64,000 nt of DNA, from assembly GCA_041661765.1 (NCBI GenBank), contig JBAZTV010000001.1, positions 7,755 to 71,754 of the forward strand, given 5' to 3'. The notes under the pieces were generated by a model, which saw only the letters and a program-made list of their open reading frames with translations, made no database searches and was not told the origin of the DNA. This document shows, one piece after another, positions 1 to 64,000 of the stretch. How positions within the stretch are numbered: the first letter of the stretch is position 1; the number at the start of each line of letters is the position of its first letter. The stretch is from Candidatus Shapirobacteria bacterium. GTDB lineage: Bacteria; Patescibacteriota; Microgenomatia; UBA12405. Made by a program: the position numbers and the translations under genes.

Positions 1-5
1 TCTAT

Positions 6-3000
6 TTGAATACCACCGGTAATTATAATACTGCCAGTGGTTATTGGTCTCTCTACGCAAATAGAACTGGTTCTTACAACACCGCCCTTGGTTATTATGC
101 CCTTGGTGCTGGCACCACATTAAATGCCAACATTGCCGTTGGTTATCGAGCTGGTTTAAATCTATCCATCGGTTCCAGTAATATTTTCTTAGGTAATGAC
201 AATGGCGCCACTGGTGCTTATGATAATCGTCTTTATATTGGTAATGGTCAAAATCCAATTATTTATGGTAATTTAGCTAATAATAATATTAGTATTGGTA
301 CCACTGCCACAGGTGCCCGTCTCACTGTCCTTGGTAATAGCAATTCTGTTACTTCCGATTTCACTTTATTAAATGGCGATGGCACCGCCAATCTTGAAAT
401 CCGCACTGGATTAACTGATTTAAATAATATTTTTATTGGAACTGGAGTTGGTCAAACCAATACTACTGGTAGCGCAAATACCGCTAATGGTTCTGAATCA
501 CTTCGCAATAACACTACCGGCTCATATAACACTGCCAATGGTTATTATTCACTCAATCAAAACATATCTGGTAGTTTTAATACCTCTTTTGGTATGTATT
601 CTTTAGAAGATAACACCACTGGCTCATATAACACTGCTTTGGGTAATCAATCAATTTATAACAATAAAACCGGTAACTATAATACTGCTGTTGGTATTAA
701 CTCCCTCGGATTAGGAACCACTTTAAATTCCAATATTGGTCTTGGTATGATGGCTGGCTACAACCTTTCCATCGGTTCCAGTAACATTTTCCTAGGCAAC
801 AATAATGGTGCTACTGGTGCTTATGATAATCGTCTTTACATTGGTAATGGTCAAAACCCTGTTATTTATGGTGATTTAGCTTTAGGTAATATTGGTATCG
901 GCACCACCAACCCTCGTTTCAAAGCCGAAATCAATAATGCTCTTTATGTCAGTGCTTTAAATGTTGGCATTACTGTTGCTTCTGAAAGTTTTTCTGGAAC
1001 ATCATTTGCTCCCACAAATTACACCACTGGCGTGGGCGATAGTGCTTTTGTTCGAGACGTCGCTAATTATCAAGACACTGCCGGCTCAGCCACAAATGGT
1101 GCCGTTCCAGCGTGGGGTTTCGCTTGGATCGAGACCACTGTTAATATGCCATCCTATGGTTATGTTAATTATTGGTGGAAAGTAAGTTCAGAGGCTAGCT
1201 ACGATTTCTTAGTCGTTTGTGTTGATCGAAGCACTTGTAATCTTACAAATTACGATAGACGTATTTCTGGTACCGTAGATTGGACTCAAGTTAATATTGC
1301 ACTTGCCGCTGGCAGTCACACCATTCGATGGGGTTACGCTAAAGATGGCTATACTGTTGGTGGCACCGATCAAGGTTGGATTGATAATATTACATTTGGA
1401 CTTTCTAGTGGCAATATCTATACCGATGGTAATATTAGTATTGGTACTACTACTGCTAATGCTCGCCTCACTATACTCGGAGACAGTAATCCTCATACTT
1501 CCGACCTTACCTTATTAAATGCCGACGGTACCCCTGGTATTGAAATTCGCACCGATTTAACATGGAACTTGCGAAACACTTTTATTGGATATAATGTTGG
1601 TGCTTCCAATACTAGTGGTGATAATAATACTGCTCTAGGTGCTTATTCTTTTATAAATAACACTAGTGGTTTCGCTAATACTTCTGTTGGCCGTTTTTCT
1701 CTCTATGCTAATATCTCTGGTTTTGGCAATAATGCTTTTGGTAGTGCCGCCCTGTCCAACAACACCACTGGCTACGATAATATTGCTTTTGGGAACAATA
1801 CCCTTTCAGATAATTTATCAGGTCATGATAATATCGCTATTGGTAGTGTTTCTATGTGGAACAATATAACAGGTAATAAAAACGTCGCTTTAGGTAGTGA
1901 GTCACTCTATTACAACAATAGTGATGAAAATGTTGCTATTGGTTATTATTCTCTTAACGAAAACATTGGTGGAACTGGTAATTCTGCCTTAGGCAGTCAG
2001 TCTCTCAAAAACAACACTTCTGGTAATTACAATACCGCCAGTGGATATAAATCACTCTATTTTAGTAATAATGGTTCAAATAATACCGCTTTAGGTAGTT
2101 TTGCGGGTTACAATATTGGTAATGGTAGTAGTAATGTTTTCTTAGGTTACGAAGCTGGTTACAACGAAACTGGTTCCAATAAACTTTATATTGCAAATTC
2201 TCAAAACAATACTCTTATCTACGGTAGCTTTTCTACTGGCAATGTCAGTATTGGCACTACTGTCAACACTGCTCGTCTAACAATAAAAGGAGACAGTGAT
2301 GTTAATAACCCCGATTTTATTCTCCTAAATGCTGATAATAGTACCAATCTTCAAATCAGGACTGGATTAACAGATTTAAATAATATTTATATTGGAAAAG
2401 GATCTGGATGGACTAATACCACTGGTAGTTATAACACCTCTAATGGTTCATTTGCTTTAAGTGGTAATACTACTGGTTCTAACAATACTGCTAATGGTTC
2501 ATTTGCTTTAGCTAGTAATACAACCGGTTATCAAAACACCGCCAATGGTTCATCAGCTTTAGTCAATAACATTTCTGGTAACATTAATGTCGCAATGGGA
2601 TACCAATCCCTCTATACCAATACCATTGGAGGCGGAAATGTCGCCATTGGAAGTAACTCACTCACTCAGAATATTAATGGAAACTGGAACACTGCTGTCG
2701 GTGAAGCAGCCCTAACCAGCAACACTTCTGGTGTCTATAACACCGCTTATGGACAAGGCTCTCTCGGACAAAATAGTACTGGGTCCTACAACACCGTCAT
2801 CGGTTCTTTGGCTGGTTATAGTGTTGGTATTGGTAGTAGTAATGTTTTTCTAGGTTACCAAGCTGGTTACAATGAAACTGGTTCCAACAAACTTTATATT
2901 GCAAATTCTCAAAACAATGCTCTTGTCTATGGTGATTTTTCCTCTGGCAACATCAGTATCGGCACTACTATCAACACTGCCCGACTCACAATAAAAGGAG

Positions 3001-5345
3001 ACAGTGATTCCGCCACTTCCGATTTCACTTTATTAAATGGCGATGGCACTACTAGTCTTGAAATCAGAACTGGTATTGGTGATTCGGCAAATACATTTAT
3101 TGGAATCAATGTTGGTTCTTCTAATACCACCGGATATCGTAATACTGGCCTTGGTTACGGTTCCCTAAGATTAAATACCACCGGATATCGTAACACCGCC
3201 ATTGGTTATGGTTCTCTAAGATCCAATACAGAAGGTTTTGATAACCTTGCTTTTGGTAATAATTCACTTTTTTACAACACCACTGGTAGTTCCAATGCTG
3301 CTTTCGGTGGCGTTTCCCTATTTAATAACACCACCGGTAACTATAATTCTGCTGTTGGTGGTGGTTCACTTTCCTCCAACACCGAAGGTTTTAATAACTC
3401 TGCTTTTGGTTATAATTCACTTTTTTGGAACACCACCGGATACCGTAACTCTACTTTTGGTAGTAATTCACTTTCCTCCAACACAACTGGCAACAATAAT
3501 ACTTCTCTTGGTTATTTTGCCCTCGGTTTCGGTACCACTTTAAATTCCAACATTGCTATTGGCTACGAGGCTGGTATGAACCTTTCTGTTGGTTCCAGTA
3601 ATATCTTCTTAGGCAACAGCAACGGTGCTGGTGGTGCTTACAGTAATCGTCTCTACATTGGTAATGGTCAAAGTCCAATTATTTATGGCGATTTAAGCAC
3701 TGGCTACGTCGGCATCGGCACCACCGCCCCAGGCACTCCATTTGCCGTCGCTGGTCTTACTGGTACTACCAGTGGAAATTATCTTCGCTACTACAATAAT
3801 AATTTTTATTACTATTCCTCCTCTGCTCGTTATAAAGATAATATTGAAGTTTTTGATGATGATTTCTCTAAAATTCTCAATATTGAACCAAAAATATTTA
3901 CCGATAAAACCAGCGGTGAAAGAAATATTGGTTTTATTGCCGAAGAAATGGATGCTGCTGGTCTTAATCATCTAGTCACCTACAAAAATGGATTACCAGA
4001 TACTGTTGAATATCAATTAGTTTCTGCATACCTTCTTCAGCTGGCTAAACAACAAAAAATTAAAATTGACAACATTAATAATGATCTATCCCTCACTCAA
4101 ACTGGTCAAATTTCCGTCAACACCAATGTTTCCGATGAAGTCCTCTCTTCTCTTGGCTACGACGGTGCCAAAAATGAAATTGAAGCTGCCACTTATTCTC
4201 TAACCGACACTCTCGGCAACACCGTCTCTCGTATTTCTCAATTCAGTGAAATCGCTTCCGCCAAAATCAAAACCGGTCTCCTTTCCGCCACCAACATCAT
4301 TACCAAAAATATGGTCGCTGAAAAAATCGTTTCACCTTCGGCCGACATAGGTTCACTGAAGGCGGCCACTGCCACTGTTTCTGGCACTCTTTCCGCTAAT
4401 AAAATCGAAACCAACGATCTAGCCGCTAATACCGCTACAGTCTCCACTCTTTATGCCGACAACATTATTTCCAAAGAAGGTTCAATTGGTGAATTAATGA
4501 CCGCCAAAGTCAGTGCCCTCCGCGATGAACTTAAAAATTTAGTTGCCCTAAATACTCAGTCTTCCGGAGCTTCAGCGGAGGAGACCACCCTCACTGGCAC
4601 TTCCCTTCAATCTCAATCATCCACCTGGTCAATGAATATTGCCAGTGATTCGGCCAAAATAACCGGTGATCTCGAACTCGGCAACAACCTCATTGTTGGT
4701 GCTAAACTTACCGTCAATGGCGACACTCAACTCGGCAATGCCTTCATCACCGGCACTTTCACTGCCGGCGAAATCGCCATTAAAGATAATTTTATCGAAA
4801 CCACCAACACCGCTCTCTATATCCAGCCATCACAAACCGGTTCAGTCCACATCATGGGCGACACTTTAGTCATCGCCGAAAACGGCAATATTCAAATCAA
4901 CGGCAATTTAACTGTTTCCGGTTCCCTCATGGCCAACCTCATCGTCGCCGACGAAATCCAAGCCAATAAATTAACCGCCGCCCAAATAAATTCCAATGAA
5001 ATTAAAATTGCTACCGATTCTGCCCAAACCATCGTTGCCGAATCTGGTTTCGGACAAATCGCCACCTCCTCTGCCAAACTAACCTCCAATGCCACCGCCG
5101 GCACCGCCACCCTCCCATCCGGCAAAACTGAAATTGTTATTACCAACGACAAAATCACCGCCAACTCCATGGTCTACCTCACCCCAGTCGGTTCCACCAA
5201 CAACCAAGTCCCCTACATCAAAACCAAAATGGTTTATTCCGAAGCTGAATTACTCGCCGACCCCACCTTACAAAATTACTTCACCATCTCTCTTGATAAT
5301 TATTTAGATAAAGATATCCAAATCAATTGGTGGATTATTAATTAA
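6..5345 (+). CDS. Giant repeat-rich surface/fibre-like protein (more than 1779 aa; 5' end truncated by the window edge, first codon TTG is not a real start). It has an internal intramolecular-chaperone (peptidase S74-like) domain and a C-terminal WWIIN domain.
   Basis: One uninterrupted 5.3 kb ORF. There are hundreds of short NTxGxxN(T/S)A-type repeats and about 5 super-repeats of roughly 250 aa (LYIGNGQNP.IYG...ISIGTT...ARLT..GDS...DF.LLN.DGT..LEIRTGLTDLNN). The segment SSSARYKDNIEVF...ILNIEPKIFTDK...ERNIGFIAEEMD...LV.Y.NG.PDTVEYQLVSAYLLQLAKQQ matches the autoproteolytic chaperone domain of phage tail spikes/endosialidases. The protein ends in ...DKDIQINWWIIN. Confidence 0.7.
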   Translation: MNTTGNYNTASGYWSLYANRTGSYNTALGYYALGAGTTLNANIAVGYRAGLNLSIGSSNIFLGNDNGATGAYDNRLYIGNGQNPIIYGNLANNNISIGTTATGARLTVLGNSNSVTSDFTLLNGDGTANLEIRTGLTDLNNIFIGTGVGQTNTTGSANTANGSESLRNNTTGSYNTANGYYSLNQNISGSFNTSFGMYSLEDNTTGSYNTALGNQSIYNNKTGNYNTAVGINSLGLGTTLNSNIGLGMMAGYNLSIGSSNIFLGNNNGATGAYDNRLYIGNGQNPVIYGDLALGNIGIGTTNPRFKAEINNALYVSALNVGITVASESFSGTSFAPTNYTTGVGDSAFVRDVANYQDTAGSATNGAVPAWGFAWIETTVNMPSYGYVNYWWKVSSEASYDFLVVCVDRSTCNLTNYDRRISGTVDWTQVNIALAAGSHTIRWGYAKDGYTVGGTDQGWIDNITFGLSSGNIYTDGNISIGTTTANARLTILGDSNPHTSDLTLLNADGTPGIEIRTDLTWNLRNTFIGYNVGASNTSGDNNTALGAYSFINNTSGFANTSVGRFSLYANISGFGNNAFGSAALSNNTTGYDNIAFGNNTLSDNLSGHDNIAIGSVSMWNNITGNKNVALGSESLYYNNSDENVAIGYYSLNENIGGTGNSALGSQSLKNNTSGNYNTASGYKSLYFSNNGSNNTALGSFAGYNIGNGSSNVFLGYEAGYNETGSNKLYIANSQNNTLIYGSFSTGNVSIGTTVNTARLTIKGDSDVNNPDFILLNADNSTNLQIRTGLTDLNNIYIGKGSGWTNTTGSYNTSNGSFALSGNTTGSNNTANGSFALASNTTGYQNTANGSSALVNNISGNINVAMGYQSLYTNTIGGGNVAIGSNSLTQNINGNWNTAVGEAALTSNTSGVYNTAYGQGSLGQNSTGSYNTVIGSLAGYSVGIGSSNVFLGYQAGYNETGSNKLYIANSQNNALVYGDFSSGNISIGTTINTARLTIKGDSDSATSDFTLLNGDGTTSLEIRTGIGDSANTFIGINVGSSNTTGYRNTGLGYGSLRLNTTGYRNTAIGYGSLRSNTEGFDNLAFGNNSLFYNTTGSSNAAFGGVSLFNNTTGNYNSAVGGGSLSSNTEGFNNSAFGYNSLFWNTTGYRNSTFGSNSLSSNTTGNNNTSLGYFALGFGTTLNSNIAIGYEAGMNLSVGSSNIFLGNSNGAGGAYSNRLYIGNGQSPIIYGDLSTGYVGIGTTAPGTPFAVAGLTGTTSGNYLRYYNNNFYYYSSSARYKDNIEVFDDDFSKILNIEPKIFTDKTSGERNIGFIAEEMDAAGLNHLVTYKNGLPDTVEYQLVSAYLLQLAKQQKIKIDNINNDLSLTQTGQISVNTNVSDEVLSSLGYDGAKNEIEAATYSLTDTLGNTVSRISQFSEIASAKIKTGLLSATNIITKNMVAEKIVSPSADIGSLKAATATVSGTLSANKIETNDLAANTATVSTLYADNIISKEGSIGELMTAKVSALRDELKNLVALNTQSSGASAEETTLTGTSLQSQSSTWSMNIASDSAKITGDLELGNNLIVGAKLTVNGDTQLGNAFITGTFTAGEIAIKDNFIETTNTALYIQPSQTGSVHIMGDTLVIAENGNIQINGNLTVSGSLMANLIVADEIQANKLTAAQINSNEIKIATDSAQTIVAESGFGQIATSSAKLTSNATAGTATLPSGKTEIVITNDKITANSMVYLTPVGSTNNQVPYIKTKMVYSEAELLADPTLQNYFTISLDNYLDKDIQINWWIIN

Positions 5346-5493
5346 ACTCAATCTCCCTAAATCCCTCTTTGACAAGAGGGATTTAATAATATTATTTACC
5401 TCCCCCGTCTTGTCAAAGAAGGGGGCCGGGGGGAAGATTGAAACAATCGAGGGGTTTTGAACAAAATTAAAAATTAATTGTTAAACTAAATAT

Positions 5494-6807
5494 ATGCCTC
5501 AACAATTTACCCAAGAACAAATTGAAAAACTTAAAAATCTCGGAATCGAAGTTAATCCCAAAGACACTATTACCAACGAAAATCAACTCGCCGACTTATC
5601 CACTCCCCAACCAACCGAAACACCAAATTTACCTCCACTACCTCAACCAACCGAAACAGAAAATAATAATTTCTCCCCTTCCTCAAGGGGAGATGCGGCA
5701 AATGCCGAGAGGGGTTTAGACAAAAAAAAGACCCCTCCAGTTTTCCCTCTCCTGTCCATTTCCGGTCTCACCCTTCTCTCTTTCGGCGGTCTCGTTTTTT
5801 TAAAAGGCAATGGTTCCCAATCCAACAATCCATCTAAAATCACTCCTTCACCCGTCCGTAGTCAACAAGACGTAGGAGGGCCCACACAAGTACCTAAGTC
5901 TATCCAACATTATCTTTTAACATCACAACAATATTTTTCCCAAGCCGTTTCTAAACAATCCACTGATAATTCATCCTCTGTCGAACTACTTAATAATTCA
6001 ATTATAGCCGCAACTCAGGCAATAAAAGAATTCCCAGACGACTATCGTGGCTACCAACAACGAGGTAATATTTACCAGGCTCTTACTAGTTCAAAACCCG
6101 ATCTTTTAGATCAATCTATATCTGATTTTGCCTCTGCTTTCAAATTAAATTCCAACTCTGCTGAAATCACCCGTTCCCTCGCTTCACTTTATGCCAAAAA
6201 AGGTGATGCCAATAAAACTATTCTCTATTTAAACCAAACCGTTGCTCTCGAACCAACCAAAGCCCAAAATTTTTATGACCTTGCCAAAATCCAGCAACAA
6301 GTCGGTCTTCTTTCTCAAGCCCTCGACACTTACAGTAAACTAACCACTCTAATCACCGATCCAACCCAAAAAATCCAAGTCGAATCCGAAAAAGCTGCCC
6401 TCGAAAAACTAGTTGCTCAAAATCCACGCTCTTCCGAAGCTTCAGCGCAGGAGAGCCAAATTTTACCACCCATCGCCGCTCCATCTTCTCTCGACTCTCC
6501 AACTATTCAAGCCATGGGCGAAGGAGGTCTCATTATTGCTGCTCCCGAAGAAGACAAATCAATTACTGTCACCAACCAAACTGAATCAAATTCTCTTTCC
6601 GGAACCTCAATTATTTCCTCTGGCCAAAAAGAAATTACTATTCCCAACAACAATATTTCTTCTACTTCCCAAGTATATGTCACTGTTACAAAAGGTGGCA
6701 AAAATCAAAATCTCCAAGTCATTTCAAAATCAGAAAAATCTTTCATTGTCGGTCTCGATTCCCCAATTTCCGAAGACATCGAATTCAAATGGTGGATCAT
6801 TAATTAA
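5494..6807 (+). CDS. Membrane-anchored protein with a TPR-like helical region and a C-terminal roughly 60 aa domain homologous to the C-terminus of the upstream giant protein (ends EDIEFKWWIIN)
   Basis: ORF of 437 aa with one predicted TM helix (VFPLLSISGLTLLSFGGLVFL). Its C-terminal SQVYVTVTKGGKNQNLQVI...FIVGLDSPISEDIEFKWWIIN aligns to SMVYLTPVGSTNNQVPYI...FTISLDNYLDKDIQINWWIIN of the 6..5345 protein. An in-frame repeat insert gives SPSSRGDAANAERG near the N-terminus. Confidence 0.55.
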   Translation: MPQQFTQEQIEKLKNLGIEVNPKDTITNENQLADLSTPQPTETPNLPPLPQPTETENNNFSPSSRGDAANAERGLDKKKTPPVFPLLSISGLTLLSFGGLVFLKGNGSQSNNPSKITPSPVRSQQDVGGPTQVPKSIQHYLLTSQQYFSQAVSKQSTDNSSSVELLNNSIIAATQAIKEFPDDYRGYQQRGNIYQALTSSKPDLLDQSISDFASAFKLNSNSAEITRSLASLYAKKGDANKTILYLNQTVALEPTKAQNFYDLAKIQQQVGLLSQALDTYSKLTTLITDPTQKIQVESEKAALEKLVAQNPRSSEASAQESQILPPIAAPSSLDSPTIQAMGEGGLIIAAPEEDKSITVTNQTESNSLSGTSIISSGQKEITIPNNNISSTSQVYVTVTKGGKNQNLQVISKSEKSFIVGLDSPISEDIEFKWWIIN

Positions 6808-6815
6808 ACCCACCC

Positions 6816-7127
6816 CTAACCCCTCCCTTGACAAGGAGGGGAAATTAAATTTGCTAATTTATTTTTTACAATATTGATTTGATTTAATATTTCATCATTA
6901 GTAAATCTAATAGTTTTAATTCCAATTTGATATAAAAATTTATCTCTAGTTTCATCATATCCTTTCCTTTTGTTATGTGAACTTCCATCAATTTCTATTG
7001 CTAAATTTAATTCAGAACAATAAAAATCCAAGATAAAACGGTTTATTGGTTTTTGTCTTAAAAACTTATATCCTGTTTTTCTCTTCATTAAAATTTCTCT
7101 CCATATTTTTTCTTCAGTCATAAACAA
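6816..7127 (-). CDS. DUF559-like (Vsr/endonuclease-fold) domain protein; the C-terminal end runs into a palindromic repeat
   Basis: The motif FILDFYCSELNLAIEIDGSSH...RD.FL...GI.TIRFTNDEI resembles the DUF559 endonuclease-like domain. The ORF tail PPCQGRG is a translation of the CCTTGTCAAGGGAGG repeat. Confidence 0.45.
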   Translation of the reverse strand: MFMTEEKIWREILMKRKTGYKFLRQKPINRFILDFYCSELNLAIEIDGSSHNKRKGYDETRDKFLYQIGIKTIRFTNDEILNQINIVKNKLANLISPPCQGRG

Positions 7128-7247
7128 TTTTTTTTCTCATATTTTTATTCCCCTCCTTGTCAAGGGAGGGGTTAGGGGTGGGTTAAAACAACAAATTGAT
7201 TTTAAATAATTAGTAATATTTTTCACACTTTAATAATAAAGTTTTAA

Positions 7248-7300
7248 GCCTCCCTGTCAAGGGAGGTGGATTCCGATGTAATCGGAAGACGGAGGGTTTT
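7248..7300. repeat. Family-1 structured repeat: hairpin A (GCCTCCC-TGTCAA-GGGAGG), hairpin B (TGGATTCCGATGTAATCGGAAGAC), then GGAGGGTTTT
   Basis: Direct reading. The same three-part organisation recurs more than 40 times in the window, with a conserved loop and tail but variable stems. Confidence 0.8.
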
Positions 7301-7429
7301 AAAAAAAGATTAATTTCTCTCCTTGTTAAGGGGAGATACCGGTTTATCCGGAGAGAAGATTTAAAATAAAAGGTGTTTCCAAACCAAAAACCTCCCTTTC
7401 TTCAAGAGAGGTTTAACTTCTTTATTATT

Positions 7430-7472
7430 TCTCCCCTATCAAGGGGAGATGCGGCGAATGCCGAGAGGGGTT
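7430..7472. repeat. Family-1 repeat: TCTCCCC-TATCAA-GGGGAGA + GATGCGGCGAATGCCGAGA + GGGGTT (a near-identical copy lies inside the CDS at about 5680..5730)
   Basis: Direct reading. Confidence 0.8.
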
Positions 7473-7473
7473 C

Positions 7474-9579
7474 TTATTGTGCCGGTGCCACAGTTACCTC
7501 AGCAACCGTTGGTTGTGCAAACTGCTCAGCTGGCACTTCCACCTTTTGTTCACTTCCCACATCCGTAGCTGCTCCTTGCACCTGCCCATCCGCTGGTGCT
7601 TTTGGTTGTTCCACAGGTTGCATCTGTTCTACTGGCTGTGCCTGTTGTATTGTTTGTGTCTGATTTTTGGCCGCCTCTGCCTTAGCTGCTTCAACTGCCT
7701 TAGCCTGTTGTTCAGTTAATTTTGCCAATTCAGCCTTCCAAGTTTCTAATTCTTTCACCGCTGTTTCATAATCAGTCGAATCAGCCGACACCAAAGTCAA
7801 AGCTTGTTCTAATCTAGCCACCGCCGCAGCCAATTTATTTTGTTGCTTAGCCGCATAAGACCAATTGTACCAAGCATTAGCAAAATCAGCCTTATTTGTT
7901 GCTGCCTGTTCAAAAGCTCTCTCTGCTTGCTCATAACTACCAGCCGCATAAAGCAAACCACCCATATCTAAAGAATAAACCGGATTAACTGGATCCAAAA
8001 TCACTGTTTGTTGATAAGCCTGATAACTCCAATCAGCCGCTCCATCCACCAATCCAACCAAAGTCTTATAAATTCCCGCCAAATTATACCAATACTCTGG
8101 ATTTTTTTGATTCAATGAAATTGCTGCCTTTGCCTCTCGTACAGATTGTTGCACCAAAGTCGAAGCCTTTGTTTTATCATCATCACTAATATCTGTTTTA
8201 CTCAACAAAGTCTGGGCTAAAGACAAATTTACTTGAGAATATGTTTTTCTATAACTTGCTAAATTTGGATTAAATCCAATTGCTTTAATCTGCAATTCAT
8301 AAGTTTTAGTTCCATCATTTTTAGTTGCTGCCACCAACGACTTTCTCATATAAAAATCACCCAAAAACATTCTTCCTGCCCAAAAACTACCAAAACCCAC
8401 TCCTACCAAAACCAACACTGCCACAACATAAGGCATCACATTAAAATTCTTTTCACCCACATTCAAAATCAATTTACTCTCCTTAGTTACAAGAATATTA
8501 TTTGACAAAATCCACACTAATAAAAACACTGTCAATAAATTCAATGGCAATAATAAAGATATAGCCAAAAATAAAGCCAATTGTCCAACTTTAACTGTCT
8601 TCTTTAATCTCAAAACCATTGCAATTAAATAGAAAACTAAAACCAAACCCACCACCCCTAACTCAGTCCAAATTTGCAAAATTCCCATTGAAGAAGATGA
8701 AAATGATCCAGACCAGTAATTTGTCAAATTAAAACTCACTGGTTTAAATGAATTAAAAGCTTCCAAAAAGTTACCAATTCCCACCCCAAAAATCGGAGCC
8801 ACTTTAAAAGTTTCCGCCGCAATTACCCAGGCACTTTTAAAATCCAAAAATATCCACCCAGCTTTAAAAGCTCTATAAATATCCAGTAAAAATAAAAGCG
8901 AGAAAAAGATTGTAGCTCCTGCCTCCATCCAATAATCCTTTAAATCAGATTTTTCTTTCACTTTCTTCAATAACCCCTTTAACCATCCAAAGATTAAAAA
9001 AAGAAACAAAGTCACTTCAGCTAAAACTGAACCAGTCAAAGACCATGCCGCATTGATCGACAATAATGGATCAGTTTTTGGAATCAATAATGGTAATTTA
9101 CTTGCTGGCAACAAAAAAACTATTAATGAAATAATACCTGAAATCAATCCCGCAATTGTCAAAAACAAAAATTGCTTCTTAGTTTCTTCCTTATCATTAA
9201 CTTGAAGCCACACAAAAAACAAAATGAAAAAAGAAATAACCGTCCCCATTCCCATTGGATTCATCAAAGACACCATCTTTGATCCAGTATCAAGTCTAAA
9301 AAACGTCACACCCGACCAAATCACAAAAATTAAAAACAACCAAAAAAGTTTATTTGTCTTTACTGTTTTTTCTTTATCAGTTATCAATTTGACTGTCCAT
9401 AAAATTAATGCCACAAAAGCCATCATTGCCAATGCTAAATTTTTTCCAAAACCAAACCCATCCAACACAACCGGAATAAAAACAATTGGGAAAATTAAAA
9501 AAATTGATCGGACAAAATATTTTAAAATGGTGTTCATAGATTCAGCATAACAAAAGCATTTTTTTTTGACAATCATCAA
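7474..9579 (-). CDS. Polytopic membrane protein with an O-antigen-ligase-like (Wzy_C-type) N-terminal domain and a C-terminal TPR/coiled-coil region
   Basis: ORF of 701 aa with 10 or more hydrophobic helices in the first roughly 430 aa, then TPR-like W/Y-rich helices (PEYWYNLAGIYK, AWYNWSYAAKQQ) and an A/E/K-rich coiled coil. Confidence 0.55.
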   Translation of the reverse strand: MMIVKKKCFCYAESMNTILKYFVRSIFLIFPIVFIPVVLDGFGFGKNLALAMMAFVALILWTVKLITDKEKTVKTNKLFWLFLIFVIWSGVTFFRLDTGSKMVSLMNPMGMGTVISFFILFFVWLQVNDKEETKKQFLFLTIAGLISGIISLIVFLLPASKLPLLIPKTDPLLSINAAWSLTGSVLAEVTLFLFLIFGWLKGLLKKVKEKSDLKDYWMEAGATIFFSLLFLLDIYRAFKAGWIFLDFKSAWVIAAETFKVAPIFGVGIGNFLEAFNSFKPVSFNLTNYWSGSFSSSSMGILQIWTELGVVGLVLVFYLIAMVLRLKKTVKVGQLALFLAISLLLPLNLLTVFLLVWILSNNILVTKESKLILNVGEKNFNVMPYVVAVLVLVGVGFGSFWAGRMFLGDFYMRKSLVAATKNDGTKTYELQIKAIGFNPNLASYRKTYSQVNLSLAQTLLSKTDISDDDKTKASTLVQQSVREAKAAISLNQKNPEYWYNLAGIYKTLVGLVDGAADWSYQAYQQTVILDPVNPVYSLDMGGLLYAAGSYEQAERAFEQAATNKADFANAWYNWSYAAKQQNKLAAAVARLEQALTLVSADSTDYETAVKELETWKAELAKLTEQQAKAVEAAKAEAAKNQTQTIQQAQPVEQMQPVEQPKAPADGQVQGAATDVGSEQKVEVPAEQFAQPTVAEVTVAPAQ

Positions 9580-9696
9580 AATAGCTCTTTCCCCGCACTT
9601 TTATCGCTTTAAAAATCCACCCCTGCCCCTCCTTTGACAAAAGGAGGGAAAATTCCCCTTTAGTCAAAGGGGAAAGCGGCGAAGCCGAAGGGGATT

Positions 9697-10794
9697 TTAC
9701 CTCAACACACTCAACGGATCCAAATTCCCATTTGGACCTTTAATTTCAAAATGCAAATGAGTTCCAGTTGAACGACCGGTACTTCCCATTGTTCCAATTT
9801 TTTGCCCTTGTCTCACCACTTGTCCAGCTTGAACAATCACTGAGTTAGTCACCATATGAGCATACAAAGTTGTATATCCATTTCCATGATTAATCACTAC
9901 AAAATTACCATAACCACCACCATTCCATCCAGCACTCGTCACTGTTCCACCTTGTGCCGCCACAATCGCTGGATTACTATGATTAGCAATATCCACAGCT
10001 CGGTGATACCAATAATATTTTTGACTGATTGTTCCCGAAGTTGGCCACATAAAATTACCTTCGCCTTTAACACCTGCCACTGGTGCCACCGTTCTAGCCG
10101 CATATCTTGTCTTATCCAAAACAGTCTCTTGTGGTTTTATTCCATCTGGAACAATCAATTCTTGTCCAGCACTCAACGCAAAAGTTTCATCATTACTAAA
10201 AGTATTAAAAGGATAATCAATAATATTTTGAGCATCCACCTGATACGCCTTAGCAATACTATAAATAGTTTCTCCTCTTTTTACTTTATATCGAACCCCC
10301 GTCACCGGTAATATTCTTAAAATCTGCCCCACCTTAATCGCACCAACCGTTTTCAAGCTATTTTCCCACATAATTGTATCAATCGTCACCCCAAATTTTT
10401 GAGCAATCGATGATACTGTATCTCCATCCACCACCCGATATTCCGTAGTTTCTCCTTTTGGTAATCCCGAAACTAAAGTATCTGCACCACTATTATCTGC
10501 TGCCATAATCAAATAAGTACTTCCCTCTCCTTGATTACCACTACTATTAATTAAAGCTTCCAATTGACTCGAAAAAACTATAGTTAAGAAAGCCAAAATT
10601 GCCATACTCGCCCCAATAAAAGTCTGAGAAAATCTACCTCTCTGTCGATACATCATTTTCGAAGTCAATACTTTTAAAAAAAAGGTCCAACCCAAAAAAG
10701 TTTTTCCAAATCCATTCAAAAATCTCCCCTGCGCCTTAAGGAATTCACTCCACAATCTTACTTCACTATTAATATTTTCTTTAAAATCCGACAT
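9697..10794 (-). CDS. LysM-domain M23-family metallopeptidase (cell-wall endopeptidase)
   Basis: N-terminal TM helix; two LysM-like segments (DGDTVSSIAQKFGV, RGETIYSIAKAYQV); C-terminal M23 motifs (HRAVDIA, GYGNFVVINHGNGYTTLYAHM, GSTGRSTGTHLHFEI). Confidence 0.75.
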   Translation of the reverse strand: MSDFKENINSEVRLWSEFLKAQGRFLNGFGKTFLGWTFFLKVLTSKMMYRQRGRFSQTFIGASMAILAFLTIVFSSQLEALINSSGNQGEGSTYLIMAADNSGADTLVSGLPKGETTEYRVVDGDTVSSIAQKFGVTIDTIMWENSLKTVGAIKVGQILRILPVTGVRYKVKRGETIYSIAKAYQVDAQNIIDYPFNTFSNDETFALSAGQELIVPDGIKPQETVLDKTRYAARTVAPVAGVKGEGNFMWPTSGTISQKYYWYHRAVDIANHSNPAIVAAQGGTVTSAGWNGGGYGNFVVINHGNGYTTLYAHMVTNSVIVQAGQVVRQGQKIGTMGSTGRSTGTHLHFEIKGPNGNLDPLSVLR

Positions 10795-10844
10795 GACTTT
10801 TATATTATACCAATTAAATTAAAAACCCACCCCATTCTTACCAA

Positions 10845-10875
10845 TTGTAGGGGTCAGGCATGCCTGACCCCTAAC
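10845..10875. repeat. GTAG-led perfect palindrome (TTGTAGGGGTCAGGCATGCCTGACCCCTAAC)
   Basis: 12-bp perfect stem. Adjacent to a second unit at 10889..10918. Confidence 0.75.
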
Positions 10876-10888
10876 TAAAAAATTAACC

Positions 10889-10918
10889 ATGTAGAGACGC
10901 CACGCATGGCGTCTCTAC
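10889..10918. repeat. GTAG-led perfect palindrome (ATGTAGAGACGCCACGCATGGCGTCTCTAC), family 4
   Basis: Near-identical copies at 16001..16030 (GTAGAGATGCCATGCGTGGCGTCTCTAC) and 16199..16228 (GTAGAGACGTTGCGCGCAACGTCTCTAC). Confidence 0.75.
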
Positions 10919-10981
10919 TAAAACAAAACAAATTAAATTCCCCTCCTTTAAGTCAAAGGAGGGGTTAGGGGTGGATTTTGT

Positions 10982-12412
10982 TTACTTTTTCCCAATCTTA
11001 TCCAAAAACTCCTGATTATTTTTAGTCTTAGCCATTTGGCCCAAAATCATCTCAGTAGTTTCTTCCGCCTTGCCTAAAGCATCAAACATTCTTCTAATTG
11101 AAATAATTTTAGCCATTACAGTTGGTTCTAAAAGTAAATTTTCCATTCTAGTTCCCGATCTCAAAATATCAAAAGCTGGAAAAATTCTTCTTTCAGCCAA
11201 ATTTCTTTCCAATCTCAATTCCATATTTCCAGTTCCCTTAAATTCTTCAAAAATCAAATCATCCATTTTTGAACCAGTATCCACCAAAGCTGTTCCAATA
11301 ATCGTCAACGAACCACCACCTTCAATTTTACGAGCGGCTCCAAAAAATCTTTTTGAAGGATACAAAGCAGCAGGGTCAAAACCACCCGACAATGTTCTCC
11401 CAGAAGTTGGAATTGCTAAATTGTAAGCTCGAGCCAGTCTGGTAATTGAGTCAAAAACAATAAACACATCTTTACCCATTTCTACCAATCTTTTAGCTCT
11501 TTCCATGGCAATTTCTGCCGATCGAGTTTGTTCTTCTGGTTTTTGATCAAAAGAAGACGCAATCACTTCACCTTTAATAAATCTTTGCATATCAGTCACT
11601 TCTTCTGGTCTTTCACCCACCAACACCGCCATCAAATGCACTTCTGGATAATTAATCGCAATACCTGCCGCAATTTCTTTCAATAAAGTAGTTTTACCAG
11701 CTTTAGGGGGTGACACCACCATACCTCTTTGACCAAATCCAATTGGTGAAAATAAATCAATAATTCTTGTCGAAGCTATATCAGCAGCAGTTTCCAGCTT
11801 TACCTGTTTTTGTGGATAAATTGGCACTAAATCTTTAAAATCTGGCCTATTTTGAACTTGTGATAATTCCAAATCATTAACTTTATCAATTCTCGTCATT
11901 GCCCAATATTTTTCATTTTCTTTAGGAGCCTTAGCTTGACCCAAAATCATATCCCCCACTCTTAATCCATACCGTCTAATTTGCATTGATCCAATAAAAG
12001 CATCTCTAACTGTTGGAATAAATTTAGGACGAACAAACCCCTGCCCATCTTGCATAATTTCCAAAGCCCCTAAAATAGACTCCGTTTGAACTGGAGCTGG
12101 TGGGTTATATTGAGCCTGTGGTCTTGGAGGTTGAATTGGTGCTTTTTGACCTGGTTGTACGTAAATAGTTTTTGGTTGTTCAGTTTTTACAAAAACCACT
12201 GCATTGTTATCTTTTGGTTTTTCTTCAGTTTTAACAGCCTCCCTGCTTGCCCGCCCACTGGCTGGGTCAAGGGAGGTGTTTCCGATTTCATCGGAAAGGG
12301 AGGGTTTAACCTCAGAGGGATTTTGAACAACAGGTTCTGCAACAGCAGAAACGGGTGGGTTTTTAACAACTGGATCCGCAACAACGACATCGTCGGTTTT
12401 TTTCTTTATCAT
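10982..12412 (-). CDS. rho: Transcription termination factor Rho with an extended N-terminal region that carries an in-frame nested palindromic-repeat insert
   Basis: Walker A and the Rho core (GQRGMVVSPPKAGKTTLLKEIA...VGERPEEVTDMQR...DSITRLARAYN) align residue by residue with bacterial Rho. The N-terminal segment SLSDEIGNTSLDPASGRASREAV is encoded by the composite repeat at about 12225..12330. Confidence 0.85.
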   Translation of the reverse strand: MIKKKTDDVVVADPVVKNPPVSAVAEPVVQNPSEVKPSLSDEIGNTSLDPASGRASREAVKTEEKPKDNNAVVFVKTEQPKTIYVQPGQKAPIQPPRPQAQYNPPAPVQTESILGALEIMQDGQGFVRPKFIPTVRDAFIGSMQIRRYGLRVGDMILGQAKAPKENEKYWAMTRIDKVNDLELSQVQNRPDFKDLVPIYPQKQVKLETAADIASTRIIDLFSPIGFGQRGMVVSPPKAGKTTLLKEIAAGIAINYPEVHLMAVLVGERPEEVTDMQRFIKGEVIASSFDQKPEEQTRSAEIAMERAKRLVEMGKDVFIVFDSITRLARAYNLAIPTSGRTLSGGFDPAALYPSKRFFGAARKIEGGGSLTIIGTALVDTGSKMDDLIFEEFKGTGNMELRLERNLAERRIFPAFDILRSGTRMENLLLEPTVMAKIISIRRMFDALGKAEETTEMILGQMAKTKNNQEFLDKIGKK

Positions 12413-13383
12413 TTTTTTTGGAAATTTTTAATCAATAATAATTACTTACGTAGGAACAGACCCTCGTGTCTGTTCAAATTAACAAAAAAACAAGGCAAAA
12501 ACGGGAAATTTCTTTATATTCAAACTAATTCTATCTATTAATAGCCTCTCTGTCAAGGGGTTCCCCCTCCTTTCGTCAAAGGAGGGGTTAGGGGTGGATT
12601 TAAAAATAGAGTTGAAAGTAGAAGACCTGCCCCCTCTTCTACTCTCAACTCTATTCTCAAAGCTAAATTAATTTAATTTAACCAACAGATCGGTTAATCT
12701 TAATTTGACTTTTCTACCAAATTTACCTATCTTAGATATTGAAGAAACAATGTTATTCGTGTTCCACCTGCTTTGAGAACATCGGTAGCTTTGTTTCTTT
12801 TTCGTTTCTTTAGCTAAAAATTCAAGTCATAGACGATGAATTTTTGTCTAAAGACACGATACCGGCGAAGCCGGTATATAACCGATTAAGTGAAATTCGG
12901 GGTATCAGCCCTTTTCTCTTTTCGGGTCTATTTTTAAAGTTACATCAAAATCAGCTTTCCTCTAAGTTTACCCATCTCTTTAAACTGTTTCTCCGCCCAA
13001 GTATCTTTTTTCTTGCCGGATTTTTTTGCGTTTTTAGAAGAAAACATTTTTTTAATTAATTGAAGCATTAAATTAGTATAACTCCCTTTTTGCCCTTGTC
13101 TATATCCTATATTAATTTGCCTCCCCAAAATCAACAATCCTATAATTTTTTATTTATAAAAAATAGGTTTATTTTTACCACTTTTAAACCATTTTCAGTC
13201 ATTGTGGATAACCTGAGGATAATTAAAATAAGGACTTCTCCCTTGCTTGTCCGTCCGTAGCTTTAGCGAAGGAGGATTAAGGAGAACTGCCCGCAGGGCT
13301 AAGTGGCTTTAAAACCAAAAAAAAAGGGAAAACACAATATCTAAAAAATTAGACATTATATTTCCCCTTAAGACAGACATACT

Positions 13384-13740
13384 TTAACACATTCCATCAG
13401 TCAGATAGAATTCCAAATAATCCTTTATCTCATCAACTCTCTTCCCGGTAAATACACTAATTGTATGAAAAACCTCTATTTGCTCCACCTTTAAGTATTT
13501 CCATTTTACTTCTTCTTTTCCCCACAACTTAAAACTAATTCTCGACCAAAACGTAATTTCTTTAACTTGCCACAACCCGGTTCTTAGAGAAAAACACAAA
13601 AACTGACTTACAATTTTATTACCATTTCTATTATTGATTACTTCCAATTCTAATCCGTTCATAACTGAGCTCCTAATCACCTCTGCCAATTCCATCATTT
13701 CAAAAACCTCCCTCACTTTCTTAAATAATTTCGATATCAA
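13384..13740 (-). CDS. Hypothetical protein (118 aa)
   Basis: ORF only; no recognisable motifs. Confidence 0.3.
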   Translation of the reverse strand: MISKLFKKVREVFEMMELAEVIRSSVMNGLELEVINNRNGNKIVSQFLCFSLRTGLWQVKEITFWSRISFKLWGKEEVKWKYLKVEQIEVFHTISVFTGKRVDEIKDYLEFYLTDGMC

Positions 13741-13928
13741 TAAAGTTAGTTATTAAAGTACTACTGGCCAATTATATCATCACATTTTTTTATTATGCCA
13801 ACATTATTATAAATAATAAAATATTTTAAAATGAAAAAGGCCCCGATCGAAAATTAAAAATTGATAACACATACGCGTCACCCATTTTTAATCACCTCTC
13901 AGAGCCCCTTAAACTAAAAGATAAATTA

Positions 13929-14348
13929 TTATTTTACCGAATGGCGATGTCCTCTATAAAAATCACTGCGTTTAAGTGGAATTTTTTTTATAACAAGTAT
14001 TATTCTTGTTATTTCATTTTCTTCTTGTATTTCTTCAAAAGAAACCTCCTTGAAAGAAAGAATCTCTGGATGAAATCCAATCTCATCATCTGTTTCTAAT
14101 ATTAATAAAACCAAAGATGATGAATTTTTCCCAAAATGTTCCATAAAATTAATAACATCAAAAAACTTACCCTCACAGACTATTATGCTTGTATTTTCAG
14201 AATCGACCACCATTTTATCAATAGTTTTTAAAATTGATTCTCCTTGGTAAAACACCACCTCTGGTCCATACACCTTCCAAATTATTTCCTTTAACTCTGG
14301 ATTTCTTTTCAAAACTCCATTAGAAACAACCACACTTTTTTTCTTCAT
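13929..14348 (-). CDS. Hypothetical protein (139 aa)
   Basis: ORF only; no recognisable motifs. Confidence 0.3.
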   Translation of the reverse strand: MKKKSVVVSNGVLKRNPELKEIIWKVYGPEVVFYQGESILKTIDKMVVDSENTSIIVCEGKFFDVINFMEHFGKNSSSLVLLILETDDEIGFHPEILSFKEVSFEEIQEENEITRIILVIKKIPLKRSDFYRGHRHSVK

Positions 14349-14545
14349 TACAAATTCCCCTTTTCTTATTTTTTATTCTGCATAAGCAGTAATCTAGACA
14401 CCTAGTGTCCACAGTACCACCTACAAGAATATTTAAATTTATCTCTTAATTTTCAAAGTACTTTAAATAACCACTACTATTCATGCTTTTTATAAATAGT
14501 GTAATCATTTAATTCTCAGCATTATATATTATAAGATACAAAAAG

Positions 14546-15928
14546 TCAAGTTTTTAACTCCTTCACATTCTTTATCTCCACCAATTTCCTCCCCAAACTT
14601 TTCGCTTCCTTCTTTCTTTTCTCCAAATTCCTCACCTTTCTCACTTCTCCCAACAAACTCACCTCACCCACATAAACAGGAAGATTTCTCTCCTTGTTAA
14701 GGAGAGATTTAGAGGGGTTTGAACCAAGGGGCAGATTTCGATACGAACTCCACATTGCCGCCAACACCGCCAAGTCCGCCGCCGTCTCATCAATTTTCAC
14801 TCCACCCGTCACCGACAAAAACACATCATATTTATACAAAGGTATCCCTAAACTTTTTTGAGCAATCGCCACCATTAATTGTCCCCGATTATAATCAATC
14901 CCCGAAAAAATTCTTTTCGGCATCGGCGCAAAACTTTCCACTACCAAAGCTTGAATTTCCAACATCATCGGTCTAGTTCCCTCCATCACAACAGTAACAG
15001 CACTCCCAATTTTACTTTCCTTACTCTCGATTAAATTAATTTCTTCCGATTTAATTTCTCGAAGTCCTTTTTCCTCCATTTTAAAAACCCCCACCTCATC
15101 CGTCGGACCAAACCGATTTTTACTAGTTCGAAGAATTCTTAAGTCCCCATTTTTTTCTCCCTCAAAATACAAAACCGTATCTACCATGTGTTCCAACAGT
15201 TTTGGTCCAGCAATATCCCCATCCTTCGTCACATGTCCCACAATAAAAATTGCCATCCCTTTTTTCTTTGCCATTTGTATTAATCTAAAAGTTGATTCCT
15301 TAATCTGACTTACAGATCCGGCTCCCCCAGATATCAGCGATCCGGAGCCATTGGCGTAGGACGCCATCACCTGAATCGAGTCTACCACCGCTATTTTGTA
15401 CAACTTTTGTGTTCGATCCAAAAACTCCTCCAATTCATCAATCGAATTTGTGCCTAAAACATCGAAGTTATTCGCATTTAAACCTAACCTTTTTACCCTC
15501 AACCCAATTTGCTCCGCCGATTCCTCCCCAGCCACATATAATCCACCTATCTTTCCAATTAATTGAGTCAATAAAGTACTCTTACCAATCCCTGGTTCTC
15601 CAGAAAAAAGTACCGCCGACCCTTGAACAATTCCTTTACCCAAAACTCTATCAAATTCGGAAATACCCGTAGAAAACACACATGAATTTGTAGGAACAGA
15701 CCCTCGTGTCTGTTCCTTGTTTTTATCAAAATCCCCTAAATTAACAATTTCTAATTTCTCTCCTCCAATTTTTATTTTATTTTTTATTTTTCCATTTCCT
15801 AAAAATTTATTTGAAACTTCTTTCAATGAATTCCACTCCCCACAACCACCACACTGCCCCGCCCATTTTCCAAATTCATTTCCACAATTACTACATACAA
15901 AAACCGTCTCTTTATTTTTCATTACCAA
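14546..15928 (-). CDS. radA: DNA repair protein RadA/Sms carrying two in-frame palindromic-repeat inserts
   Basis: N-terminal C4 zinc ribbon (CSNCGNEFGKWAGQCGGCGEW); RecA-like ATPase (GEPGIGKSTLLTQL) with KNRFGPT; C-terminal Lon-like domain. The insert NKEQTRGSVPTNSCV is encoded by the GTAGGAACAGACCCTCGTGTCTGTTC hairpin at 15688..15714, and NPSKSLLNKERNLP by the repeat at about 14685..14720. Confidence 0.85.
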   Translation of the reverse strand: MVMKNKETVFVCSNCGNEFGKWAGQCGGCGEWNSLKEVSNKFLGNGKIKNKIKIGGEKLEIVNLGDFDKNKEQTRGSVPTNSCVFSTGISEFDRVLGKGIVQGSAVLFSGEPGIGKSTLLTQLIGKIGGLYVAGEESAEQIGLRVKRLGLNANNFDVLGTNSIDELEEFLDRTQKLYKIAVVDSIQVMASYANGSGSLISGGAGSVSQIKESTFRLIQMAKKKGMAIFIVGHVTKDGDIAGPKLLEHMVDTVLYFEGEKNGDLRILRTSKNRFGPTDEVGVFKMEEKGLREIKSEEINLIESKESKIGSAVTVVMEGTRPMMLEIQALVVESFAPMPKRIFSGIDYNRGQLMVAIAQKSLGIPLYKYDVFLSVTGGVKIDETAADLAVLAAMWSSYRNLPLGSNPSKSLLNKERNLPVYVGEVSLLGEVRKVRNLEKRKKEAKSLGRKLVEIKNVKELKT

Positions 15929-16000
15929 TTATAACAATACTGCTCTGTACGGGCGAGGCGTGACTCGCCCTTAATAATTAATATTTATATATTTTATTAT

Positions 16001-16030
16001 TGTAGAGATGCCATGCGTGGCGTCTCTACA
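16001..16030. repeat. Family-4 GTAGAGA-palindrome copy
   Basis: Direct reading. Confidence 0.75.
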
Positions 16031-16164
16031 AATTTTAAAAATATTTCATCCTTTTTTAAGGGAGGATGTCAAAAAGACAGGAGGGTTTAAAAATAAATTT
16101 AAAAGATAAATTAATCAGAAAAAAATAAAAATTAATTTCTAGGGCCTCTCACGAAGTCACCACT

Positions 16165-16192
16165 AAAAATCCCCGATTTCTCGGGGATTTTT
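16165..16192 (-). terminator. Intrinsic terminator-like hairpin downstream of the S1 gene (AAAAATCCCCGA-TTTC-TCGGGGATTTTT, symmetric)
   Basis: Perfect 9-bp stem flanked by A/T runs immediately 3' of the CDS stop at 16241. Confidence 0.55.
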
Positions 16193-16198
16193 ATAATC

Positions 16199-16228
16199 AT
16201 GTAGAGACGTTGCGCGCAACGTCTCTAC
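16199..16228. repeat. Family-4 GTAGAGA-palindrome copy immediately 3' of the rpsA stop
   Basis: Direct reading. Confidence 0.75.
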
Positions 16229-16240
16229 TAAAACCACAAT

Positions 16241-17416
16241 TTACTTATAAATCACATTCTTCTTACTAGTCTCCACAATTCCCAAAGAGATTTTTCTCTT
16301 TTGGACATCAATACTTTCAATATAAACTTGAACTGTCTCACCTTCTTTTACTGTCACCCCACCAGTCAATTTAGAAATATGGATTAACCCTTCAACTCCA
16401 GTTTCCAATTTCACCAAAGCTCCAAAATTAGCAATTCGAACCACTTCACCTTCAACTTCTTTATCTTTTGGATATTTTTCTTCAATTATTGACCATGGAT
16501 CATCAGACAATCTCTTAATTGAAAATTGTAATCTACTATCATCCTTATTAATCAATTTAATTTTAACTTTATCTTTAGCTCTATACATTTGAGAAAGGTC
16601 ACTCACCTTTTCCCAAGAAATTTCCGAAATATGAACCAATCCTTCCAAATTTAAAGGTGCACCCTTATTATCAGTATTAACTCGAACAAAAATACCAAAT
16701 GGCTCAACTCTAACAATATCAGCATCAAAAACATCACCAACTGCTAAATTCTCAATTGCCCCAACCTCTTCACCCACTTTTTCCGGTTCAGACACTAATC
16801 TCTCCGAAAAAACCAATCTGTTTTTAGCTTGATCAACTTCCAAAACTTTAGTTTTGATTTTCTTACCCATCATTTTATCTGGATCACCATCATATTTACT
16901 TCCAATTTGAGAACCAGGAATAAATCCAAAAAAACCAAATGGTGCAACCACAACCGTTCCACCTCTATTTAATTCCTTAGCAAAGACAGTCACCTCACCA
17001 CCACTCTTTTCCTTTTCTTTAAAGTAGTTCCAACCATAGCCACTAGCTGCTCCACGAATTGAAGCCAAAATTTGGCCCTTATCATTTTCTGGTGATTTAA
17101 TTTGAACTTCAATTTCATCATTTACCTTCAAATCAGCCACATAATCTTTTACAAATTCAAACTCCTTTCCAGCTACCATTGCGTCGGTTTTACCACCAAC
17201 ATCAATATAAATTGCTTTATTCTTAATTGCTGTAATTCTCCCTTTAACTTCCTGTCCTTTTTTAAGTCCAACTAATTGAACTCCTTCCATCTTTAAAAGA
17301 TCCGCCATTGTTAAAGCAGCATCACTTTTTTTTACTTTTTTGTCCTTATTTTTCATATTTTTATCTTTTTTTTGTTTAGTCGACCGTAGCCTTGGCGAAG
17401 GTGACCCATAAAACAA
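16241..17416 (-). CDS. rpsA: Ribosomal protein S1-like protein with four S1 domains; the real start is probably internal (about 17356, MKNKDKK), since the first 20 codons are read from a repeat
   Basis: Four OB/S1-type repeats (GQEVKGRITAIKNKAIYIDVGG, GEVTVFAKELNRGGTVV, GDVFDADIVRVEPFGIFVRV, GEVVRIANFGALVKLETGVEGLIHIS). The N-terminal GSPSPRLRSTKQ is encoded by the GTCGACCGTAGCCTTGGCGAAGGTGACC hairpin. Confidence 0.7.
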   Translation of the reverse strand: MFYGSPSPRLRSTKQKKDKNMKNKDKKVKKSDAALTMADLLKMEGVQLVGLKKGQEVKGRITAIKNKAIYIDVGGKTDAMVAGKEFEFVKDYVADLKVNDEIEVQIKSPENDKGQILASIRGAASGYGWNYFKEKEKSGGEVTVFAKELNRGGTVVVAPFGFFGFIPGSQIGSKYDGDPDKMMGKKIKTKVLEVDQAKNRLVFSERLVSEPEKVGEEVGAIENLAVGDVFDADIVRVEPFGIFVRVNTDNKGAPLNLEGLVHISEISWEKVSDLSQMYRAKDKVKIKLINKDDSRLQFSIKRLSDDPWSIIEEKYPKDKEVEGEVVRIANFGALVKLETGVEGLIHISKLTGGVTVKEGETVQVYIESIDVQKRKISLGIVETSKKNVIYK

Positions 17417-17439
17417 AAAATCCCGATTTATTCGGGATT
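17415..17439 (-). terminator. Intrinsic terminator for the 23S-5S transcript (minus strand: CAATCCCGAATAAATCGGGATTTTTT)
   Basis: Hairpin with a 7-bp stem followed by a T6 run when read on the minus strand, about 135 nt 3' of the 5S gene. Confidence 0.55.
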
Positions 17440-17574
17440 GTAGGGGTACTCTTCCGTAGTTTTAGCGCAGGAGAGCCCAAATAAATTAATAATAAAACAC
17501 TTAAATTTATTGAATCGAATTCTTTTTAAGTCCCTCTTGTCAAAGAGGGATTTAGGGAGATTGTATTTAGTTTC

Positions 17575-17698
17575 TGAATTCTGGCCACGACCTATCTTCA
17601 AGATCCCTTGCGGGAAGACTATTGTCAGCGCTAAAGCGTTTCACTTCTCTGTTCGAAATGGGAAGAGGTGGTTCCACCTCGCTCCAATGACCAGAGTT
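17575..17698 (-). rRNA. rrf: 5S ribosomal RNA
   Basis: The reverse complement reads ...CCACCTCTTCCCATTTCGAACAGAGAAGTGAAACGCTTTAGCGCTGACAATAGT..., which matches the conserved 5S loop B/C region (CCCACCTGACCCCATGCCGAACTCAGAAGTGAAACGCCGTAGCGCCGATGGTAGT). The ends are approximate. Confidence 0.7.
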
Positions 17699-17799
17699 CA
17701 AAAACTAAACTAATCGAAATGTATTGTAATTTAATTAAAATTCTTTTTTCTTGGCCTCTAAATTGAGTTGCCCTATTCAGCTTCCAAACCCAAATTTTG

Positions 17800-20795
<2,996 letters not shown>

Positions 20796-20946
20796 CAATA
20801 TTTGGCAACTCAATTTAGTTGCCAAGAATAAACGAAATTGAAATTAAATTACTTTCGATTCAATAAATTGTTAATGTACAAATACTTAGTTAAAGGAGAT
20901 AAATTTCTTTGTCTCCTTATTTCTAACCATTTATTTAGTGGATTTA

Positions 20947-20972
20947 TCCACCGTAGCTTTAGCGTAGGTGGA
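20947..20972. repeat. Family-2 hairpin (TCCACC-GTAGCTTTAGCGTAG-GTGGA) abutting or overlapping the 3' end of tRNA-Ala
   Basis: Shares the CGTAGCTTTAGCG(A/T)AGG core with copies at 13258, 17385, 17449, 49065 and 49655, and with in-CDS copies at 4560 and 6427. Confidence 0.6.
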
Positions 20973-21042
20973 CCTGGGGAGAGTCGAACTCCCGACCTCC
21001 TCATTGCAAATGAGGCGCTATAACCAACTAAGCCACAGGCCC
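20969..21042 (-). tRNA. tRNA-Ala (anticodon TGC); CC of the CCA end is encoded
   Basis: Cloverleaf: acceptor GGGCCTG/CAGGTCC with the Ala-identity G3:U70 pair, D-arm GCTTAGTTGGTTATAGC, anticodon loop CATTTGCAATG, T-arm GGGAGTTCGACTCTCCC. Confidence 0.85.
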
Positions 21043-21080
21043 AAGTGCTTTCTTCTTTAAAGTACTGCTTTCAAGCATTA

Positions 21081-21108
21081 AAAAACCGAAAGCTAAATGC
21101 TTTCGGTC
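21081..21108 (-). terminator. Intrinsic terminator downstream of the DedA gene (minus strand: ACCGAAAGCATTTAGCTTTCGGTTTTTT)
   Basis: An 8-bp stem with a T6 run when read on the minus strand, 160 nt 3' of the CDS stop. Confidence 0.55.
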
Positions 21109-21267
21109 AATCTCCTATTTTACAATTTACTTTTCTAAGCGGGCAATCCCCCTTTATTAAAGTTTTTATTATTTTTTAGGTTGACTTTTAGCATCTCGAT
21201 AAGTGGAAGTATTCTACCTAATTTAAATATTCCCGTCAACACGCAAATCTATTTTCAATAGAACCAA

Positions 21268-21903
21268 TTATTTCTTCATTTTTACTTTAATTATTTCCAC
21301 TCCAATCGGTATCACTGAGACAAATATTATCGCCAATACCACATATTCAAAATTTGCTTTCATTACCGGAATATTTCCCAAAAAATACCCTCCAAAAATA
21401 AACAAAGTATTCCACAATAAAGATCCGATCACACTAAAAGTTAAAAATTTTAAATAAGGCATCTTCCCAATTCCTGCCACAAACGGAGCAAAAGTTCTCA
21501 CTATTGGTACAAACCTTGCCAAAATCACTGCCTTTGTCCCATATTTAGCATAAAAATCCTGTGTCTTCTCTAAATGTTTTCTTTTAAGAAATTTATTATT
21601 TGATTCAAATAGTTTTTGACCAACCAATCGTCCCACCCAATAGTTAACATTATCTCCAAGAAAAACTGCTGTTATTAACAATAAATAAAGTCCCACCACA
21701 TTAAACATTCCTTGTGCCGCCAAAGCTCCAGCTGCAAATAAAAGTGAATCACCTGGCAAAAACGGAGTGAACACCAATCCTGTCTCCATAAAAAGTATTC
21801 CCGCCAAAATTCCATAACTCAAAGTACCGTATGTTTGGGTAATAATTAAAAGATGTTCATCAATATGTAAAACAAAATCAATTATATTCATTAAAAATTC
21901 CAT
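21268..21903 (-). CDS. DedA/VTT-family membrane protein
   Basis: 211 aa with 4-5 TM helices. The motif FTPFLPGDSLLFAAGALAAQG is typical of the DedA/SNARE-associated (VTT) family. Confidence 0.7.
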   Translation of the reverse strand: MEFLMNIIDFVLHIDEHLLIITQTYGTLSYGILAGILFMETGLVFTPFLPGDSLLFAAGALAAQGMFNVVGLYLLLITAVFLGDNVNYWVGRLVGQKLFESNNKFLKRKHLEKTQDFYAKYGTKAVILARFVPIVRTFAPFVAGIGKMPYLKFLTFSVIGSLLWNTLFIFGGYFLGNIPVMKANFEYVVLAIIFVSVIPIGVEIIKVKMKK

Positions 21904-21906
21904 GTC

Positions 21907-23040
21907 CTAATTATACATTACCAACTCCCAAATACCCTTATCTTCTCCCTCATATCCCAACGCCCAAAATCCTACTCCTCCCAACTGATTTTGTTTCACC
22001 AAGTCAAGCTTTGCTTTCAAACTTCTCTCATTTTCAAAATATATCTGATGTATTTCCCCATCTTCTTCAAATACCACCCACGGCGTCATCGATAGTTCAT
22101 CAAAATTTGATGTAAGGGCAGACCCTTGTGTCTGCCCATCAAAAAACTCTTTCATCCGTTTCCAACTAGCCATTTGATACCAACCTCTAATCACTGGTGC
22201 TTCAAAATCTTTTGTATAAGTTTTCCATTCATATCCATAAAGCGGATAAGCCATCACTATTTTTTCTTTATTTATATTCAAAGCTAAAATTTTTTCCACC
22301 ACTTCCATAATATTTCTATCTCCTGGTTTCGATTCAATTGGTGCCACCGCTCCAGCATAATTCACCCCTGGTCGATGAAAATCATAAGCCATAATAATTA
22401 AATTATCGACTGAATTAATCAGACCATTAATTTGTTCCGCTGATCCCTTATTAATAGTGTTCACAAAAATATCTAAACTAATTTCTCCCAAATCACTTTC
22501 TTTTAACTTAGCCATAAAACCGACCATTTCTTCCGATAAAACTGCTGTCGGATTTCCTTGATATTCAAAATCCACATTAATCCCATCAAACTTTTCTGTT
22601 TGCCGAAGAGTTTTTAATTGATTAATCAAATTATTTTGGGCTTCAGTCGAAGCCATTAATCTATCAATTTTCTCATCAATAAACAGTTTAATCCCCAAAA
22701 TATTTTTGCCACCATTTTCCCAAATCAAGTCTTTTTGTTTTAAATAATTTTCATTATTTATTTTTTTCGATTGACCATCCCAAATCAAATTCCCTTTTTC
22801 ATCAACTTCTATTCCCAAAAAAATCAAATAATCAATTTCATCCGTATATTCAATTGTTTTTCCAACCATCCAAGTCGGCAAAAAACCAAATACTTTAATA
22901 GAAGCTCCCTTGTTAAGGGGAGATTTAGAGGGGTTTTGATTCTCAGACAACGGATTTAATATCTCCATTTTTCCATTCCAATAAAAATATCCAGCTAGTA
23001 TTACCAAAAATAATCCCAAACCTAAAAAAACCTTTTTCAT
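21907..23040 (-). CDS. Secreted glycoside-hydrolase family 18-like protein with an in-frame repeat insert
   Basis: N-terminal signal/TM. FDGINVDFEY matches the GH18 DxxDxDxE catalytic motif, and a TIM-barrel-like hydrophobic pattern is present. NPSKSPLNKGAS (repeat at about 22900..22940) and GQTQGSALTSNFD (hairpin at 22110..22136) are repeat-encoded inserts. Confidence 0.55.
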   Translation of the reverse strand: MKKVFLGLGLFLVILAGYFYWNGKMEILNPLSENQNPSKSPLNKGASIKVFGFLPTWMVGKTIEYTDEIDYLIFLGIEVDEKGNLIWDGQSKKINNENYLKQKDLIWENGGKNILGIKLFIDEKIDRLMASTEAQNNLINQLKTLRQTEKFDGINVDFEYQGNPTAVLSEEMVGFMAKLKESDLGEISLDIFVNTINKGSAEQINGLINSVDNLIIMAYDFHRPGVNYAGAVAPIESKPGDRNIMEVVEKILALNINKEKIVMAYPLYGYEWKTYTKDFEAPVIRGWYQMASWKRMKEFFDGQTQGSALTSNFDELSMTPWVVFEEDGEIHQIYFENERSLKAKLDLVKQNQLGGVGFWALGYEGEDKGIWELVMYN

Positions 23041-23309
23041 TTAATGAAAATCAAACCCAAATTCATAAATAATTCTTGCTTAATTGCCAAAACTACATTT
23101 TCATCAGCATTTTTTATTCGAATATTTTTTTCATCAAAAATCAACTCCGAATAACCTCTTTTAATCATTCTATCTACCATAATCTTAATTATTTCCACAT
23201 ATTCTTCATTTTTATTTTTTTCAAAATGTATCTCTACTATTTTATTCTTATCATCAAAAAATAATTCACCTATTTTTTCATCATTATCCCAAATATTTAT
23301 TTTTTTCAT
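23037..23309 (-). CDS. Small hypothetical protein (90 aa)
   Basis: ORF whose stop overlaps the downstream gene start (operon-style 4-nt overlap with the 23306..25012 gene). Confidence 0.35.
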   Translation of the reverse strand: MKKINIWDNDEKIGELFFDDKNKIVEIHFEKNKNEEYVEIIKIMVDRMIKRGYSELIFDEKNIRIKNADENVVLAIKQELFMNLGLIFIK

Positions 23310-25012
23310 AATTTAGATAAATATAAATTTCTAATTTGTTCCCTTGTAAATCCTTTCCTTTCCCAATGCATTTTACTCAACAATAAATTTAAATTTAAGC
23401 TTACTTTAAATTTGGATAAATTTTCTGAATCCATATACGTTTCAAATAATTCCTTCATATACCGAAACCTACTTTCCGACAATATCTGTAGTAAACTTGG
23501 ATCTTTAGTAAACATCATAAAACTCTCACAGAAATCTTCTCTTTTTTTAGTTGATTTCGATTTATTTCCTGCATATCCAACATACCAAGTTATTTCTGTT
23601 TCATCATCTCTCATCACATTTTCCCACTTCTTTAAGTCATCAACTCCTAAATCATTATGTACTCCATGACCAATTTCATGTGTTAAAGTATCCAAAAAAG
23701 CTCCTCTAATAAAAAATTCTTTTTTTTCATTATTATCACCATTATCCATTTCAAATGGTTCATAGATAGTAATATTTCCATAAATTAATTTTCCTTTATC
23801 ATTTAATATTGGTTTAAACTCACCAACTATTACTTTTTTAGTTTTTCCATTTGCATTATCTTCATTGTTTCCAAAATCAATATCATCTTCTGATCGCTCT
23901 CTCGATACCTCTATTTTTCCTATTTTTAAAAAAGCAGTGGGGAGAGTACCTTCCAAAAAGGCTTTCACTATACCCTCGGTAACTACTAATTTTTTACCAT
24001 CACTTGCCTCTAAACCTATTATTTTTATCTTAATTAAAGTTTTTTCCTCTCTTTTAGATTCAATAAAACATTGTTTTTCATCATCATTTTGAGGTAATAA
24101 TCCACTCTCTATTAATTTCTTTTCATCTTCTATAAACCTCTTCTCTATTGCTTTTAAAAATCTTGGATCATAGTGTGAATCATCAACCTCAGAATCAAAA
24201 TAGTAATGATGATCTAATAATTTTAAAAACAACATTGTTGGATTTTTAAAATTATTCGTCAGCCTATAAATCATATGTAAGGTATTAGTTTCAAGTAATT
24301 TTTCATTAACTCTATTCACCTTCTCTAATAAAGATTTTTTACTTATACTTTCACTTTTTTCATTTTTTCCATCAGACAAATTGTTTTTTTCTTGAAAATC
24401 TAAAAATCCATGATTATCACATCTACTTCTTATCTTTTTCAAAGACTCTTCAATTGAATATAGAGAATAAAGATCATTTTGTTCTAATTTCTCATCATCT
24501 CCCGATACTATCACTTCTCTCAATGAGAGAATATCATCAATTGATACAATATGACCAAGGAATTCATCATTTTTATTGTCTAAAAAATAATTCACTACTT
24601 TATTAAAATTAATTTGGCCCGAAAGTTCGTTTGCAAAGATTTTTATGTCCTCAACTACATAAGGTTTACACTCTTCTTTTAAAGAAAAAAACTCATTTTC
24701 TTTTTTATAAATTTCAAAACCTAAATTTACAATTTTAGTTATATTAGATTGATCTTTATATTCTTCTAAAAGTTTCTCTATCATTTCACTTTTTTCAGAT
24801 AAAGACATTTCATTATTATCTATAACAACAAAAAACGAATCATTTATTTGATCCCGATCACTTTCTGAAAGATTATCATAAAGTTCATTTCCTTCATTTC
24901 TCATTACATCTAAATGACTTTCTGTATTTTTAATATCACTTTCAACTACACTTCTAGACCTAGCCATTATCTCAACTTTAGAATAAAGTTCTCCAACACC
25001 AGTTGTTTCCAT
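23306..25012 (-). CDS. Large acidic protein with a C-terminal HExxH zincin-like metallopeptidase motif
   Basis: 568 aa, very E/D/K-rich. TLTHEIGHGVHNDLG and a downstream E (EDFCESFMMFT) are consistent with a zincin fold. No TM or signal peptide. Confidence 0.45.
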   Translation of the reverse strand: METTGVGELYSKVEIMARSRSVVESDIKNTESHLDVMRNEGNELYDNLSESDRDQINDSFFVVIDNNEMSLSEKSEMIEKLLEEYKDQSNITKIVNLGFEIYKKENEFFSLKEECKPYVVEDIKIFANELSGQINFNKVVNYFLDNKNDEFLGHIVSIDDILSLREVIVSGDDEKLEQNDLYSLYSIEESLKKIRSRCDNHGFLDFQEKNNLSDGKNEKSESISKKSLLEKVNRVNEKLLETNTLHMIYRLTNNFKNPTMLFLKLLDHHYYFDSEVDDSHYDPRFLKAIEKRFIEDEKKLIESGLLPQNDDEKQCFIESKREEKTLIKIKIIGLEASDGKKLVVTEGIVKAFLEGTLPTAFLKIGKIEVSRERSEDDIDFGNNEDNANGKTKKVIVGEFKPILNDKGKLIYGNITIYEPFEMDNGDNNEKKEFFIRGAFLDTLTHEIGHGVHNDLGVDDLKKWENVMRDDETEITWYVGYAGNKSKSTKKREDFCESFMMFTKDPSLLQILSESRFRYMKELFETYMDSENLSKFKVSLNLNLLLSKMHWERKGFTREQIRNLYLSKL

Positions 25013-25058
25013 TAAACTAGATTAAAGAAATTCATTTCAATAGTCAAATAAATCCAAT

Positions 25059-25466
25059 TTAATTCCTTATTTTTGTATATCTACTTTTTCCAAAAGCCAA
25101 AATTGGATAAAAAATCATCGGCAAAAATATCAATCCTAAAACAAATCCCATTGATTTTTTAAATGACTTAACCAAATTAAGCAGAACCACCAATCCAATA
25201 ATTATGTTAACTAAGGGAATAAACATTAAAAATATATACCAAATTGGCATCCCCACAATTTCCAATAAAACCACCATGTTATAAACTGGAACCAATGCCG
25301 CCCAGCCAGGTTTCCCGGCTTTCACAAAAATCTTCCAGGCCGATGCCAACATCAATATTAAAAATAAAAAACAAATAAAATTACCAAACATTCCCATTCC
25401 CCCAATTCCTGCCGCATAACCATAACCAGCATGATAACCAGAAGTATTATAAATGTAATTATTCAT
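25059..25466 (-). CDS. Small integral membrane protein (135 aa, 3-4 TM)
   Basis: Gly/Tyr-rich N-terminus followed by hydrophobic helices. Confidence 0.4.
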   Translation of the reverse strand: MNNYIYNTSGYHAGYGYAAGIGGMGMFGNFICFLFLILMLASAWKIFVKAGKPGWAALVPVYNMVVLLEIVGMPIWYIFLMFIPLVNIIIGLVVLLNLVKSFKKSMGFVLGLIFLPMIFYPILAFGKSRYTKIRN

Positions 25467-25545
25467 ACATTAATATTAATACACCATTTCCAAAAGTCAA
25501 ACGCTTTATCTACGATCTATCATCAACAATCCAAGATCTAATTTG

Positions 25546-25619
25546 TGGGTGATGGGGGACTCGAACCTCCGACCCCTGTCTTATCAGGACAGTGCTCTAA
25601 CCAACTGAGCTAATCACCC
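25546..25619 (-). tRNA. tRNA-Ile (anticodon GAT); CCA not encoded
   Basis: Acceptor GGGTGAT/ATCACCC, D-arm GCTCAGTTGGTTAGAGC, anticodon stem-loop CTGTC-CTGATAA-GACAG, T-loop TTCGAGT. One A:C mismatch in the T-stem. Confidence 0.75.
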
Positions 25620-25686
25620 GTACGTAAAAGTAAACCTATTGTAGCAATAAGTTTACTAAATTTAAATACCAAAACATCAATATCAG

Positions 25687-25742
25687 CCGCCCTGTCAAGG
25701 GAGGTGGCGATCCCGCAGCAGCGGGAAGAGACGGAGGGTTTT
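25687..25742. repeat. Family-1 repeat: CCCTGTCAAGGGAGG + TGGCGATCCCGCAGCAGCGGGAAGAGAC + GGAGGGTTTT
   Basis: Direct reading. More than 90% identical to the copy at 46341..46395. Confidence 0.8.
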
Positions 25743-25755
25743 AAAACAGAGAGGT

Positions 25756-26700
25756 TTAACAATGTTTCAAAAACATCTCCACTATTAATTTTGCCACATT
25801 AATTCCAGTCGACTTTTCAAATCCCTGAAATTGACATTGTCGATTCACTTCCAACACAAAACTATTTCCTTCATCATCTTTCATGATATCTACTCCACAA
25901 TAATCCAATCCACAAACATTAGCCACTTTTTCGGCAATTTCTCTATCTTTCTGAGACAAATCCCAACCTTCAACCTTTCCCCCTAAACTAAAATTACTTC
26001 TAAATTCATCTCCCACCGCCGATCTTTTCATGGCTCCAATTGCTTTTCCATCCAACACAATAATTCTCAAATCCCATCTGGTTGGTAAACATTTTTGCCA
26101 CAAAAACATCCCTACATTTTTTTCATTAATTCTTCTGACAAATTTTCTTAGTTCTTTAAAGTTTTCAAATTTTCTTACCGATTTACCTTGAAACCCTCTT
26201 TCATGTTTAGCAATTATCGGCCAACCAAAACTTTCCCCAATTTTGCTCTCTAAAACTTGTTCCTTCGTATAGAATATTTTTGTCGGAATTACTGACACCT
26301 CATTTTCTAAAAACACCCCATGTTGAGCAATTTTCCCCATTCTTGTCCAATGTAAATATCCTTCTTTATTAGCACAAAATATTGATTTTTCTGTAAGAGC
26401 AGACCCTTGTGTCTGCCCACTCAATAATCTTATTGCTAAATTTCTCGCCTCAGTATATTTTCCCGATCTAGTACCCGCCACCCTAAACCACATTCCCAAA
26501 GTATTTTTCCCATTAATTTCTTCTCCTTTAATAAAAACTTTCGCCTTTCCATTCTCTACATTAAAAGTCAAATCCTTATACAAAGCTCTATTCACTTCCA
26601 CTCCCAATTTCTTTGCCTCAGATTCCAATCTATCCACCTCAAATTGGCTTTGTCTTAACGACATTGTAAATGTAACGATTTTTTTATTCATAATTTTCAC
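25756..26700 (-). CDS. RimK-like ATP-grasp ligase (paralogue 1) with an in-frame GQTQGSA hairpin insert
   Basis: ATP-grasp motifs: the C-terminal LDYCGVDIMKDDEGNSFVLEVNRQCQFQGFEKSTGINVAKLIV is RimK/LysX-like. The insert is encoded by the hairpin at 26392..26418. Confidence 0.7.
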   Translation of the reverse strand: MKIMNKKIVTFTMSLRQSQFEVDRLESEAKKLGVEVNRALYKDLTFNVENGKAKVFIKGEEINGKNTLGMWFRVAGTRSGKYTEARNLAIRLLSGQTQGSALTEKSIFCANKEGYLHWTRMGKIAQHGVFLENEVSVIPTKIFYTKEQVLESKIGESFGWPIIAKHERGFQGKSVRKFENFKELRKFVRRINEKNVGMFLWQKCLPTRWDLRIIVLDGKAIGAMKRSAVGDEFRSNFSLGGKVEGWDLSQKDREIAEKVANVCGLDYCGVDIMKDDEGNSFVLEVNRQCQFQGFEKSTGINVAKLIVEMFLKHC

Positions 26701-26735
26701 TATTAATTAATAAGTCCCTCTTGTCAAAGAGGGAT

Positions 26736-27818
26736 TTAGGGAGATTTCAATGATACTAAAAATTTAACCATTTCCATTGGCACATCAATTCCAGTTGCCT
26801 CCATAAATCCCTTAAATTGTGGTCCTTTATTCACTTCCCAAATTATCGGCTGGCTCAAGTCATTATTTCTAAAAGCCACATCTACTCCTGCCACTGCCAA
26901 TCCACAAACCTTAGCTGCCTTAACTGCCAATTGTTTAATTTCTTCCGACAATTCAGCCAATTCAACCTTTCCTCCAGCTGAATAATTATTTTTAAATTCA
27001 TCTTTATTTTGACTGCTTCTTTTCATCACTCCCAACACTTTTTCTCCCAACACCAACACTCGAAAATCCCCATCATTAGGGATAAACTCTTGCAGCATAT
27101 ATCTTCTTCCCTCATCAATTTCACTTTTTCTCAAATCTCTTACCAATTTTTCTAATTGTTCCAAATTATCCGTCTTAAACACTCTCGTCCCCCTGTCTCC
27201 ACCCGAACCCTTAATAATTACTGGAAATTTCCAAATATAATCAGTCGAGCCAGAAATATTTTTTTGGAGCGCAACATCCGAGGTGCAATGCCGAAGGGCG
27301 TGAGCACCAACAAAAATGTTTTGGCGATCAGACTGATTATTCATAAATTCATACAAATACCACAAACTTCCATAAACTGTTTTCGGTACCTCTATTCCCG
27401 CTTCTTTCAAAGCCAACATTTGCCAAGCCTTACACGCCATACTTGGTTTTCCACTTTCCACTAATGGATCAACGATGATTGGTTTTTTTAAGTCTCCCTT
27501 TAAGTCAAAGGGAGATTTAGAGGGATTTTTTATCTGATTAATAATCAAATCAACTTCTTCCCAATGTTTTCCCGTCGTTCTAAAAAACAACACATCGTAA
27601 TCGTCTACTTTTTTATAATCATCAAATTGGTTTATTCTACTTTCCCCACTTAAATTTGGTCTAATTAAAATTTCTTTTTTTTCCGTATCAAAACAAACTT
27701 TGTTGTATGACACCAAATCCAAACTAACCCCCAATTTTTTAGCCGCCTTTTTAACCAACACCAAATGTTGACTTATCTTCCCTCCAAAAAACACTGCTAT
27801 TTTTGTTTGTTTGTTCAT
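26736..27818 (-). CDS. RimK-like ATP-grasp ligase (paralogue 2) with two in-frame repeat inserts
   Basis: KGSGGDRGTRVFK and LAVAGVDVAFRNND...IWEVNKGPQFKGFMEATGIDV are RimK-like. The inserts are KNPSKSPFDLKGDLKK (about 27485..27535) and HALRHCTSDVALQ (GC-rich element at 27267..27309). Confidence 0.7.
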   Translation of the reverse strand: MNKQTKIAVFFGGKISQHLVLVKKAAKKLGVSLDLVSYNKVCFDTEKKEILIRPNLSGESRINQFDDYKKVDDYDVLFFRTTGKHWEEVDLIINQIKNPSKSPFDLKGDLKKPIIVDPLVESGKPSMACKAWQMLALKEAGIEVPKTVYGSLWYLYEFMNNQSDRQNIFVGAHALRHCTSDVALQKNISGSTDYIWKFPVIIKGSGGDRGTRVFKTDNLEQLEKLVRDLRKSEIDEGRRYMLQEFIPNDGDFRVLVLGEKVLGVMKRSSQNKDEFKNNYSAGGKVELAELSEEIKQLAVKAAKVCGLAVAGVDVAFRNNDLSQPIIWEVNKGPQFKGFMEATGIDVPMEMVKFLVSLKSP

Positions 27819-27895
27819 TTTATGTTTAATATTTAATTATTTTTTATTTTAAGCCTCCCTGTCAAGAGAGGATGCCCGAAGGACAGGTGGGTTTT

Positions 27896-29260
27896 TTATT
27901 TTTTCGCACTAACTAAAAAATCCCCTAAATCCTTTCTCCCCAATAAAAATTTCGTTCTCAATTTTCCTCTATCTGCCACATTCACTGCTGTTATTACTTT
28001 TTTACCATTCAACCAAAAAGTAATTCCTATCACTGGTCGATCTATATGTTTTCCCAAACTTGATCGATAATTTCGATAATATAAAATTCTTTCTTTAGCT
28101 AATAATCCTAATTTTTCAGCCAAATCCCTATCGATTGAACTCCTAAACGCCCCAGTATCCACCTTAGCTCTTACATTTACCACTCGATGTTTTCCTTGCT
28201 TAATAATCGGGCTTTTTTGTAAAATTGGTTTAAATCCTTTTATGATTTTAACCTTAATTATTTCAATTGGTTCCACTGTTTTTCTTTTTTCCTTTTCTTC
28301 AACTTTCTCAAAAAAACTTTCTCCAAATAAATATTTAACCAAAGTAATTGCATGTTCCACACTTCTCACCGTAATTTCATCTACTTTTTCCATTCTCAAT
28401 TTTAATCCTGCCTTATTACAAATCTGAATCGAAAGTCCTGGTCTAGCATTCACTTCTAATACCATTGGTCCCTTTTCTTTATCTAAGACTACATCTACAC
28501 CCATAAATCCTAAAGCCGGAATTGCTCTTTGACAATTAATTGCCGTCTCTAAAATTTCTTTCCAAAACGGAATTTTAATTCCATTTACTTTTCTGTTTTT
28601 CTTTTTTCCATAATCATAAATTCGATAAATTTGTTCCCCTTTTCCTTCAACCCCAAAAGTTGTAATTCCTGTTGCCAAATCTACCCCTAAACCTATCGCT
28701 CCTTGTTGTAAATTTGCCTTACCTCCCGACGCTTCTGTCGGAATTCTAAACATCGCCATCACTGGCACATTATTATAAACAATCACTCTAATGTCTGGTG
28801 TTCCCGATTTAGTCAAAGCCAAAAACAATGGATGAATTTTAATTCTTTCTTCCACAAGTACCTTATCAGGCATCGCATGTAAACTATATTTCCCCGCCAA
28901 AATTTCTTGACAATGCAAACTTAAATCGCTACTACTAACAATTTCTCCATTCATTTTTTGCCACTCACCCGCCCATTTTCCTCTTTTTCGAATAATTAAA
29001 ATTCCCTCCCCGCCATATCCTGATTCTGGTTTAATCACAAAGTTTCCTTCCAAATCTTCCCATCGAAATTTTGCCAAGTCTTGGTCATTCTTAAATCTAG
29101 TAATCAACTTTGGCACCGACACCCCCGCTTTAGAAATTATTTTTTTAGTTTTAAATTTACTATCAGCAATCGCTCTACCACTAGCACTATTTTTCCTCAA
29201 ATAAATTTTATTTCTCTCATTCTTAGTCAGAAATTGCCGATATTTTCTTAAATTAAACAT
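27896..29260 (-). CDS. Fusion protein: alpha-L-glutamate-ligase-related ATP-grasp domain plus a C-terminal retropepsin-like domain (the RimK-associated putative ATP-dependent zinc protease family)
   Basis: N-terminal ...FVIKPESGYGGEGILII...GFMGVDVVLDKEKGPMVLEVNARPGLSIQ is ATP-grasp. The C-terminal VVNVRAKVDTGAFRSSID...ITFWLNGKKV carries a retropepsin-type DTGA motif. Confidence 0.7.
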   Translation of the reverse strand: MFNLRKYRQFLTKNERNKIYLRKNSASGRAIADSKFKTKKIISKAGVSVPKLITRFKNDQDLAKFRWEDLEGNFVIKPESGYGGEGILIIRKRGKWAGEWQKMNGEIVSSSDLSLHCQEILAGKYSLHAMPDKVLVEERIKIHPLFLALTKSGTPDIRVIVYNNVPVMAMFRIPTEASGGKANLQQGAIGLGVDLATGITTFGVEGKGEQIYRIYDYGKKKNRKVNGIKIPFWKEILETAINCQRAIPALGFMGVDVVLDKEKGPMVLEVNARPGLSIQICNKAGLKLRMEKVDEITVRSVEHAITLVKYLFGESFFEKVEEKEKRKTVEPIEIIKVKIIKGFKPILQKSPIIKQGKHRVVNVRAKVDTGAFRSSIDRDLAEKLGLLAKERILYYRNYRSSLGKHIDRPVIGITFWLNGKKVITAVNVADRGKLRTKFLLGRKDLGDFLVSAKK

Positions 29261-29311
29261 AATTTATTTATTTTGTTAAGTCTCCCCTGTCAAGGGGAGA
29301 TTTAGAGGGGT

Positions 29312-30178
29312 TTAAATCTTCTTAGTTCGTATCGCCCCTTTAAACCTATTAATTTCTGTCAATCTTATTCCTGAATAATTCCCAATCAATAAATTTGAAA
29401 CTAATACTACCAATATAATCAACTCCGGATATTTCAAAACCAAATTTTGAATTGAACCAAAACTCATAAATATCGATCCACTCATAGCCAAAACAATTGT
29501 TCCCGCCATTAATTTTTTAGCTTCCTTTTTACTTTTAACCAATTGAGTTCTTACAAACTCTTCAGTTAAAAGTATCATAAATAAAATTGGAAAAATTGAA
29601 ATCTCACTAATATCAATAACGTTAACAAAACTCGTCAATAACATTAATGCAAATACTGCTACTGAAATAAACATCAAATTAATTGCTCTTGCTGGCCAAA
29701 AATGAATCTTCAATTTTTTCAAAACCATATTACCCAAAAGAGAAATTCCCAAAATTAATGCAAACAACAACAATCCTCCAAAAAATCCCGTTGACAGAAA
29801 AGCCACCGCAATCATTGTCGGCATAAAGATTCCATAACCCGACAAGCCCACCACATAATGCAAAAAAGATACCAAAGTTGCTATTAATGGTAATAACAAT
29901 AACAAAACTATTGTATTAGTTGATACACCTCTATCAATTGCCGTCTTTATCATCCATCTAAAACTATTAAACCCATTCCATTTACCCACTTCATAACTAA
30001 TTTTATTACTTTTTGCTTCAGTAATATTAATCGTCGGCACCACTGTCGGCATTAAAGTTGCCGTTGGAGTTGCAGTTACCGTTGGTGTAATTATTGTCTT
30101 AGCTAAAATTGGTTTAAATCCAAAAGCTAAAAAACAAACAGCAAATACTATTAATAGTGGGGCAACTATTTTTTTCAT
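29312..30178 (-). CDS. Seven-TM membrane protein with an N-terminal signal peptide and a Thr/Pro-rich linker; probable partner of the ATP-grasp/protease genes
   Basis: 288 aa with seven hydrophobic helices after a TPTVTATPTATLMPTVVPT linker. It is co-oriented and tightly spaced (51 bp) with the upstream ligase-protease gene. Confidence 0.55.
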   Translation of the reverse strand: MKKIVAPLLIVFAVCFLAFGFKPILAKTIITPTVTATPTATLMPTVVPTINITEAKSNKISYEVGKWNGFNSFRWMIKTAIDRGVSTNTIVLLLLLPLIATLVSFLHYVVGLSGYGIFMPTMIAVAFLSTGFFGGLLLFALILGISLLGNMVLKKLKIHFWPARAINLMFISVAVFALMLLTSFVNVIDISEISIFPILFMILLTEEFVRTQLVKSKKEAKKLMAGTIVLAMSGSIFMSFGSIQNLVLKYPELIILVVLVSNLLIGNYSGIRLTEINRFKGAIRTKKI

Positions 30179-30335
30179 ATGTTTATTTTACTTTATATCT
30201 AGTTCTAAATCTGAGACCTGAAATTTGACATCTAAGATCTCTAATGTTGCGTATTATAACACCGATTTTTCAAAAAAAACCACCAAAGACTTCTCCCTTT
30301 GTTAAGGGGAGATGTCCGCAGGACAGAGAGGTTTT

Positions 30336-30349
30336 TTTATAGTATAATT
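30336..30349 (+). promoter_or_regulatory. Candidate -10 element TTTATAGTATAATT, 10 nt upstream of the ATG of pilin paralogue 1 (an identical 14-mer lies at 32226..32239 before paralogue 6); possible leaderless or short-leader promoter
   Basis: Identical 14-mer with a TATAAT core in both places, each sitting directly after a family-1 repeat tail (GGTTTTT). Confidence 0.35.
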
Positions 30350-30358
30350 CAAACAAAT

Positions 30359-30691
30359 ATGAACTCCGTTTTAGCCTTTAATCTTAGTGACATCCAACTT
30401 GGACAAACTTCTAACACTCTTGGCGGCAGTTACTCCACTACCAGTTCTCTTATTTCTATTATTCTCAAAACTTCCATTACTATTGCCAGTATTATTTTTC
30501 TTGGCCTTTTGATTTTTGGTGGAATTACCTTTATAATGAACGCAGGCAGTGGTGATTCCAAAAAAGCCGATCAAGGCAAAACAGCCATCACCAACGCTGT
30601 AATTGGATTCGCTATTGTGCTTTTAGCCTATACCATAATCCAAATTATCGAAGTTATTACTGGACTAAACATTTTAAATCCAAATTTATAA
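30359..30691 (+). CDS. VirB2/TrbC-like two-helix pilin candidate, paralogue 1 (the ORF-track start at 30299 reads through a repeat; ATG at 30359 preferred)
   Basis: Hydrophobic helix, loop AGSGDSKKADQGK, hydrophobic helix. Same architecture and loop motif as the five downstream paralogues. Confidence 0.55.
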   Translation: MNSVLAFNLSDIQLGQTSNTLGGSYSTTSSLISIILKTSITIASIIFLGLLIFGGITFIMNAGSGDSKKADQGKTAITNAVIGFAIVLLAYTIIQIIEVITGLNILNPNL

Positions 30692-30693
30692 TT

Positions 30694-30999
30694 ATGGCAT
30701 CAATTTTTGGAAACATTTCCAACCCCACTTCTTTTGCTAACGGTCCTCAAGGTTTCTTTGATTTTTTAAGCGCTATTTTTAAAGTTGCCGGCACAGTTGC
30801 TGGTATTTTCTTTATTATTAAAATAATTATGGCTGGTTTTAGTTACCTCAACGCTGGTGGAGATGAAAAGAAAATCTCCCAAGCTTGGGCTACCATTTGG
30901 CAAAGTATAGTTGGTTTCGTTATTGTTGCCTCTGCTTTTGTCATCGCCAGTGTCATCGGCAACTTAACTGGAATTAATATTCTTAACCCTACTCTATGA
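30694..30999 (+). CDS. VirB2/TrbC-like pilin candidate, paralogue 2
   Basis: TM helix, loop AGGDEKK, TM helix. 2-nt spacing from the previous gene. Confidence 0.55.
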   Translation: MASIFGNISNPTSFANGPQGFFDFLSAIFKVAGTVAGIFFIIKIIMAGFSYLNAGGDEKKISQAWATIWQSIVGFVIVASAFVIASVIGNLTGINILNPTL

Positions 31000-31340
31000 A
31001 CCATTTAACCAATAATCTTTTAGCCTACACTCTCACTGGTCCAGGTATTAAACCTGGATCCAATTCTGTTTCCACCTTAGAAAAAATTATTAGTTCTGTC
31101 ATTGGCATTTTAACCCTTGTTGGTGTTATTTACTTCACCATTCAAATAATTTTAGCCGGATATAAATTAATTGCTTCCCAAGGAGATCCAAAAGAATTCG
31201 AATCTGGTAAAAAAAGATTAACCACAAATATTATCGGTTTAGCTGTTATTGTTCTCGCCTACGGGCTCGGTGCCCTAATCGCCAGCTTACTCGGAATGAG
31301 CAGTATTTTTGATTTATCAACCGTTTTTAAACCAATTTAA
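30996..31340 (+). CDS. VirB2/TrbC-like pilin candidate, paralogue 3
   Basis: TM helix, loop SQGDPKE, TM helix. 4-nt overlap with the previous gene. Confidence 0.55.
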   Translation: MNHLTNNLLAYTLTGPGIKPGSNSVSTLEKIISSVIGILTLVGVIYFTIQIILAGYKLIASQGDPKEFESGKKRLTTNIIGLAVIVLAYGLGALIASLLGMSSIFDLSTVFKPI

Positions 31341-31341
31341 T

Positions 31342-31668
31342 ATGGCCATCACCAATCCTGTTTTAAAAAATAGTTCTAATATTAGTAGTAACCCCACTGG
31401 CTACTTTAACAGTGCCATTCAAACTATGATTTCTCTTTTTTTTATTTTTGGCCTAATCTACTTTATTTTTCATTTAGTTCTTGCCGGCTACAAAATGATT
31501 TCCTCTCAAGGGGATCCTAAAAAATATGAAGAGGCTCAACATAGCCTTATCTACTCTTTAATTGGTATTGCTATCGTCTTTTCCATTTTTGCCCTACTCA
31601 AAATTGTTGGCACTATTTTCGGTATCACCGGATTAGAAAGTTTAACCATTACCTGGCCATCCCTTTAA
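31342..31668 (+). CDS. VirB2/TrbC-like pilin candidate, paralogue 4 (start moved to the ATG right after the upstream stop)
   Basis: TM helix, loop SQGDPKK, TM helix. Confidence 0.55.
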   Translation: MAITNPVLKNSSNISSNPTGYFNSAIQTMISLFFIFGLIYFIFHLVLAGYKMISSQGDPKKYEEAQHSLIYSLIGIAIVFSIFALLKIVGTIFGITGLESLTITWPSL

Positions 31669-31717
31669 TATTTAAAATTTACTGGTAAAATTAATTAATA
31701 GTTATTAAATCAAAAAA

Positions 31718-32098
31718 ATGATCAAAGAAATAAAAAACAAAATTCAATTTGCAGCTGTTGCTGCTCCAATCTACGCCGCTCAAAGTTTAGAACTTACTGG
31801 TAAAGAGGGAAGCTTTTCTAACCTCGAAAATTTAACCATTAACGGTATGGTTTCTGGTGCTATTAGTTTAGTTTTAATTGTCGTGTCGTTAGTTTTCTTC
31901 TTTATTCTTGTCATCGGTGGTCTCAAGTGGATCACTTCTGGTGGAGATGAAAAAAAGGTTGCTGCCGCTCGTGCTGAAATTACCAATGCTTTAATCGGTT
32001 TAGTTATTGTCTTTGCCGCTTGGGCCATTATGAAACTTATTGGCTCCATCTTTGGCATCAACATCCTTGGAACTCTAACCATTCCAACTTTCCAATAA
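31718..32098 (+). CDS. VirB2/TrbC-like pilin candidate, paralogue 5
   Basis: TM helix, loop SGGDEKK, TM helix. Followed by a terminator hairpin. Confidence 0.55.
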   Translation: MIKEIKNKIQFAAVAAPIYAAQSLELTGKEGSFSNLENLTINGMVSGAISLVLIVVSLVFFFILVIGGLKWITSGGDEKKVAAARAEITNALIGLVIVFAAWAIMKLIGSIFGINILGTLTIPTFQ

Positions 32099-32114
32099 AA
32101 TCAATTTGATTTTT

Positions 32115-32144
32115 CACCCCTCCAATAATTTGGAGGGGTTTTTG
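32115..32144 (+). terminator. Intrinsic terminator after pilin paralogue 5 (CACCCCTCCAATAATTTGGAGGGGTTTTTG)
   Basis: An 8-bp GC-rich stem followed by a T5 run. Confidence 0.6.
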
Positions 32145-32244
32145 TTTAGACTTCTCCTTTTTTTTAATAAAAATAAAAGTGCCCTGTCAAGGGAAAGGTG
32201 GTACGAAGTACCAAAGGGTTTTAACTTTATAGTATAATTAATCC

Positions 32245-32598
32245 ATGAATTTAATCTCAAATATTTTCTCTCCTCCCCCAGTTTATGCCCAATCAGTTTG
32301 GAATAGTACTTGTGTTAAAGATACCGACGTCGCCACTATCCAAGGTTTTAATTGCCTTTTTGCTAATATTGCCCAAGTTATCGTTTATTTTGCTGGTCTT
32401 GCCTTTTTTATCATGTTCATTCGCGGTGGCTTCAGTTATCTAACTTCCAGTGGCGATCCAAAAAAAACAGCTAAAGCCACTTCCACCCTCACCCTGGCCA
32501 TTATTGGCCTAGTTGGAGTTATTATTTCCTACCTAATCATCAAATTCATCGGTGATTTTACAGGCATCAATATTACTGAGTTTAATATTCCCAGTTAA
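32245..32598 (+). CDS. VirB2/TrbC-like pilin candidate, paralogue 6
   Basis: TM helix, loop SSGDPKK, TM helix. It has its own upstream TTTATAGTATAATT element, identical to the one before paralogue 1. Confidence 0.55.
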   Translation: MNLISNIFSPPPVYAQSVWNSTCVKDTDVATIQGFNCLFANIAQVIVYFAGLAFFIMFIRGGFSYLTSSGDPKKTAKATSTLTLAIIGLVGVIISYLIIKFIGDFTGINITEFNIPS

Positions 32599-34085
32599 TG
32601 AAACGAATCTTAATCGTTTTATTATTTTTCTTATTTTTATTCCCCTCCTTGTCAAGGGAGGGGTCAGGGGTGGGTTTTGTCTACGCCCAACCAACAACTA
32701 TTTTATCTGAAAATCAATCCACCACTCCACCCACCGTCACCCCAGAAGAAAGTTTATGGACCAGATTTTGGAATTGGATTTCCAAAGTTTTTATTAAAAC
32801 TGATTACGCCATTGCCGAAAGATCAACCAAAAATATTAATTCTGACATGACCGAATATGGCACTACCTCAGACAATGGTAAACATTCATCTTCTGGCACT
32901 CGTCTCACCGATTCCCAAAGCCAAACCTGCTACAAAGGCAATGTTATTAAAAAAGTGATTTTAAATACTACTGGTTATCCCAACACTGACCTCACCCAAA
33001 TTTGTAATTCATCAAATGGTTGTGTTGTTTCCTCTGGTTCTGATTCTGATTGTAAAACAGTTTCTATTAAAGATTTAGCTCATTACTTTGTTCAAATTAA
33101 TAAACAATTCTATTGTGATAGTTCAAATAATTTAATTAATATTGAATCCAATATTACTAATGCTGTTATTGGCACCAGCCTTCCAGAAATTTCACAAAAC
33201 AATCTTAATTGTTATCAACAAATATATAATGATTTTTATCTAGTCCCTAAAAACGGTTCCACCGAAGAAGAAAATTCCAAAAATATAGTTCAAACTCCAA
33301 TTTCCGCCAGCAATCAAAGTTCCGGTGACAATGCCAATGCTACAAAAAATAAACTCAATAAAAATTTTATTCCTGCTAATAAAAATTGGAGTGGTTTAAA
33401 CAGCCTCCGCCCCGCTAGTTGGAAAAAAGGTCCATCAGAAGCTGGTACAGGTACCGGCACTGGATTTAATAGTGGTGGTGTCGTTAGTCCTGGTACGTGC
33501 AATGCCAAAGACAGCCACTGTCGAGGCATGAGCACCATTGGTGCTTTTGGTCTTTCTAAGTCAGGCAAAACTTATGAAGAAATACTTAAAAGTTATTACG
33601 GCGACATCACTCTTAAAACCATTGACATCTCCAATGCTAATATTACTATTATTCCCAATGATAACGACGACTGTTCATCAACCACTCTAAATCTCGAAAC
33701 TTACCTTAGTGGTCTTCAAGAAATACCCGATTCTTGGGGTGATTCCAGTGCAGGTGGTTATGAAAGTTTAAAAGCTCAAGTAGTAGCCGCTCGTACATAT
33801 GCTTACGTCTACACTCAAAATTTAACCAAATCAATTTGTACTAGTTCTAGTTGCCAAAATGCTCGTTGCAATGCCATTAATAGTAGTCCTAATTTAGACA
33901 AAGCAATTAAAGATACTGAAGGCCAAATTATTGTTGATTCAAATAATCAAACTCCATTCGCCACCGAATATGCTCGTTCCTTTTGCGGACCATCTCTATC
34001 CGTTACTTTTTCTAACCATACCACTCCTTCATTTAATGGTTATGATGCCGAAGTTCAAACCGGCGAAAAACTTTATTGTTTATAA
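32598..34085 (+). CDS. Secreted Cys-rich protein with a C-terminal SpoIID/LytB-like (lytic transglycosylase-type) domain
   Basis: N-terminal hydrophobic signal (partly repeat-encoded: FPSLSREGSGVGFVYA). C-terminal ...GGYESLKAQVVAARTYAYVYT... matches the conserved SpoIID/LytB signature (ALKAQAVAARTYA). Confidence 0.5.
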   Translation: MKRILIVLLFFLFLFPSLSREGSGVGFVYAQPTTILSENQSTTPPTVTPEESLWTRFWNWISKVFIKTDYAIAERSTKNINSDMTEYGTTSDNGKHSSSGTRLTDSQSQTCYKGNVIKKVILNTTGYPNTDLTQICNSSNGCVVSSGSDSDCKTVSIKDLAHYFVQINKQFYCDSSNNLINIESNITNAVIGTSLPEISQNNLNCYQQIYNDFYLVPKNGSTEEENSKNIVQTPISASNQSSGDNANATKNKLNKNFIPANKNWSGLNSLRPASWKKGPSEAGTGTGTGFNSGGVVSPGTCNAKDSHCRGMSTIGAFGLSKSGKTYEEILKSYYGDITLKTIDISNANITIIPNDNDDCSSTTLNLETYLSGLQEIPDSWGDSSAGGYESLKAQVVAARTYAYVYTQNLTKSICTSSSCQNARCNAINSSPNLDKAIKDTEGQIIVDSNNQTPFATEYARSFCGPSLSVTFSNHTTPSFNGYDAEVQTGEKLYCL

Positions 34086-35659
34086 AGCAATATTTTTTTA
34101 TGCTAAAATTATCTACAATGTCCGTCTCAAATATCTTACAGAAACTCAATTTCCGCGATACCAAATTAATTCCCCAATTTCCCAAATTAAATAAAAAAAT
34201 TAAATTTGCTTCCATTTTAATAGCTTTCGTTTTTCTAGGTTTTCTAGGACACAAAATCCTCGCCGCCGATACTGCCATCGAAAAATTTAAAGCCAAACAA
34301 GCTGCTATAGACAAGGGGAACAATCAAGAATCCTGGATGAACGAATCCATGATGAGTAATGCCATGTCTATTAATACTGCCATTGCCGGCACCATTCCCG
34401 ATTCTGTTCTTAATGGCACAGTCACCTCTTGGATCCCTGGCGGTATGATTGGTTTCACCAACAACGCTATCGCCACTCTTTATAATCCACCTGCCTCCGG
34501 TGTTCAGTATATTGCCGAAACTTTCAACAATTTTCTCGGCAAACCAGCCTACGCTACTAATGGTTATGACGGTTTAAAAGGTATTCAAAATATTTGGAAA
34601 TCCTTCAGAAATGCCGTTTATATTCTCTTTTCAATAGTTTTTGTTGGTATTGGCATTGCCATCATGCTCCGAGTCAAAATAAGTCAACAAGCCGTTATTT
34701 CCATTCAATCCGCCATACCTAGCTTAATCACTAGTCTTATTTTAGTAACTTTTTCCTATGCCATCGCCGGACTTCTTATTGATCTAAGTTATGTTTTTCA
34801 AGGTTTAGTTCTCGCTATACTTTTCAGTTCCAAAGGTGGATTAAATTCTGAACTTTTCCCCGGTTTTCTTAGTATTAGCCCTACATTTTCCAATCTTGTG
34901 ACTGCTGATTTTTGGACTGTTCTTCGTCTGACCTACAAAGCAGTCCCCATCGCAACTATGTCCGCACTATCAGGCATTGTTGCTGGAGCAATTGCTGGTC
35001 TTATAGGCGGATTCACAACTCTTATAACTGCTGGTATAGGTTGGGTCCCTGGCTTAATCGCTGGAGGCGCTGTTGGTGGGTTAGCTTTTATTCTTATATT
35101 TGCAATAATTCTAATAACAATTATCGTAAATGTCGTTAAGTTTTTCATTGGTATGGCTAAATGTTTTATTAATATTATTTTAAGGATAATTCTTGCTCCT
35201 CTTGAAATTGGTATGGGAGCAATTCCCAACAGTAAAATGAATTTTTCAAGTTGGATTTGGAATATAATTGCCAATTTAGCCGTTTTTCCACTCTCTCTTA
35301 TTTTCTTAGTTTTAGTTAACATGATTATCGACAGTGTCAACACAAGTAATCTTTGGGCTCCTCCAATGCTCGGCGGCAGTTGGTTATTAGGTCCTCTAAT
35401 CGGAATTAGCGCTTTAATGATTCTTGCCAAACTCCCAGCCATGATTCCAGAATTTATATTCCAACTCAAACCATCTCCATGGGGCAAAGCCATTGGTGAA
35501 AGTTTCGCTTCAATTGGTAAAACTGGTAAAATTGGCGAAGCTATTACAGGTGAAGGTCTTAATAGAGCATCAGATCTAACTGGTGAAGGCAATCGGTCAT
35601 GGCAAAGAGCCCTCAGAGGAGCCAACACCATATGGCAAAGAGCTCATAATAGACACTAA
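34076..35659 (+). CDS. Large polytopic membrane protein (8 or more TM helices), VirB6/TrbL-like by architecture
   Basis: 527 aa with multiple long hydrophobic helices separated by short loops and Gly/Ala-rich helices (GIVAGAIAGLIGGFTTLITAGIGWVPGLIAGGAVGGLAFILIFAIILITIIV). No enzymatic motifs. Confidence 0.45.
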   Translation: MFIKQYFFMLKLSTMSVSNILQKLNFRDTKLIPQFPKLNKKIKFASILIAFVFLGFLGHKILAADTAIEKFKAKQAAIDKGNNQESWMNESMMSNAMSINTAIAGTIPDSVLNGTVTSWIPGGMIGFTNNAIATLYNPPASGVQYIAETFNNFLGKPAYATNGYDGLKGIQNIWKSFRNAVYILFSIVFVGIGIAIMLRVKISQQAVISIQSAIPSLITSLILVTFSYAIAGLLIDLSYVFQGLVLAILFSSKGGLNSELFPGFLSISPTFSNLVTADFWTVLRLTYKAVPIATMSALSGIVAGAIAGLIGGFTTLITAGIGWVPGLIAGGAVGGLAFILIFAIILITIIVNVVKFFIGMAKCFINIILRIILAPLEIGMGAIPNSKMNFSSWIWNIIANLAVFPLSLIFLVLVNMIIDSVNTSNLWAPPMLGGSWLLGPLIGISALMILAKLPAMIPEFIFQLKPSPWGKAIGESFASIGKTGKIGEAITGEGLNRASDLTGEGNRSWQRALRGANTIWQRAHNRH

Positions 35660-35671
35660 TCTTATTTTCTA

Positions 35672-38278
35672 TTATTTATTTTTTTCCAAAAAAGTTTTCA
35701 TTAATTTCTTGGCCACTTCAACATTCCTTGAATCAATAGCTCTTTTCAAATCTTGATATATTCTTCCAGAATCTTTATTCTTAATTTCCTTTCTATTGAT
35801 CTTTTTAAATTCACCCAAAATATTTTTTATTTCAGAAGACTTCATATCATAATTAAAACTATCAGCTTGCTTTTTAATAAGAGATTTTGTTTGTGTCTTA
35901 TCACTAACCCACTGTGCTTGATTTCTAATTGTCACAAAAAATGATTGAGGATTTTCTCCTTTTTTCAAATCAAGACCCATATACCTCATTATTTCATTTA
36001 AATCAACATCATTATTACTTAACTTTAAAGTTTTAATTAAAAACTCTGATAGAAATATATTATAAGCCGCTTCCACTGCCTTCCCTTCAGAATTCTTATG
36101 TGGCTGGATTTTAAGACGAATATGTTCATTTGAAAGTCGTGACATGTCTGGCCCAAAAGATCCTAGTAAAATACTAGCCCACATAGCAGGATTTGATGTA
36201 TAAGTAAAAGTCCTCTCATTATTTATATTAATAAGATCAACCATACCAAAAGCCGATCTTACTTTATTTACAAACTTATCAACATCTCTCACATCTTCTT
36301 TACCTGTAACACAATTAAAAACCAAAGCTGCAGCCTCTTGTTGATCTCTAAAAAAATTTAAAGAATCAGATTGACCTTTTGCAAAACTGAAATCAACCTT
36401 CTTCTCTTGACCTACTAATTTTCCATTATCAAAATCAGCATACTTCCACAATAATGTTGATAAAGTCTCCCCGTCTTCTTTTTCAAAATTTTTACCATCC
36501 GGTTTACATAAATCTCTAGTTCCGCAAACAAAATCAAAAAATCCATAACAAGTTTTATTTGCAAATATTGGCAAAGTCCCATCTAGAATATTTTCTCTTA
36601 ATGTTTGTTTTCCAGTTATAGGTCTCTTTAAATCTTCTTCTAATTTCATTACAGTTTGAACATAATTTCCCAACGACCCACCAAACCACTCCGCTCCAAA
36701 TATACTTTCAAAAGGAACTTCGTTTCTGGATATTTTCAATTTCCCCAATGCTTTATATTCCATATTTAAAGTTCTTACTCCATCACTAACAATTCCCGTA
36801 AACGTTGGCAATAATCTCATTCTGTCGGCTAAACTCGAATCACCAAACATGTAAAATAAATTCCAAGCAGTATAGGCATTCATTTTATCCATATAATTAG
36901 CCTCTTTCCTTCCATTTTGATTGGCTAAAAATAAAGCCATTTCTTCCTTATAATTCCTAATTTCAAGTATTTTACCAAACACATCTTGATCAATATCCAT
37001 TGATCCTTTATCCTTCCCAAAAATACCTTCTATTTTTCTATCATTTTCATCCAAAAAATAATCCCATCTACCTTTATCCTTCCCAAAAATACCTTCTATT
37101 TTTCTATCATTTTCATCCTTAATAAACTTACCATCGTTATCTTGTTTATAAAACAACTTTTTATAAAATTTCTCTTTATATCTCATACAAGTTTTTCCAT
37201 TCTGGTCTGAATATTCCTCACATAAATCATGCAACATTTTACTCATCACCAACTTAAAATCTTCATTAAATAATTTTGTAAATTTTTCATTATCAAAAGC
37301 AGAATACATTTTATTTCCCCGAATTTTATCCAAATCTTTTCCAGCATAAAGTAAACTAGCTGCTCCATTATTAACCATCACCATATATTCAATTCTAGCC
37401 TGAGTTTCTCTACCCTCTTCGGTTTTACCTAGTTTTTTAAACCACTCTGGTGGAGTATATGTCTGCCATCTCATATCATCCATAAACTTCATCGCCATTG
37501 CCGCATTTTCCGGAGATATTTCCCATCTCGCTCCTCCTCTCATCTCTTGAGTATCTGGATCAGTAGTAAATGGTTCTACATCTACATCATCATCTAACTC
37601 CCTTTGATTTTTTCCAACTTCTATATTTTTATTTTCCAAAACCACCGACACTGCCAATTGTCCATATTGCTTTTCCAAAGAATCATCTGGTTTCTCCTTA
37701 GTCTCTTCTATTATTTGTTTTAAAACATTTTTAATAGAAACATTCTCATCGTCAATAATAGACGACACATTACTATTAATATCTAAAATTGACTTTCTTT
37801 CATTTTCACTCAATCGCGAGTCTGCTTCCACTACATACTTTCCTAATCCTTTCATTTCTACTGGTAAAAAATCATCAATTTGTTGCCCTGTTAACGCTGA
37901 AGTAATCAAACCTTCCGGATAATCTCTAAAAGAAAAATTAATTGCCCTAAAAGCCGTATTACCTAAAATATTCAAATTTTCTGTTGCTATAGTTTTTTGA
38001 ATATCAGTAGCAGATGGATTTTTAAGGGTTGATTCAATACCACCCACCACACTACCTTTTTCATCTGGTTGATATTTTGTCCCTAAATTTACAAAAATCT
38101 CTTGACAAACCAATTGCGATCTTTCTTCTTCAATCTGGCCAGCAAAAATTCCACTATTATCAACCAATTTTTTTGTTATATCTTGAGTTTTTTTATTATT
38201 CTCTTTCACTCTACTAACCTCGGCTGTTTTTTTCATAAACTCCATCGGATTTAATACTGGTGCTTCACTTCCACTCAT
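35672..38278 (-). CDS. Large hypothetical soluble protein (868 aa) with an internal 21-aa tandem duplication
   Basis: Long ORF with no TM. DENDRKIEGIFGKDKG occurs twice (DNA 37005..37118). Confidence 0.45.
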   Translation of the reverse strand: MSGSEAPVLNPMEFMKKTAEVSRVKENNKKTQDITKKLVDNSGIFAGQIEEERSQLVCQEIFVNLGTKYQPDEKGSVVGGIESTLKNPSATDIQKTIATENLNILGNTAFRAINFSFRDYPEGLITSALTGQQIDDFLPVEMKGLGKYVVEADSRLSENERKSILDINSNVSSIIDDENVSIKNVLKQIIEETKEKPDDSLEKQYGQLAVSVVLENKNIEVGKNQRELDDDVDVEPFTTDPDTQEMRGGARWEISPENAAMAMKFMDDMRWQTYTPPEWFKKLGKTEEGRETQARIEYMVMVNNGAASLLYAGKDLDKIRGNKMYSAFDNEKFTKLFNEDFKLVMSKMLHDLCEEYSDQNGKTCMRYKEKFYKKLFYKQDNDGKFIKDENDRKIEGIFGKDKGRWDYFLDENDRKIEGIFGKDKGSMDIDQDVFGKILEIRNYKEEMALFLANQNGRKEANYMDKMNAYTAWNLFYMFGDSSLADRMRLLPTFTGIVSDGVRTLNMEYKALGKLKISRNEVPFESIFGAEWFGGSLGNYVQTVMKLEEDLKRPITGKQTLRENILDGTLPIFANKTCYGFFDFVCGTRDLCKPDGKNFEKEDGETLSTLLWKYADFDNGKLVGQEKKVDFSFAKGQSDSLNFFRDQQEAAALVFNCVTGKEDVRDVDKFVNKVRSAFGMVDLININNERTFTYTSNPAMWASILLGSFGPDMSRLSNEHIRLKIQPHKNSEGKAVEAAYNIFLSEFLIKTLKLSNNDVDLNEIMRYMGLDLKKGENPQSFFVTIRNQAQWVSDKTQTKSLIKKQADSFNYDMKSSEIKNILGEFKKINRKEIKNKDSGRIYQDLKRAIDSRNVEVAKKLMKTFLEKNK

Positions 38279-38389
38279 ATGCCCTAATTATACCAAATCT
38301 AAATTCCTTCTTGTTAAATAAAAAGCCTCCATGTCAAGGGAGGTGGTCTGCTTTGCAGACCGGAGGGTTTAATTTGTTAAAATTATTTA

Positions 38390-40077
38390 TGCCTTCGCTT
38401 TTACCATCCTCCAACATTTCTTCCATCGAAAACCACATCCGTTCTTATCGTTCCGCTCTTCAATCAAATCTCGAAATTACCATCAATTCTCTTTCCAACT
38501 CTCATCTCAAAATGCATTCTCTCCTCCATTCTCTCGGTCACACTAAAGAAGTAGACTTTTCTGCTTTAACTTATTCCCTCGACCGTCTTCCCAAAATCAG
38601 TCACGAAGTTGAAAAAATAATCATGGGTCAAAGCCCAGAAGTTTTTGAAGAGTCTGGTTATAAAAGTGTTTCCAAATGGAAAGAAGTTAAATCAAAAAAT
38701 CGTCGTCGAGTTGCCTATCTTAATATTCAAAAAAAAACTTTGGCCTTTTTTATTGCCTCAGTTTCCGACATTGACGACCTCATTAATATTCTTATTACTC
38801 TTCAAGTCGAATGGAATAAATTAAACCAAGTTCTTCACAAAAATTATTCCCTCTTCTCTCTTCTTCAAAAAGATATTGGATCTGAAAAATTTTTTCAAAA
38901 ATTAAACATTGATCCCAAAAAATGGCAACTATTCACTTCTTCTCTCGGATCAAATTGGCGTTCTAAAATTAAAAAAATTTATCGTTCACCCATTAATCTC
39001 AAGGTTCAACTTCTAGCCGCCTCTTGGCTCAATTACACCAAATCCACTCAAAAATGGTGGAAAAATATTGCCACTAATGTCTCTCCTGCTTTTCACCTTT
39101 CTCATCAAGAAATTTATTTTGTCTCCAGTAATACCCATAGCTTAATGAACATTTTTACTGGTTTCCCCCTTGCCCACCAGTTTGAAATTCTTTCTGATTT
39201 AAAAATCAACCATCCAACTCTTTATCAAATTTGGGAACAAATCAAATCCAAAAATTCACTTTTAAACCCTTCCGATTTTATTTATTTTGTTTCCAAACAC
39301 TTTCTTTCCCATCCAGAAGTCAAAAAAAATTATCAAACTTTTCAAAAAAAACTAAGTATTTTCAATCTCCCAAACACTAATTATCTTGATATTACTTCCC
39401 AAATTTTTCCCATAAAAAATTTAATTAAATCAAAATATCTCGACCCGCGTCTTAAAATTAAAAAACCTCTCACTCTCGAAAAATCAAAAGCTTTAATTTT
39501 AAACATCGACTATCCTCTTGGCTTTGCTGCTTATCATATTCTCAGCGAAATCATGGAAAACGTTAAAAACATTAAAGGAGTTTATATTCTAGGCAAAGCT
39601 GCTGCTCTCAATAGCGAAGTCGGTGACATTCAAGTTCCCCGTCTTGTTTTTGATGAACATACTCAAAATTCTTATCTTTTTAAAAACTGTTTTAATAGCT
39701 TTTTCCCTTTCATCAACAATCAGGGTTCAATTTTAACCAACCAAAAAGCTGTTTCCGTCTTTGGCACTTTTCTTGAAAATAAGGCTCTTTTGAATTTTTA
39801 TTTTAAAAACAACATTACTGTTATTGAAATGGAATCCGGACCCTACTTAAGCGCTATCACCGAAAGCTGCTACGACCAACAAGCCCCAAAAAAATCTATT
39901 ATTGATCTCAATAATTGCCCCTTCGATCTCGGTATTATAAATTATACTTCCGATACTCCCTACTCTAGCCTTCAAAATCTAGGCGACAGTCAACTTGGCA
40001 TCACCGGTATCGAACCAGTCACCCTCGGCAGTTTAGCAATATTACAACGAATAATTAATCTTGAGGAAGAAAAATAA
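38390..40077 (+). CDS. Hypothetical protein (about 560 aa; the ORF-track start at 38260 reads through a palindromic repeat, so the ATG at 38390 is preferred)
   Basis: Long ORF. The first 40 codons of the track ORF (KKPPCQGRWSALQTGGFN) are a repeat translation. Confidence 0.45.
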
Positions 40078-40143
40078 ATTAAAACCCCTCCTTTAAGTCA
40101 AAGGAGGGGTAGGGGTGGATTTTGAAAAATAAAAAATAATTTT

Positions 40144-40437
40144 TTGTTAAAATTACCAATGACCCACACTGACCGACAAGTTTTGTTAATAAAACTTGAA
40201 CAAGCCAAAACCAAAATTAACATCGGCGCCAAATATCAACACACTAAAAGTAGTGGCCAATATCTTGTTTTAAATTTAGTAATCCAAGAAGACACTAAAG
40301 AAATCAGAGTTATTTATCAAGAACTTAATCAACAACCCGCTATTATTTGGAGTCGATCATTCGACGGTCCAGACGGTTGGACCACTCCCACCGAAATCAA
40401 CGGCCAACTCACCCACAGATTCACTAAAATAAAATAA
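40144..40437 (+). CDS. Small protein, possibly DUF1653-like
   Basis: 97 aa. Y..H.K..G.Y.VL.L...E.T.E..V.Y..L pattern; weak call. Confidence 0.35.
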   Translation: MLKLPMTHTDRQVLLIKLEQAKTKINIGAKYQHTKSSGQYLVLNLVIQEDTKEIRVIYQELNQQPAIIWSRSFDGPDGWTTPTEINGQLTHRFTKIK

Positions 40438-40489
40438 TAACTTCTCCCTTTTTCAAGGGGAGATGTCGAGCAAAGCGAGACAGAGGGGT

Positions 40490-42439
40490 TTAAGCCATCA
40501 ATTCTTCAAACTCTTCCTGATTTAAACTTTCCTTTTCTGCCAAAGCCTTTGCCACCTTTTCCAGTTTTTCTTTATTTTTCAATAAAACATTTTTAGCCTC
40601 ATTAAACGATTCATCTACAAATTTTTTAATTTCATCATCCACTTTTCCTTGCATTTTGTCAGAAATTTTTGATGGTTCCATATAAGCCTTACCAAAATCA
40701 CCTACATCAATTTGTGGTCCCAAATTAATTGGTCCCAAATCACTCATTCCCCACTCCACCACCATATTCCTTGCCATCCCAGTTGCATTCGAAATATCTG
40801 ATGCTGCCCCAGTCGTAATATCACCAAAAATAAGATCCTCTGCTGCTCTCCCCCCCATTGCCATTGCCATCTGTTTAATTAATTTACTTTTAGTGTAATG
40901 GATAATATCTTTTTGTGGTGGCACCAAAGTAAAACCCAATGCCATTCCTCGAGAAATTATTGAAATTTTTGACACCGGATCCAATTTTTCCACATAATTC
41001 ACCACCGCATGGCCAGCCTCATGATAAGCCGTCATCAATTTATCTTCATCACTTTGTGTTCGTTTCTTTTCCGCTCCTAATTTTACTTTTAAACTAGCAT
41101 CATCAATATCAGTCATACTAATTTTCGTTTTATTTAATCTAGCCGCCCCAATTGCCGACTCATTTAACATATTTTCCAATTCAGCCCCCGAAAACCCCAC
41201 TGTTGATTTAGCCACTAAATCCCAATTAACATCTTCTTCAAATGGTTTACCTTTCGCATGAATTTTTAATATTTCTTGTCTTGCTTCCAAGTCTGGTAAT
41301 TCTAAAACTACTCTTCGATCAAATCGGCCTGGTCTAAGCAATGCCGGATCCAATAAATCTCCTCTATTAGTTGCAGCCAACACCACCACTGCCGAAGTCG
41401 GTTCAAACCCATCCATCTCTACTAAAATTTGATTCAAAGTTTGTTCTCTTTCTCCATGTCCACCATCCATTCCTCCTCTAATTCTACCAATCGCATCAAT
41501 TTCATCAATAAAAATAATTGCTTTTCCTGCTTTTTTAGCTGTTCCAAACAAATCACGAACACGAGAAGCTCCCACACCCACCAACATTTCCATAAATTCA
41601 GATCCAGCCATACTATAAAATGGTACTCCAGCCTCTCCTGCTACTGCTTTTGCCAATAAAGTCTTACCAACTCCACTTGGTCCAACTAAAAGTACTCCTT
41701 TAGGCGCTCTCGCTCCCATTTTAAGATATTTTTCTGGATGTTTCAAAAAATCAACTATTTCCACTAAATCATTTTTCGCTTCTTCAACTCCTGCCACATC
41801 TTTAAAAGTTAAACTTTGTTTCCCTTTTATAAATAATTTTGCTGTCGACTTTCCAAAGCCAAACATTCCACCACCAGCTCCACCACCTTGCTTTTTAAAT
41901 AACCACAAAATAAACATTATTGGCAATCCTACAGACAAAACCAAAACTAAAAAATCTCCCAACATTTTCCATCCTCGTCTATTTTCTATTTGCAAATTTA
42001 ATGTCGACAAATCCACCCCCTCTTTCTGTAAAATTTCCGTCATAGAAATATCTACTTCTTTTGAAGCTACTAAAATTTTCTTCTCGTTTTTTAATGTTGC
42101 CACTATTTGACTATCAGCCACCACAATTTTTTCAACCTCATTATTTTTAGTTTTCTGAATCACTTCCGAAATTGGCACCTGAGAAACTGTCTCTGGTACC
42201 AAAAGTTGCATTAATGTCAATAAAATCCAATAACCTAAAACCAAATAAATTATAAATTTAACAATCTGTTTTGGTCCAATTTCAATCCTTTTAATTTTCA
42301 CCCCCGGTGGTAATCTATCCAAAAGTTCCTTAGGTATTTGATTTTTATCATTCTGTTTTTTAGTCTCATTTTGCTTTGCAGAATCTTTTTTCTGTTCTGG
42401 CCTCTTTATTTTTTTCTTTAAGTCTTCAAGGAATTTCAT
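40490..42439 (-). CDS. ftsH: ATP-dependent zinc metalloprotease FtsH
   Basis: N-terminal TMs; AAA+ Walker A (GPSGVGKTLLAKAVAGEA), Walker B (IIFIDEIDAIG) and the second region of homology; HEAGHA zinc motif. Confidence 0.9.
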   Translation of the reverse strand: MKFLEDLKKKIKRPEQKKDSAKQNETKKQNDKNQIPKELLDRLPPGVKIKRIEIGPKQIVKFIIYLVLGYWILLTLMQLLVPETVSQVPISEVIQKTKNNEVEKIVVADSQIVATLKNEKKILVASKEVDISMTEILQKEGVDLSTLNLQIENRRGWKMLGDFLVLVLSVGLPIMFILWLFKKQGGGAGGGMFGFGKSTAKLFIKGKQSLTFKDVAGVEEAKNDLVEIVDFLKHPEKYLKMGARAPKGVLLVGPSGVGKTLLAKAVAGEAGVPFYSMAGSEFMEMLVGVGASRVRDLFGTAKKAGKAIIFIDEIDAIGRIRGGMDGGHGEREQTLNQILVEMDGFEPTSAVVVLAATNRGDLLDPALLRPGRFDRRVVLELPDLEARQEILKIHAKGKPFEEDVNWDLVAKSTVGFSGAELENMLNESAIGAARLNKTKISMTDIDDASLKVKLGAEKKRTQSDEDKLMTAYHEAGHAVVNYVEKLDPVSKISIISRGMALGFTLVPPQKDIIHYTKSKLIKQMAMAMGGRAAEDLIFGDITTGAASDISNATGMARNMVVEWGMSDLGPINLGPQIDVGDFGKAYMEPSKISDKMQGKVDDEIKKFVDESFNEAKNVLLKNKEKLEKVAKALAEKESLNQEEFEELMA

Positions 42440-42550
42440 CCCATGATTATACCATCAAAATCGGTTCAAAAAATTAAAAAACAAAGACTTCCGCCCTTGC
42501 TTGCCCGCCTCTGGTGGGTTAAGGGAGGATGTCCGCAGGACAGGAGGGTT

Positions 42551-42868
42551 TTATCTTCCAATATTATTCACCAACTCCAACAATAATTCCCTATTATCCT
42601 TTTTACCCCGATTATCCTCCGCTGCCTTCACCCAAAACTCATGATTACATTTTTCACATTTATAAAAAATTCTAAAATTATCATTTCGACATTCCGCCGC
42701 TTCTGGTCTCATTAATCCCCTACAATGACTTGCCCTATCACCAGGAATTATTTCATCCACATGCTTTCCCCACAAACAATTTGGACAATGATCCGTCGTT
42801 CCATTTCCAATTATCTTTTCCCCACACACTTCGCAAACAAAATTCTCCACCACTTTTTTCATAACCAA
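42551..42868 (-). CDS. Zinc-ribbon protein, RNHCP-domain-like
   Basis: CEVCG...TDHCPNCLWGKH...CEKCNHEF; four Cys pairs. Confidence 0.45.
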   Translation of the reverse strand: MVMKKVVENFVCEVCGEKIIGNGTTDHCPNCLWGKHVDEIIPGDRASHCRGLMRPEAAECRNDNFRIFYKCEKCNHEFWVKAAEDNRGKKDNRELLLELVNNIGR

Positions 42869-42962
42869 TTATAAACCCTATCCCCACCCTTTCCCTTGAC
42901 AGGGCAAGGGTTTAAGCTCCCCTGTCAAGGGGAGCTGGCGAGCAAAGCGAGACTGAGGGGTT

Positions 42963-45959
42963 TTATTTACCAAGCTCAACCCCCATCCTAATATCCTCAT
43001 TCAGTTTTTGATTAAATAACAATTTTCCTCCCATCATACTAGCCTGTGGTTCCACCTGTAATGGTTGCCAATCTTTTGGAAAAGATACTAATGTCACCAA
43101 TCCAGTATCTCCAAACCCAGACTGTTTTTGAACATAACTCACATAAGAAAATTTGTCTTTACCTGTTAAGGTATTTGCACTAGAATATTTTATTTCCACC
43201 GTTTCTTTACTCAACACTGGTACTGTCACCAAAAAACCCACTTCTTTTTTTCCATTAATTTCTTTAATTCTAATTTCATCACCCGTATAAATTTTTCTTG
43301 AATTACTCTTATCATCAATCACACTAATTTGCGATAAACTAATATCCACAGGTAAATAAACCCTTAAATAATTTTTATATTCACCACCAGGAAAATCATT
43401 ACTTTTAGCCAAATTTTCATAATTAACTTTCAATGTCCTCTCCACTAAACTTTCATTAATATCTACCACCTGTTCCATACTTCTAGATAAAAAATAATTC
43501 GTTTTATTCACCCCAAAATTAGAATCCACTACAAATAAATAATCTGAAAAACAATTTTCTTTTGTACATTTCCCTTGATACATTGTTCCATCCCATCCTA
43601 AATCAGCTGCCAATTTAGCTGTTTCATTATTATTAAAAGCCAGTTGAATTTCATTTTTTTCCAATAAATCAACCAAAGAAAAAACTAATTCTAATTGCTG
43701 TTTCGCTTTTAACCCTTTTATTTCTTCAAACATTTGACTTCCCAAAGTCCCTAAGAAACTCGCCTTCTGAGTCGATCCCGGGAAAAATTTACTTTCTGAA
43801 TAATATTCTGCCTGTTCATATAAATTATCCTTAGTAATTTTTTCTTTAAAATCAGTCACATTAATTTCTCCAATCACTCCCACAATTGCTTTCGCCACTG
43901 CCAAATTAATTCCAATCACTCCATCCACCTTTTTATTAATTTCCTGACTTAAAAACCATTGGATATCTGCCGAAGCCTTTACAAAATCAGGATTCCAATT
44001 AGCATCTCTCATAAACCAGTTTGCTTCTCCTAAATAATTTTTTATTTCTATTGGTGGTTCCACATGTCCCTTTAATTGACCATCAGCTTCATAAACATCT
44101 TTTACTTCAAAATTTAAAAGTTTTCCATTTTGAAAACTCAAAATCGCATAACTTCCAATAAATCCTCCTGTTGCCCTCAATTCTGCTTCATTTTGAAGCA
44201 ATACTAAATATTCTCTTTTTCTTCCATCCAAACCCAACATTTCTGGTAAAATTTTTATTCCTTTCGACGCCAAATTCAATTTTTCTTTTATTTCCTTTAA
44301 ATCTTGGGCTTCTTTTTGTAAAGATATCCTCCATTTTGCTGGCATCCAACTATAATCACCGTTCAATCTTGCTAAAACTAAGCCCAACTCATTATCAAAA
44401 TTAACTAAATATTCTTCTTCTTTATTTAATTCATCAGAAAAATTTATTTCTCTTTCTTTAAAAATCGCCTGACTTATTAAATCCGCACTTTGACTGATCA
44501 CAATCGAATCTTTTTCCAGTTTCAAAACATCCTCCCCCACTTTAAGTAATGTCTGATAATTTCTAATTATTTCAAATTTATTTAATCCAGTATCGTCAAT
44601 TTGCTGATCAATTTCTTTAATCCTGGTTAAATTTTTATCCACCAAAGTTTCTACCTGTTTATATTTTTTCGCTTCAATTAAAACTACATTTTCTTTAATA
44701 TTATTAAAAGCCAAAACTGTCGATATTGTCCATTTTATTGGCACTATTAATAATAAAAAAATAATTAAAAATAAAAACGGCAGTGTCCATTTATTTTTTT
44801 TAAAAAATTTATTTTTAAATTTAAATTTCTCCCTTTTTTTAAGGGGAGATGTCTCCGCAACAGCGGAGACAGATAGGTTTTGAATTAACGGGGTGGGTTT
44901 TATTATTTCATCCTCAAAACTATCATCAAATTCCTCCACCACATTTTCTTTAAAAGCCTCCGGCTTAATCTTCTCCACCTCCAACCCCATCTTTTTTTGC
45001 TTATAAAAACTTTCTATCTCCTCTAATTCCCCTGCCCTGTCAAGGGAAGGGTTAGGGATGGGTTTCAAAATTTCCTCTTCCACCACCACCTCCATTTTTC
45101 TTTTATTGACCTCTCTTTTAATCGGCTCCGGCTCTTTTTTTATAGCCTCCCTGTCAAGGGAGGTGTCCCGATTTATCGGGACGGAGGGTTTTTTAGGTTT
45201 TCTACTTTCTTCATCAGCCCTCGAAAAAAAATATTGCAAAGTTTCTATTATTCCATCTTTAAAATCATTTTTTGGCTCCCATCGTAATTTTTTCACTGAC
45301 TCTTTCAATCTTTCTTCATCTATTTTTTCAATTTCAATCTCCTTTTGCATCACCTTATACCGTGTCATTTTTGCCTCATCTATCAGCACTTTTGCCACTT
45401 CTTCACTATTTGTCTCCTTACCCAAAATTAAAAAGAATTCTTTTTCCGTTCCCGACAAAAAACTCGCCCTTAAAATTGCTTCAACCAAATCTTCAATTGC
45501 CAAGATTCTAAACCTACTTTTTAAATTTGGTAACACCAAATTTTTATTAACCACTGCCAATTTTATTGCTTCCGCTAAAAAATTATCTTCGTCCATTCCT
45601 GGACCATAAACCCCTTCCGCTTCCACCATTCTCCAATTCAAATTTAAATTCTCTAAATCATTTTTTAAAAAATCAGCCTTCTTTTTATCATTTACGCAAA
45701 CCAATGTAATTTTTTCACCCTTAAACTGATCCATTTTCCACAGGTTTTTATCTCCCAAAAAATCAAAAACATAATTAAATTTACCACTAACTTCCGACAA
45801 ATCCATCAATAACTCAAAGTTCTTTATATCGCTTAATCCAACCACATATTCCCCCACCCCAACCACATTTATATCTTTATTCGACAATTCCTCCGCCAAT
45901 TTTTTAGCCGCAAATTGATCTATTCCAATAATTAAAGCGTAAGGCAATGCCGAATTCAT
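42963..45959 (-). CDS. 998-aa ORF: N-terminal Rossmann/epimerase-like soluble domain, a low-complexity linker that reads in-frame through three palindromic repeats, one TM helix, then a large extracytoplasmic domain (DUF4012-like, motif RATGGFIGSYA). Possibly two genes fused by the ORF finder.
   Basis: Continuous ORF. Repeats at 44828..44880, 45031..45070 and 45146..45194 are translated as SPLKKREKFKF..., NPSLDRAGELEE and TPLIQNLSVS... The TM segment is WTLPFLFLIIFLLLIVPI. Confidence 0.45.
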   Translation of the reverse strand: MNSALPYALIIGIDQFAAKKLAEELSNKDINVVGVGEYVVGLSDIKNFELLMDLSEVSGKFNYVFDFLGDKNLWKMDQFKGEKITLVCVNDKKKADFLKNDLENLNLNWRMVEAEGVYGPGMDEDNFLAEAIKLAVVNKNLVLPNLKSRFRILAIEDLVEAILRASFLSGTEKEFFLILGKETNSEEVAKVLIDEAKMTRYKVMQKEIEIEKIDEERLKESVKKLRWEPKNDFKDGIIETLQYFFSRADEESRKPKKPSVPINRDTSLDREAIKKEPEPIKREVNKRKMEVVVEEEILKPIPNPSLDRAGELEEIESFYKQKKMGLEVEKIKPEAFKENVVEEFDDSFEDEIIKPTPLIQNLSVSAVAETSPLKKREKFKFKNKFFKKNKWTLPFLFLIIFLLLIVPIKWTISTVLAFNNIKENVVLIEAKKYKQVETLVDKNLTRIKEIDQQIDDTGLNKFEIIRNYQTLLKVGEDVLKLEKDSIVISQSADLISQAIFKEREINFSDELNKEEEYLVNFDNELGLVLARLNGDYSWMPAKWRISLQKEAQDLKEIKEKLNLASKGIKILPEMLGLDGRKREYLVLLQNEAELRATGGFIGSYAILSFQNGKLLNFEVKDVYEADGQLKGHVEPPIEIKNYLGEANWFMRDANWNPDFVKASADIQWFLSQEINKKVDGVIGINLAVAKAIVGVIGEINVTDFKEKITKDNLYEQAEYYSESKFFPGSTQKASFLGTLGSQMFEEIKGLKAKQQLELVFSLVDLLEKNEIQLAFNNNETAKLAADLGWDGTMYQGKCTKENCFSDYLFVVDSNFGVNKTNYFLSRSMEQVVDINESLVERTLKVNYENLAKSNDFPGGEYKNYLRVYLPVDISLSQISVIDDKSNSRKIYTGDEIRIKEINGKKEVGFLVTVPVLSKETVEIKYSSANTLTGKDKFSYVSYVQKQSGFGDTGLVTLVSFPKDWQPLQVEPQASMMGGKLLFNQKLNEDIRMGVELGK
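45146..45194. repeat. Family-1 repeat (GCCTCCCTGTCAAGGGAGG + TGTCCCGATTTATCGGGAC + GGAGGGTTTTTT) lying in-frame inside the 42963..45959 ORF
   Basis: Direct reading. The hairpin B loop GATTTATCG is shared with copies at 49690, 51280 and 56715. Confidence 0.8.
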
Positions 45960-46024
45960 AGTTTATTTTAACTTAAATATTATTTACCGATCTATCTTAT
46001 TCCCCTCCTTTTTTAAGGAAGTTT

Positions 46025-46051
46025 TGTAGGGGCAGACCATTGTGTCTGCCC
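46025..46051. repeat. Family-3 hairpin: TGTAGGGGCAGACC-ATTGT-GTCTGCCC (second copy at 46209..46235 with CGTTGT)
   Basis: 8-bp perfect stem. Further copies lie inside CDSs at 22110..22136, 26392..26418 and 50706..50733. The sub-variant GTAGGAACAGACCCTCGTGTCTGTTC occurs at 12449..12475 and 15688..15714. Confidence 0.75.
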
Positions 46052-46208
46052 AACCATTAATCCCTTGCGGTTATATTTCGGCAATTATGCGGTTATTACC
46101 TTCAAAATATGTTCTAACTTTTATTATCCATACCTCCGAAACGTGAAAAAACGTCATAACCCAATTCCATAGTTTTGTCATAATTTTTAAATTTAAAAGG
46201 GAAATTTT

Positions 46209-46235
46209 ATGTAGGGGCAGACCGTTGTGTCTGCC
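46209..46235. repeat. Family-3 hairpin copy (TGTAGGGGCAGACCGTTGTGTCTGCCC)
   Basis: Direct reading. Confidence 0.75.
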
Positions 46236-46340
46236 CAAAATAAAAGGAAAAATAGTCCCAACCAATTTCAAATGGCCAAAATTAAAATCCAAAATCTGTA
46301 CTAATTTCAAGCAGGGGAATATATCAAAAATAAAAATAAA

Positions 46341-46395
46341 ACCTCCCTGTCAAGGGAGGTGGCGATCCCGCAACTGCGGGAGAGACGGAGGGTTT
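46341..46395. repeat. Family-1 repeat: near-identical copy of 25687..25742 (the hairpin B loop is CAACTG instead of CAGCAG)
   Basis: Direct reading. Confidence 0.8.
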
Positions 46396-46507
46396 GTTCC
46401 TGAAACGCTCCGCATTTCACCAGACATAAAAAATTCGTAGCAAAAAATATATAACGAGAAAAATAAAAAAACAAAGACTTCTCCTTTTGTTAAGGGGAGA
46501 TACCGGT

Positions 46508-47737
46508 TTACCCGGAGAGAGGATTTGAGGTTCTTTTCAGCGCTAAAATCGTCAACACACAAGCCAATGCTTCCGAAAAACCCGTCACCCAAGCCGCTCC
46601 AATAATTCCAAACCTTGGAATCATTAAAAGATTACCCATAAAATTAACCACCAACACCACCAAACCTAAAATCAATATTTGTTTTTGTCCACCTTTAGCA
46701 ATCAAAGTAAAACCAAATAGATGATTGATATAAGAGAAAAAGAGGGGAATCAAAAGAATTCTTAAAACTGTTATTGATGGTTCATACCCACCTCCAGCCA
46801 ATACCGTTACCATTAATGGCGCCAATAAATAGGCGAGAGGGATTAGCACCATTAAAGCCCCCAACATAATTAAAACTGACCATTTAAACAAATTTTTTTT
46901 ACCTTCCGATTTACCTGAAAAAACCGGAAAAACACTATTCACAAAATAATAAGCCGGTTGCACCATTGTCGAATAAATTTTATAAGCTAAACCATAAAAA
47001 GCCACTTCTTTGATTCCAATAAATTTATCAATCATTAATGAATCAATCGCCCTGTCATATCCAGTAAAAACTAACATATAAACACCCATCGGCCACGAAG
47101 CTTTTAAAAAACTTAAAACAAATTTTTTGTTTAAAATTTCTAATTTAAATGTCCCCAAAACCCTCTTCAATAATTTCCATCCAATACTTAAACTTAAAAT
47201 CCTAGCTATCAAATAAACCCCAAATACCCACATTAAACTAATCGGTTCATGCCAAACCAGCAAAACTATTAAAAATATTAACGGAAAAAGAATATCTATT
47301 ATCACTTTTAATCCCATTCTCAACTCTGTTTGAAAAATTATTTCCAAACTTCCAGCCACCGACGTAAACCAAATCATCATCAAAGCTACAAACACCTCAC
47401 CTTTAATCAAAGCAAAACCATTCCAACTAAAAATTAAAATTACCCCCAAAACAAAAGCAAATAAGGTCGTTAATAATCTTGCCCAAGTTACCTGCATGAA
47501 CAAATTATTTCTTTCCTTGCCGTTCTTTCCTGAAGCCTCTTTTACCCCTATCACTTTTGTTCCAAAATCAGATATCGAATCCAAAAGTAACAGCACTGAT
47601 GTCACTAAAATATAACTACCATAAACATCAGCTCCCAATTTTCTTGTCAGTAAACCAGTCGTTACTAAACTAATTAAAACAGTAATTCCTTTAGCTACAA
47701 TCTGCACCCAAGTATTTAACAGCGACTTTTTCAACAT
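46508..47737 (-). CDS. Polysaccharide/oligosaccharide flippase (Wzx-like, MOP superfamily)
   Basis: 409 aa with about 12 TM helices; N-terminal LLNTWVQIVAKGITVLISLVTTGLLTRKLG is typical of the polysaccharide biosynthesis protein family. Confidence 0.6.
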   Translation of the reverse strand: MLKKSLLNTWVQIVAKGITVLISLVTTGLLTRKLGADVYGSYILVTSVLLLLDSISDFGTKVIGVKEASGKNGKERNNLFMQVTWARLLTTLFAFVLGVILIFSWNGFALIKGEVFVALMMIWFTSVAGSLEIIFQTELRMGLKVIIDILFPLIFLIVLLVWHEPISLMWVFGVYLIARILSLSIGWKLLKRVLGTFKLEILNKKFVLSFLKASWPMGVYMLVFTGYDRAIDSLMIDKFIGIKEVAFYGLAYKIYSTMVQPAYYFVNSVFPVFSGKSEGKKNLFKWSVLIMLGALMVLIPLAYLLAPLMVTVLAGGGYEPSITVLRILLIPLFFSYINHLFGFTLIAKGGQKQILILGLVVLVVNFMGNLLMIPRFGIIGAAWVTGFSEALACVLTILALKRTSNPLSG

Positions 47738-47745
47738 TATCTATT

Positions 47746-49023
47746 TTAAACAATTCCCAACACTAATACTAACAACCAAACATTTTGTGGCAAAGTCAAC
47801 CAATAATGATCAACCAAACCACTAATAACCACTACTCCTAAAATTATTTTAAAAATCCAATTTATTTTTTTTCTAGAAAAATTTTCACTAAAAAATAAAA
47901 ACATTAAAAATAATCCCAATATTCCAACCTCACTCCAAGCCAAAATAAAAATATTATGAACCGGCTGCAACCAAAAAATTCCATTGTTTTTTTGAAACTC
48001 AGGTAATCTCACCAAAAAATTTCCCAAACCTACCCCAAATAAAGATGATTCTTTTACCATTTTAAATCCCGCCACATTCAATTGAATCCTTTTTCCAATT
48101 CCGTCTGAATCCCATCCGCCCAAAAAATTAGACACTTGATACTCCATATTAACCAACCTCAATCCAAAAATTATCACTCCAAAAAACAATAATATTAAAC
48201 CAAAAATATTAAACTTGTTTTTTATATTTTTTAATAAAAATCCCAAAATTAAACCCAAAGTCAAAATCCAAATTGTTCTACTCCCCGAAACCATTATTCC
48301 CATAAATCCCAACCAAAATACCACCCACCAAAAAGTATTATTAATATACCCTCTCTTTTTTAATTTAAGCCCCACCCTGTCAAGGGAGGGGTTTGGGGAG
48401 GGTTTCAACCACCACCATAACAATAAACTCACCAATAAAAACCCCGCCAAACTATTTGGATGAGAAAAAGTTCCATAAGCCCTAATTAAACCTCTTCCCA
48501 AAACTGACATTTGCGCGATTCCAATTGTATTAAAACTAAAACTTCTTTCCCCTAACCAATAAAAAATTCCATTTAAACTTCCACTTTTAGCCATTTGAGC
48601 CATCGCCAATAAACTCTCAAAAATAATCCAACAGGGGATAATTTTAATTAAATTTTCTTTTATTAAGGCTTTATTTTTTCTAAAATAAAAAAATGTTATT
48701 AATAATTGAGCCACCCTTAACCATTTATAAAATGCCACCCAAGGATTAACCGCCATTAAAATATTTATTCCCACAAAACCCAAAATCACCAAATTTTTAA
48801 AATTAAATAGCTGCTCCCTTGTCAAGGGGAGCTGTCTCGATTTTTGTCGAGACTGAGGGGTTTTAAAAAGTTCACTTCCAATTAAAATTACCCAAACCAA
48901 ATCCAATAAATACAAAGTAGGGGACAAATAATCAATCCTAATTCCCAATAAATAGCTCCATTCTGGCCAAAAATGCTTACCTAATTGAGTCGGAATTAAA
49001 AGCAAAAATAAAAATAGCCACAC
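47746..49023 (-). CDS. O-antigen polymerase/ligase-like (Wzy-type) polytopic membrane protein with two in-frame repeat inserts
   Basis: About 10 TM helices; WWVVFWLGFMGIMVSGSRTIWILTLGLILGF resembles the Wzy_C core. KPSPNPSLDRVGLKLKKRG (48365..48410) and the repeat at 48815..48860 are in-frame. Confidence 0.5.
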   Translation of the reverse strand: MWLFLFLLLIPTQLGKHFWPEWSYLLGIRIDYLSPTLYLLDLVWVILIGSELFKTPQSRQKSRQLPLTREQLFNFKNLVILGFVGINILMAVNPWVAFYKWLRVAQLLITFFYFRKNKALIKENLIKIIPCWIIFESLLAMAQMAKSGSLNGIFYWLGERSFSFNTIGIAQMSVLGRGLIRAYGTFSHPNSLAGFLLVSLLLWWWLKPSPNPSLDRVGLKLKKRGYINNTFWWVVFWLGFMGIMVSGSRTIWILTLGLILGFLLKNIKNKFNIFGLILLFFGVIIFGLRLVNMEYQVSNFLGGWDSDGIGKRIQLNVAGFKMVKESSLFGVGLGNFLVRLPEFQKNNGIFWLQPVHNIFILAWSEVGILGLFLMFLFFSENFSRKKINWIFKIILGVVVISGLVDHYWLTLPQNVWLLVLVLGIV

Positions 49024-49050
49024 AACCCAATCTTAACATATTAAATACTT

Positions 49051-49127
49051 CTCCCTTGCTTGTCCGTCCGCAGCTTTAGCAAAGGAGGATCAAGGGAGGT
49101 GGTCCGAAATTTCGGACCGGAGGGTTT
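49051..49127. repeat. Composite or nested repeat: a family-1 hairpin A split by an inserted CTTGTCCGTCCGCAGCTTTAGCAAAGGAGGAT unit (family 2), followed by hairpin B (TGGTCCGAAATTTCGGACC) and GGAGGGTTT
   Basis: CTCCCTTG[CTTGTCCGTCCGCAGCTTTAGCAAAGGAGGAT]CAAGGGAGG... Equivalent composites occur at 13240..13300, 12225..12330 (inside rho) and 49638..49717. Confidence 0.7.
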
Positions 49128-49133
49128 AATCCC

Positions 49134-49601
49134 TTAGGATTTCTTTATCACAATATGTCTCTCTTCACCTTCACCCTCTGATTCGCTCTCTATTCCTTCA
49201 ATTTCAGCTAATGTCATATGACAAATTCTTCTTTCATAAGAACTCATACTCGCCATCGGAACCGGATTACCAGTCTCCAACACTTTTTCAGCCAAAGACT
49301 TAACCATGTTTTCCAATCTTATTTTTTGTTCTCCTCGATAATTATTTACATCCAAAAGAACTCTAATTCCCTCACTAATTTGAGATCTGATAATTAAAGA
49401 TAAAACAAATTGGATTGAAGCTAAATTTCGACCTCTAAAACCAATTAATCCAGCTGGATTTTTAACTGTTATTCCAACTAAAACCTGATTTTCTTCACCA
49501 TCCACATCTTCCACAAAAGCTTTTTCCACTTCAAAATTCATTTTTTCCAAAAGTTCACAAGTGAATTTTAATATTTCTTCGTTTCTTTTTTTATTATCCA
49601 T
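49134..49601 (-). CDS. jag: Jag/KhpB-like RNA-binding protein (KH + R3H)
   Basis: 155 aa. The position directly downstream of yidC is canonical, and the GFRGRNLASIQFVL segment is R3H-like. Confidence 0.65.
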   Translation of the reverse strand: MDNKKRNEEILKFTCELLEKMNFEVEKAFVEDVDGEENQVLVGITVKNPAGLIGFRGRNLASIQFVLSLIIRSQISEGIRVLLDVNNYRGEQKIRLENMVKSLAEKVLETGNPVPMASMSSYERRICHMTLAEIEGIESESEGEGEERHIVIKKS

Positions 49602-49637
49602 AGTCGCTATTTTAACACGAAAATTTTAAAAAAATTG

Positions 49638-49717
49638 CTCTCTTGCTTGTCCGTTCGCAGCTTTAGCGTAGGAGGATCAAGGGAAGCTGTTCCGATTTAT
49701 CGGGACTGAGGGGTTTT
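49638..49717. repeat. Composite family-1/family-2 repeat (CTCTTGCTTGTCCGTTCGCAGCTTTAGCGTAGGAGGATCAAGGGAAG + CTGTTCCGATTTATCGGGAC + TGAGGGGTTTT)
   Basis: Direct reading; same nested organisation as 49051..49127. Confidence 0.7.
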
Positions 49718-50494
49718 ATTCATTTTATCAACTACTATTTGTTGAACCACCATAAAACCAGACGTTATAAACCAATATAAAAGCAACCCCAATGAAAAAC
49801 TCCAACCAATAAAAATTGTCATCAACGGCATCATATAAGTCGATTGAGTTCTCATCATCGCCATCATATCATCCTCTTTATCTTTAGTAGTATTAGCAAT
49901 TGATTCACTTACTTTTGGAGCAGGCATCATCAATTTAGCACTTAAATATTGTAAAAAACCCGAACCAAGTAAAAGTATCAATGGCAATATCAAACCTGAG
50001 TCCATTCCTTGAGAAAATATTTTTGCTGGAGTCTGTATTAAATCAGAACCAAAAAAACTCATATCAAATTTAAAATTTTGATCAATTCTAAAAGATTGAA
50101 TTAAATTATTATTAATCTTTTCCAAGGGAACTTTTCCTTCAGAAAAAAGACTCACCATATTAAAAGCATAAAAAAACAAAAGCAATACCGCTATTTGAAT
50201 AATCTGAGGTAAACAACCAGACAATGGATTAACTCCTTCTTGTTTATAAAGATCCATTTGAGCTTTAGCCAAAGCTTGTTTATCCTTTCCAAATTTCTCT
50301 TTTAATTTATTTAGTTTTGGTTGTAATTCTCTTATTCTTTTAGCCGATTTTAAACTTGGCATCACCAATGGTAATAAAACTAATCTAATCACCAATGTCA
50401 CTATAATAATGGCCAATCCAAAATTGCCTACCATATAATAAACAGCAAACAAAGCATTTACAAACGGAGCAAGAAATAAATTCATATCGTTCAT
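49697..50494 (-). CDS. yidC: Membrane protein insertase YidC (short form)
   Basis: 265 aa with 5 TM helices; ...QPKLNKLKEKFGKDKQALAKAQMDLYKQEGVNPLSGCLPQIIQ... is the conserved YidC/Oxa1 core. Confidence 0.85.
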   Translation of the reverse strand: MNDMNLFLAPFVNALFAVYYMVGNFGLAIIIVTLVIRLVLLPLVMPSLKSAKRIRELQPKLNKLKEKFGKDKQALAKAQMDLYKQEGVNPLSGCLPQIIQIAVLLLFFYAFNMVSLFSEGKVPLEKINNNLIQSFRIDQNFKFDMSFFGSDLIQTPAKIFSQGMDSGLILPLILLLGSGFLQYLSAKLMMPAPKVSESIANTTKDKEDDMMAMMRTQSTYMMPLMTIFIGWSFSLGLLLYWFITSGFMVVQQIVVDKMNKTPQSR

Positions 50495-50703
50495 TCTACC
50501 AAATCAATTCCACCTTTTGATAGGGGGTTGCATCTTAAAATTCTTTTTATTCCCAAAAACAAGCCCTTAATCACCCCATATTTTTTCACGGCTACATAAG
50601 TATATTCGGAACAAGTTGGTGTAAACCGACAATGATTTCCAATTCCAGTCCCAGAAATATATTTCTTATAAAAAACCAACATCTTCAATACTATTTTTTT
50701 CAT
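50491..50703 (-). CDS. yidD: Membrane protein insertion efficiency factor YidD
   Basis: CRFTPTCSEYTYVAVKKYGVIKG...RILRCNP is the YidD (DUF37) signature. Confidence 0.8.
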   Translation of the reverse strand: MKKIVLKMLVFYKKYISGTGIGNHCRFTPTCSEYTYVAVKKYGVIKGLFLGIKRILRCNPLSKGGIDLVE

Positions 50704-51069
50704 TTATGTACGGGCAGACCATTGTGTCTGCCCCTCAATAATTCTATTTATTTCTTTTTCAACTTCATCATATTTTTTACCTAAAATTTCTTTTTTCGTC
50801 AAAAAAATCACTCTTGTCCCATTTTCAAATTTTTCTAATTTTTTTCTGACTACTTCTGATAAGACTCTTCTAATTCTATTCCGATCCACCGCTTTTTTAG
50901 AAATCTTTTTCGACACTATAAACCCAAATTTTTTCTGATCATCATTTTCTTTACACGTCAAAAAACCAAAAAGAGGAGAGTATAAAATTCTCCCTTTATT
51001 TTTAATTTCAGCAAATTCCTTCTTCAACCTAATTCTATTTTCTCTTTTTAACACAACCAATTTTATCAT
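50704..51069 (-). CDS. rnpA: Ribonuclease P protein component; the last 10 codons are read from a GTACGGGCAGACCATTGTGTCTGCCC hairpin
   Basis: 121 aa, basic. The position between rpmH and yidD is canonical; KKISKKAVDRNRIRR is the RnpA RNR-like motif. Confidence 0.7.
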   Translation of the reverse strand: MIKLVVLKRENRIRLKKEFAEIKNKGRILYSPLFGFLTCKENDDQKKFGFIVSKKISKKAVDRNRIRRVLSEVVRKKLEKFENGTRVIFLTKKEILGKKYDEVEKEINRIIEGQTQWSART

Positions 51070-51080
51070 TTAATATAGAC

Positions 51081-51218
51081 TTAGCCAGTTATTTTCTTTC
51101 TACCCTTAGTTCTTCTTCTTTTAAGCACGTTTCTACCATCATGATCCATCATTCTTTTCAAAAATCCATGAACACGGGCATGTTTTTTTGCTTTTCGCTG
51201 TAAAGTCATTTTTGTCAT
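51081..51218 (-). CDS. rpmH: 50S ribosomal protein L34 (not in the supplied ORF track; found by translating the minus strand)
   Basis: Minus-strand translation MTKMTLQRKAKKHARVHGFLKRMMDHDGRNVLKRRRTKGRKKITG (45 aa) aligns with L34 (MKRTFQPS..K..R.HGFR.RM.T..GR.VL.RRR.KGRK.L). Confidence 0.8.
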   Translation of the reverse strand: MTKMTLQRKAKKHARVHGFLKRMMDHDGRNVLKRRRTKGRKKITG

Positions 51219-51488
51219 AGCTGCTATTTTATCATAAAAACTAACAATCTAATATTATTTAAACCCTCCTTGTCAAGGGAGGGTCTCCGATTTATCGGAG
51301 GGGTGGGTTTTGTTTAATTTGATATCTTTTCTTTTGTGGAAAACTCATCTAATATAAACATTACCCCAATCGATTTTTCCACAATTTCGATTTTAAACTC
51401 CTGCCTATTTAACCGTTATTTTTTATGATTTTAATCTCCCTTTAATCAAAGGGAGAAACTCCGCGACAGCGGAGAGAGGAATTTAAAA

Positions 51489-52832
51489 ATGGATATTGAA
51501 AGAATTTGGAAAAACACTCAAGAAGAGTTAAAAATAACTCTTGCCCCAGCTATCTTTCAAACTTTTGTTTTAAAAACCCAACTCATTAACCTTGAGAATA
51601 ATCTTGCCATTATTGGTTGTCCCAATACTTACTCTGTTGATTTCAACAAAAAACGCCACTATGACGTCATCAAAAACGCCCTAGACAATCAAACCAAAAA
51701 CAACAACACCCTTAATTTTATTGTCCAAGAAAATTTAAAAACCGATTTTGATACCACCAACAATACTCCACTTTTTTCCTATTCTCCCAACAGGGTTACT
51801 AATTCTTCTCTTCACCCAAAATACACTTTTGAAAACTTAGTTGTTGGTAATAGTAATAATTTTGCCTTTGCTGCCGCTCAAAGTATTGTTAAAAATCCCG
51901 GTCTTTCTTATAATCCTTTCTTTATTTGGGGTGGGGTAGGAGTTGGAAAAACTCATCTTATGCAGGCTATCGGACATGAACTTCTCAAAAAGAATCCTGA
52001 TTTAAAAATAAAATATTTTTCCGCTGAATCATTCGGCAACGAATTAATTGGTGCCCTTAAAACCAAAAACATGAATCATTTTAAAGAAAAATATCGTAAT
52101 TTAGACTGCATTCTCGTTGACGATATTCAATTTATCGCTGGTAAAGAATATACCCAACAGGAATTTTTTCACACTTTCAATGCCCTCCATATGAACGGTA
52201 AACAGGTTATTTTAACTTCCGATCGTAAACCTAGTGAAATTGACCATCTTGAAGATCGTCTTGTCTCTCGGTTTATGGGTGGCTTAACCGTCGATATTCA
52301 ACTTCCCGACTACGAAATGCGCATCGCTATTATCAGCCAAAAAATTGAAGAAAAGGGGATTCAAATTACTCCCGAGGCTGTTGAATTTTTAGCCAATAAT
52401 ATTGAATCAAATATTCGCGAAATTGAAGGTAAGCTTCAACAAATTTCCGTTCAATCTCTATCTCAACAAACAGGGGAGATAGATATTCTTTTTGTCCAAA
52501 AATTTTTCAATCCTTCCTCAACTTCTACTAATTTTAGTTTACCCACCACCAAATTAAATCCTCGTCATATTATTTCTGTCTGTGCTAAACATTTTAATAT
52601 TAAAACCAGTGACCTTTGTGGAAAAAGTCGCAAGAAAGAATTGGTCACCGCTCGTCACATTACTGCTTATTTACTCTTAACCCAAATAAACCTACCTTTA
52701 GAAGAAGTTGGACATCTTCTTGGTGGTCGTGATCATACCAGTATTATGCATGCTCGAGATAAAATAACCAACGACTTTTCCACTAATCCACAAACTCGTC
52801 AACTTATCAACCAAATCAAAAACACTTTTTAA
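51489..52832 (+). CDS. dnaA: Chromosomal replication initiator DnaA
   Basis: AAA+ Walker A GGVGVGKTHLMQAIG, Walker B LDCILVDDIQFIAGK, sensor motifs, and a C-terminal DNA-binding helix-turn-helix (TARHITAYLLL...GGRDHTSIMHA). Confidence 0.9.
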   Translation: MDIERIWKNTQEELKITLAPAIFQTFVLKTQLINLENNLAIIGCPNTYSVDFNKKRHYDVIKNALDNQTKNNNTLNFIVQENLKTDFDTTNNTPLFSYSPNRVTNSSLHPKYTFENLVVGNSNNFAFAAAQSIVKNPGLSYNPFFIWGGVGVGKTHLMQAIGHELLKKNPDLKIKYFSAESFGNELIGALKTKNMNHFKEKYRNLDCILVDDIQFIAGKEYTQQEFFHTFNALHMNGKQVILTSDRKPSEIDHLEDRLVSRFMGGLTVDIQLPDYEMRIAIISQKIEEKGIQITPEAVEFLANNIESNIREIEGKLQQISVQSLSQQTGEIDILFVQKFFNPSSTSTNFSLPTTKLNPRHIISVCAKHFNIKTSDLCGKSRKKELVTARHITAYLLLTQINLPLEEVGHLLGGRDHTSIMHARDKITNDFSTNPQTRQLINQIKNTF

Positions 52833-53143
52833 CCCTTAAAAAGTTTTCCACTTTACCGAACCACTTATCCACAATTTTATCCACATTTCATTTTTCATTT
52901 TTCCCCCGAAGTTTACCCAAACTCAAAAACAAACTATAAGCTATAGCTATTAATTTTTACCTTATTTTAAACCTTTTCTTACTTTATAACACTCCAATTA
53001 CTTTAATTAAATCATAACTTTCCGTTATTTTTAAAACTACCCCACTTATTAACACTCCCTACTAAACATTACTACTGTTTTGGATATTAATTATCTTTAT
53101 TAAAAACCTTTAAACCTAAACTATTTTTTGATAATATAAGTCA
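52833..53143. other. Candidate oriC: the dnaA-dnaN intergenic region with clustered DnaA boxes and an AT-rich unwinding region
   Basis: TTTTCCACT (52853..52861), TTATCCACA (52874..52882) and TTATCCACA (52886..52894), followed by about 200 bp of over 80% AT. Two further TTTTCCACA-type boxes lie upstream of dnaA (51335..51343 reverse, 51375..51383). Confidence 0.65.
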
Positions 53144-54262
53144 ATGAAACTTTCCCTTTTACAAGAAAATTTAAACACTGCATTAACTAATGTTTCTCGA
53201 TTCGTCTCTTCAAAAAATCAATTACCTATATTAAATAATATTTTATTGTCAACCGACAACGGTAGACTGAAACTTTCAGCTACTAATTTAGAATTAAGTA
53301 TTAATTATTGGATTGGAGCCAAAATTGAAGAAGAGGGGACAATAACTATTCCCTCAAAGGAGATAACTGAATTTGTTTCTTATTTAACCCCTGGAAAAAT
53401 TGATCTTTCTCTAAAAGGAAACAATCTTTTAAATTTATCTTCATCAAAAACCGAATCAACTTTCACCACTAATCCTTCCACTGATTATCCTGATTTCCCC
53501 ACCCTCAACCCAGATACTTGTTTTGAATTAGATTTAAACATTTTAACTCAAGCCGTTTCCCAAATTGCTTTTTCCGCTGCCACCGACGACAGTCGTCCAG
53601 TTTTAACCGCCATCCTTTGTCAATTTACTTCTGACAGTTTAAATTTAGTTGCTACCGATGGTTTTCGTTTATCTTTTAAAAAGATTAAACTAATTAATCC
53701 TATTGATTTAAAAACCGACCAAATCACCTTTTTAATTCCTGCCAAAAGCCTTTTAGAGGTCACTAAACTCGCTAAAACCAACACTAAAGTTAAAATAGGT
53801 TTAACATCTGACGAACATCAAGTGGTCTTCGTTCTAGATGATGTAGAGCTGGTTTCTCGACTTATTGAAGGGGAGTATCCCGCCTATCAAAGAATAGTTC
53901 CAGAATCTTTTTCCACTAAAGTCTTTTTAAATAAAGATGAATTAACCCAAGCTGTTAAAATCGCCTCTGTTTTTGCTAAAGAATCAGCCAATATTGTTCG
54001 TTTTAATATTAAAACCAATTTTATTGAACTTACTGCCAACGCTCCTCAAATCGGTCAAAACAAAGCCACTGTCGATGCTAAAATAGAAGGCGAAACCCTA
54101 GAAATCGCCTTTAATTATAAATTTTTAATAGATTTTCTTAGCGTTTGCAAAAGCCAAGAAATTATTATCGAGTTAAATGAATCCCTAACCCCAGCCTTTT
54201 TTCACGATCAATCAGATAAAGATTTCTCCCACATCATCATGCCAGTCAGATTGCAAGACTAA
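53144..54262 (+). CDS. dnaN: DNA polymerase III beta sliding clamp
   Basis: 372 aa with three-domain clamp periodicity. The N-terminal ...LPILNNILLSTDNGRLKLSATNLELSI is typical DnaN, and the position after dnaA is canonical. Confidence 0.85.
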   Translation: MKLSLLQENLNTALTNVSRFVSSKNQLPILNNILLSTDNGRLKLSATNLELSINYWIGAKIEEEGTITIPSKEITEFVSYLTPGKIDLSLKGNNLLNLSSSKTESTFTTNPSTDYPDFPTLNPDTCFELDLNILTQAVSQIAFSAATDDSRPVLTAILCQFTSDSLNLVATDGFRLSFKKIKLINPIDLKTDQITFLIPAKSLLEVTKLAKTNTKVKIGLTSDEHQVVFVLDDVELVSRLIEGEYPAYQRIVPESFSTKVFLNKDELTQAVKIASVFAKESANIVRFNIKTNFIELTANAPQIGQNKATVDAKIEGETLEIAFNYKFLIDFLSVCKSQEIIIELNESLTPAFFHDQSDKDFSHIIMPVRLQD

Positions 54263-54663
54263 TTTATTTTAGAAATTTGAAATTCAAAACTATCTGTTTT
54301 AAATAGTGGATTTTTTTCCAACCATTCTTTAAATTCAGTCTCAGCTTTATCTTTATCTTCTTCTTTTTCAATTAAAATTACCAACACCCCAGGTTTTAAA
54401 TACCCTGCTATTTCCATTATTTTACCTTTATAAGGTATTACTACCACCTCATTATTTTCAGATCTAGGATTGTCAGACTCATATTCAATTATAGTTGGTG
54501 TTATTATTTGTGTCGGTACTACAATCTGGCTTGGTGGCGTAATAGTAATATTTTCAGTATTATTAGTTTGTGTACTTCCATAAAAAACCTTTAATATAAT
54601 TAACACTATTACCAAAAAACCTAAAAAAAACAACATAAAATATTTTTTTAAAAATTCAATCAT
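54259..54663 (-). CDS. Small bitopic membrane protein (134 aa)
   Basis: One N-terminal TM helix; downstream of the hydrolase and VirB4 genes on the same strand. Confidence 0.4.
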   Translation of the reverse strand: MIEFLKKYFMLFFLGFLVIVLIILKVFYGSTQTNNTENITITPPSQIVVPTQIITPTIIEYESDNPRSENNEVVVIPYKGKIMEIAGYLKPGVLVILIEKEEDKDKAETEFKEWLEKNPLFKTDSFEFQISKIN

Positions 54664-54682
54664 TGTTTTATTCTAACTTAAT

Positions 54683-56623
54683 TTATAAAATTCTTGCAAA
54701 TTTTGTAAATCTTGAATAAGTTCCCATTTTTACAAAACCCGATCCTCCTCCACAAATATCAAGATTTCCCCCGGCTCCATCATGAATCCATAATAAATTA
54801 CCAGATGAATCTCTTCCTGCAAAAATTCCAATATGATCATTTGATCCCTCAATTCCTATATCACCCAATTGTAGGCTATTACTTGATATGCTTTTATCTT
54901 TCGCGCCAGCATAAATACTTGCCACATTACCCCTAGTCTCTATTCCAAGTTGATGGTAAGTCCAAATTACAAAACCAGAACAATCTAATCCATAAACATT
55001 TCTATCTGATCCAGAAGGAGAATTATTATTACCAAAGTTAGTAGTACCCCAATTCATATCAATGCCCCTCACTGGTTCACCAGATTGGTGACCTCCACCA
55101 TACCAGTAACAAACTTTGTTTAATAAAGAGCTAGCCATATCCACCACCATTTGTCCTGTAACTGTTTGGTTTGGATCAACTGTTGGTAAAACAATCGGAC
55201 CTGAAGATGAGATATATGGGGTTTCTGAAAATATAGAAGTGGAAGTTTCTGCTTCTTCCGGTGGTACTAAACTTGAAACTGAATTTCCCATTAATATTTG
55301 ATATCCAAATAATCCCCCAAAAACTAAAAGTATTATTGGTCCCATCACTGCTGCCGATACTGCTCCAATTAAAAGAAACGGCAAACCCACAATAAACATA
55401 CCACCACCAATAATTGCCCCACCTACTTTTCCAAAATTTTCTTCCAAACCCTTTTTAATTCCTATTCCCAATTTTTCCGCTATTTTACTAACTACATTTT
55501 TTAATATTTTAGCCGCCGCCGCTACTGCCACCACAATCGCCCCTATTCCAGTTGCCGAAATTGCCGCTGCCCCAGCTGCGGTTGCCGCTCCTGCCGCCGC
55601 CGCAGTACCAGTCGTTGCCGCTGCTTTAACTCCACCACTTAAAATTCCACTTAAAACCGTTGAAATACCCTTTTGAAAACCTTGTTCTGCTATGACGCCT
55701 AAAGAATTTTTTGCAAATTCACTAATTGCTTGATTTCCAATTTTGCTTATTAACTTTTGTTTTGTCCCAAACATTGTCTTATTCAGCCATCCGCCTGTCA
55801 ATTTATCCACTCTTCTATACCAACCCAAATAACCTTGAGTTCTAGAAAATAAATTACTCACACCCTGATCGTTAAAACCAGAAATTACATTTTCAAATGA
55901 TCGCACTTCTTTTATATCCTTCGGAAGATTTACATTTTTTAAGACACCTCTAATTGATTCATATCTATTTTTAATTTCTTTTACTTCTTCCGGCTTCTTA
56001 GTTAAGAAATTAGTTACGCCTCTTAAATCAGTCCAAGCATTCTCTAACTTACCTGGACCAAATTGGTTATTATTTTGTAGTGCCTCGTCTTTTTGCTCGT
56101 CAATTATACTTTCACTAAAATATATTTCCGAAACTAACTTCCCATACGCCCTTACATTATTTGATTCTTCTGCCTTCAAATCGGGATTCATTTTTTTAGT
56201 TTCTTCTAGTAGTTTTTTTTCAAAAACTTCCTTTTTAAACTCATTTATTCCATCTACATTTTCTTTCTTCCACTTATTCATCTCTATTTTTATTTTTTTT
56301 ACTTCAATCTCCGTCTCTTTTTTATCTTCTACTATTAAATTTTTTGAAACCACTTCTATCAAATCTTTTATTTCTTCTCCACTTGTTTTTATCTCTTCTT
56401 CTCCAAAAATAGACTTAATTTTAGATTCAAGTTCATTTTTTAGATTACCATCCCCATTTAAATTTTTTGTTATTTTTTCACCTAATTCTACTATTTTCTG
56501 TTCAACTGGATTTTTATTTTTTTTGTAATCATCTATATTAAAAACTTTCGCACCACCAGAAAAAACATCTCGATCAATATCTTGTAAAGCTGAACTTCCA
56601 TCCGTTCTGTTTGCCATTACCAA
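54683..56623 (-). CDS. Membrane-anchored cell-wall hydrolase with a C-terminal NlpC/P60 (CHAP-like) domain; analogous to Gram-positive T4SS hydrolases of the PrgK/TraG type
   Basis: Coiled-coil N-terminus; Ala/Gly-rich TM region (AAATTGTAAAAGAATAAGAAAISATGIGAIVVAV...); C-terminal YGLDCSGFVIWTY...H.GIFAG (Cys-His papain-like NlpC/P60 signature). Confidence 0.6.
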   Translation of the reverse strand: MVMANRTDGSSALQDIDRDVFSGGAKVFNIDDYKKNKNPVEQKIVELGEKITKNLNGDGNLKNELESKIKSIFGEEEIKTSGEEIKDLIEVVSKNLIVEDKKETEIEVKKIKIEMNKWKKENVDGINEFKKEVFEKKLLEETKKMNPDLKAEESNNVRAYGKLVSEIYFSESIIDEQKDEALQNNNQFGPGKLENAWTDLRGVTNFLTKKPEEVKEIKNRYESIRGVLKNVNLPKDIKEVRSFENVISGFNDQGVSNLFSRTQGYLGWYRRVDKLTGGWLNKTMFGTKQKLISKIGNQAISEFAKNSLGVIAEQGFQKGISTVLSGILSGGVKAAATTGTAAAAGAATAAGAAAISATGIGAIVVAVAAAAKILKNVVSKIAEKLGIGIKKGLEENFGKVGGAIIGGGMFIVGLPFLLIGAVSAAVMGPIILLVFGGLFGYQILMGNSVSSLVPPEEAETSTSIFSETPYISSSGPIVLPTVDPNQTVTGQMVVDMASSLLNKVCYWYGGGHQSGEPVRGIDMNWGTTNFGNNNSPSGSDRNVYGLDCSGFVIWTYHQLGIETRGNVASIYAGAKDKSISSNSLQLGDIGIEGSNDHIGIFAGRDSSGNLLWIHDGAGGNLDICGGGSGFVKMGTYSRFTKFARIL

Positions 56624-56635
56624 ATTATATCAATC

Positions 56636-59221
56636 TTAAACTATCCCGTCTCCAAACAATTTATCATAATCCATCTTATTGTCTTCTTTTTTAAATTCTC
56701 CCTTGTCAAGGGGAGATGTCGATTTATCGACAGAGGGGTTTGAATCAAATATTGGTTGTGGTTTTCTTGCCAATTGTGGTGGTTGAGGTATTCTTTGTTC
56801 TTCAGTTTTAACAAAAATCGGTTTTTTATTTTCCGAGACCACTACAACTTCTGGCCTTTTAAATAACACCGACTCAGTTTTTAACTCCGGTTTTATTTCA
56901 GTCATCGCTACTGTGGGATTAAAGGAGGTGTTCCGCAGTGGCGGAACGGAGGGTTTTACTTCAATTTCCACTGGTTTTATTTCGGGAACACTAACTTTAG
57001 GAGTAAAATTAATGGTTCTTATTTCATCAGTTTTATTAGCAGTCAATGCTGACTCAACTGGTTTTACCTCCATCGGTTTTATTTCTAAAACATTAAAATT
57101 AGTTGTCGTTTCAGGCATTTTAATCTCCATTGATTTTATTTGCCCTGCCCTGTCAAGGGAAGGGTTAGTGAAGGGTTTAGGTACTTCTGGTGGGACTGAG
57201 GGGTTTTGAACCGGAATTTTATTTTCAATCTCTACAGTTTTTATTTCTGGAATATTAAATTTTGGCGCCACTGGAGTCGTTTTTACCTCGACTGGTTTTA
57301 AGTCTCCCTTGTCAAAGGGAGATTTAGAGGGATTGAAAACAGCTGATGGGTTTTGAAACGGTTTCGTTTCTATCGGTTTAATTAGTGGTTTCATTCCATT
57401 ATTTGGCTTTTGATCACTCAATAAACTTTGCTTTTTTAAAATATCTTCTGGATTAGAAGTAATTAAATTATGTTCATCAGCCGAAGCAATTATTTGAATT
57501 GCCACATGGTTTTGCCCAGCAAAGAAAATTCCTTCACCTTTACTTGCCGATAATAATAATTGTTTTTCTCCCTGACTCAAATAAAATACTTCTCCAATTT
57601 GGTCAATAGCCGCACTATGTTGTTTTAATAAAATTTGAATTGAACTATTAGTAACTATTTCTTTACCATAAGCAGTTTTCAAAAAATCATCAACATCTTG
57701 GGTAATTGTTGTCACTCCCAAATAGTATTTTCTGCCTCTTTTAACAATTCCTCTTAAAAATTCAGCTGAATCATCATGTTGCATCAAATACCAGGCTTCA
57801 TCCACCACCAATATTCTTTTTTTCAATGTCTTTTTAACAACCGTCCAAATATAATCCAAAATAATTTGCATTGCCACAGGTCTCAAAGCATCTTCCAAAT
57901 TTCTAATTCCAAAAACTACAAATTTATTAGTTAAATTAACCGTTGTCTTTTGGTTAAAAATTCCCGAAAAGGATCCTTTAATATATTTTTCCAATCTGGC
58001 TGCCAAACCTTTAGCTTTTTCATCTTCCATTCCAATCAAAGATTTATACAAATCCTCAATTAATGGTGGTTCTTTGTCTTGAGTTACTGGATCAGGAGTA
58101 ATCCCTTTCATCTTATAAGCATCCATCATTGCTCTATCCATAATTGATTCCTCAATCGGATCCATTTCACCCAACATCACTTTTAATAGTTTATGTAAAG
58201 ATAAGATCTTAGTATTTAAACCATTTTCACCCTGTTCTTCGGCTAAAGTTAAATCAAACGGATTAATTTTTGAACCTTCACCATAACCAAATGCAATATA
58301 TTGGCCGCCAGAATTATCACACAATTCTTTGTATTCATTTTCCGGGTCAATCACAATAACATCCGTTCCCATCATTAATGATCTAAGAACCTCCAATTTA
58401 ATTAAATAAGATTTACCAGCTCCAGCCATAGCAAAAACAACTGAATTATAATTTGGCATTGAAAATCTATCAAAAATTACCAAAGACCCATTATGCATAT
58501 TAATCCCATACATAATTCCCTGATCATCTGATAAATCTGACGACACAAAAGGGAAAGTAGTTGCCAAAGAGGTAGTATCCATATTTCGACTAACTGCCAA
58601 TCTATCTTGGCAAATAGGTAAAGTCGATACAAATCCATCTTCCATTTGTAACGTCGCTTTTTTACTTATAATCAACAACGATCCCAAGGCTGCCTCTAAA
58701 TTTTTATTTACTCTATCCAGTTCAACTATAGAATCAGCCGTTATCGTTACATAAAGTCCAAATTGAAAAAATCTTTCTTCGCCTTTAACCAAATTAGCCT
58801 GCAAATTCAAAGCATCCTCCAATTTCGCTTGTGTTGCTGGATTAATCAATCTACCCCTTTGAATATCAGTACTTAACTCGGCCTCCATTTCTGTGATTTT
58901 TCGGCGAAGATCATCTAAAACTTCTTTTCCATCGGTCGGATAAATAAACATTGAAATATTTAAAGAAGAATCAAAGTTAATCAATGACGACAACCAATTA
59001 ATTCCCACAAATCTCGGATATGCCGCAACAAATAAAGTTCGATAATATTTATTATCAATTCTAATATGGTTAAAATCCACTTCCAAAGCTGATGGAGCAA
59101 TTATATCTTTAGTTGTCACCAACCCTTGAGTGAAATCTCTTTTATTTGGATCAACTACCTCTGTTGGTGTTGCTGGATTATTTACTACTGTTGTTTTTTT
59201 ATTAATATTAAAAAGTTTCAT
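56636..59221 (-). CDS. virB4: VirB4/TrbE/CagE-family T4SS ATPase with a C-terminal extension of about 270 aa that reads through four palindromic repeats
   Basis: Walker A VFAMAGAGKSYLIKLEVL; Walker B ILVVDEAWYLM; conserved RKYYLGVTTITQDVDDF. The tail contains SKSPFDKGDLKP, NPSLDRAGQIK and TSPLDKGEFKK, encoded by repeats at 56697..57331. Confidence 0.8.
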   Translation of the reverse strand: MKLFNINKKTTVVNNPATPTEVVDPNKRDFTQGLVTTKDIIAPSALEVDFNHIRIDNKYYRTLFVAAYPRFVGINWLSSLINFDSSLNISMFIYPTDGKEVLDDLRRKITEMEAELSTDIQRGRLINPATQAKLEDALNLQANLVKGEERFFQFGLYVTITADSIVELDRVNKNLEAALGSLLIISKKATLQMEDGFVSTLPICQDRLAVSRNMDTTSLATTFPFVSSDLSDDQGIMYGINMHNGSLVIFDRFSMPNYNSVVFAMAGAGKSYLIKLEVLRSLMMGTDVIVIDPENEYKELCDNSGGQYIAFGYGEGSKINPFDLTLAEEQGENGLNTKILSLHKLLKVMLGEMDPIEESIMDRAMMDAYKMKGITPDPVTQDKEPPLIEDLYKSLIGMEDEKAKGLAARLEKYIKGSFSGIFNQKTTVNLTNKFVVFGIRNLEDALRPVAMQIILDYIWTVVKKTLKKRILVVDEAWYLMQHDDSAEFLRGIVKRGRKYYLGVTTITQDVDDFLKTAYGKEIVTNSSIQILLKQHSAAIDQIGEVFYLSQGEKQLLLSASKGEGIFFAGQNHVAIQIIASADEHNLITSNPEDILKKQSLLSDQKPNNGMKPLIKPIETKPFQNPSAVFNPSKSPFDKGDLKPVEVKTTPVAPKFNIPEIKTVEIENKIPVQNPSVPPEVPKPFTNPSLDRAGQIKSMEIKMPETTTNFNVLEIKPMEVKPVESALTANKTDEIRTINFTPKVSVPEIKPVEIEVKPSVPPLRNTSFNPTVAMTEIKPELKTESVLFKRPEVVVVSENKKPIFVKTEEQRIPQPPQLARKPQPIFDSNPSVDKSTSPLDKGEFKKEDNKMDYDKLFGDGIV

Positions 59222-59925
59222 TCCATTTGCCCTCCTGTCACTACCGGTGCTTGATAATTTACATTTTGAACCTTTTGGCTAACGGCAGTTTCTTCATTAT
59301 AAGTTCTATAAAAAAGATCAATTACTTCTTTATTATTCAAAGGTTTTATTTCCAACCCTAGTCTCGAAAAAAGTCTCAATAAGTGATCTACTTTTGGTTC
59401 CAAATTAATTTTAGCCTTTTCTAAAATATATTCTTTAGTAAATGGTAATTCCTGACCCCTGCCTTGCTGTAAAAACATTTTTATTCCTTTAGTTCCACCA
59501 GTTTTAATTCCCAACTCCAAAGACGAAAAAGTAATCGCAATATAAAACGATTTTGATAAAATATCACTCTTTTTAACTGTTTCTTCGATAAATTTTCTAT
59601 ATAGACTAATCCTTTCCTTTAGGCGCGGGTTTAATTGCTTTTCCTCCATATTTTGCAAATTTTTTAAATAAGAACTTACATCTTTGGCATGTGATTGAAT
59701 AATAATTTGTATTGGAAAATTTAAAGAATTTATAATTCCTCCATAAGCAAAGACTAAAGCCGATTGTTCTGGCTCAGACAACAAATCAAAATTAACAGAC
59801 GACACACTTAATACCTTTGAGCAAGATCCATCTTTCATAATCACAATCCCATCAACCACATCTTCTATTGGTAAATGTTCCTGAGTACTTCCTTTAATAG
59901 CAATCTTTAGTGGATCTGTTGGCAT
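59218..59925 (-). CDS. Hypothetical cytoplasmic protein (235 aa) co-transcribed upstream of virB4
   Basis: 4-nt overlap with the virB4 start. No motifs. Confidence 0.4.
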   Translation of the reverse strand: MPTDPLKIAIKGSTQEHLPIEDVVDGIVIMKDGSCSKVLSVSSVNFDLLSEPEQSALVFAYGGIINSLNFPIQIIIQSHAKDVSSYLKNLQNMEEKQLNPRLKERISLYRKFIEETVKKSDILSKSFYIAITFSSLELGIKTGGTKGIKMFLQQGRGQELPFTKEYILEKAKINLEPKVDHLLRLFSRLGLEIKPLNNKEVIDLFYRTYNEETAVSQKVQNVNYQAPVVTGGQME

Positions 59926-59928
59926 ATT

Positions 59929-60843
59929 TTAATTATTAGAAATAATTCTAATTGGTTGAACTATTTGTTCATTTAAATCTATATTAACTCTATCAAAATT
60001 ATAACCATCTTTTTCCGCAATTATCAGATATCTACCATTTGCCAAAGGAGTTGTTATTTTAAATTGACCTAAAGAATTTGTTTTTAATACCCTTGAAGGG
60101 TTTCCTTGTTCATCTTGGACTTCAATAATTACTCCATCAATTATCGCTCCCTCCATATTCGTTGCCATACCCACTATTACATTAGGTACTTCTGGAATAT
60201 CTGGCATTGGAATAGAGCCAAAAATTGCTTTTCCTGTCGCTCCTAATTTTTCTGTTTTAAGATTTAAATTTGCTTTTTGATCTTTCCAATCTTCTACTTT
60301 TTCTTCAACTTTTTCACTCGGACTTACTTCTACTGCTAGTTTTTTTTCAGTGATTATTTTTTTAATTTCAGGTTTTGCTTCAAGTTCTATATTAATTTCT
60401 TCTTTAGTTCCACCTTTTTTTATTCCAATTACACCTATTGCATCTTTTAATTTATTTCCCCAAAGATTAGATTTTAATCGTCCTCCAGTCATTACAATAT
60501 CATCTTCATTCTGGTTTATATTTTTTGTTAAATCTAAATCAAGCCAATTTTTATTAGCCTTTCTCCGATAAATATAAATTGTTGGTGAATAAATTGCTTT
60601 TAAAAATGAAAAAATCCATACTTCCAATGGTCTATCCTCGAAAGGTATAAAAGCCAAAACTAATCCACCCCCAGCAAAAAGTAATATTAACGGCCACTTT
60701 ACCAAAATTATTAATTTAGTTGAATTAATCATTATTGCCAAAACTATTCCCACTGCCGCCTTCAAAAATTGCTTCAACGTCATATCTCCCACAAGTTTAA
60801 ATTCATAGGATGATATTTGCTGTGGAATCGCGTGCTGTTCCAT
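59929..60843 (-). CDS. Bitopic/2-TM membrane protein with an extracytoplasmic carboxypeptidase-regulatory-like beta-sandwich (NGRYLIIAEKDGYNF)
   Basis: N-terminal hydrophobic helices, then a soluble domain. First gene of the virB4-containing minus-strand block. Confidence 0.4.
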   Translation of the reverse strand: MEQHAIPQQISSYEFKLVGDMTLKQFLKAAVGIVLAIMINSTKLIILVKWPLILLFAGGGLVLAFIPFEDRPLEVWIFSFLKAIYSPTIYIYRRKANKNWLDLDLTKNINQNEDDIVMTGGRLKSNLWGNKLKDAIGVIGIKKGGTKEEINIELEAKPEIKKIITEKKLAVEVSPSEKVEEKVEDWKDQKANLNLKTEKLGATGKAIFGSIPMPDIPEVPNVIVGMATNMEGAIIDGVIIEVQDEQGNPSRVLKTNSLGQFKITTPLANGRYLIIAEKDGYNFDRVNIDLNEQIVQPIRIISNN

Positions 60844-60932
60844 CCTTTAATTCTACCAGTAAACGGTTTAATTTAAAATAAAAATGAAGTCGCCCTGTCA
60901 AGGGAGATGTCCGAAGGACAGAGGGTTTTAAT

Positions 60933-61886
60933 TTGATAAACTACCTTATGTCAAAATTAGTCATTGTTGATGGTCATGCCATTATTCATCGAGCCTATCA
61001 TTCAATTCCACCCTTAACTTCCAATGGTCAACCCGTCAATGCTCTCTACGGTTTTTACTCCATGCTTCTCACTGCCATAAACACTCTTAATCCTAAATAT
61101 TTAGTCGTTTGCCTCGATTCTCCCGGTCCTAATTTTCGCAACCATGAATTTTTAGGTTATCGGGCTAAACGTAAACCAGCAGATTCTGATTTAATTTCTC
61201 AATTACCATTACTAGAATCAACCTTAAAACAGGCTGAAATTACCACTTTTTCTATGGGAGGGTTTGAAGCCGATGATTTAATTGCCACTATTACTGCCAA
61301 AGCTCTCAAAAAAATAAATAAAAATAAGCGAAAGTTGATTGACGAAATTATCATTATCACTGGTGATAAAGATTTAATGCAATTAGTCGACAAAAAGGTT
61401 TCTCTTTTTGTCCCTATTCGCGGTCTTTCGGAAACTAAAATGTTTAAACCAAATGATGTCGAAGAAAAACTCGGAGTTTTACCTACTCAAGTTATCGACC
61501 TAAAGGCTCTAATGGGAGATATGTCCGACAATTACCCTGGTGTTGCTGGCATCGGTCCTAAAGTCGCCACTGATCTCCTTTCTGAATATCAAAATTTAGA
61601 CAATATTTATCAAAATTTAGACAATATTAAACCATCCATTAGGGAAAAATTAGAAAATAGTAAAGATAATGCCTATCTTTCGCAAAAATTAGCCACGCTT
61701 ATCAGTAATATTCCTCTCAATTTTAAACTTTCTTCCGCTAGATGGACCCCAACCTCTTTCACTAATTTAATTTCTCTCTTTAAAACCTTTAATTTTAAAT
61801 CTTTAGTTCAACGAGTTGAAAAACAAAATCCAATTAAAATTAATCATAAAAATGAAATCCAAACACACCAAACCTCACTATTCTAA
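60933..61886 (+). CDS. Stand-alone 5'-3' exonuclease (FEN-like, the PolA N-terminal domain family)
   Basis: LVIVDGHAIIHRAYHS...; acidic clusters (GFEADDLIATI, ITGDKDLMQL); H3TH-like GIGPKVATDLL. Confidence 0.8.
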   Translation: MINYLMSKLVIVDGHAIIHRAYHSIPPLTSNGQPVNALYGFYSMLLTAINTLNPKYLVVCLDSPGPNFRNHEFLGYRAKRKPADSDLISQLPLLESTLKQAEITTFSMGGFEADDLIATITAKALKKINKNKRKLIDEIIIITGDKDLMQLVDKKVSLFVPIRGLSETKMFKPNDVEEKLGVLPTQVIDLKALMGDMSDNYPGVAGIGPKVATDLLSEYQNLDNIYQNLDNIKPSIREKLENSKDNAYLSQKLATLISNIPLNFKLSSARWTPTSFTNLISLFKTFNFKSLVQRVEKQNPIKINHKNEIQTHQTSLF

Positions 61887-63105
61887 AGAAAAGTCGCCCC
61901 TGTCAAAGGGAGATGCCCGCAGGGCAGAGGGGTTTGTTCCAAAAATAGTTTTAGTCCAAGACTACATCAAAGAATTCGGAGGTGCTGAGTCCGTTCTCGA
62001 AACATTATCTGAAATTTTCCCTAAAGCTCCTATTTACACCACTCTCTATAAACCAGAATTTCTTGGTCCTCATCAATCTCGTCTCCAAAAAAAATGGGAG
62101 AGCCGGGTCCATCAAAGCTTTTTTCAATATATTCCTTTTGTCCACAAAATCATCAGCCCTCTTCGTCTTTTATCTCCCTTAGCCTTTAAATCTTTTGATT
62201 TTTCTAAGTTCGACATCATTATTACTTCAGCCACTGGTGCCTATTTCCCTAATTTAATTAACAAAAAAAGTGCCAAATTAGTTTGTTATTGCCACACTCC
62301 ACCTCGTTATCTTTATGGTCTTCCTACTGCTCGTAACTTCACTAAAAATAAATTCATTTATGCCTTAATTCAGGTTTTAAATCACCTTTTGAGAATTATC
62401 GATTTCAAATCTTCCCAAAATGTTGACCAATTTATCGCCAATTCTCAAACCACCGCCGACCGCATCAAAAAATTCTACCGCCGCGATTCCATCATTATTA
62501 ATCCGCCTATTGAAACAATAAAAGAAAAGGCGAGCGATGGTGATGTTTCCGCGCGCAATATCCGAGGTGCACTACCGAAGGGCGTGAGCACGGAAAAATT
62601 ATCATCCGAGCCATATTTCTTAACCGGTGGCCGATTAGCTCGTGCCAAACGTTACGACATCGCCATTCAAGCCTGCAATCAATTAAATTTAAAATTAAAA
62701 ATTTTCGGCCGTGATTTTGCCAATTTTTCCGATGAATTAAAAGCCATGGCTGGCCCTACTATTGAATTTTTAGGTGAAGTTACTCAAGACCAAAAAGACC
62801 TACTTTATTCCCAAGCCCAAGCTTTTATTTTTTGTTCCGACAACGAAGATTTTGGCATGGTTCCAGTCGAATCTATGGCCCATGGCTGTCCAGTCATTGC
62901 CTATAAAAGTGGGGGAACCACTGAGACTGTTATCGACAGTAAAACTGGTGTTTTTTTTGATGAATTAACCCCTAAATCATGTGCCACCGCCATTCAAAAA
63001 TTTCAAAAATTAAAAATCAATTCCAAAGACTGCATTTCCCGCGCTGCCGATTTCTCCACCGAAAAATTTGTTTCCAAAATTAAAAAACTAGTTTTTAGCC
63101 TTTAA
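61816..63105 (+). CDS. GT4-family (GT-B) glycosyltransferase. The start is uncertain: the track ORF overlaps the exonuclease by 70 nt, and the N-terminus and one internal loop are repeat-encoded.
   Basis: C-terminal EX7E-type motif ...FCSDNEDFGMVPVESMAHGCPVIAYKSGGTTETV. KSPLSKGDARRAEGFVP (61895..61940) and SARNIRGALPKGVST (62551..62593) are repeat translations. Confidence 0.65.
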   Translation: MKNKIQLKLIIKMKSKHTKPHYSKEKSPLSKGDARRAEGFVPKIVLVQDYIKEFGGAESVLETLSEIFPKAPIYTTLYKPEFLGPHQSRLQKKWESRVHQSFFQYIPFVHKIISPLRLLSPLAFKSFDFSKFDIIITSATGAYFPNLINKKSAKLVCYCHTPPRYLYGLPTARNFTKNKFIYALIQVLNHLLRIIDFKSSQNVDQFIANSQTTADRIKKFYRRDSIIINPPIETIKEKASDGDVSARNIRGALPKGVSTEKLSSEPYFLTGGRLARAKRYDIAIQACNQLNLKLKIFGRDFANFSDELKAMAGPTIEFLGEVTQDQKDLLYSQAQAFIFCSDNEDFGMVPVESMAHGCPVIAYKSGGTTETVIDSKTGVFFDELTPKSCATAIQKFQKLKINSKDCISRAADFSTEKFVSKIKKLVFSL

Positions 63106-63516
63106 TTTTCTCCATTCTTCATTCATTGCTTTATCTAGTGTTACCAGATCAACTTTATTTTTTTTACAATAATCCAATAAGATTAAATCCACCAAACCCA
63201 TTTTATTGTCTTTATATAAATTATCAAATACTTTTCCATCAAAATCTAATTTAGTTTCATTAATAAAACCAAAAATTTTATTATTCAACATGCTTATTTT
63301 TATTTTTTTGAGATCATTCTTTAAAATTCTCTTATATTTTAAAATTGACAACGTTTCAATTAAAACTAATAAATGAATCAAAGGTCTATCGTTCTTTTTT
63401 TGTAGTTTTTGAAAAATATCTACCGCTTTATCGTGCTGGCGATCATTAACATCATAAAAAGCAATCCATACACAGCTGTCAACTAATATTTTATTTTTTT
63501 CCATATAATATCTCAT
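63088..63516 (-). CDS. vapC: PIN-domain ribonuclease toxin (VapC-like)
   Basis: ILVDSCVWIAFYDVNDRQHDKA... with conserved acidic residues in a PIN arrangement. Overlaps the upstream small gene by 26 nt. Confidence 0.65.
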   Translation of the reverse strand: MRYYMEKNKILVDSCVWIAFYDVNDRQHDKAVDIFQKLQKKNDRPLIHLLVLIETLSILKYKRILKNDLKKIKISMLNNKIFGFINETKLDFDGKVFDNLYKDNKMGLVDLILLDYCKKNKVDLVTLDKAMNEEWRKLKAKN

Positions 63517-63790
63517 CTATTCTCATACTATAATTCGTTTTTTTATTACCTTTCGGTTGTGTTGCCCAAATTTTTTCCAAATCATTCCAAAATCCATCCC
63601 AATTAGGTTTCCATTTTTTTGATTTTATTTGTGGAAATACTTTTGCCACCACCACATTCCCTCTTTTTACATTAATCGTTCCCTGACCAGCAATCATTTG
63701 GTCAATATAATTAGAGATGTTATTTCTAAAATCAGATATTTGTACTGTAATTGTCATTTGTACAAAAATTTTATCAAATTTGTACATCAA
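63491..63790 (-). CDS. Antitoxin-like small protein (Phd/YefM or VapB-type) paired with the PIN toxin
   Basis: 99 aa. N-terminal MTITVQISDFRNNISNYIDQMIAGQG resembles the Phd/YefM antitoxin fold; gene-pair architecture. Confidence 0.5.
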   Translation of the reverse strand: MMYKFDKIFVQMTITVQISDFRNNISNYIDQMIAGQGTINVKRGNVVVAKVFPQIKSKKWKPNWDGFWNDLEKIWATQPKGNKKTNYSMRIDEILYGKK

Positions 63791-63799
63791 GTCAATAAC

Positions 63800-64000
63800 T
63801 TAGCCTTTCAACCATTTTTGTGTCTCCAATGCCGCTCGACAGCCTTCACCCGCCGCCAGAATTGCTTGTCGATGATTTTCATTCACACAATCTCCAGCTG
63901 CAAAAATCCCTTCCATACTAGTCATAGTTACTAATTTTTCATTTTTACCTACTATTATTTGACCTGTTTCTCTTAACTCTACCAATCCCTCCAAAAATTT
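63800..64000 (-). CDS. trxB: C-terminal fragment of a thioredoxin-reductase-like FAD/NAD(P) oxidoreductase (the gene continues past the window edge)
   Basis: ...GQIIVGKNEKLVTMTSMEGIFAAGDCVNENHRQAILAAGEGCRAALETQKWL is the TrxB C-terminal signature (GIFAAGD...A.G.G..AA). Confidence 0.6.
   Translation of the reverse strand, partial: KFLEGLVELRETGQIIVGKNEKLVTMTSMEGIFAAGDCVNENHRQAILAAGEGCRAALETQKWLKG

Follow-up and report, generated by a model that had tools for sequence, protein, structure and literature searches.

CPR bacteria (Patescibacteria) live attached to other cells, and to our knowledge almost nothing is known of how their surface fibres are constructed and deployed. We also know of only one setting, eukaryotic MYRF, in which an internal Peptidase_S74 domain had been characterised before. 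In phage S74 fibres such as the K1F endosialidase, T5 pb1, the S16 gp37/38-type protein (6f45) and the GA-1 neck appendage, a trimeric-fibre-type body is followed by S74 as the very last domain of the protein, spanning 133 residues in pb1, with a Ser-Lys dyad in S-x4-K spacing. The S1264A substitution in T5 pb1 abolishes cleavage, and the chaperone is released in this system (PMC4690869). MYRF is reported to cleave itself so that its N-terminal part comes away from a large C-terminal one (PMC3742443, PMC3742440). Two further phage modules are relevant: the Peptidase_G2 autochaperone of phi29 gp12-type pre-neck appendages, and K1-lyase_C (PF24146), the C-terminal beta-sandwich of the Klebsiella phage NTUH-K2044-K1-1 lyase, also present in the cyanophage Pam1 tailspike and K64-1 S2-4. 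The best explanation for the region described here is a cell-surface fibre that exceeds 4,500 residues, is composed of phage tail-fibre modules and has its distal end encoded in the window.

The window is the whole stretch of 64,000 nucleotides that was analysed, and the features discussed are collected in Table 1; residues are numbered with the Leu at nucleotide 6 as residue 1. The reading frame at the start is a real ORF, open from nucleotide 3 to the stop codon at 5343-5345 (1,780 codons plus stop), and, with no upstream stop inside the window, the gene must extend past the window start. ENA contig L001, identical over 16.8 kb, carries the same gene up to the contig end and puts the complete fibre product at 4,506 aa or more, the length of the called protein. 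A 4,365-aa protein in another record (P0051) is apparently the same protein, its S74 domain and C-terminal cassette being 100% identical and the whole overlap not identical; it contributes 1,082 aa more and is still incomplete at the N-terminus. Exact 50-mers searched against GTDB genomes yielded no N-terminal extension, the upstream 500 aa used as a homology query did not bring back the parent protein, and a Pfam scan of the upstream 1,533 aa gave no match. The first-pass annotation, made from the sequence alone, had taken the gene to be truncated and larger than the window displays; extension through L001 bore this out, although the N-terminus was not reached.

Table 1. Features of the giant fibre gene and of the gene downstream, in window coordinates
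Feature	Nucleotides	Strand	Basis or detail
Giant fibre gene, 3' part	3..5345	+	Reading frame and called product of identical contig
Super-repeat 1, cut by window	3..320	+	End of a 17-residue-repeat block with 'LYIGNGQNP...NISIGTT' connector
Super-repeat 2 (about aa 106-315)	321..950	+	'ARLTVLG...LEIRTGL' linker, five 17-aa repeats, connector
Inserted globular domain, ~150 aa (aa 316-465)	951..1400	+	
Super-repeat 3 (aa 488-757)	1467..2276	+	
Super-repeat 4 (aa 758-993)	2277..2984	+	
Super-repeat 5 (aa 994-1245)	2985..3740	+	Ends in LYIGNGQSPIIYGDLSTGYVGIGTTAPG
Peptidase_S74 chaperone/autoprotease (aa 1272-1357), then long C-terminal helix	3819..4076	+	Pfam and profile
Predicted scissile/nucleophile Ser1272	3819-3821	+	
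Predicted general base Lys1277	3834-3836	+	
Conserved Microgenomates C-terminal cassette (aa 1358-1779)	4077..5342	+	Junction at start, LSLTQTGQISVN
Predicted coiled-coil helix of cassette (aa 1494-1518)	4485..4559	+	H137-161, model mac6408705d4d; lambda gpJ central-fibre match
Cassette beta-helical segment (aa about 1547-1650)	4644..4955	+	Sub-threshold Bactofilin matches
Terminal beta-sandwich, K1-lyase_C type (aa 1685-1779)	5058..5342	+	Ends WWIIN; pLDDT ~95
Candidate partner, 437-aa protein with TM helix and TPR region	5494..6807	+	

The fibre body consists of variable, beta-solenoid-type repeats of 17 aa (51 nt) with the consensus N-T-T-G-x-x-N-T-A-x-G-x-x-S-L-x-x. A regular-expression count gave 31 in-register copies, for a total of 31 or more, arranged in five blocks, the first truncated and four complete, with lengths of 195-270 aa, in agreement with the first reading of at least five super-repeats. 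Each block closes with a connector of the form '...LYIGN/LYIANSQN...GN(V/I)(S/G)IGTT...'. The tail-fibre-like character proposed for the repeats was also upheld: the body matched PHROG virion/tail-spike families 6002, 23837 and 4636 (E of 5.7e-97, 8.8e-81 and 3.4e-62), and tblastn matched the repeats to tail fibres of 103 phage records at 29-39% identity. A PDB sequence search with the repeats gave no usable match. The alternative description as collagen-like proved wrong, because the 17-aa unit lacks any G-X-Y pattern. A YadA-like head, as in trimeric autotransporter adhesins, was likewise rejected, as no YadA_head or Hep_Hag Pfam model matched anywhere in the ORF at E<=1. The domain inserted between super-repeats 2 and 3 follows the pattern 'ESF...WKVSSE..DFL..C.D...ISG..W......G.H...W.Y.KD....G.D.GWID' with two invariant Cys. 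It is also present in other giant members of the family and had no Pfam or PDB match in sequence and profile searches.

Downstream of the repeats, Pfam Peptidase_S74 (PF13884) matched aa 1272-1318 with E=3.9e-5 (24.3 bits, cut-off 22). A profile built from the S74 segment and its relatives matched the solved S74 chaperones 6f45 (3e-14) and 8jov (1e-11), as well as MYRF 7dc3 (8e-6), T5 pb1 8hqz (2.5e-5) and GA-1 3gud. Ser1272 and Lys1277, in the local sequence S1272-S-A-R-Y-K1277, are invariant in 14 aligned sequences, and their S-x4-K spacing equals that of Ser1264/Lys1269 in T5 pb1. The dyad is also retained in 38 of 39 cassette-linked S74 domains that are themselves just 21-36% identical. 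An AF2 model places strands ahead of a helix at positions 87-111 (pLDDT 76-91); this and the other structure models each show a single chain of what is probably a trimer, and their mean pLDDT is 70-77. The S74 domain called an intramolecular chaperone by the first-pass annotation is genuine as judged from these matches, and it looks catalytically competent, as predicted from the dyad with the spacing that had been proposed for checking. Its internal position was confirmed as well. The module ends at about aa 1357-1363 and S74-only relatives terminate 2-31 residues past it, whereas 422 residues ending in WWIIN follow here.

In the models, these 422 residues begin as an extended stalk, continue through a coiled coil and a beta-helix, and end in a beta-sandwich of K1-lyase_C type. 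About 130 residues ahead of the coiled coil were modelled as extended chain, an arrangement typical of intertwined trimeric fibres. The last ~85 residues scored 28.4 bits against K1-lyase_C (cut-off 27) when the last 100 aa were scanned alone and 24.8 bits with a longer query; Foldseek searches with the model gave probabilities of 0.98-1.0 to 7eea, 7w1c and 9k4a. When the terminal 100 aa were used in a word-index search, only 7 fragments matched, and PDB sequence and profile searches with the cassette gave no usable match. Bactofilin (PF04519) was rejected as an assignment for the beta-helical segment: the scores of 15-22.6 bits fall below the cut-off of 27.9 and reflect generic beta-helix similarity, and the segment lies in an exported fibre. 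The names of relatives in the source records include 'polymer-forming cytoskeletal protein' and CcmA.

At E<1e-30 the cassette has 909 cluster representatives, a number that rises to 3,609 at E<1e-10, and in nearly all of the best 150 it occupies the extreme C-terminus. The S74-cassette junction 'LSLTxTGQ' recurs in 40 proteins from many independent assemblies. Searches for a dedicated Pfam or NCBIfam family returned just the partial Bactofilin and K1-lyase_C matches, and literature searches on S74/intramolecular chaperones in CPR found no relevant paper and no description of the cassette. Judged by its distribution among sequences, the cassette is an independent, lineage-wide conserved C-terminal module that was previously undescribed. 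The extension of about 400 residues noted at the outset is therefore present, with a beta-helix as had been suggested, but it is a lineage-wide element of hundreds of clusters rather than an oddity of this gene, and at its end it is itself phage-spike-like.

The domain directly ahead of the cassette was determined for 93 relatives. S74 occupied this position in 40 and a Hint fragment in 1; 43 + 3 carried a Peptidase_G2-like domain, a call based on one above-threshold partial Pfam match (PF11962, profile positions 41-99 of 228, 26.4 bits, cut-off 25) and an HMM that we built; other or unassigned domains accounted for about 10. The D-x-A-E motif is retained in 38 of the 43 G2-like domains. By these assignments, the cassette nearly always follows a chaperone-type domain of predicted self-cleaving activity (S74 or Peptidase_G2-like), and its occurrence behind different self-cleaving domains argues that separation is the selected property. 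The S74 domain of this protein is 60% identical to that of terminal S74-only proteins versus 21-30% to those of proteins sharing a 50-79% identical cassette. In six syntenic genomes (loci L003, L004, L006, L007, L012 and L014), the cassette is 56-85% identical and tracks the neighbouring TPR, M23 and Rho genes, and the repeats and S74 are replaced. The alignments thus place the boundary between conserved and variable parts at the S74-cassette junction and indicate that the cassette is inherited vertically with the locus.

The gene immediately downstream encodes a candidate partner. The last ~80 residues of this TPR protein (nucleotides ~6565-6804, ending in KWWIIN) share homology with the cassette's terminal domain, and a same-strand downstream gene with the same terminal domain was found at 31 of 84 loci, most of the closest included. 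Of 88 family members of at least 1,500 aa, 58 have an integrase-SAM-like N-terminus, and by a crude filter 29 of these 58 have a TM helix inside the first 260 residues. Members of the family are thus probably cell proteins with an N-terminal membrane anchor. For the gene studied here, we predict an N-terminus that combines an integrase-SAM-like domain with a TM helix and carries the motif LSFQGRLTDSSGNP.

We tentatively favour, at a probability of about 0.45, a reading in which S74 folds a trimeric fibre and then cuts off itself together with the cassette, which would serve as a lineage-specific assembly or tethering pro-module. After export, the chain would stay attached to the membrane through an N-terminal anchor of the kind known from relatives. 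The cassette would align the three C-termini in register, and it may dock to the TPR protein or to the same envelope ligand because the terminal domain is common to both. Starting at the C-terminal end, the S74 trimer would nucleate the folding of the trimeric fibre, and it would afterwards cut the chain before Ser1272. A fragment of S74 plus cassette, 508 aa per chain, would thereby be severed, and the cassette would be an extended pro-module and not part of the mature fibre. Several observations run against this reading: 420 residues are large for a pro-domain, about 10 of the 93 relatives have other or unassigned domains ahead of the cassette, and the end of the cassette resembles the part of phage spikes and fibres that lies distally and may bind receptors, which fits a functional tip at least as naturally. 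As for the function of the fibre, we infer that it may serve in host attachment.

A more elaborate version, which we hold to be improbable, would give Microgenomates a dedicated two-gene system for fibre deployment. Giant fibres would be anchored by the N-terminal integrase-SAM-like cytoplasmic domain and the TM helix, pairing of the K1-lyase_C/WWIIN domain of the cassette with that of the TPR protein would first tether the far end, and autoproteolysis by S74, G2 or Hint would then release this end as a folding-gated switch. The cytoplasmic SAM-like domain might also couple the state of the fibre to the cell interior, as a prokaryotic mirror image of MYRF.

The main rival to the pro-module reading is that the cassette is retained as a functional distal tip, an adhesin or receptor-binding part. 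S74 or G2 would then act mainly as a trimerisation and folding nucleus, with no cut or with products that stay non-covalently joined. The terminal domain belongs to a family found distally on phage tailspikes, its Foldseek matches are to the receptor-binding regions of the Pam1 tailspike, K1 lyase and K64-1 depolymerase and to many phage fibre tips, and the order of stalk, beta-helix and beta-sandwich is reminiscent of a small spike; since the membrane TPR protein has this domain too, it could be a ligand-binding module common to both. We nevertheless consider a retained tip rather unlikely. The near-universal retention of the dyad and the presence of two or three unrelated self-cleaving domain types ahead of the cassette speak against it, and in characterised S74 systems the products separate, as described for T5 pb1 (PMC4690869) and for MYRF (PMC3742443). 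Moreover, one would expect a receptor-binding part to vary most, whereas the cassette is the most conserved and evolves like its housekeeping neighbours.

Cleavage could alternatively yield the product of interest, with S74 and cassette leaving the fibre as a soluble trimeric mini-spike of about 3 x 508 aa that has a role of its own, for example as lectin, matrix component, decoy or signal, and the fibre body serving as a carrier for folding and export. Such a role would suit a self-contained, strongly conserved, spike-like cassette with predicted cleavage-competent domains always directly ahead of it, and short members exist that consist of a small N-terminal domain, S74 and cassette (P0006, 677 aa; P0022, 597 aa). 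Many short members are fragments of short contigs, however, no enzymatic or toxin-like domain was detectable in the cassette, and fast-varying carriers of 2,000-7,000 residues are hard to explain for a constant product of 420 aa. A shed product is accordingly doubtful.

It is very unlikely that the gene is a phage, prophage or tailocin tail-fibre gene merely sitting in a bacterial contig, even though repeats, S74 and terminal domain are all phage-type modules. The 58 kb downstream in the window carry Rho, RadA, S1, 23S/5S rRNA, FtsH and M23 peptidase genes, and no phage gene was found there. The fibre gene occupies a conserved chromosomal locus among housekeeping neighbours, outside any phage structural module, and prophage origin was rejected on this context together with the synteny in six genomes. 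The cassette was absent from 50,697 phage genomes and IMG/VR, and relatives carry the N-terminal cytoplasmic domain, with a TM helix in about half of those scanned by the crude filter. Informatively named relatives are all Shapiro-, Woese- or Gottesmanbacteria or 'Patescibacteria group', which supports a CPR source organism of the Microgenomates (Shapirobacteria-like). Of the proposal of a domesticated phage tail fibre, the phage-type modules stand, but the gene itself sits in a conserved chromosomal locus and its relatives are membrane-anchored. Least credible of all is an assembly artefact, whether collapsed or chimeric repeats or a false fusion of S74 to a downstream gene: repetitive genes are prone to mis-assembly and L001 may come from the same data, but DNA identity between repeat copies is no more than 60-79% and a collapsed tandem repeat is therefore not the explanation, the junction recurs across independent assemblies, and an orthologue of 85-89% identity is present in another MAG (L004).

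Together, these data show that phage intramolecular chaperones (S74 and G2-like) were recruited into cellular proteins at an internal position, and they define a very common CPR module. The favoured reading yields a directly testable prediction, cleavage at Ser1272, and supplies a candidate partner gene in the membrane TPR protein. The resulting map of hypervariable (fibre and chaperone) and constant (cassette) parts of giant genes should aid annotation and comparison of CPR genomes and the choice of constructs for structural work.

Compared with known systems, the closest S74 relatives are bacterial 'tail fiber domain-containing proteins' (P0035, P0037 and P0038, e.g., from Planctomycetes) at about 60% identity, which end 11-31 residues past S74 without the cassette. 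Phage S74 fibres share the body and the dyad, but here conserved residues follow S74, the gene is chromosomal and exceeds 4,500 aa, and relatives are probably membrane-anchored cell proteins. The phi29 gp12-type autochaperone has its counterpart in the G2-like domain that replaces S74 in about half of the cassette-bearing relatives, whereas the protein of this window has S74. The end of the cassette is like that of the K1 lyase, but no lyase or depolymerase beta-helix was detectable upstream in the fibre protein, and the domain here ends in a lineage-specific NWWIIN and also occurs on the membrane TPR protein. MYRF/MrfA is alike in the internal position of its S74 domain (ICA). Its membrane anchor lies in the C-terminal part and what is set free is a DNA-binding trimer, whereas here no TM-length hydrophobic stretch was found in aa 1358-1779, the anchor of relatives is N-terminal, and the part predicted to be cleaved off would be extracellular and spike-like.

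The candidate fibre protein encoded at the window start carries, as judged by sequence comparison, an intact Peptidase_S74 intramolecular chaperone/autoprotease domain (S74). The Pfam model matched residues 1272 to 1318 (24.3 bits, cut-off 22; residues are counted from nt 6, the first TTG and the start set by the ORF tool), and a 14-sequence S74 profile recovered the solved chaperones 6f45 (3e-14), 8jov (1e-11) and 3gud (GA-1), as well as the MYRF ICA structure 7dc3 (8e-6) and T5 pb1 (8hqz, 2.5e-5). When the S74 segment was aligned with its relatives, Ser1272 and Lys1277 were invariant and homologous to Ser1264 and Lys1269 of T5 pb1, which cleave that protein; S1264A abolishes the cut, which otherwise sets free a 133-residue chaperone (PMC4690869). 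The first-pass annotation had proposed such a domain, with a possible Ser-Lys dyad and an internal position, and these proposals held: S74 ends at about residues 1357 to 1363, and the chain continues behind it to residue 1779. The closest S74 relatives (proteins P0035, P0037 and P0038, about 60% identity) carry the domain terminally, P0035 and P0037 ending 11 to 31 residues past it. At the domain level, we regard the protein as a bona fide S74 family member.

Residues 1358 to 1779, here termed the cassette, recurred at 40 to 85% identity in proteins whose N-terminal parts are unrelated (fibres of kelch-like, FG-GAP, DUF4082 and further types), and the alignments define it as a conserved C-terminal module. 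A cassette profile searched against 1.84 billion cluster representatives gave 909 matches below an E-value of 1e-30, or 3,609 with the limit set at 1e-10; nearly all of the top 150 were matched through to their last residue, and cassette proteins were up to 7,448 aa long. The roughly 400 residues first noticed behind S74 are real, but with 909 such clusters they are not an oddity of this gene. Among GTDB genomes the cassette was encoded at 125 loci, the informatively named ones all being Microgenomates or Patescibacteria (CPR). Many cassette contigs there (L005, L008-L011, L053, L065 and others) are titled "uncultured Gammaproteobacteria/Pseudomonadales", and some are labelled even Thermoplasmatales or Bathyarchaeia; their content is of CPR type, so mislabelled bins, contaminant contigs or placeholder names are the probable explanation. 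No cassette was found among 50,697 phage genomes or in a pattern scan of IMG/VR, no Pfam or NCBIfam model covered the whole of it, and a literature search turned up no publication on intramolecular chaperones or S74 in CPR. The S74-cassette architecture is widespread, not peculiar to the window gene, and appears undescribed.

In AF2 monomer models (mean pLDDT 70 and 77), the cassette runs from the conserved junction (LSLTxTGQ) through an extended chain of about 130 residues, a coiled-coil-like helix of 25 residues, a low-complexity linker and a beta-helical segment, which matched Bactofilin only below threshold, to a beta-sandwich of about 90 residues (pLDDT about 95). This terminal domain matched Pfam K1-lyase_C (28.4 bits, cut-off 27), and its model superposed on the C-terminal domains of the cyanophage Pam1 tailspike, Klebsiella K1 lyase and K64-1 depolymerase S2-4 (Foldseek probability 0.98 to 1.0). 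In BFVD, 24 viral proteins matched the cassette at E<=1e-3, many of them tail proteins that contain K1-lyase_C and align over 150 to 260 columns, and the extended part weakly matched the central fibre of lambda gpJ.

The domains in front of the cassette were surveyed in 93 relatives with enough upstream sequence, using HMMs from our own alignments. S74 ended at the cassette start in 40, while a different, Peptidase_G2-like chaperone domain preceded the cassette in 43 (and in 3 more with inserts), with the signature "D-x-A-E-Y...GD-V...IGVVS..PG...PVALxGRVPvKV...GDpI.sS..PG...KA..GKAlE...WYDPD"; that of relative P0003 matched Pfam Peptidase_G2 ("IMC autoproteolytic cleavage domain") at 26.4 bits (cut-off 25). 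One relative carries half of a Hint/intein domain (the C-terminal half), whose final HNT lies right at the junction, and other types ("TIDPPYTINGxKY", "PDYVFEDNY") were present in about 5. Of 39 S74 domains linked to a cassette, 38 kept the S-x4-K dyad, and D-x-A-E was kept in 38 of 43 G2-like ones. Across this survey the cassette is, by domain assignment, systematically coupled to chaperone-type self-cleaving domains. A "GTIDPPYTINGxKY..." domain or the "PDYVFEDNYxL" type was seen in P0034, P0040, P0123, P0136 (directly before the cassette) and P0021, and in P0031 and P0093 the called ORF begins with the C-terminal half of a Hint/intein domain.

Six further genomes show synteny at this locus, in the order cassette gene, TM-TPR gene (its product has a TPR region and a transmembrane helix), TPR/C39-like (-), LysM-M23 (-) and Rho (-). 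Their cassettes were 85, 77, 71, 70, 56 and 56% identical to that of the window, paralleling the divergence of neighbour genes (M23: 92, 84, 83, 83, 67 and 72%). The repeat body was detectable in one of the six (L004), and S74 was 89% identical there and about 26 to 29% identical or not detected elsewhere; the positional orthologue in L003, P0001, combines a kelch-like body and a 29% identical S74 with a 79% identical cassette. Because S74 and repeats differ while the cassette parallels its neighbours, these comparisons place the conserved/variable boundary at the S74-cassette junction, with S74 moving together with the variable fibre, as it does in phages, and the constant, vertically inherited end formed by the cassette. 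In L002, a 708-kb contig of another CPR genome, the cassette protein P0010 (919 aa) adjoins a second S74-containing gene (4,313 aa); paralogous fibre genes therefore cluster.

Profile comparison assigns the same terminal domain to the co-encoded TM-TPR protein: its last 80 or so residues, ending in KWWIIN, are homologous to the cassette beta-sandwich (65.5 bits, E 3e-20), and it matched Pfam K1-lyase_C below threshold. Of 84 related loci, 31, most of the closest among them, have a downstream gene on the same strand that encodes this domain. The survey of N-termini covered 88 cassette proteins with lengths of 1,500 aa or more. In 58 of them Pfam assigned the opening domain to the phage-integrase SAM-like families (Phage_int_SAM_1/5, with scores reaching 49.6 bits); it lies within the first 150 or so residues in, for example, P0044, P0052, P0058, P0063, P0105 and P0139. 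Where individual proteins were read, this domain was followed by a TM helix and then by the motif "LSFQGRLTDSSGNP"; a crude filter detected a TM helix among residues 1 to 260 in 29 of these 58 proteins. Most of the remainder begin within fibre sequence and look truncated. From these relatives, the window protein is predicted to have an N-terminal membrane anchor and a small cytoplasmic domain. In these relatives a domain of DNA-binding type is joined to giant extracellular fibres.

In the mechanism we propose, an S74 trimer would fold the fibre and would cut the chain before Ser1272, severing a 508-residue fragment of S74 plus cassette. Self-cleaving domains of unrelated types stand before one and the same cassette, and the dyad shows clear conservation; separation of this fragment therefore appears to be the selected feature. 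We tentatively favour, at a probability of roughly 0.45, the cassette as an assembly or tethering pro-module, because it is the slowest-evolving part and a membrane-bound relative is encoded next door. By its K1-lyase_C fold and its matches to BFVD tail proteins and gpJ, the modelled cassette resembles the tip of a small trimeric spike; that it is a retained receptor-binding tip we consider unlikely, and that it is shed as a functional mini-spike, improbable.

A prophage origin is essentially excluded. The repeat body matched PHROG virion and tail-spike families (E 1e-62 to 1e-97) and tail-fibre genes in 103 phage genomes (29 to 39% identity); the window is bacterial chromosome, with genes for Rho, RadA, ribosomal protein S1, FtsH, an M23 peptidase, a VirB4/TraG-like ATPase, 23S and 5S rRNA, tRNA-Ala and tRNA-Ile, and no phage genes were detected in it. 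Relatives with informative taxon names were all Shapiro-, Woese- or Gottesmanbacteria or "Patescibacteria/Microgenomates group". GC skew stays between -0.2 and -0.45 in nearly all 2-kb bins, a strong strand asymmetry throughout the window; such a disparity is reported for a Microgenomates genome (PMC7143001). The layout of the rRNA region is unusual, with 5S, 23S and tRNA-Ala side by side and tRNA-Ile 4.5 kb beyond them, across protein ORFs that include a GH18 hydrolase; no 16S rRNA was detected across the entire window. The TraG-like ATPase, DUF4012 and DUF6909 proteins may be parts of Patescibacteria type IV secretion or envelope machinery.

The repeat body is built from 17-aa (51-nt) units, N-T-T-G-x-x-N-T-A-x-G-x-x-S-L-x-x, of which a regex found 31 in-register copies in the window part of the protein. 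Blocks of 195 to 270 aa open with "ARLTxxG...LEIRTG" and close with "...LYIGNGQNP...GNxxIGTT"; the super-repeats described earlier, at least five, were recovered as four complete blocks and a first one truncated by the window, and their type is tail-fibre-like, not collagen-like. The ORF matched no YadA or Hep_Hag model in Pfam, and a PDB sequence search with the repeats gave no match. Blocks 2 and 3 are separated by an inserted globular domain of 150 aa, which has two invariant Cys and bears the signature "WKVSSE...D.L...C.D...ISG..W...G.H...W.Y.KD...G.D.GWID"; it had no Pfam or PDB sequence match and recurs in other giant relatives (P0054, P0062, P0063 and L077). Repeat copies are 60 to 79% identical in DNA, so the collapsed-repeat assembly raised as a refutation is excluded, and an assembly artefact has next to no probability. 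No upstream stop in the fibre frame was found inside the window, and the gene does extend beyond it, as first suggested: in L001 (ENA ERZ27249449 k141_280414), which shares 16.8 kb identical to the window, the called product of 4,506 aa reaches the contig end, and P0051 (4,365 aa; S74 and cassette 100% identical) contributes 1,082 more fibre residues. As both still lack the N-terminus, the gene must exceed 13.5 kb.

Coordinates of features in the window and, where stated, on contig L002
Feature	Position (nt)	Strand	Remarks
Fibre ORF	open from 3; stop 5343-5345	+	reading-frame check
Inserted globular domain	951-1400	+	aa 316-465
SSARYK	3819-3836	+	Ser1272, Lys1277
TM-TPR protein	5494-6807	+	437 aa; TM helix and TPR region
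rRNA region	17579-25619	-	5S, 23S, tRNA-Ala, tRNA-Ile
DUF6909 protein	38260-40077	+	
DUF4012 protein	42963-45959	-	998 aa
VirB4/TraG-like ATPase	56636-59221	-	P-loop_TraG
P0010 cassette gene	L002 1030-3789		
Neighbouring S74 gene	L002 4564-13789		

In phage S74 proteins a terminal S74 is the architectural hallmark, whereas in the window protein the domain is not terminal. To our knowledge, the only characterised internal S74 is that of eukaryotic MYRF. S74 cleavage is reported to part MYRF into two halves (PMC3742443). The MYRF anchor lies C-terminal to S74, whereas that of the window protein, judged from its relatives, would lie N-terminal to it.

Follow-up and report, generated by a model that had tools for sequence, protein, structure and literature searches.

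The DNA examined here, a window of 64,000 nucleotides from Candidatus Shapirobacteria bacterium (GCA_041661765.1 JBAZTV010000001.1:7755-71754), carries about 50 copies of a structured repeat in which the conserved feature is a three-arm design on one strand, not a sequence. We consider it probable (roughly 0.65) that these repeats are small non-autonomous DNA elements, most likely selfish ones of the REP/RPE type, and that selection acts on their fold in DNA.

The initial annotation had proposed a very dense family of structured repeats, and this is borne out; the family is real and is not a CRISPR array. A structure-based scan of the window found 35 plus-strand and about 5 genuine minus-strand copies, against chance levels of 0-3 (plus) and 0-5 (minus) in 20 dinucleotide shuffles. 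The total of about 50 (40 clean, 10 degenerate) includes wide loops and degenerate copies, and all 25 of the 25 positions listed earlier are copies. Copies are 30-76 nt long and make up 3.3% of the window, at 0.78 per kb. Their distribution is uneven: they clump in spacers, and 1-5350, 32.7-38.3 kb and 51.5-56.7 kb are empty. TGTCAAGG occurs 20 times versus 1.5 expected; GAGGGTTTT alone is weakly enriched (7 versus 1.7 expected), because the tail sequence changes with the arm. The host is an uncultured ultra-small CPR bacterium, a relative of Candidatus Shapirobacteria. The copies, with fitting triplets as fractions, are as follows.

5351..5381, minus: short-form TCCCTCTT-gtca-AAGAGGGA-ttt-AGGGAGAT, 8/8; inverted pair with 5402; absent in STF2_89 (L070)
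5402..5438, plus: short-form CCCCCGTCTT-gtca-AAGAAGGGGG-ccg-GGGGGAAGAT, 9/10; absent in L070; its CCG turn is that of E. coli type B
5672..5716, plus: long-form with hairpin B, within ORF 5494-6807 (plus), 9/9; L070 has three copies in this region
6808..6841, minus: short-form CCCCTCCTT-gtca-AGGGAGGGG-tta-GGGGTGGGT, 8/9; 0 nt from the ORF 5494-6807 stop codon; left flank of a DUF559 ORF
7150..7183, plus: short-form, the 6808-6841 sequence inverted, 8/9; right flank of the DUF559 ORF; absent in L070
7249..7297, plus: long-form CCTCCCT-gtca-AGGGAGG-(24-nt hairpin B)-GGAGGGT, 7/7; the L070 ortholog retains the arms with a different hairpin B
7316..7360, plus: degenerate long-form, 7/9
7430..7471, plus: long-form, 2 nt from the stop codon of ORF 7474-9579 (minus), 8/8
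9614..9648, minus: short-form, inverted pair with 9653, 9/9
9653..9696, plus: long-form TTCCCCTTT/AAAGGGGAA/AAGGGGATT with GCGAAGC-type mini-hairpin, 9/9; abuts the ORF 9697-10794 stop codon; same site in L046 holds a CCTCCCT-type copy
10940..10977, plus: short-form CCCCTCCTTT-aagtc-AAAGGAGGGG-tta-GGGGTGGATT, 4 nt from the rho stop codon, 10/10
12238..12305, plus: hairpin modules in both loops, in frame within rho (ORF 10982-12412), 7/7; L046 lacks exactly 63 nt here, and peptide KPSLSDEIGNTSLDPASGRASREA is missing from the ortholog
12545..12562, plus: degenerate hairpin A remnant (CCTCTCTGTCAAGGGG)
12564..12600, plus: short-form, 10/10
13236..13308, plus: loop 1 holds a GCTTTAGC hairpin module, loop 2 hairpin B, 7/8
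14687..14719, plus: short-form, in frame within radA, residues about 404-414 (NPSKSLLNKERN), 8/9; about 10 extra residues versus S. pneumoniae RadA 5lkm; different arm variant at the same site in L046
16046..16087, plus: degenerate long-form
17531..17561, plus: short-form, 17 nt past the 5S rRNA gene, 8/8
22905..22934, plus: short-form near the 5' end of a GH18 ORF, 6/7
25687..25739, plus: long-form between tRNA-Ile and the ORF 25756-26700 stop codon, 6/7
26715..26745, plus: short-form, 8/8; occupies the 35-nt spacer between two RimK-like genes, extending into a stop codon
27493..27527, plus: short-form, in frame within a RimK-like gene (NPSKSPFDLKGDL), 9/9
27854..27892, plus: long-form, 3 nt from the ORF 27896-29260 stop codon, 6/7
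29281..29311, plus: short-form TCTCCCCT-gtca-AGGGGAGA-ttt-AGAGGGGT, abuts the ORF 29312-30178 stop codon, 8/8
30292..30333, plus: long-form, hairpin B with GCA triloop, upstream of plus-strand pilin genes, 7/9
32180..32222, plus: degenerate long-form between plus-strand genes
32642..32675, plus: short-form, 8/9
38326..38368, plus: long-form, conserved in L038, 6/7
40085..40121, plus: short-form, 7 nt past the stop codon of plus-strand gene 38260-40077, 10/10
40443..40490, plus: long-form abutting the ftsH stop codon, 8/9; cleanly absent in L038
42490..42550, plus: carries hairpin B, with a further hairpin nested in loop 1, 8/9; the L082 copy lacks the 19-nt loop-1 insert, and L038 the whole copy
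42875..42910, minus: short-form, inverted pair with 42917, 9/10; absent in L082 and L038
42917..42961, plus: long-form CTCCCCT/AGGGGAG/GAGGGGT, 7/7; L082 has TCTCCCTT/AAGGGAGA/AGAGGGAT here, without hairpin B and with all three strands changed
44828..44870, plus: degenerate long-form within ORF 42963-45959
45030..45063, plus: short-form within the same ORF (NPSLDRAG), 8/9
45146..45189, plus: long-form within the same ORF, 7/7; in L082 the hairpin module is in loop 1, not loop 2
46342..46393, plus: long-form, 7/7; absent in L082 and L105
46480..46524, plus: long-form, 6/7; ORF 46508-47737 terminates at a TAA in its hairpin B loop; compared with L082, 49 nt are cleanly inserted and no target sequence is duplicated
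48370..48403, plus: short-form, in frame in a Wzy_C gene (NPSLDRVG), 8/9
48814..48861, plus: long-form within ORF 47746-49023, 6/7
49051..49126, plus: hairpin B plus a GCTTTAGC module in loop 1, 7/7; absent in relatives
49649..49715, plus: degenerate, loop-1 module, overlaps the yidC 3' end; absent in relatives
51264..51308, plus: long-form in the rnpA-dnaA spacer, 7/8; absent in relatives
51435..51483, plus: long-form, 5 nt upstream of the dnaA start codon, 8/9; present in L105, absent in L018
56697..56739, plus: long-form, C-terminal tail of a VirB4/TraG-like ORF, 7/8
56908..56955, plus: degenerate long-form, VirB4/TraG-like ORF
57143..57176, plus: short-form, VirB4/TraG-like ORF (NPSLDRAG), 7/9
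57303..57333, plus: short-form, VirB4/TraG-like ORF (NPSKSPFDKGDL), 8/8
60890..60926, plus: long-form with GAA triloop, 6 nt upstream of a 5'-3' exonuclease gene, 6/7
61895..61934, plus: degenerate long-form with GCA triloop

Read along one strand, the repeat consists of a pyrimidine arm, the loop (T)GTCA(A), a purine arm, a turn and a mirror purine/T arm. This last arm, the tail, had been described as repeating the 3' arm of hairpin A; it in fact mirrors that arm, with either A or T opposite each A. Among 29 hairpins selected blind to the tail, a full-length mirror copy of the hairpin's own arm is present within 45 nt in 23 and a full-length direct copy in one; swapping arms between copies leaves 5% full-length matches. 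The same test on related loci gave 77/104 mirror and 7/104 direct copies, with 6.5% for swapped arms. Across 22 arm variants, 93% of 331 arm positions fit C-G·G, T-A·A or T-A·T triplets (190 C-G·G, 63 T-A·T, 56 T-A·A, 22 other). The stems do co-vary while loop 1 is kept, with 22 different purine arms in 40 copies, but the pattern is one of mirror symmetry and not of direct or Watson-Crick matching. Loop 1 is strongly conserved (GTCA in 23/40; the other strand reads TTGACA), a feature for which a triplex does not account.

The three-part anatomy of the initial annotation is not supported. Hairpin B, where present, is inserted in the turn, and it is optional: 17 of the 40 clean copies lack it, their turn being just 2-5 nt long (for example ttt, tta or ccg). 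Long linkers are perfect hairpins in 26/29 cases. Their loops, earlier called GNRA-like, are in most cases not GNRA tetraloops but C-GNA-G triloops or A-TTTA-T; C-GNA-G triloops account for 7/29 long linkers in the window and 16/42 in relatives, and this motif is unusually stable in DNA (PMC3201870, PMC13037366). Hairpin modules are also found in loop 1 (12238, 13236, 42490, 49051, 49649).

When the strand is single-stranded, the hairpin would form, and its major groove could take up the tail, running antiparallel to the purine arm and giving G·G-C, A·A-T and T·A-T triplets; the turn is either 2-5 nt long or a mini-hairpin complete in itself, with adjoining ends. We place the fold at the DNA level because T occupies 53% of A-facing tail positions, as fits a purine-motif triplex but not the pyrimidine motif that the complementary strand or RNA would use. 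The triplex may form in the cell, and the fold is the likely target of selection. Most likely it lets copies be made or kept, with structured single-stranded DNA as the substrate. Copies would spread and turn over fast, and those that remain occupy spacers, the 3' ends of genes (where some provide the stop codon) or, in frame, tolerant protein parts. Three arms changing together constitute unusually clear evolutionary evidence for selection on such a fold.

Copies lie both after stop codons and inside genes, as first reported: 13 abut stop codons, most copies sit just 3' of minus-strand gene stop codons (gaps of 0-7 nt in 12 cases), and at least 12 are in frame inside genes (RadA, Rho, RimK-like, VirB4-like). 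Comparison with related genomes, which the initial annotation had suggested, revealed polymorphic sites: for at least 12 copies the orthologous site is cleanly empty, and relatives show nested inserts, swapped hairpin B and different arm variants at the same site; these variants all obey the mirror rule. No transposase or RAYT family was found among about 40 window ORFs. Neither a target-site duplication nor a target motif was definable from the comparison with relatives, so the case for mobility comes solely from presence and absence.

The description of copies in both orientations was misleading, as 46/50 are on the plus strand and each of the four minus copies adjoins a plus copy. Orientation tracks the GC-skew strand (84:9 overall, 66:6 in relatives), and the direction of the nearest gene has no influence (21:3 versus 41:2, p = 0.34), which also points to the DNA level. 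The G-rich strand of the element sits on the C-rich genome strand; therefore, base composition is not the cause. The extremity of this bias and the high density recall polar motifs, and PIT elements halt DNA polymerase in vitro (PMC4666352), which would suit a host-serving, strand-polar replication or chromosome signal (fork-pausing, priming or strand-marking) in place of a selfish repeat. We find this improbable: spacing is irregular, with clumps in spacers and long empty stretches, relatives do not keep most of the copies at orthologous positions, and the genic copies resemble insertions filtered by selection. Other observations weigh against the element that we favor. GC skew and element orientation both continue unchanged through dnaA-dnaN, despite two perfect DnaA boxes there, and a link between orientation and replication is therefore unproven. 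The lagging-strand template is the strand most exposed as single-stranded DNA; if the G-rich minus strand is leading, the triplex-forming plus strand is not that template.

At first inspection, the tail also permits an RNA-level terminator or switch, in which hairpin A competes with a 5' arm-tail pairing that encloses hairpin B and ends in a U-run. Such pairing is feasible with G-U pairs allowed, several copies end in TTTT, a few (e.g., 27493, 40085, 26715) score as terminator-like, and 13 copies abut stop codons. However, hairpins A and B together are favored over the alternative fold by 6.4 kcal/mol on average, the tail is unpaired in most minimum-energy folds, and terminator-like hits cover only about 6/15 copies in 25-45 kb. 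The mirror covariation (23/29 versus 1/29), the copies within coding sequence and the indifference of orientation to gene direction also speak against this proposal of the initial annotation, and the Rfam search that it recommended matched no family. Indeed, most copies are antisense to the preceding genes, so the T-run is not in the transcript: with most genes on the minus strand, the transcript is the complement, with no U-run after the hairpin. We judge this reading quite unlikely.

Equally unlikely is a pyrimidine-motif RNA triple helix, in which the minus-strand transcript, H(Y)-linker-Y-loop-R (class IV), would protect mRNA 3' ends like an ENE. Most copies do lie directly 3' of minus-strand stop codons, two of the four minus copies (5351, 6808) follow plus-strand genes in the same relative orientation, and RNA can form pyrimidine-type intrastrand triplexes (PMC4666352). 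Yet the T found at 53% of third-strand positions opposite A becomes A in RNA, where the resulting A·A-U does not count as a triplet of the pyrimidine motif; the pyrimidine motif yields 74% valid triplets versus 93% for the purine motif, C+ runs require acid pH, and in relatives the copies beside other-strand genes keep their DNA orientation (21:3).

Very improbable is a G-quadruplex or i-motif built from G-runs of the purine arm and tail, since some variants have four G-tracts of at least two (e.g., GGAGGGG-tta-GGGGTGGG) but common ones do not (AAGAGGGA-ttt-AGGGAGAT, AGGGGAGA-ttt-AGAGGGGT), and a quadruplex accounts neither for the position-by-position A/T matching nor for the conserved complementary pyrimidine arm. 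A promoter cassette, suggested by the -35 hexamer TTGACA on the strand of most genes (23/36, with TTGA kept on the minus strand by loop variants that include TTGACT, TTGATA, TTAACA and TTGAAA), is just as implausible and largely refuted: TANNNT at 16-18 nt is not enriched (2, 0, 2 of 36), promoter-like sites number 68 versus 69.9 in shuffles, the same loop occurs in genic copies and downstream of the 5S rRNA gene, and PIT elements have no promoter activity in E. coli (PMC4666352).

The DNA-level element that we favor has close published counterparts. Purine-motif triplets of this type have been described, and the purine-motif triplex does not form in RNA (PMC4666352). Single strands of E. coli TMECO form a triplex in vitro, while no triplex signal came from duplex DNA or from DMS footprinting in vivo (PMC4666352). 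The architecture, called distinct in the initial annotation, matches the class II (Y-R-RH) purine-motif intrastrand triplex of the E. coli BoxC/PIT/TMECO elements (PMC4666352), and the turns ttt, tta and ccg match E. coli types A and B. The likeness in behavior to REP/RPE elements stands, and the in-frame genic copies resemble the RPEs of Rickettsia.

A copy of the repeat is found at each of the 25 positions listed in the initial annotation (25/25), and TGTCAAGG occurs 20 times in the window against 1.5 expected. A scan for the three-arm structure alone recovers 35 copies on the forward (+) strand and about five genuine copies on the reverse (-) strand, compared with 0-3 (+) and 0-5 (-) in 20 dinucleotide shuffles. 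Once long loops and degenerate copies are admitted, the total reaches about 50 copies, which occupy 2114 nt, or 3.3% of the window, at 0.78 per kb; two scanners that took the mirror repeat as their anchor and allowed very wide loops proved too noisy and were dropped. The copies do not form a CRISPR array: they lie scattered, 50 nt to 6 kb apart without regular spacing, differ in sequence and have genes between them. The Rfam search that had been proposed, run on the window at gathering thresholds, returned rRNA and tRNA only, and no family matches the repeat. The family is real and strongly non-random, but its description needs redoing.

The tail had been taken for a repeat of hairpin A's 3' arm. 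It is instead that arm reversed, that is, its mirror image, as in the following copies.

Mirror arms in three copies, written as pyrimidine arm, loop 1, purine arm, turn and third arm
TCTCCCCT-gtca-AGGGGAGA-ttt-AGAGGGGT
TCCCTCTT-gtca-AAGAGGGA-ttt-AGGGAGAT
CCCCTCCTTT-aagtc-AAAGGAGGGG-tta-GGGGTGGATT

In a non-circular test, the only requirement for choosing a hairpin was a perfect pyrimidine/purine stem of 6 bp or more, and its tail was inspected afterwards. A full-length mirror of the hairpin's own arm lies within 45 nt in 23 of the 29 window hairpins and a full-length direct copy in 1 of 29, and arms swapped between window copies fit in only 5%. The same test on related Shapirobacteria loci gave 77/104 mirror and 7/104 direct tails, with 6.5% for swapped arms. 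These custom tests were applied in place of a covariance model because such a model cannot represent mirror (third-strand) covariation. On the mirror counts and the folding energies, a direct-repeat or alternative Watson-Crick model of the tail is rejected. By our reasoning, replication-type copying gives direct or inverted repeats, not mirror ones. The 40 clean copies carry 22 arm variants of 6-10 nt each, and mirror covariation across all of these points to selection for a structure whose third arm would lie antiparallel to the purine arm.

The class II purine-motif intrastrand triplex of Hoyne/Maher 2000 and Holder et al. 2015 (PMC4666352) is built from three domains: pyrimidine, purine and reverse-Hoogsteen. 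In each of the 40 clean copies, these follow one another in the order 5'-pyrimidine/purine/reverse-Hoogsteen-3' on one strand. Their 331 arm positions would form 190 C-G*G, 63 T-A*T, 56 T-A*A and 22 other triplets (Watson-Crick pair * third-strand base), so that 309/331 are canonical for the purine motif. The turn from the purine arm to the third arm is ttt (n = 8), tta (n = 5), ccg (n = 1) or another 2-5 nt. On these sequence features, the repeats are a family of the BoxC/PIT type, that is, of putative intrastrand triplexes, in a CPR bacterium.

The class II criteria of ITxF are a stem of 6-15 nt, at most one mismatch and both loops of 1-6 nt (PMC4666352). The stems of the copies lie within these limits, and so do the loops of about 17 short-form copies. 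In the long form, loop 2 (or loop 1) spans 12-35 nt, beyond the ITxF limit, and ITxF-type searches restricted to loops of 1-6 nt would miss such copies. These loops are closed hairpins whose ends are adjacent. Twenty-six of the 29 long linkers in the window are perfect hairpins, so that their ends would meet and the geometry of a tight turn would be kept. Hairpin modules occupy loop 1 in copies 12238, 13236, 42490, 49051 and 49649 (named by start coordinate). The loops of hairpin B had been read as GNRA-like; the commonest is not the RNA GNRA tetraloop but the DNA-type C-GNA-G triloop (7/29 in the window, 16/42 in relatives), a "mini-hairpin" motif that is exceptionally stable in DNA (PMC3201870, PMC13037366). 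A hairpin module centred on AGCTTTAGC occurs at 13259, 20955, 49072, 49659 and 50261 (five matches against 0.2 expected), in loop 1 of three triplex copies, beside tRNA-Ala and within yidC; it appears to be an independent small unit that nests in other repeats.

Several other readings were tried. Pairing of the 5' arm with the tail, proposed as a switch, is possible, but it is on average 6.4 kcal/mol weaker than hairpins A and B together, and the tail is unpaired in most minimum-energy folds. A BoxC/PIT-type repeat takes the place of a new hairpin-hairpin-tail riboregulator. A terminator role had also been suggested; the T-run is antisense for most copies and only about 6 of 15 copies between 25 and 45 kb have a terminator-like score on either strand; neither orientation nor the terminator scan agrees with such a role as a general one. 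Separately, a hairpin of the same arm type at 32116-32139 (CCCCTCC-aataattt-GGAGGGG), 3' of the + strand gene 31718-32098, is followed by TTTTT and has no mirror tail; it looks like an ordinary terminator and illustrates such a hairpin without a third arm. On the - strand, loop 1 reads TTGACA and its variants retain TTGA, as expected of a -35 hexamer in a promoter cassette, but a -10 element is missing at the 16-18 nt spacing and promoter-like sites show no enrichment. G-quadruplexes are rejected because several common variants lack four G-tracts, and Okazaki-like regular spacing because the copies are clumped in spacers and separated by multi-kb gaps.

The position of the copies relative to genes is best followed on a map of the window.

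Genes and other features of the window
6-5345: ORF of 1779 aa whose sole Pfam match is the Peptidase_S74 chaperone domain; 5.3 kb without a repeat copy
6808-6841 (-) and 7150-7183 (+): identical inverted repeat copies
6816-7127 (-): DUF559 (Vsr-like endonuclease) ORF of 103 aa, between these two copies
10891-10918 and 16002-16029: a second, unrelated palindromic repeat, GTAGAGACGCCAYGCRTGGCGTCTCTAC
17579-25619 (-): broken-up rRNA operon with 5S, 23S and tRNA-Ala, then four protein ORFs, then tRNA-Ile
21268-25466: these ORFs, with a VTT domain, GH18, one of unknown function and DUF5684
30299-32598: array of five or six small T4SS-pilin paralogues
46508-47737: gene for a polysaccharide-synthesis protein
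49134-54262: origin-type neighbourhood with jag, yidC and rnpA (-), then dnaA and dnaN (+)

The window is bacterial. The 23S and 5S genes and two tRNAs are its rRNA and tRNA genes, and it holds no 16S gene. Its proteins have exact matches in two metagenome assemblies that carry, close by, T4SS-pilin paralogue arrays of the kind typical of CPR bacteria; SRR18595301 and ERZ27249449 are among the samples containing the organism. Each copy of GTAGAGACGCCAYGCRTGGCGTCTCTAC lies just upstream (in + coordinates) of a triplex copy; there are four half-sites against 0.1 expected, the repeat recurs in a locus of the isolate STF2_89 (L046), and a related palindrome stands in place of copy 9614 in that isolate. 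In another STF2_89 locus (L070, 5908-6096), the DUF559 segment aligns in inverted orientation and copy 7150 is missing; this region could be an invertible or mobile cassette, or could reflect recombination between the inverted copies.

Thirteen + copies adjoin the stop codons of - strand genes; the gap ranges from -19 to +16 nt and is at most 7 nt in 12 of them. Two genes, 46508-47737 (at 46508-46524) and yidC (at 49697-49715), end at a TAA within the loop of hairpin B; both read into the copy, so the element supplies their last codons and stop codon. At least 12 copies lie inside long ORFs, always in the single stop-free frame, and in translation read (N/K)PS...SP(F/L)DKG(D/E)L.

Proteins with in-frame copies
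RadA: about 10 residues more than in S. pneumoniae RadA (5lkm), located in a C-terminal-domain loop
Rho: 63-nt insertion, absent from the STF2_89 ortholog
RimK-like ligase: in-frame copy
Wzy-type protein: in-frame copy
DUF4012 protein: three in-frame copies
VirB4/TraG-like ATPase: four in-frame copies, in the C-terminal tail

Base composition of the third arm speaks for DNA of one strand as the site of the putative triplex. At half of the third-arm positions opposite A the base is T, which the purine motif permits on the + strand. On the complementary strand, and in most mRNAs, this T would become an A facing A-T, a combination foreign to the pyrimidine motif, and only 74% of triplets would be valid. 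Moreover, RNA does not form purine-motif triplexes (PMC4666352). In 84 of 93 cases overall, the element has its G-rich strand on the C-rich strand of the genome; among relatives, whose records are of either polarity, the count is 66 of 72. The direction of the nearest gene has no effect on orientation (21:3 versus 41:2 in relatives, Fisher p = 0.34). The window has about 35% GC, and the GC skew of its + strand is strongly and uniformly negative, averaging about -0.29; the element opposes this background, so composition does not generate it. GC skew normally marks the replication strand. The dnaA-dnaN spacer contains two perfect DnaA boxes (TTATCCACA), at 52865 and 52877, and the coding strand of both genes is C-rich. 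At dnaA-dnaN, neither the skew (about -0.28 on both sides) nor the orientation of the elements changes. This leaves two readings, an origin located elsewhere or a strand asymmetry that differs from the usual skew of bidirectional replication; a link between orientation and replication is thus something we infer.

The suggestion that insertion sites might be polymorphic is borne out by relatives of the window, namely seven fetched loci collinear with it at 77-90% nucleotide identity, some from the isolate STF2_89 and others from MAGs labelled "uncultured Gammaproteobacteria". Twelve copies (5351, 5402, 7150, 12238, 40443, 42490, 42875, 46342, 46480, 49051, 49649 and 51264) are cleanly absent from orthologous sites. 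The filled site of 46480 reads AAAGA/49 nt/GAGGTTC and the empty one AAAGA/GACCTTC. No target-site duplication is visible at these twelve sites, the filled/empty comparisons of 46480, 40443, 42490, 49649 and 51264 included, and neither a duplication nor a target motif could be defined from about 10 such pairs. Insertions may be nested: an otherwise identical copy in a related locus (L082) lacks the 19-nt hairpin that 42490 carries in loop 1. In copy 7249, hairpin B differs between genomes while the arms are unchanged. Conversely, both genomes have a copy with differing arm variants at 42917, 9653, 10940, 14687 (radA), 48370, 48814 and 45030, and both variants at each shared site obey the triplet rule; at 42917, one position has changed on all three strands, from T-A*A to C-G*G. 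These variants may reflect rapid in-place compensatory change, overwriting by other family members or repeated insertion at hot spots. As a side observation, the MAGs labelled "uncultured Gammaproteobacteria" (SRP192927_co6_55, co5_99, co2_434 and co2_309; loci L011, L015, L018, L025, L028, L031, L035, L038, L044, L045, L047, L048, L050, L055, L066, L080, L085, L094 and L105) are collinear at 71-90% identity and carry the same repeats, and their label is almost certainly wrong.

One 18-mer of the repeat, CCTCCCTGTCAAGGGAGG, was scanned over 185,579 species genomes. Many Candidatus Shapirobacteria MAGs (Microgenomates, Patescibacteria) matched, as did genomes of other phyla, where the 18-mer is followed by a mirror tail and the turn sometimes holds a hairpin; the GTCA of these matches is built in by the search, since the 18-mer itself selects that loop. 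Some of these copies form inverted pairs whose two members differ in their turns, a feature shared with E. coli.

Examples of 18-mer matches by lineage
Spirochaetales (L052): TCCCCCT-gtca-AGGGGGA-atg-AGGGGGT, six copies in 8 kb
Allosphingosinicella (L026): inverted pairs with tta and ctg turns
UBA1372, another Patescibacteria lineage (L071): five copies in 8 kb
Bacteroidota, Ignavibacteria and Chlorobiota (L062, L079, L102): AAGTCCTCCCTGTCAAGGGAGGATTTAGGTGGGTT in common among these FCB-group genomes
Selenomonadales, Saccharibacteria, Peribacteria and Dehalococcoidia: further matches

A phage vector is rejected, the 18-mer having only two matches in IMG/VR viral contigs.

The triple-helical fold might be a functional, strand-polar DNA signal in replication or repair, both in this reduced-genome lineage and in members of several other phyla with the GTCA-loop design; we think this improbable, at roughly one chance in eight. 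Such a signal could serve to mark one strand, to make the replisome pause or to prime it, or to initiate recombination. If this is true, the three-way covariation would be the first proof from evolution that DNA triplexes within a single strand arise in living cells and are of consequence there. Knowledge of intrastrand triplex repeats (BoxC/PIT) goes back to the 1990s, and we know of no in vivo structure, function or way of spreading that has been demonstrated for them. The E. coli copies are nearly identical and so give no covariation signal. Here, the many arm variants in 64 kb, with more in relatives, and the 93% of arm positions with canonical triplets among the 40 clean copies are evidence of the type that established RNA secondary structures, now for a putative DNA triple helix. 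Strand-locked orientation, GNA mini-hairpins at the turn, clean filled/empty sites and translated copies offer testable handles. Moreover, about 3% of such CPR genomes consists of these repeats, which bears on gene calling (extended ORFs, element-supplied stops), assembly and protein-family alignments.

Among known systems, the Rickettsia RPEs are likewise very abundant small palindromic repeats of a reduced genome that enter both non-coding DNA and, in frame and translated, protein genes. RPEs are longer, at about 100-150 bp, and have no known relation in sequence to our copies; we know of no mirror or third-strand arm described for them, and their host belongs to a different phylum. The genome of R. 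felis contains 728 RPEs, of which 85 lie in ORFs (PMC1166351); its density of about 0.5 per kb is comparable to that in the window. REP/BIME elements share short GC-rich hairpins at gene ends, commonly just 3' of stop codons, the lack of target-site duplications and a plausible single-stranded-DNA, strand-biased biology. REPs are extragenic by definition and have a conserved 5' tetranucleotide, a RAYT gene (IS200/IS605-like Y1 transposase) and no mirror arm. Membership in REP/RAYT fails on the genic copies and on the absence, by Pfam, of any transposase/RAYT family, the Y1 type included, among the approximately 40 window ORFs. MITEs are similarly small, non-autonomous, structured and insertion-polymorphic, and membership fails for want of terminal inverted repeats apart from the hairpin and of detectable target-site duplications.

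The E. coli BoxC, also called PIT (potential intrastrand triplex) or TMECO, reads CCCTCTCCC-TGT-GGGAGAGGG-TTA/CCG-GGGTGAGGG and is the only such element for which a triplex of the isolated strand has been shown by CD, NMR and melting (PMC4666352). It shares with our repeats the class II order (pyrimidine arm, loop, purine arm, 3-nt turn, mirror purine/T arm), the G*G-C, A*A-T and T*A-T triplets, the turns TTA and CCG (E. coli types A and B) and close inverted pairs (here 5351/5402, 9614/9653 and 42875/42917; MG1655 has five). Both occur in many copies and differ among related genomes, and no enzyme or function is known for either. The arms of the TMECO consensus, CCCTCNCCC-N3-6-GGGNGAGGG-N3-GGGNGAGGG, are in no window copy; the design is common and the sequence family different. 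In contrast to the near-invariant arms of TMECO, those here come in 22 variants, loop 1 is conserved (GTCA), and loop 2, sometimes loop 1, often holds a whole hairpin of 12-28 nt. TMECO has 23 copies in 4.6 Mb, without strand bias and always intergenic, in E. coli; here the density is far higher, the bias strong and some copies genic, in a CPR host of about 35% GC. The literature searched, a limited collection, contains no link between CPR/Patescibacteria and such repeats. New relative to the published kind are the many co-varying arm variants, the hairpin modules in loops and the conserved loop 1, together with an orientation locked to the DNA strand and translated in-frame copies in conserved genes (RadA, Rho). 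Density is also new, M. aeruginosa, with a genome of about 5.8 Mb, being the basis of comparison. At 443 motifs in that species, the window exceeds by about 10-fold the highest density derivable from PMC4666352.

Follow-up and report, generated by a model that had tools for sequence, protein, structure and literature searches.

The closest described systems belong to the GTAG-tagged REP superfamily of Di Nocera, De Gregorio and Rocco (2013), palindromes of 20-40 bp with stems of 6-13 bp whose defining mark is GT[AG]G at the hairpin's 5′ foot. Most members carry GTAG or a close variant (GTRG, GTMG) at one end, copies lie mainly outside genes, between co-directional or convergent ones, and inverted dimers are common, although some families are mostly singletons (PMC3733652). 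GTAG serves TnpA_REP (RAYT) as guide and recognition motif; the enzyme binds REPs as single strands and cleaves at a CT or CA close by. Binding and cleavage have been demonstrated only for the systems of E. coli, S. maltophilia and Marinomonas (PMC3333891, PMC8266576). Quentin, Siguier, Chandler and Fichant (2018) tied 'canonical long' and 'double-foot' REPs to subclass 2.4 TnpA_REP/RAYT, which is reported mainly from Cyanobacteria, Bacteroidetes and larger genomes; RAYT genes, by the same report, are less common where genomes are small (PMC6006769). Among the Rickettsia palindromic elements (RPEs), RPE-4 and RPE-6 have been classed as tagged (CGTC-type) REPs by Di Nocera et al. (PMC3733652).

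We analysed a 64-kb window (the whole stretch of DNA under study) from Candidatus Shapirobacteria, with ~35% GC. Between 10.8 and 50.7 kb it carries 12 GC-rich palindromes, each 24-28 nt long, which amounts to about one unit every 5 kb of window. Their stems measure 7-14 bp and are perfect in all but two units (26393 and 16002, one mismatch each). Eight units begin with GTAG, two with GTAA and two with GTAC. They are probably GTAG-tagged REP elements, that is, short non-autonomous DNA hairpins of the types that go with subclass 2.4 TnpA_REP/RAYT. This is a known class of small mobile hairpin, and the kind of system is not new. All units listed in the first-pass annotation were found, offset by 1-2 nt, and an independent ENA assembly (L244/L125) carries units identical to those here, so they are not assembly artefacts. 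Every unit is stable when folded as single-stranded DNA (-5 to -14 kcal/mol). How often a GTAG prefix should adjoin a palindrome by chance had been set as a test: the + strand of the window has 10 tagged hairpins with a perfect GC-rich stem of at least 7 bp, against 0.2 ± 0.5 (maximum 2) on both strands together in 200 dinucleotide-preserving shuffles.

Five units form family 3, GTAGGGGCAGACC-NTTGT-GTCTGCCC, all on the + strand: 22112..22137 (GTAAGGGCAGACCCTTGTGTCTGCCC, head GTAA), 26393..26418 (GTAAGAGCAGACCCTTGTGTCTGCCC, head GTAA, with the one stem mismatch), 46026..46051 (GTAGGGGCAGACCATTGTGTCTGCCC), 46211..46236 (GTAGGGGCAGACCGTTGTGTCTGCCC) and 50708..50733 (GTACGGGCAGACCATTGTGTCTGCCC, head GTAC). 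Family 3b, GTAGGAACAGACCCTCGTGTCTGTTC, has two members, also on the + strand, 12450..12475 with that sequence and 15690..15717 (GTAGGAACAGACCCTCGTGTCTGTTCCT). A further + strand unit, 15947..15970 (GTACGGGCGAGGCGTGACTCGCCC), has a 7-bp stem and a GGG foot, and its stem type is present in other phyla as GGGCGAGG. Families 3 and 3b and unit 15947, whose stems had been called unrelated, share one layout, GTAG-GGGC (or GGAAC)... with a 6-nt loop ending in TG/GA. Their foot is GGG/CCC in family 3 and 15947 and the variant GGAAC in 3b, and all three are of the 'canonical long' type, in which the foot consists of three G-C pairs. Family 4, GTAGAGACG...CGTCTCTAC, is of the 'double-foot' type GT[AG]G...C[TC]AC, here with the foot GTAG...CTAC, and its three members are listed without a strand: 10891..10918 (GTAGAGACGCCACGCATGGCGTCTCTAC, 12-bp stem), 16002..16029 (GTAGAGATGCCATGCGTGGCGTCTCTAC, one T.G mismatch) and 16201..16228 (GTAGAGACGTTGCGCGCAACGTCTCTAC, a 14-bp perfect palindrome). 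Unit 10847..10873 (+ strand, GTAGGGGTCAGGCATGCCTGACCCCTA), a 13-bp perfect palindrome TAGGGG...CCCCTA, is a near case of the double-foot type. Both REP types of subclass 2.4 are thus present (PMC6006769), and the comparison with REP and RAYT that the first-pass annotation proposed was apt. The anatomy agrees with the published definitions (PMC3733652, PMC6006769). Flanking sequence is shared only within family 4 and over at most ~6 nt (AAYCAT/TAAAAC around 10891 and 16201); the units are otherwise isolated.

Like members of the GTAG-tagged superfamily, these are palindromes of 20-40 bp with a GTAG tag, unpaired or paired, at one end; the tag is degenerate at positions 2-4 (here GTAA and GTAC), several families share a genome, most copies lie between co-directional genes, and some are intragenic and in frame, notably in DNA-repair genes (here radA). 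Unlike them, one third of the units are intragenic, the asymmetric units all lie on one strand, and the window has no head-to-head or tail-to-tail dimers; the host, a member of the CPR/Patescibacteria, also belongs to a phylum outside the survey of that paper (PMC3733652). E. coli REP/BIMEs and Pseudomonas REPINs are similar in that a hairpin comes after a GTAG head, the substrate is single-stranded DNA and copies are numerous, but E. coli stems are bulged and set in inverted pairs (BIMEs), whereas the stems here are perfect, and REPINs are inverted doublets, whereas the units here are singletons or same-orientation neighbours. Rickettsia palindromic elements resemble the units as in-frame palindromic repeats in the protein genes of a small-genome bacterium, although RPE-4 and RPE-6 carry a CGTC tag in place of GTAG. 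RPE-1 elements are longer, far larger than the units described here, which at 26-30 nt add 9-10 residues.

Eight of the 12 units are extragenic, every one between co-directional minus-strand genes, and several closely follow stop codons. Units 10847 and 10891 sit in the spacer bounded by rho (stop at 10982) and the M23 peptidase gene start; they had been placed after the peptidase gene, but both genes are on the minus strand and the units are upstream of it. Two units precede gene starts, 12450 at 38 nt from the start codon of rho (12412) and 15947 at 19 nt from the start of the radA ORF. Unit 16002 is in the rpsA-to-radA spacer, and 16201 begins 13 nt past the rpsA stop. A terminator-like hairpin with a T run at 16164-16193 adjoins 16201 and is separate from it. 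The spacer between a polysaccharide-synthesis gene and a DUF4012 gene holds 46026 and 46211, 185 nt apart; the gap is about 550 bp (45960-46507), not the 250 bp given before. An earlier description of pairs flanking genes was overstated, because the pairs (10847/10891 and 46026/46211) are neighbours of the same orientation within spacers, not the inverted pairs of REPINs or BIMEs. Inverted dimers number zero in the window, and the only inverted pair seen was in a relative, L247 (19812+/19895-). The lack of inverted pairs in the window was counted against the REP reading, since some models regard these as the mobile unit; given the mostly singleton families in the source paper, inverted dimers are not obligatory for GTAG-tagged REPs.

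The other four units are inside genes and in frame. In GH18 (21907-23040, minus strand) unit 22112 contributes GQTQGSALT at residues 302-310, a stretch that is variable among orthologues; 26393 in the ATP-grasp gene (25756-26700, minus strand) encodes the same peptide at residues 95-103; and rnpA (50704-51069, minus strand) ends in nine codons supplied by 50708, GQTQWSART-stop, past the Ribonuclease_P domain. These three translations agree with those reported previously, while the intragenic place of 15690 had been missed: it lies within radA (14546-15928, minus strand) and encodes EQTRGSVPT, residues 72-80, in the linker joining the Zn ribbon to the ATPase domain. All four share one frame, which is not a rule, because units in relatives are read in all three (GQTQGSALT, KGDHKSRPY and RADTSVCPY); a frame restriction was therefore rejected.

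Related genomes record gain, loss and turnover. The 26393 unit belongs to a 30-nt stretch that is cleanly inserted in the ATP-grasp gene and is missing from the orthologues in L122 and L124 (89% and 81% identity), so this unit was gained within the lineage. RadA homologues carry REP-type peptides at varying linker positions, a unit identical to 46211 occurs in L247 (9963-9938), other stem families are also present in relatives, and the presence of units varies between close relatives. At one site, different relatives have different palindromic repeat families. A compensatory change, G:C to A:T, separates the orthologous units of L122 and L124.

Beyond these relatives, the headless family-3 core GGGCAGACCNNTGTGTCTGCCC was used as the query in genome and metagenome collections. 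It occurs in at least 238 loci from many phyla, with GC contents of 0.22-0.68. Among the matches listed, GTAG directly precedes 211 of 277 copies (133 of 156 plus 78 of 121), the base before GTAG is usually a pyrimidine, and neighbouring hairpins with other stems in these loci have the same head. The loop NTTG, apparently lineage-typical, occurs in many unrelated lineages in the metagenome scan. The first-pass annotation read the shared leader as a recognition signal, which is probably right: by analogy GTAG would be the known RAYT guide motif, and its recurrence before the core in many phyla points the same way. It also set this signal against common descent of the stems, a contrast that fails. 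Different phyla have the identical family-3 stem, and feet of the family-4 type are found on 116 viral contigs, so the stems themselves are widely shared families.

Six loci with the family-3 core have RAYT-like ORFs (L044, L059, L088, L132, L176 and L229), called from a match to PF01797 (Y1_Tnp), with NF047646 scores below the cut-off of that model. In these loci the unit lies in the gene or no more than a few hundred bases from it, and at the three seen in detail (L044, L059 and L088) it is within or adjacent to the RAYT gene. In nearly all of the best 120 RAYT homologues the HUH motif is closely followed by VGADLRVCP (= GTAGGGGCAGACCTGCGTGTCTGCCC), a feature published as the hallmark of subclass 2.4; the family-3 core is, in other phyla, sequence encoded within RAYT genes. 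E. coli RayT is a weak match to these subclass 2.4-like proteins.

The defining tnpA_REP gene of subclass 2.4 REPtrons was not found in the ~130 kb read. Neither Pfam analysis of 40 ORFs nor profile searches of six-frame ORFs found a RAYT or other Y1 transposase in the 64-kb window, nor was a RAYT found in ~65 kb from four related Shapirobacteria genomes. The ~4.5 kb to the left of the window lie wholly within a giant gene. No Patescibacteria are named among the 120 genome loci listed or the best 120 RAYT homologues. Both the lack of a RAYT in the window and relatives' DNA and the lack of Patescibacteria among the loci and homologues listed were counted against the REP reading, as was the reported scarcity of RAYT genes in small genomes (PMC6006769).

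All asymmetric units have GTAG on one chromosomal strand, the C-rich one, and two units of L247 retain that strand within an oppositely oriented gene. If the usual GC-skew rule applies, the GTAG strand would be the template for leading-strand synthesis, the reverse of IS200/IS605 elements, which favour the lagging-strand template, and this opposite preference was likewise counted against the REP reading. The genes dnaA and dnaN are at 51.5-54.3 kb and the skew keeps its sign there, so skew is the sole basis of the leading/lagging assignment. A tie of orientation to transcription was rejected, on weak evidence, from the two sense-strand units of L247.

On the mechanism in the literature, a unit in single-stranded DNA would fold into a hairpin, and an HUH/Y1 transposase (RAYT) would bind the hairpin and its 5′ GTAG guide tetranucleotide, cut at a nearby CT or CA through a 5′-phosphotyrosine link, and allow the cut strand to be rejoined elsewhere, so that the unit is copied or moved. 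In Shapirobacteria units would in this way have spread into intergenic spacers, and insertions of 3n bases in a tolerant linker or C-terminus would persist in genes, adding 9-10 residues. We infer that a RAYT of this genome, present now or recently, moved these particular copies.

One alternative is that the units are RNA or DNA structures selected by the host (3′-end stabilisers, processing or attenuation signals, or protein-binding sites) and kept by that selection, with transposition playing at most a secondary part in how they spread. The eight units in co-directional spacers, several of them just past stop codons, would suit such roles, as would the pairing of orthologous units kept through compensatory change, and RNA-level roles have been proposed for many REPs (PMC3733652). 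Four units within coding sequence and presence that varies between close relatives speak against it. On the sense strand all units lack a T run, and terminator-like hairpins are separate and adjoin; an intrinsic terminator was rejected, as a terminator scan marks none of the GTAG units on the sense (minus) strand, and the only unit it flags, 15692-15717, is on the antisense strand inside radA. Because the L247 units in the opposite gene keep their chromosomal strand, their RNA would be the complementary sequence, and the two imperfect units place one wobble on each strand, so that neither strand is favoured as RNA. Rfam gives no match at the gathering threshold and none matching a REP unit at an E-value up to 1. 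We regard host selection as an unlikely main explanation.

Spread of the units without a cognate RAYT, whether by template switching or gene conversion from hairpin to hairpin at replication, by another HUH enzyme or nuclease, or by import on phage or foreign DNA, is similarly improbable. The ~130 kb of Shapirobacteria DNA in which no RAYT was found fits such a route, but it is a small part of each genome, in which a single-copy RAYT would usually be missed. Different palindromes at one site in different relatives suggest hairpin-targeted replacement, and family-4-type units on 116 viral contigs would allow for import. Against these stand the exact RAYT-recognised head and foot that the units retain and the clean 30-nt insertion, which resembles transposition more than conversion. 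An origin as ends or remnants of an IS200/IS605 element or MITE, or as chance palindromes in an AT-rich genome, is highly improbable. IS200/IS605 ends do have subterminal hairpins with a 5′ guide tetranucleotide (PMC3333891), but the units are isolated 24-28-nt hairpins with no longer flanks in common, the 64-kb window has no tnpA, tnpB or paired left and right ends that would make them the ends of a single known IS family, and tagged hairpins far exceed those in shuffles.

Read as GTAG-tagged REPs, the units bring the Candidate Phyla Radiation, with its very reduced genomes, into the range of a well-described class of DNA hairpins that are selfish or domesticated. CPR/Patescibacteria genomes are small. 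Points of interest are the unusual host, the many intragenic copies, the strict strand bias and a transposase without a located gene. The units give a concrete case of REPs adding 9-10 residues to essential proteins, and another of different palindromic repeat families occupying one site in related genomes. Orientation on one strand, even in an oppositely transcribed gene of a relative, offers a handle on replication-coupled insertion or retention. A bolder proposal, which we consider improbable, is that a very small CPR genome keeps several active GTAG-REP families, their asymmetric copies all on one replication strand, while encoding no cognate RAYT. Another enzyme or a replication-linked, hairpin-targeted process would then spread or maintain the units, and much of the in-frame insertion into linkers of core proteins (RadA, RNase P protein and ATP-grasp enzymes) would come from them. 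For annotation, the units account for the recurrent predicted-protein peptides GQTQGSALT, VGADxCVCP and VGANHDSP.

Several minor observations concern similar structures. A literature search with GTAGAGACG and other unit strings returned primer noise only. Two weak Rfam matches to the rimP leader (E = 0.37 and 0.7) merely overlap unit 16201-16228. A hairpin at 12617-12643 (GTAGAAGA...TCTTCTAC), picked up in a loose scan, was rejected as a REP because its position is conserved and its pairs covary in five relatives; it is a conserved stem-loop upstream of rho. A CRISPR reading of two loci, L071 (69-nt period) and L030 (44-nt period), was rejected, both being tandem REP arrays; the frame that contains the L071 array matches the RAYT profile in its REP-encoded part.

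A mismatch-tolerant search finds 12 tagged palindromic hairpins of 24–28 nt in the window, an AT-rich (~35% GC) chromosomal segment of a Candidatus Shapirobacteria bacterium (CPR/Patescibacteria) in which most genes are on the minus strand. The RadA encoded there is 100% identical to a protein listed at NCBI as Shapirobacteria. Family 3, GTAGGGGCAGACC-NTTGT-GTCTGCCC, lies at 22112, 26393, 46026, 46211 and 50708; family 3b, GTAGGAACAGACCCTCGTGTCTGTTC, at 12450 and 15690; and family 4, GTAGAGACG...CGTCTCTAC, at 10891, 16002 and 16201. Two single units are GTAGGGGTCAGGCATGCCTGACCCCTA (10847) and GTACGGGCGAGGCGTGACTCGCCC (15947). The head is GTAG in eight units, GTAA in two and GTAC in two, with T immediately 5′ of it in 11 of the 12. 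A stable single-stranded DNA fold is predicted for every unit, and the same units are present in an independent ENA assembly. They are an additional case of the already described GTAG-tagged REP elements of REP/RAYT type, of interest for the CPR host, the high intragenic share, the strict strand bias and a transposase not located in the DNA searched. The superfamily was defined by Di Nocera et al. 2013 (PMC3733652), whose account covers degenerate tags, genomes with more than one family, and copies lying in frame inside genes, frequently those for DNA repair. All units listed in the first-pass annotation are present in the window sequence, and the shared recognition signal that it proposed corresponds to GTAG, already known as the guide motif in REP/RAYT systems.

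Eight of the 12 units are extragenic, every one in a spacer between minus-strand genes: between rho and the M23 peptidase gene, upstream of rho (one unit), between rpsA and radA (three), and between a polysaccharide-synthesis gene and a DUF4012 gene (two). The remaining four are translated in frame, all on the minus strand, as EQTRGSVPT in radA (aa 72–80), GQTQGSALT in both the GH18 gene (aa 302–310) and an ATP-grasp gene at 25756–26700 (aa 95–103), and GQTQWSART-stop in rnpA (aa 113–121). The radA insert sits within the linker that joins the Zn ribbon to the ATPase domain, and part of it faces a gap in the alignment to the solved S. pneumoniae RadA; the rnpA residues fall past the end of the Ribonuclease_P domain. 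That the units act as RNA elements of the host is improbable, since four of them are coding and none matches Rfam. Terminators in particular were rejected: the sense strand has no T run, and distinct terminator-like hairpins lie close by.

One genome per species was scanned with the headless family-3 core GGGCAGACCNNTGTGTCTGCCC, which is found at no fewer than 120 loci; among the matches listed these fall in Cyanobacteria, Bacteroidota, Firmicutes, Chloroflexota, Desulfobacterota, Planctomycetota, Campylobacterota and many candidate phyla; of the 156 copies of the core, 133 have GTAG immediately in front, itself mostly preceded by a pyrimidine. Metagenomes scanned with the NTTG loop gave at least 118 loci (GC 0.22–0.68), where GTAG heads 78 of the 121 copies among the matches listed, GTAA and GTAC coming next. 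The stems are thus themselves widely shared families, so the earlier claim that they are unrelated and not inherited does not hold. Other tagged hairpins in the listed loci have stems GGGCGAAC, GGGCGCAC, GGGCGGAC and GGGCGAGG, which makes the GGGC foot nearly universal. The family-4 double foot, GTAGAGACG-N10-CGTCTCTAC, occurs in 116 IMG/VR viral contigs (L248–L363) with varied, mostly palindromic inner sequences; family 3b was not found in IMG/VR, and the viral-contig stretches with double-foot units hold no RAYT gene. Phage or prophage DNA may ferry double-foot units between hosts. Tandem GTAGGGGCAGAC arrays were seen in the cyanobacterium Shackletoniella (L071, 2144–2510; six copies, 69-nt period) and in a Dehalococcoidia locus (L030, 152–261; three copies, 44-nt period); their spacing is CRISPR-like, yet they are REP clusters.

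TnpA_REP (RAYT), the HUH/Y1 transposase of REPs, binds single-stranded REP and not the complementary strand, requires GTAG, and cleaves CT or CA on either side (Ton-Hoang et al. 2012, Corneloup et al. 2021; PMC3333891, PMC8266576). RAYT genes were sought with the E. coli RayT as query and then with a profile from 120 homologues. RAYT-like ORFs are present in six of 238 fetched loci, and in the three inspected closely (L044, L059, L088) a unit lies within the RAYT-like gene or a few hundred bases away. All three ORFs scanned match Pfam Y1_Tnp, and the two tested against NCBIfam match REP_Tyr_transpos at a score under the cut-off. The homologues number more than 8000; in almost all of the best 120, VGADLRVCP or VGADLCVCP (= GTAGGGGCAGACCTGCGTGTCTGCCC) stands right after the HUH motif, followed by an inverted unit coding for GEHxGSP. 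REP sequence encoded within RAYT genes was already known, as a hallmark of subclass 2.4 (Quentin et al., PMC6006769). No Y1 transposase was found within the 64-kb window (40 ORFs scanned with Pfam, and ORFs of all six frames searched with profiles), nor in ~65 kb read from four related Shapirobacteria genomes; a RAYT may lie elsewhere in this genome. Spread of the units without one is an unlikely reading. Ends of IS or MITE elements are a highly improbable one: the window shows neither paired ends nor tnpA or tnpB. Chance palindromes are excluded by 200 dinucleotide-preserving shuffles (10 perfect tagged hairpins with GC-rich stem observed versus 0.2 +/- 0.5).

The REP units turn over among relatives, as seen in syntenic regions of five related Shapirobacteria (L122, L124, L245, L246, L247). 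The unit in the ATP-grasp gene at 25756–26700 sits in a clean 30-nt (10-codon) insertion absent from orthologues with 89% and 81% protein identity. At one site of the neighbouring ATP-grasp gene (26736–27818), L122 and L124 have a GTAC-tagged REP, GGGCGAC-cacaaga-GTCGCCC-GTAC, where the window has a repeat of a second palindromic class (27493–27515, in frame, giving NPSKSPFDLKGD); different hairpin repeats thus take each other's place at this exact site. At a second site in this gene, L122 has GGCGGAC...GTCCGCC versus GGGCAGAC...GTCTGCCC in L124, a compensatory G:C to A:T change. The REP-type peptides GRTQGSTRT, VGQTRGSALT, GQTRGSART and GSTRGSTRT occur at differing positions in the RadA linker among 60 homologues, which implies that this linker received insertions repeatedly and independently. 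L247 has the additional stems GGGCGATTC, GGGCGAATC and GAGACGCGCC and a unit identical to that at 46211.

GTAG lies on the plus strand in each of the window's eight asymmetric units, and in relatives the units point the same way with respect to radA. Two L247 units inside an oppositely transcribed gene keep the chromosomal strand (VGANHDSP twice), so that GTAG is on the sense strand there; the bias therefore seems, from these two units, to follow chromosome strand rather than transcription. The plus strand is C-rich over the entire window, the plus-strand genes dnaA and dnaN included: GC skew is strongly negative (−0.1 to −0.5) over 1–64000, also at 51489–54262 (dnaA, dnaN), and no sign change was found at the rnpA-dnaA region, where the origin would be expected. 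Provided that the leading strand is the G-rich one, GTAG lies on the leading-strand template, the reverse of what is seen for IS200/IS605 elements, which favour the lagging template. One possible, speculative explanation is that units are lost preferentially from the lagging template.

The second repeat class, listed first in the first-pass annotation, includes copies at 10940–10964, 12564–12587, 17531–17550, 26715–26734, 29281–29300 and 40084–40110, among others. A C-rich arm, a gtca or aagtc loop and a G-rich arm are followed by TTTAGRGG or TTAGGGGT, as in CCCCTCCTTTaagtcAAAGGAGGGGttaggggt. On the minus (sense) strand the 3′ arm resembles a Shine-Dalgarno sequence, and some copies precede a start codon by 12–21 nt (26700, 29260). 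The copy in radA (14687–14707, aa 408–414) is in frame and gives PSKSLLNKERNLP, part of which faces a gap in the alignment to S. pneumoniae RadA 5LKM.

A conserved stem-loop of ~60 nt upstream of rho (12598–12660, minus strand), AATAGAGTTGAGAGTAGAAGA-GGGGGCAGG-TCTTCTACTTTCAACTCTATT and then a T run, recurs in L122 (~12690), L124 (~12150), L245 (~4900), L246 (4846–4916) and L247 (13567–13637). It starts with GTAG yet is not a REP, being positionally conserved, with an invariant loop and covarying stems across the six genomes. Nothing in Rfam matches it, and it could be a leader, attenuator or small RNA.

The window also holds rho, the M23 peptidase gene, radA, rpsA, rnpA, yidC, jag, dnaA and dnaN, and genes for 23S and 5S rRNA, tRNA-Ala and tRNA-Ile. 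The rRNA arrangement is split (17579–25619): 5S, 23S and tRNA-Ala lie together, tRNA-Ile is 4.5 kb farther upstream with five protein genes in between, VTT and GH18 among them, and no 16S rRNA gene is found within the window. At 30299–32598 on the plus strand, six small genes in a row each match T4SS_pilin (PF18895).
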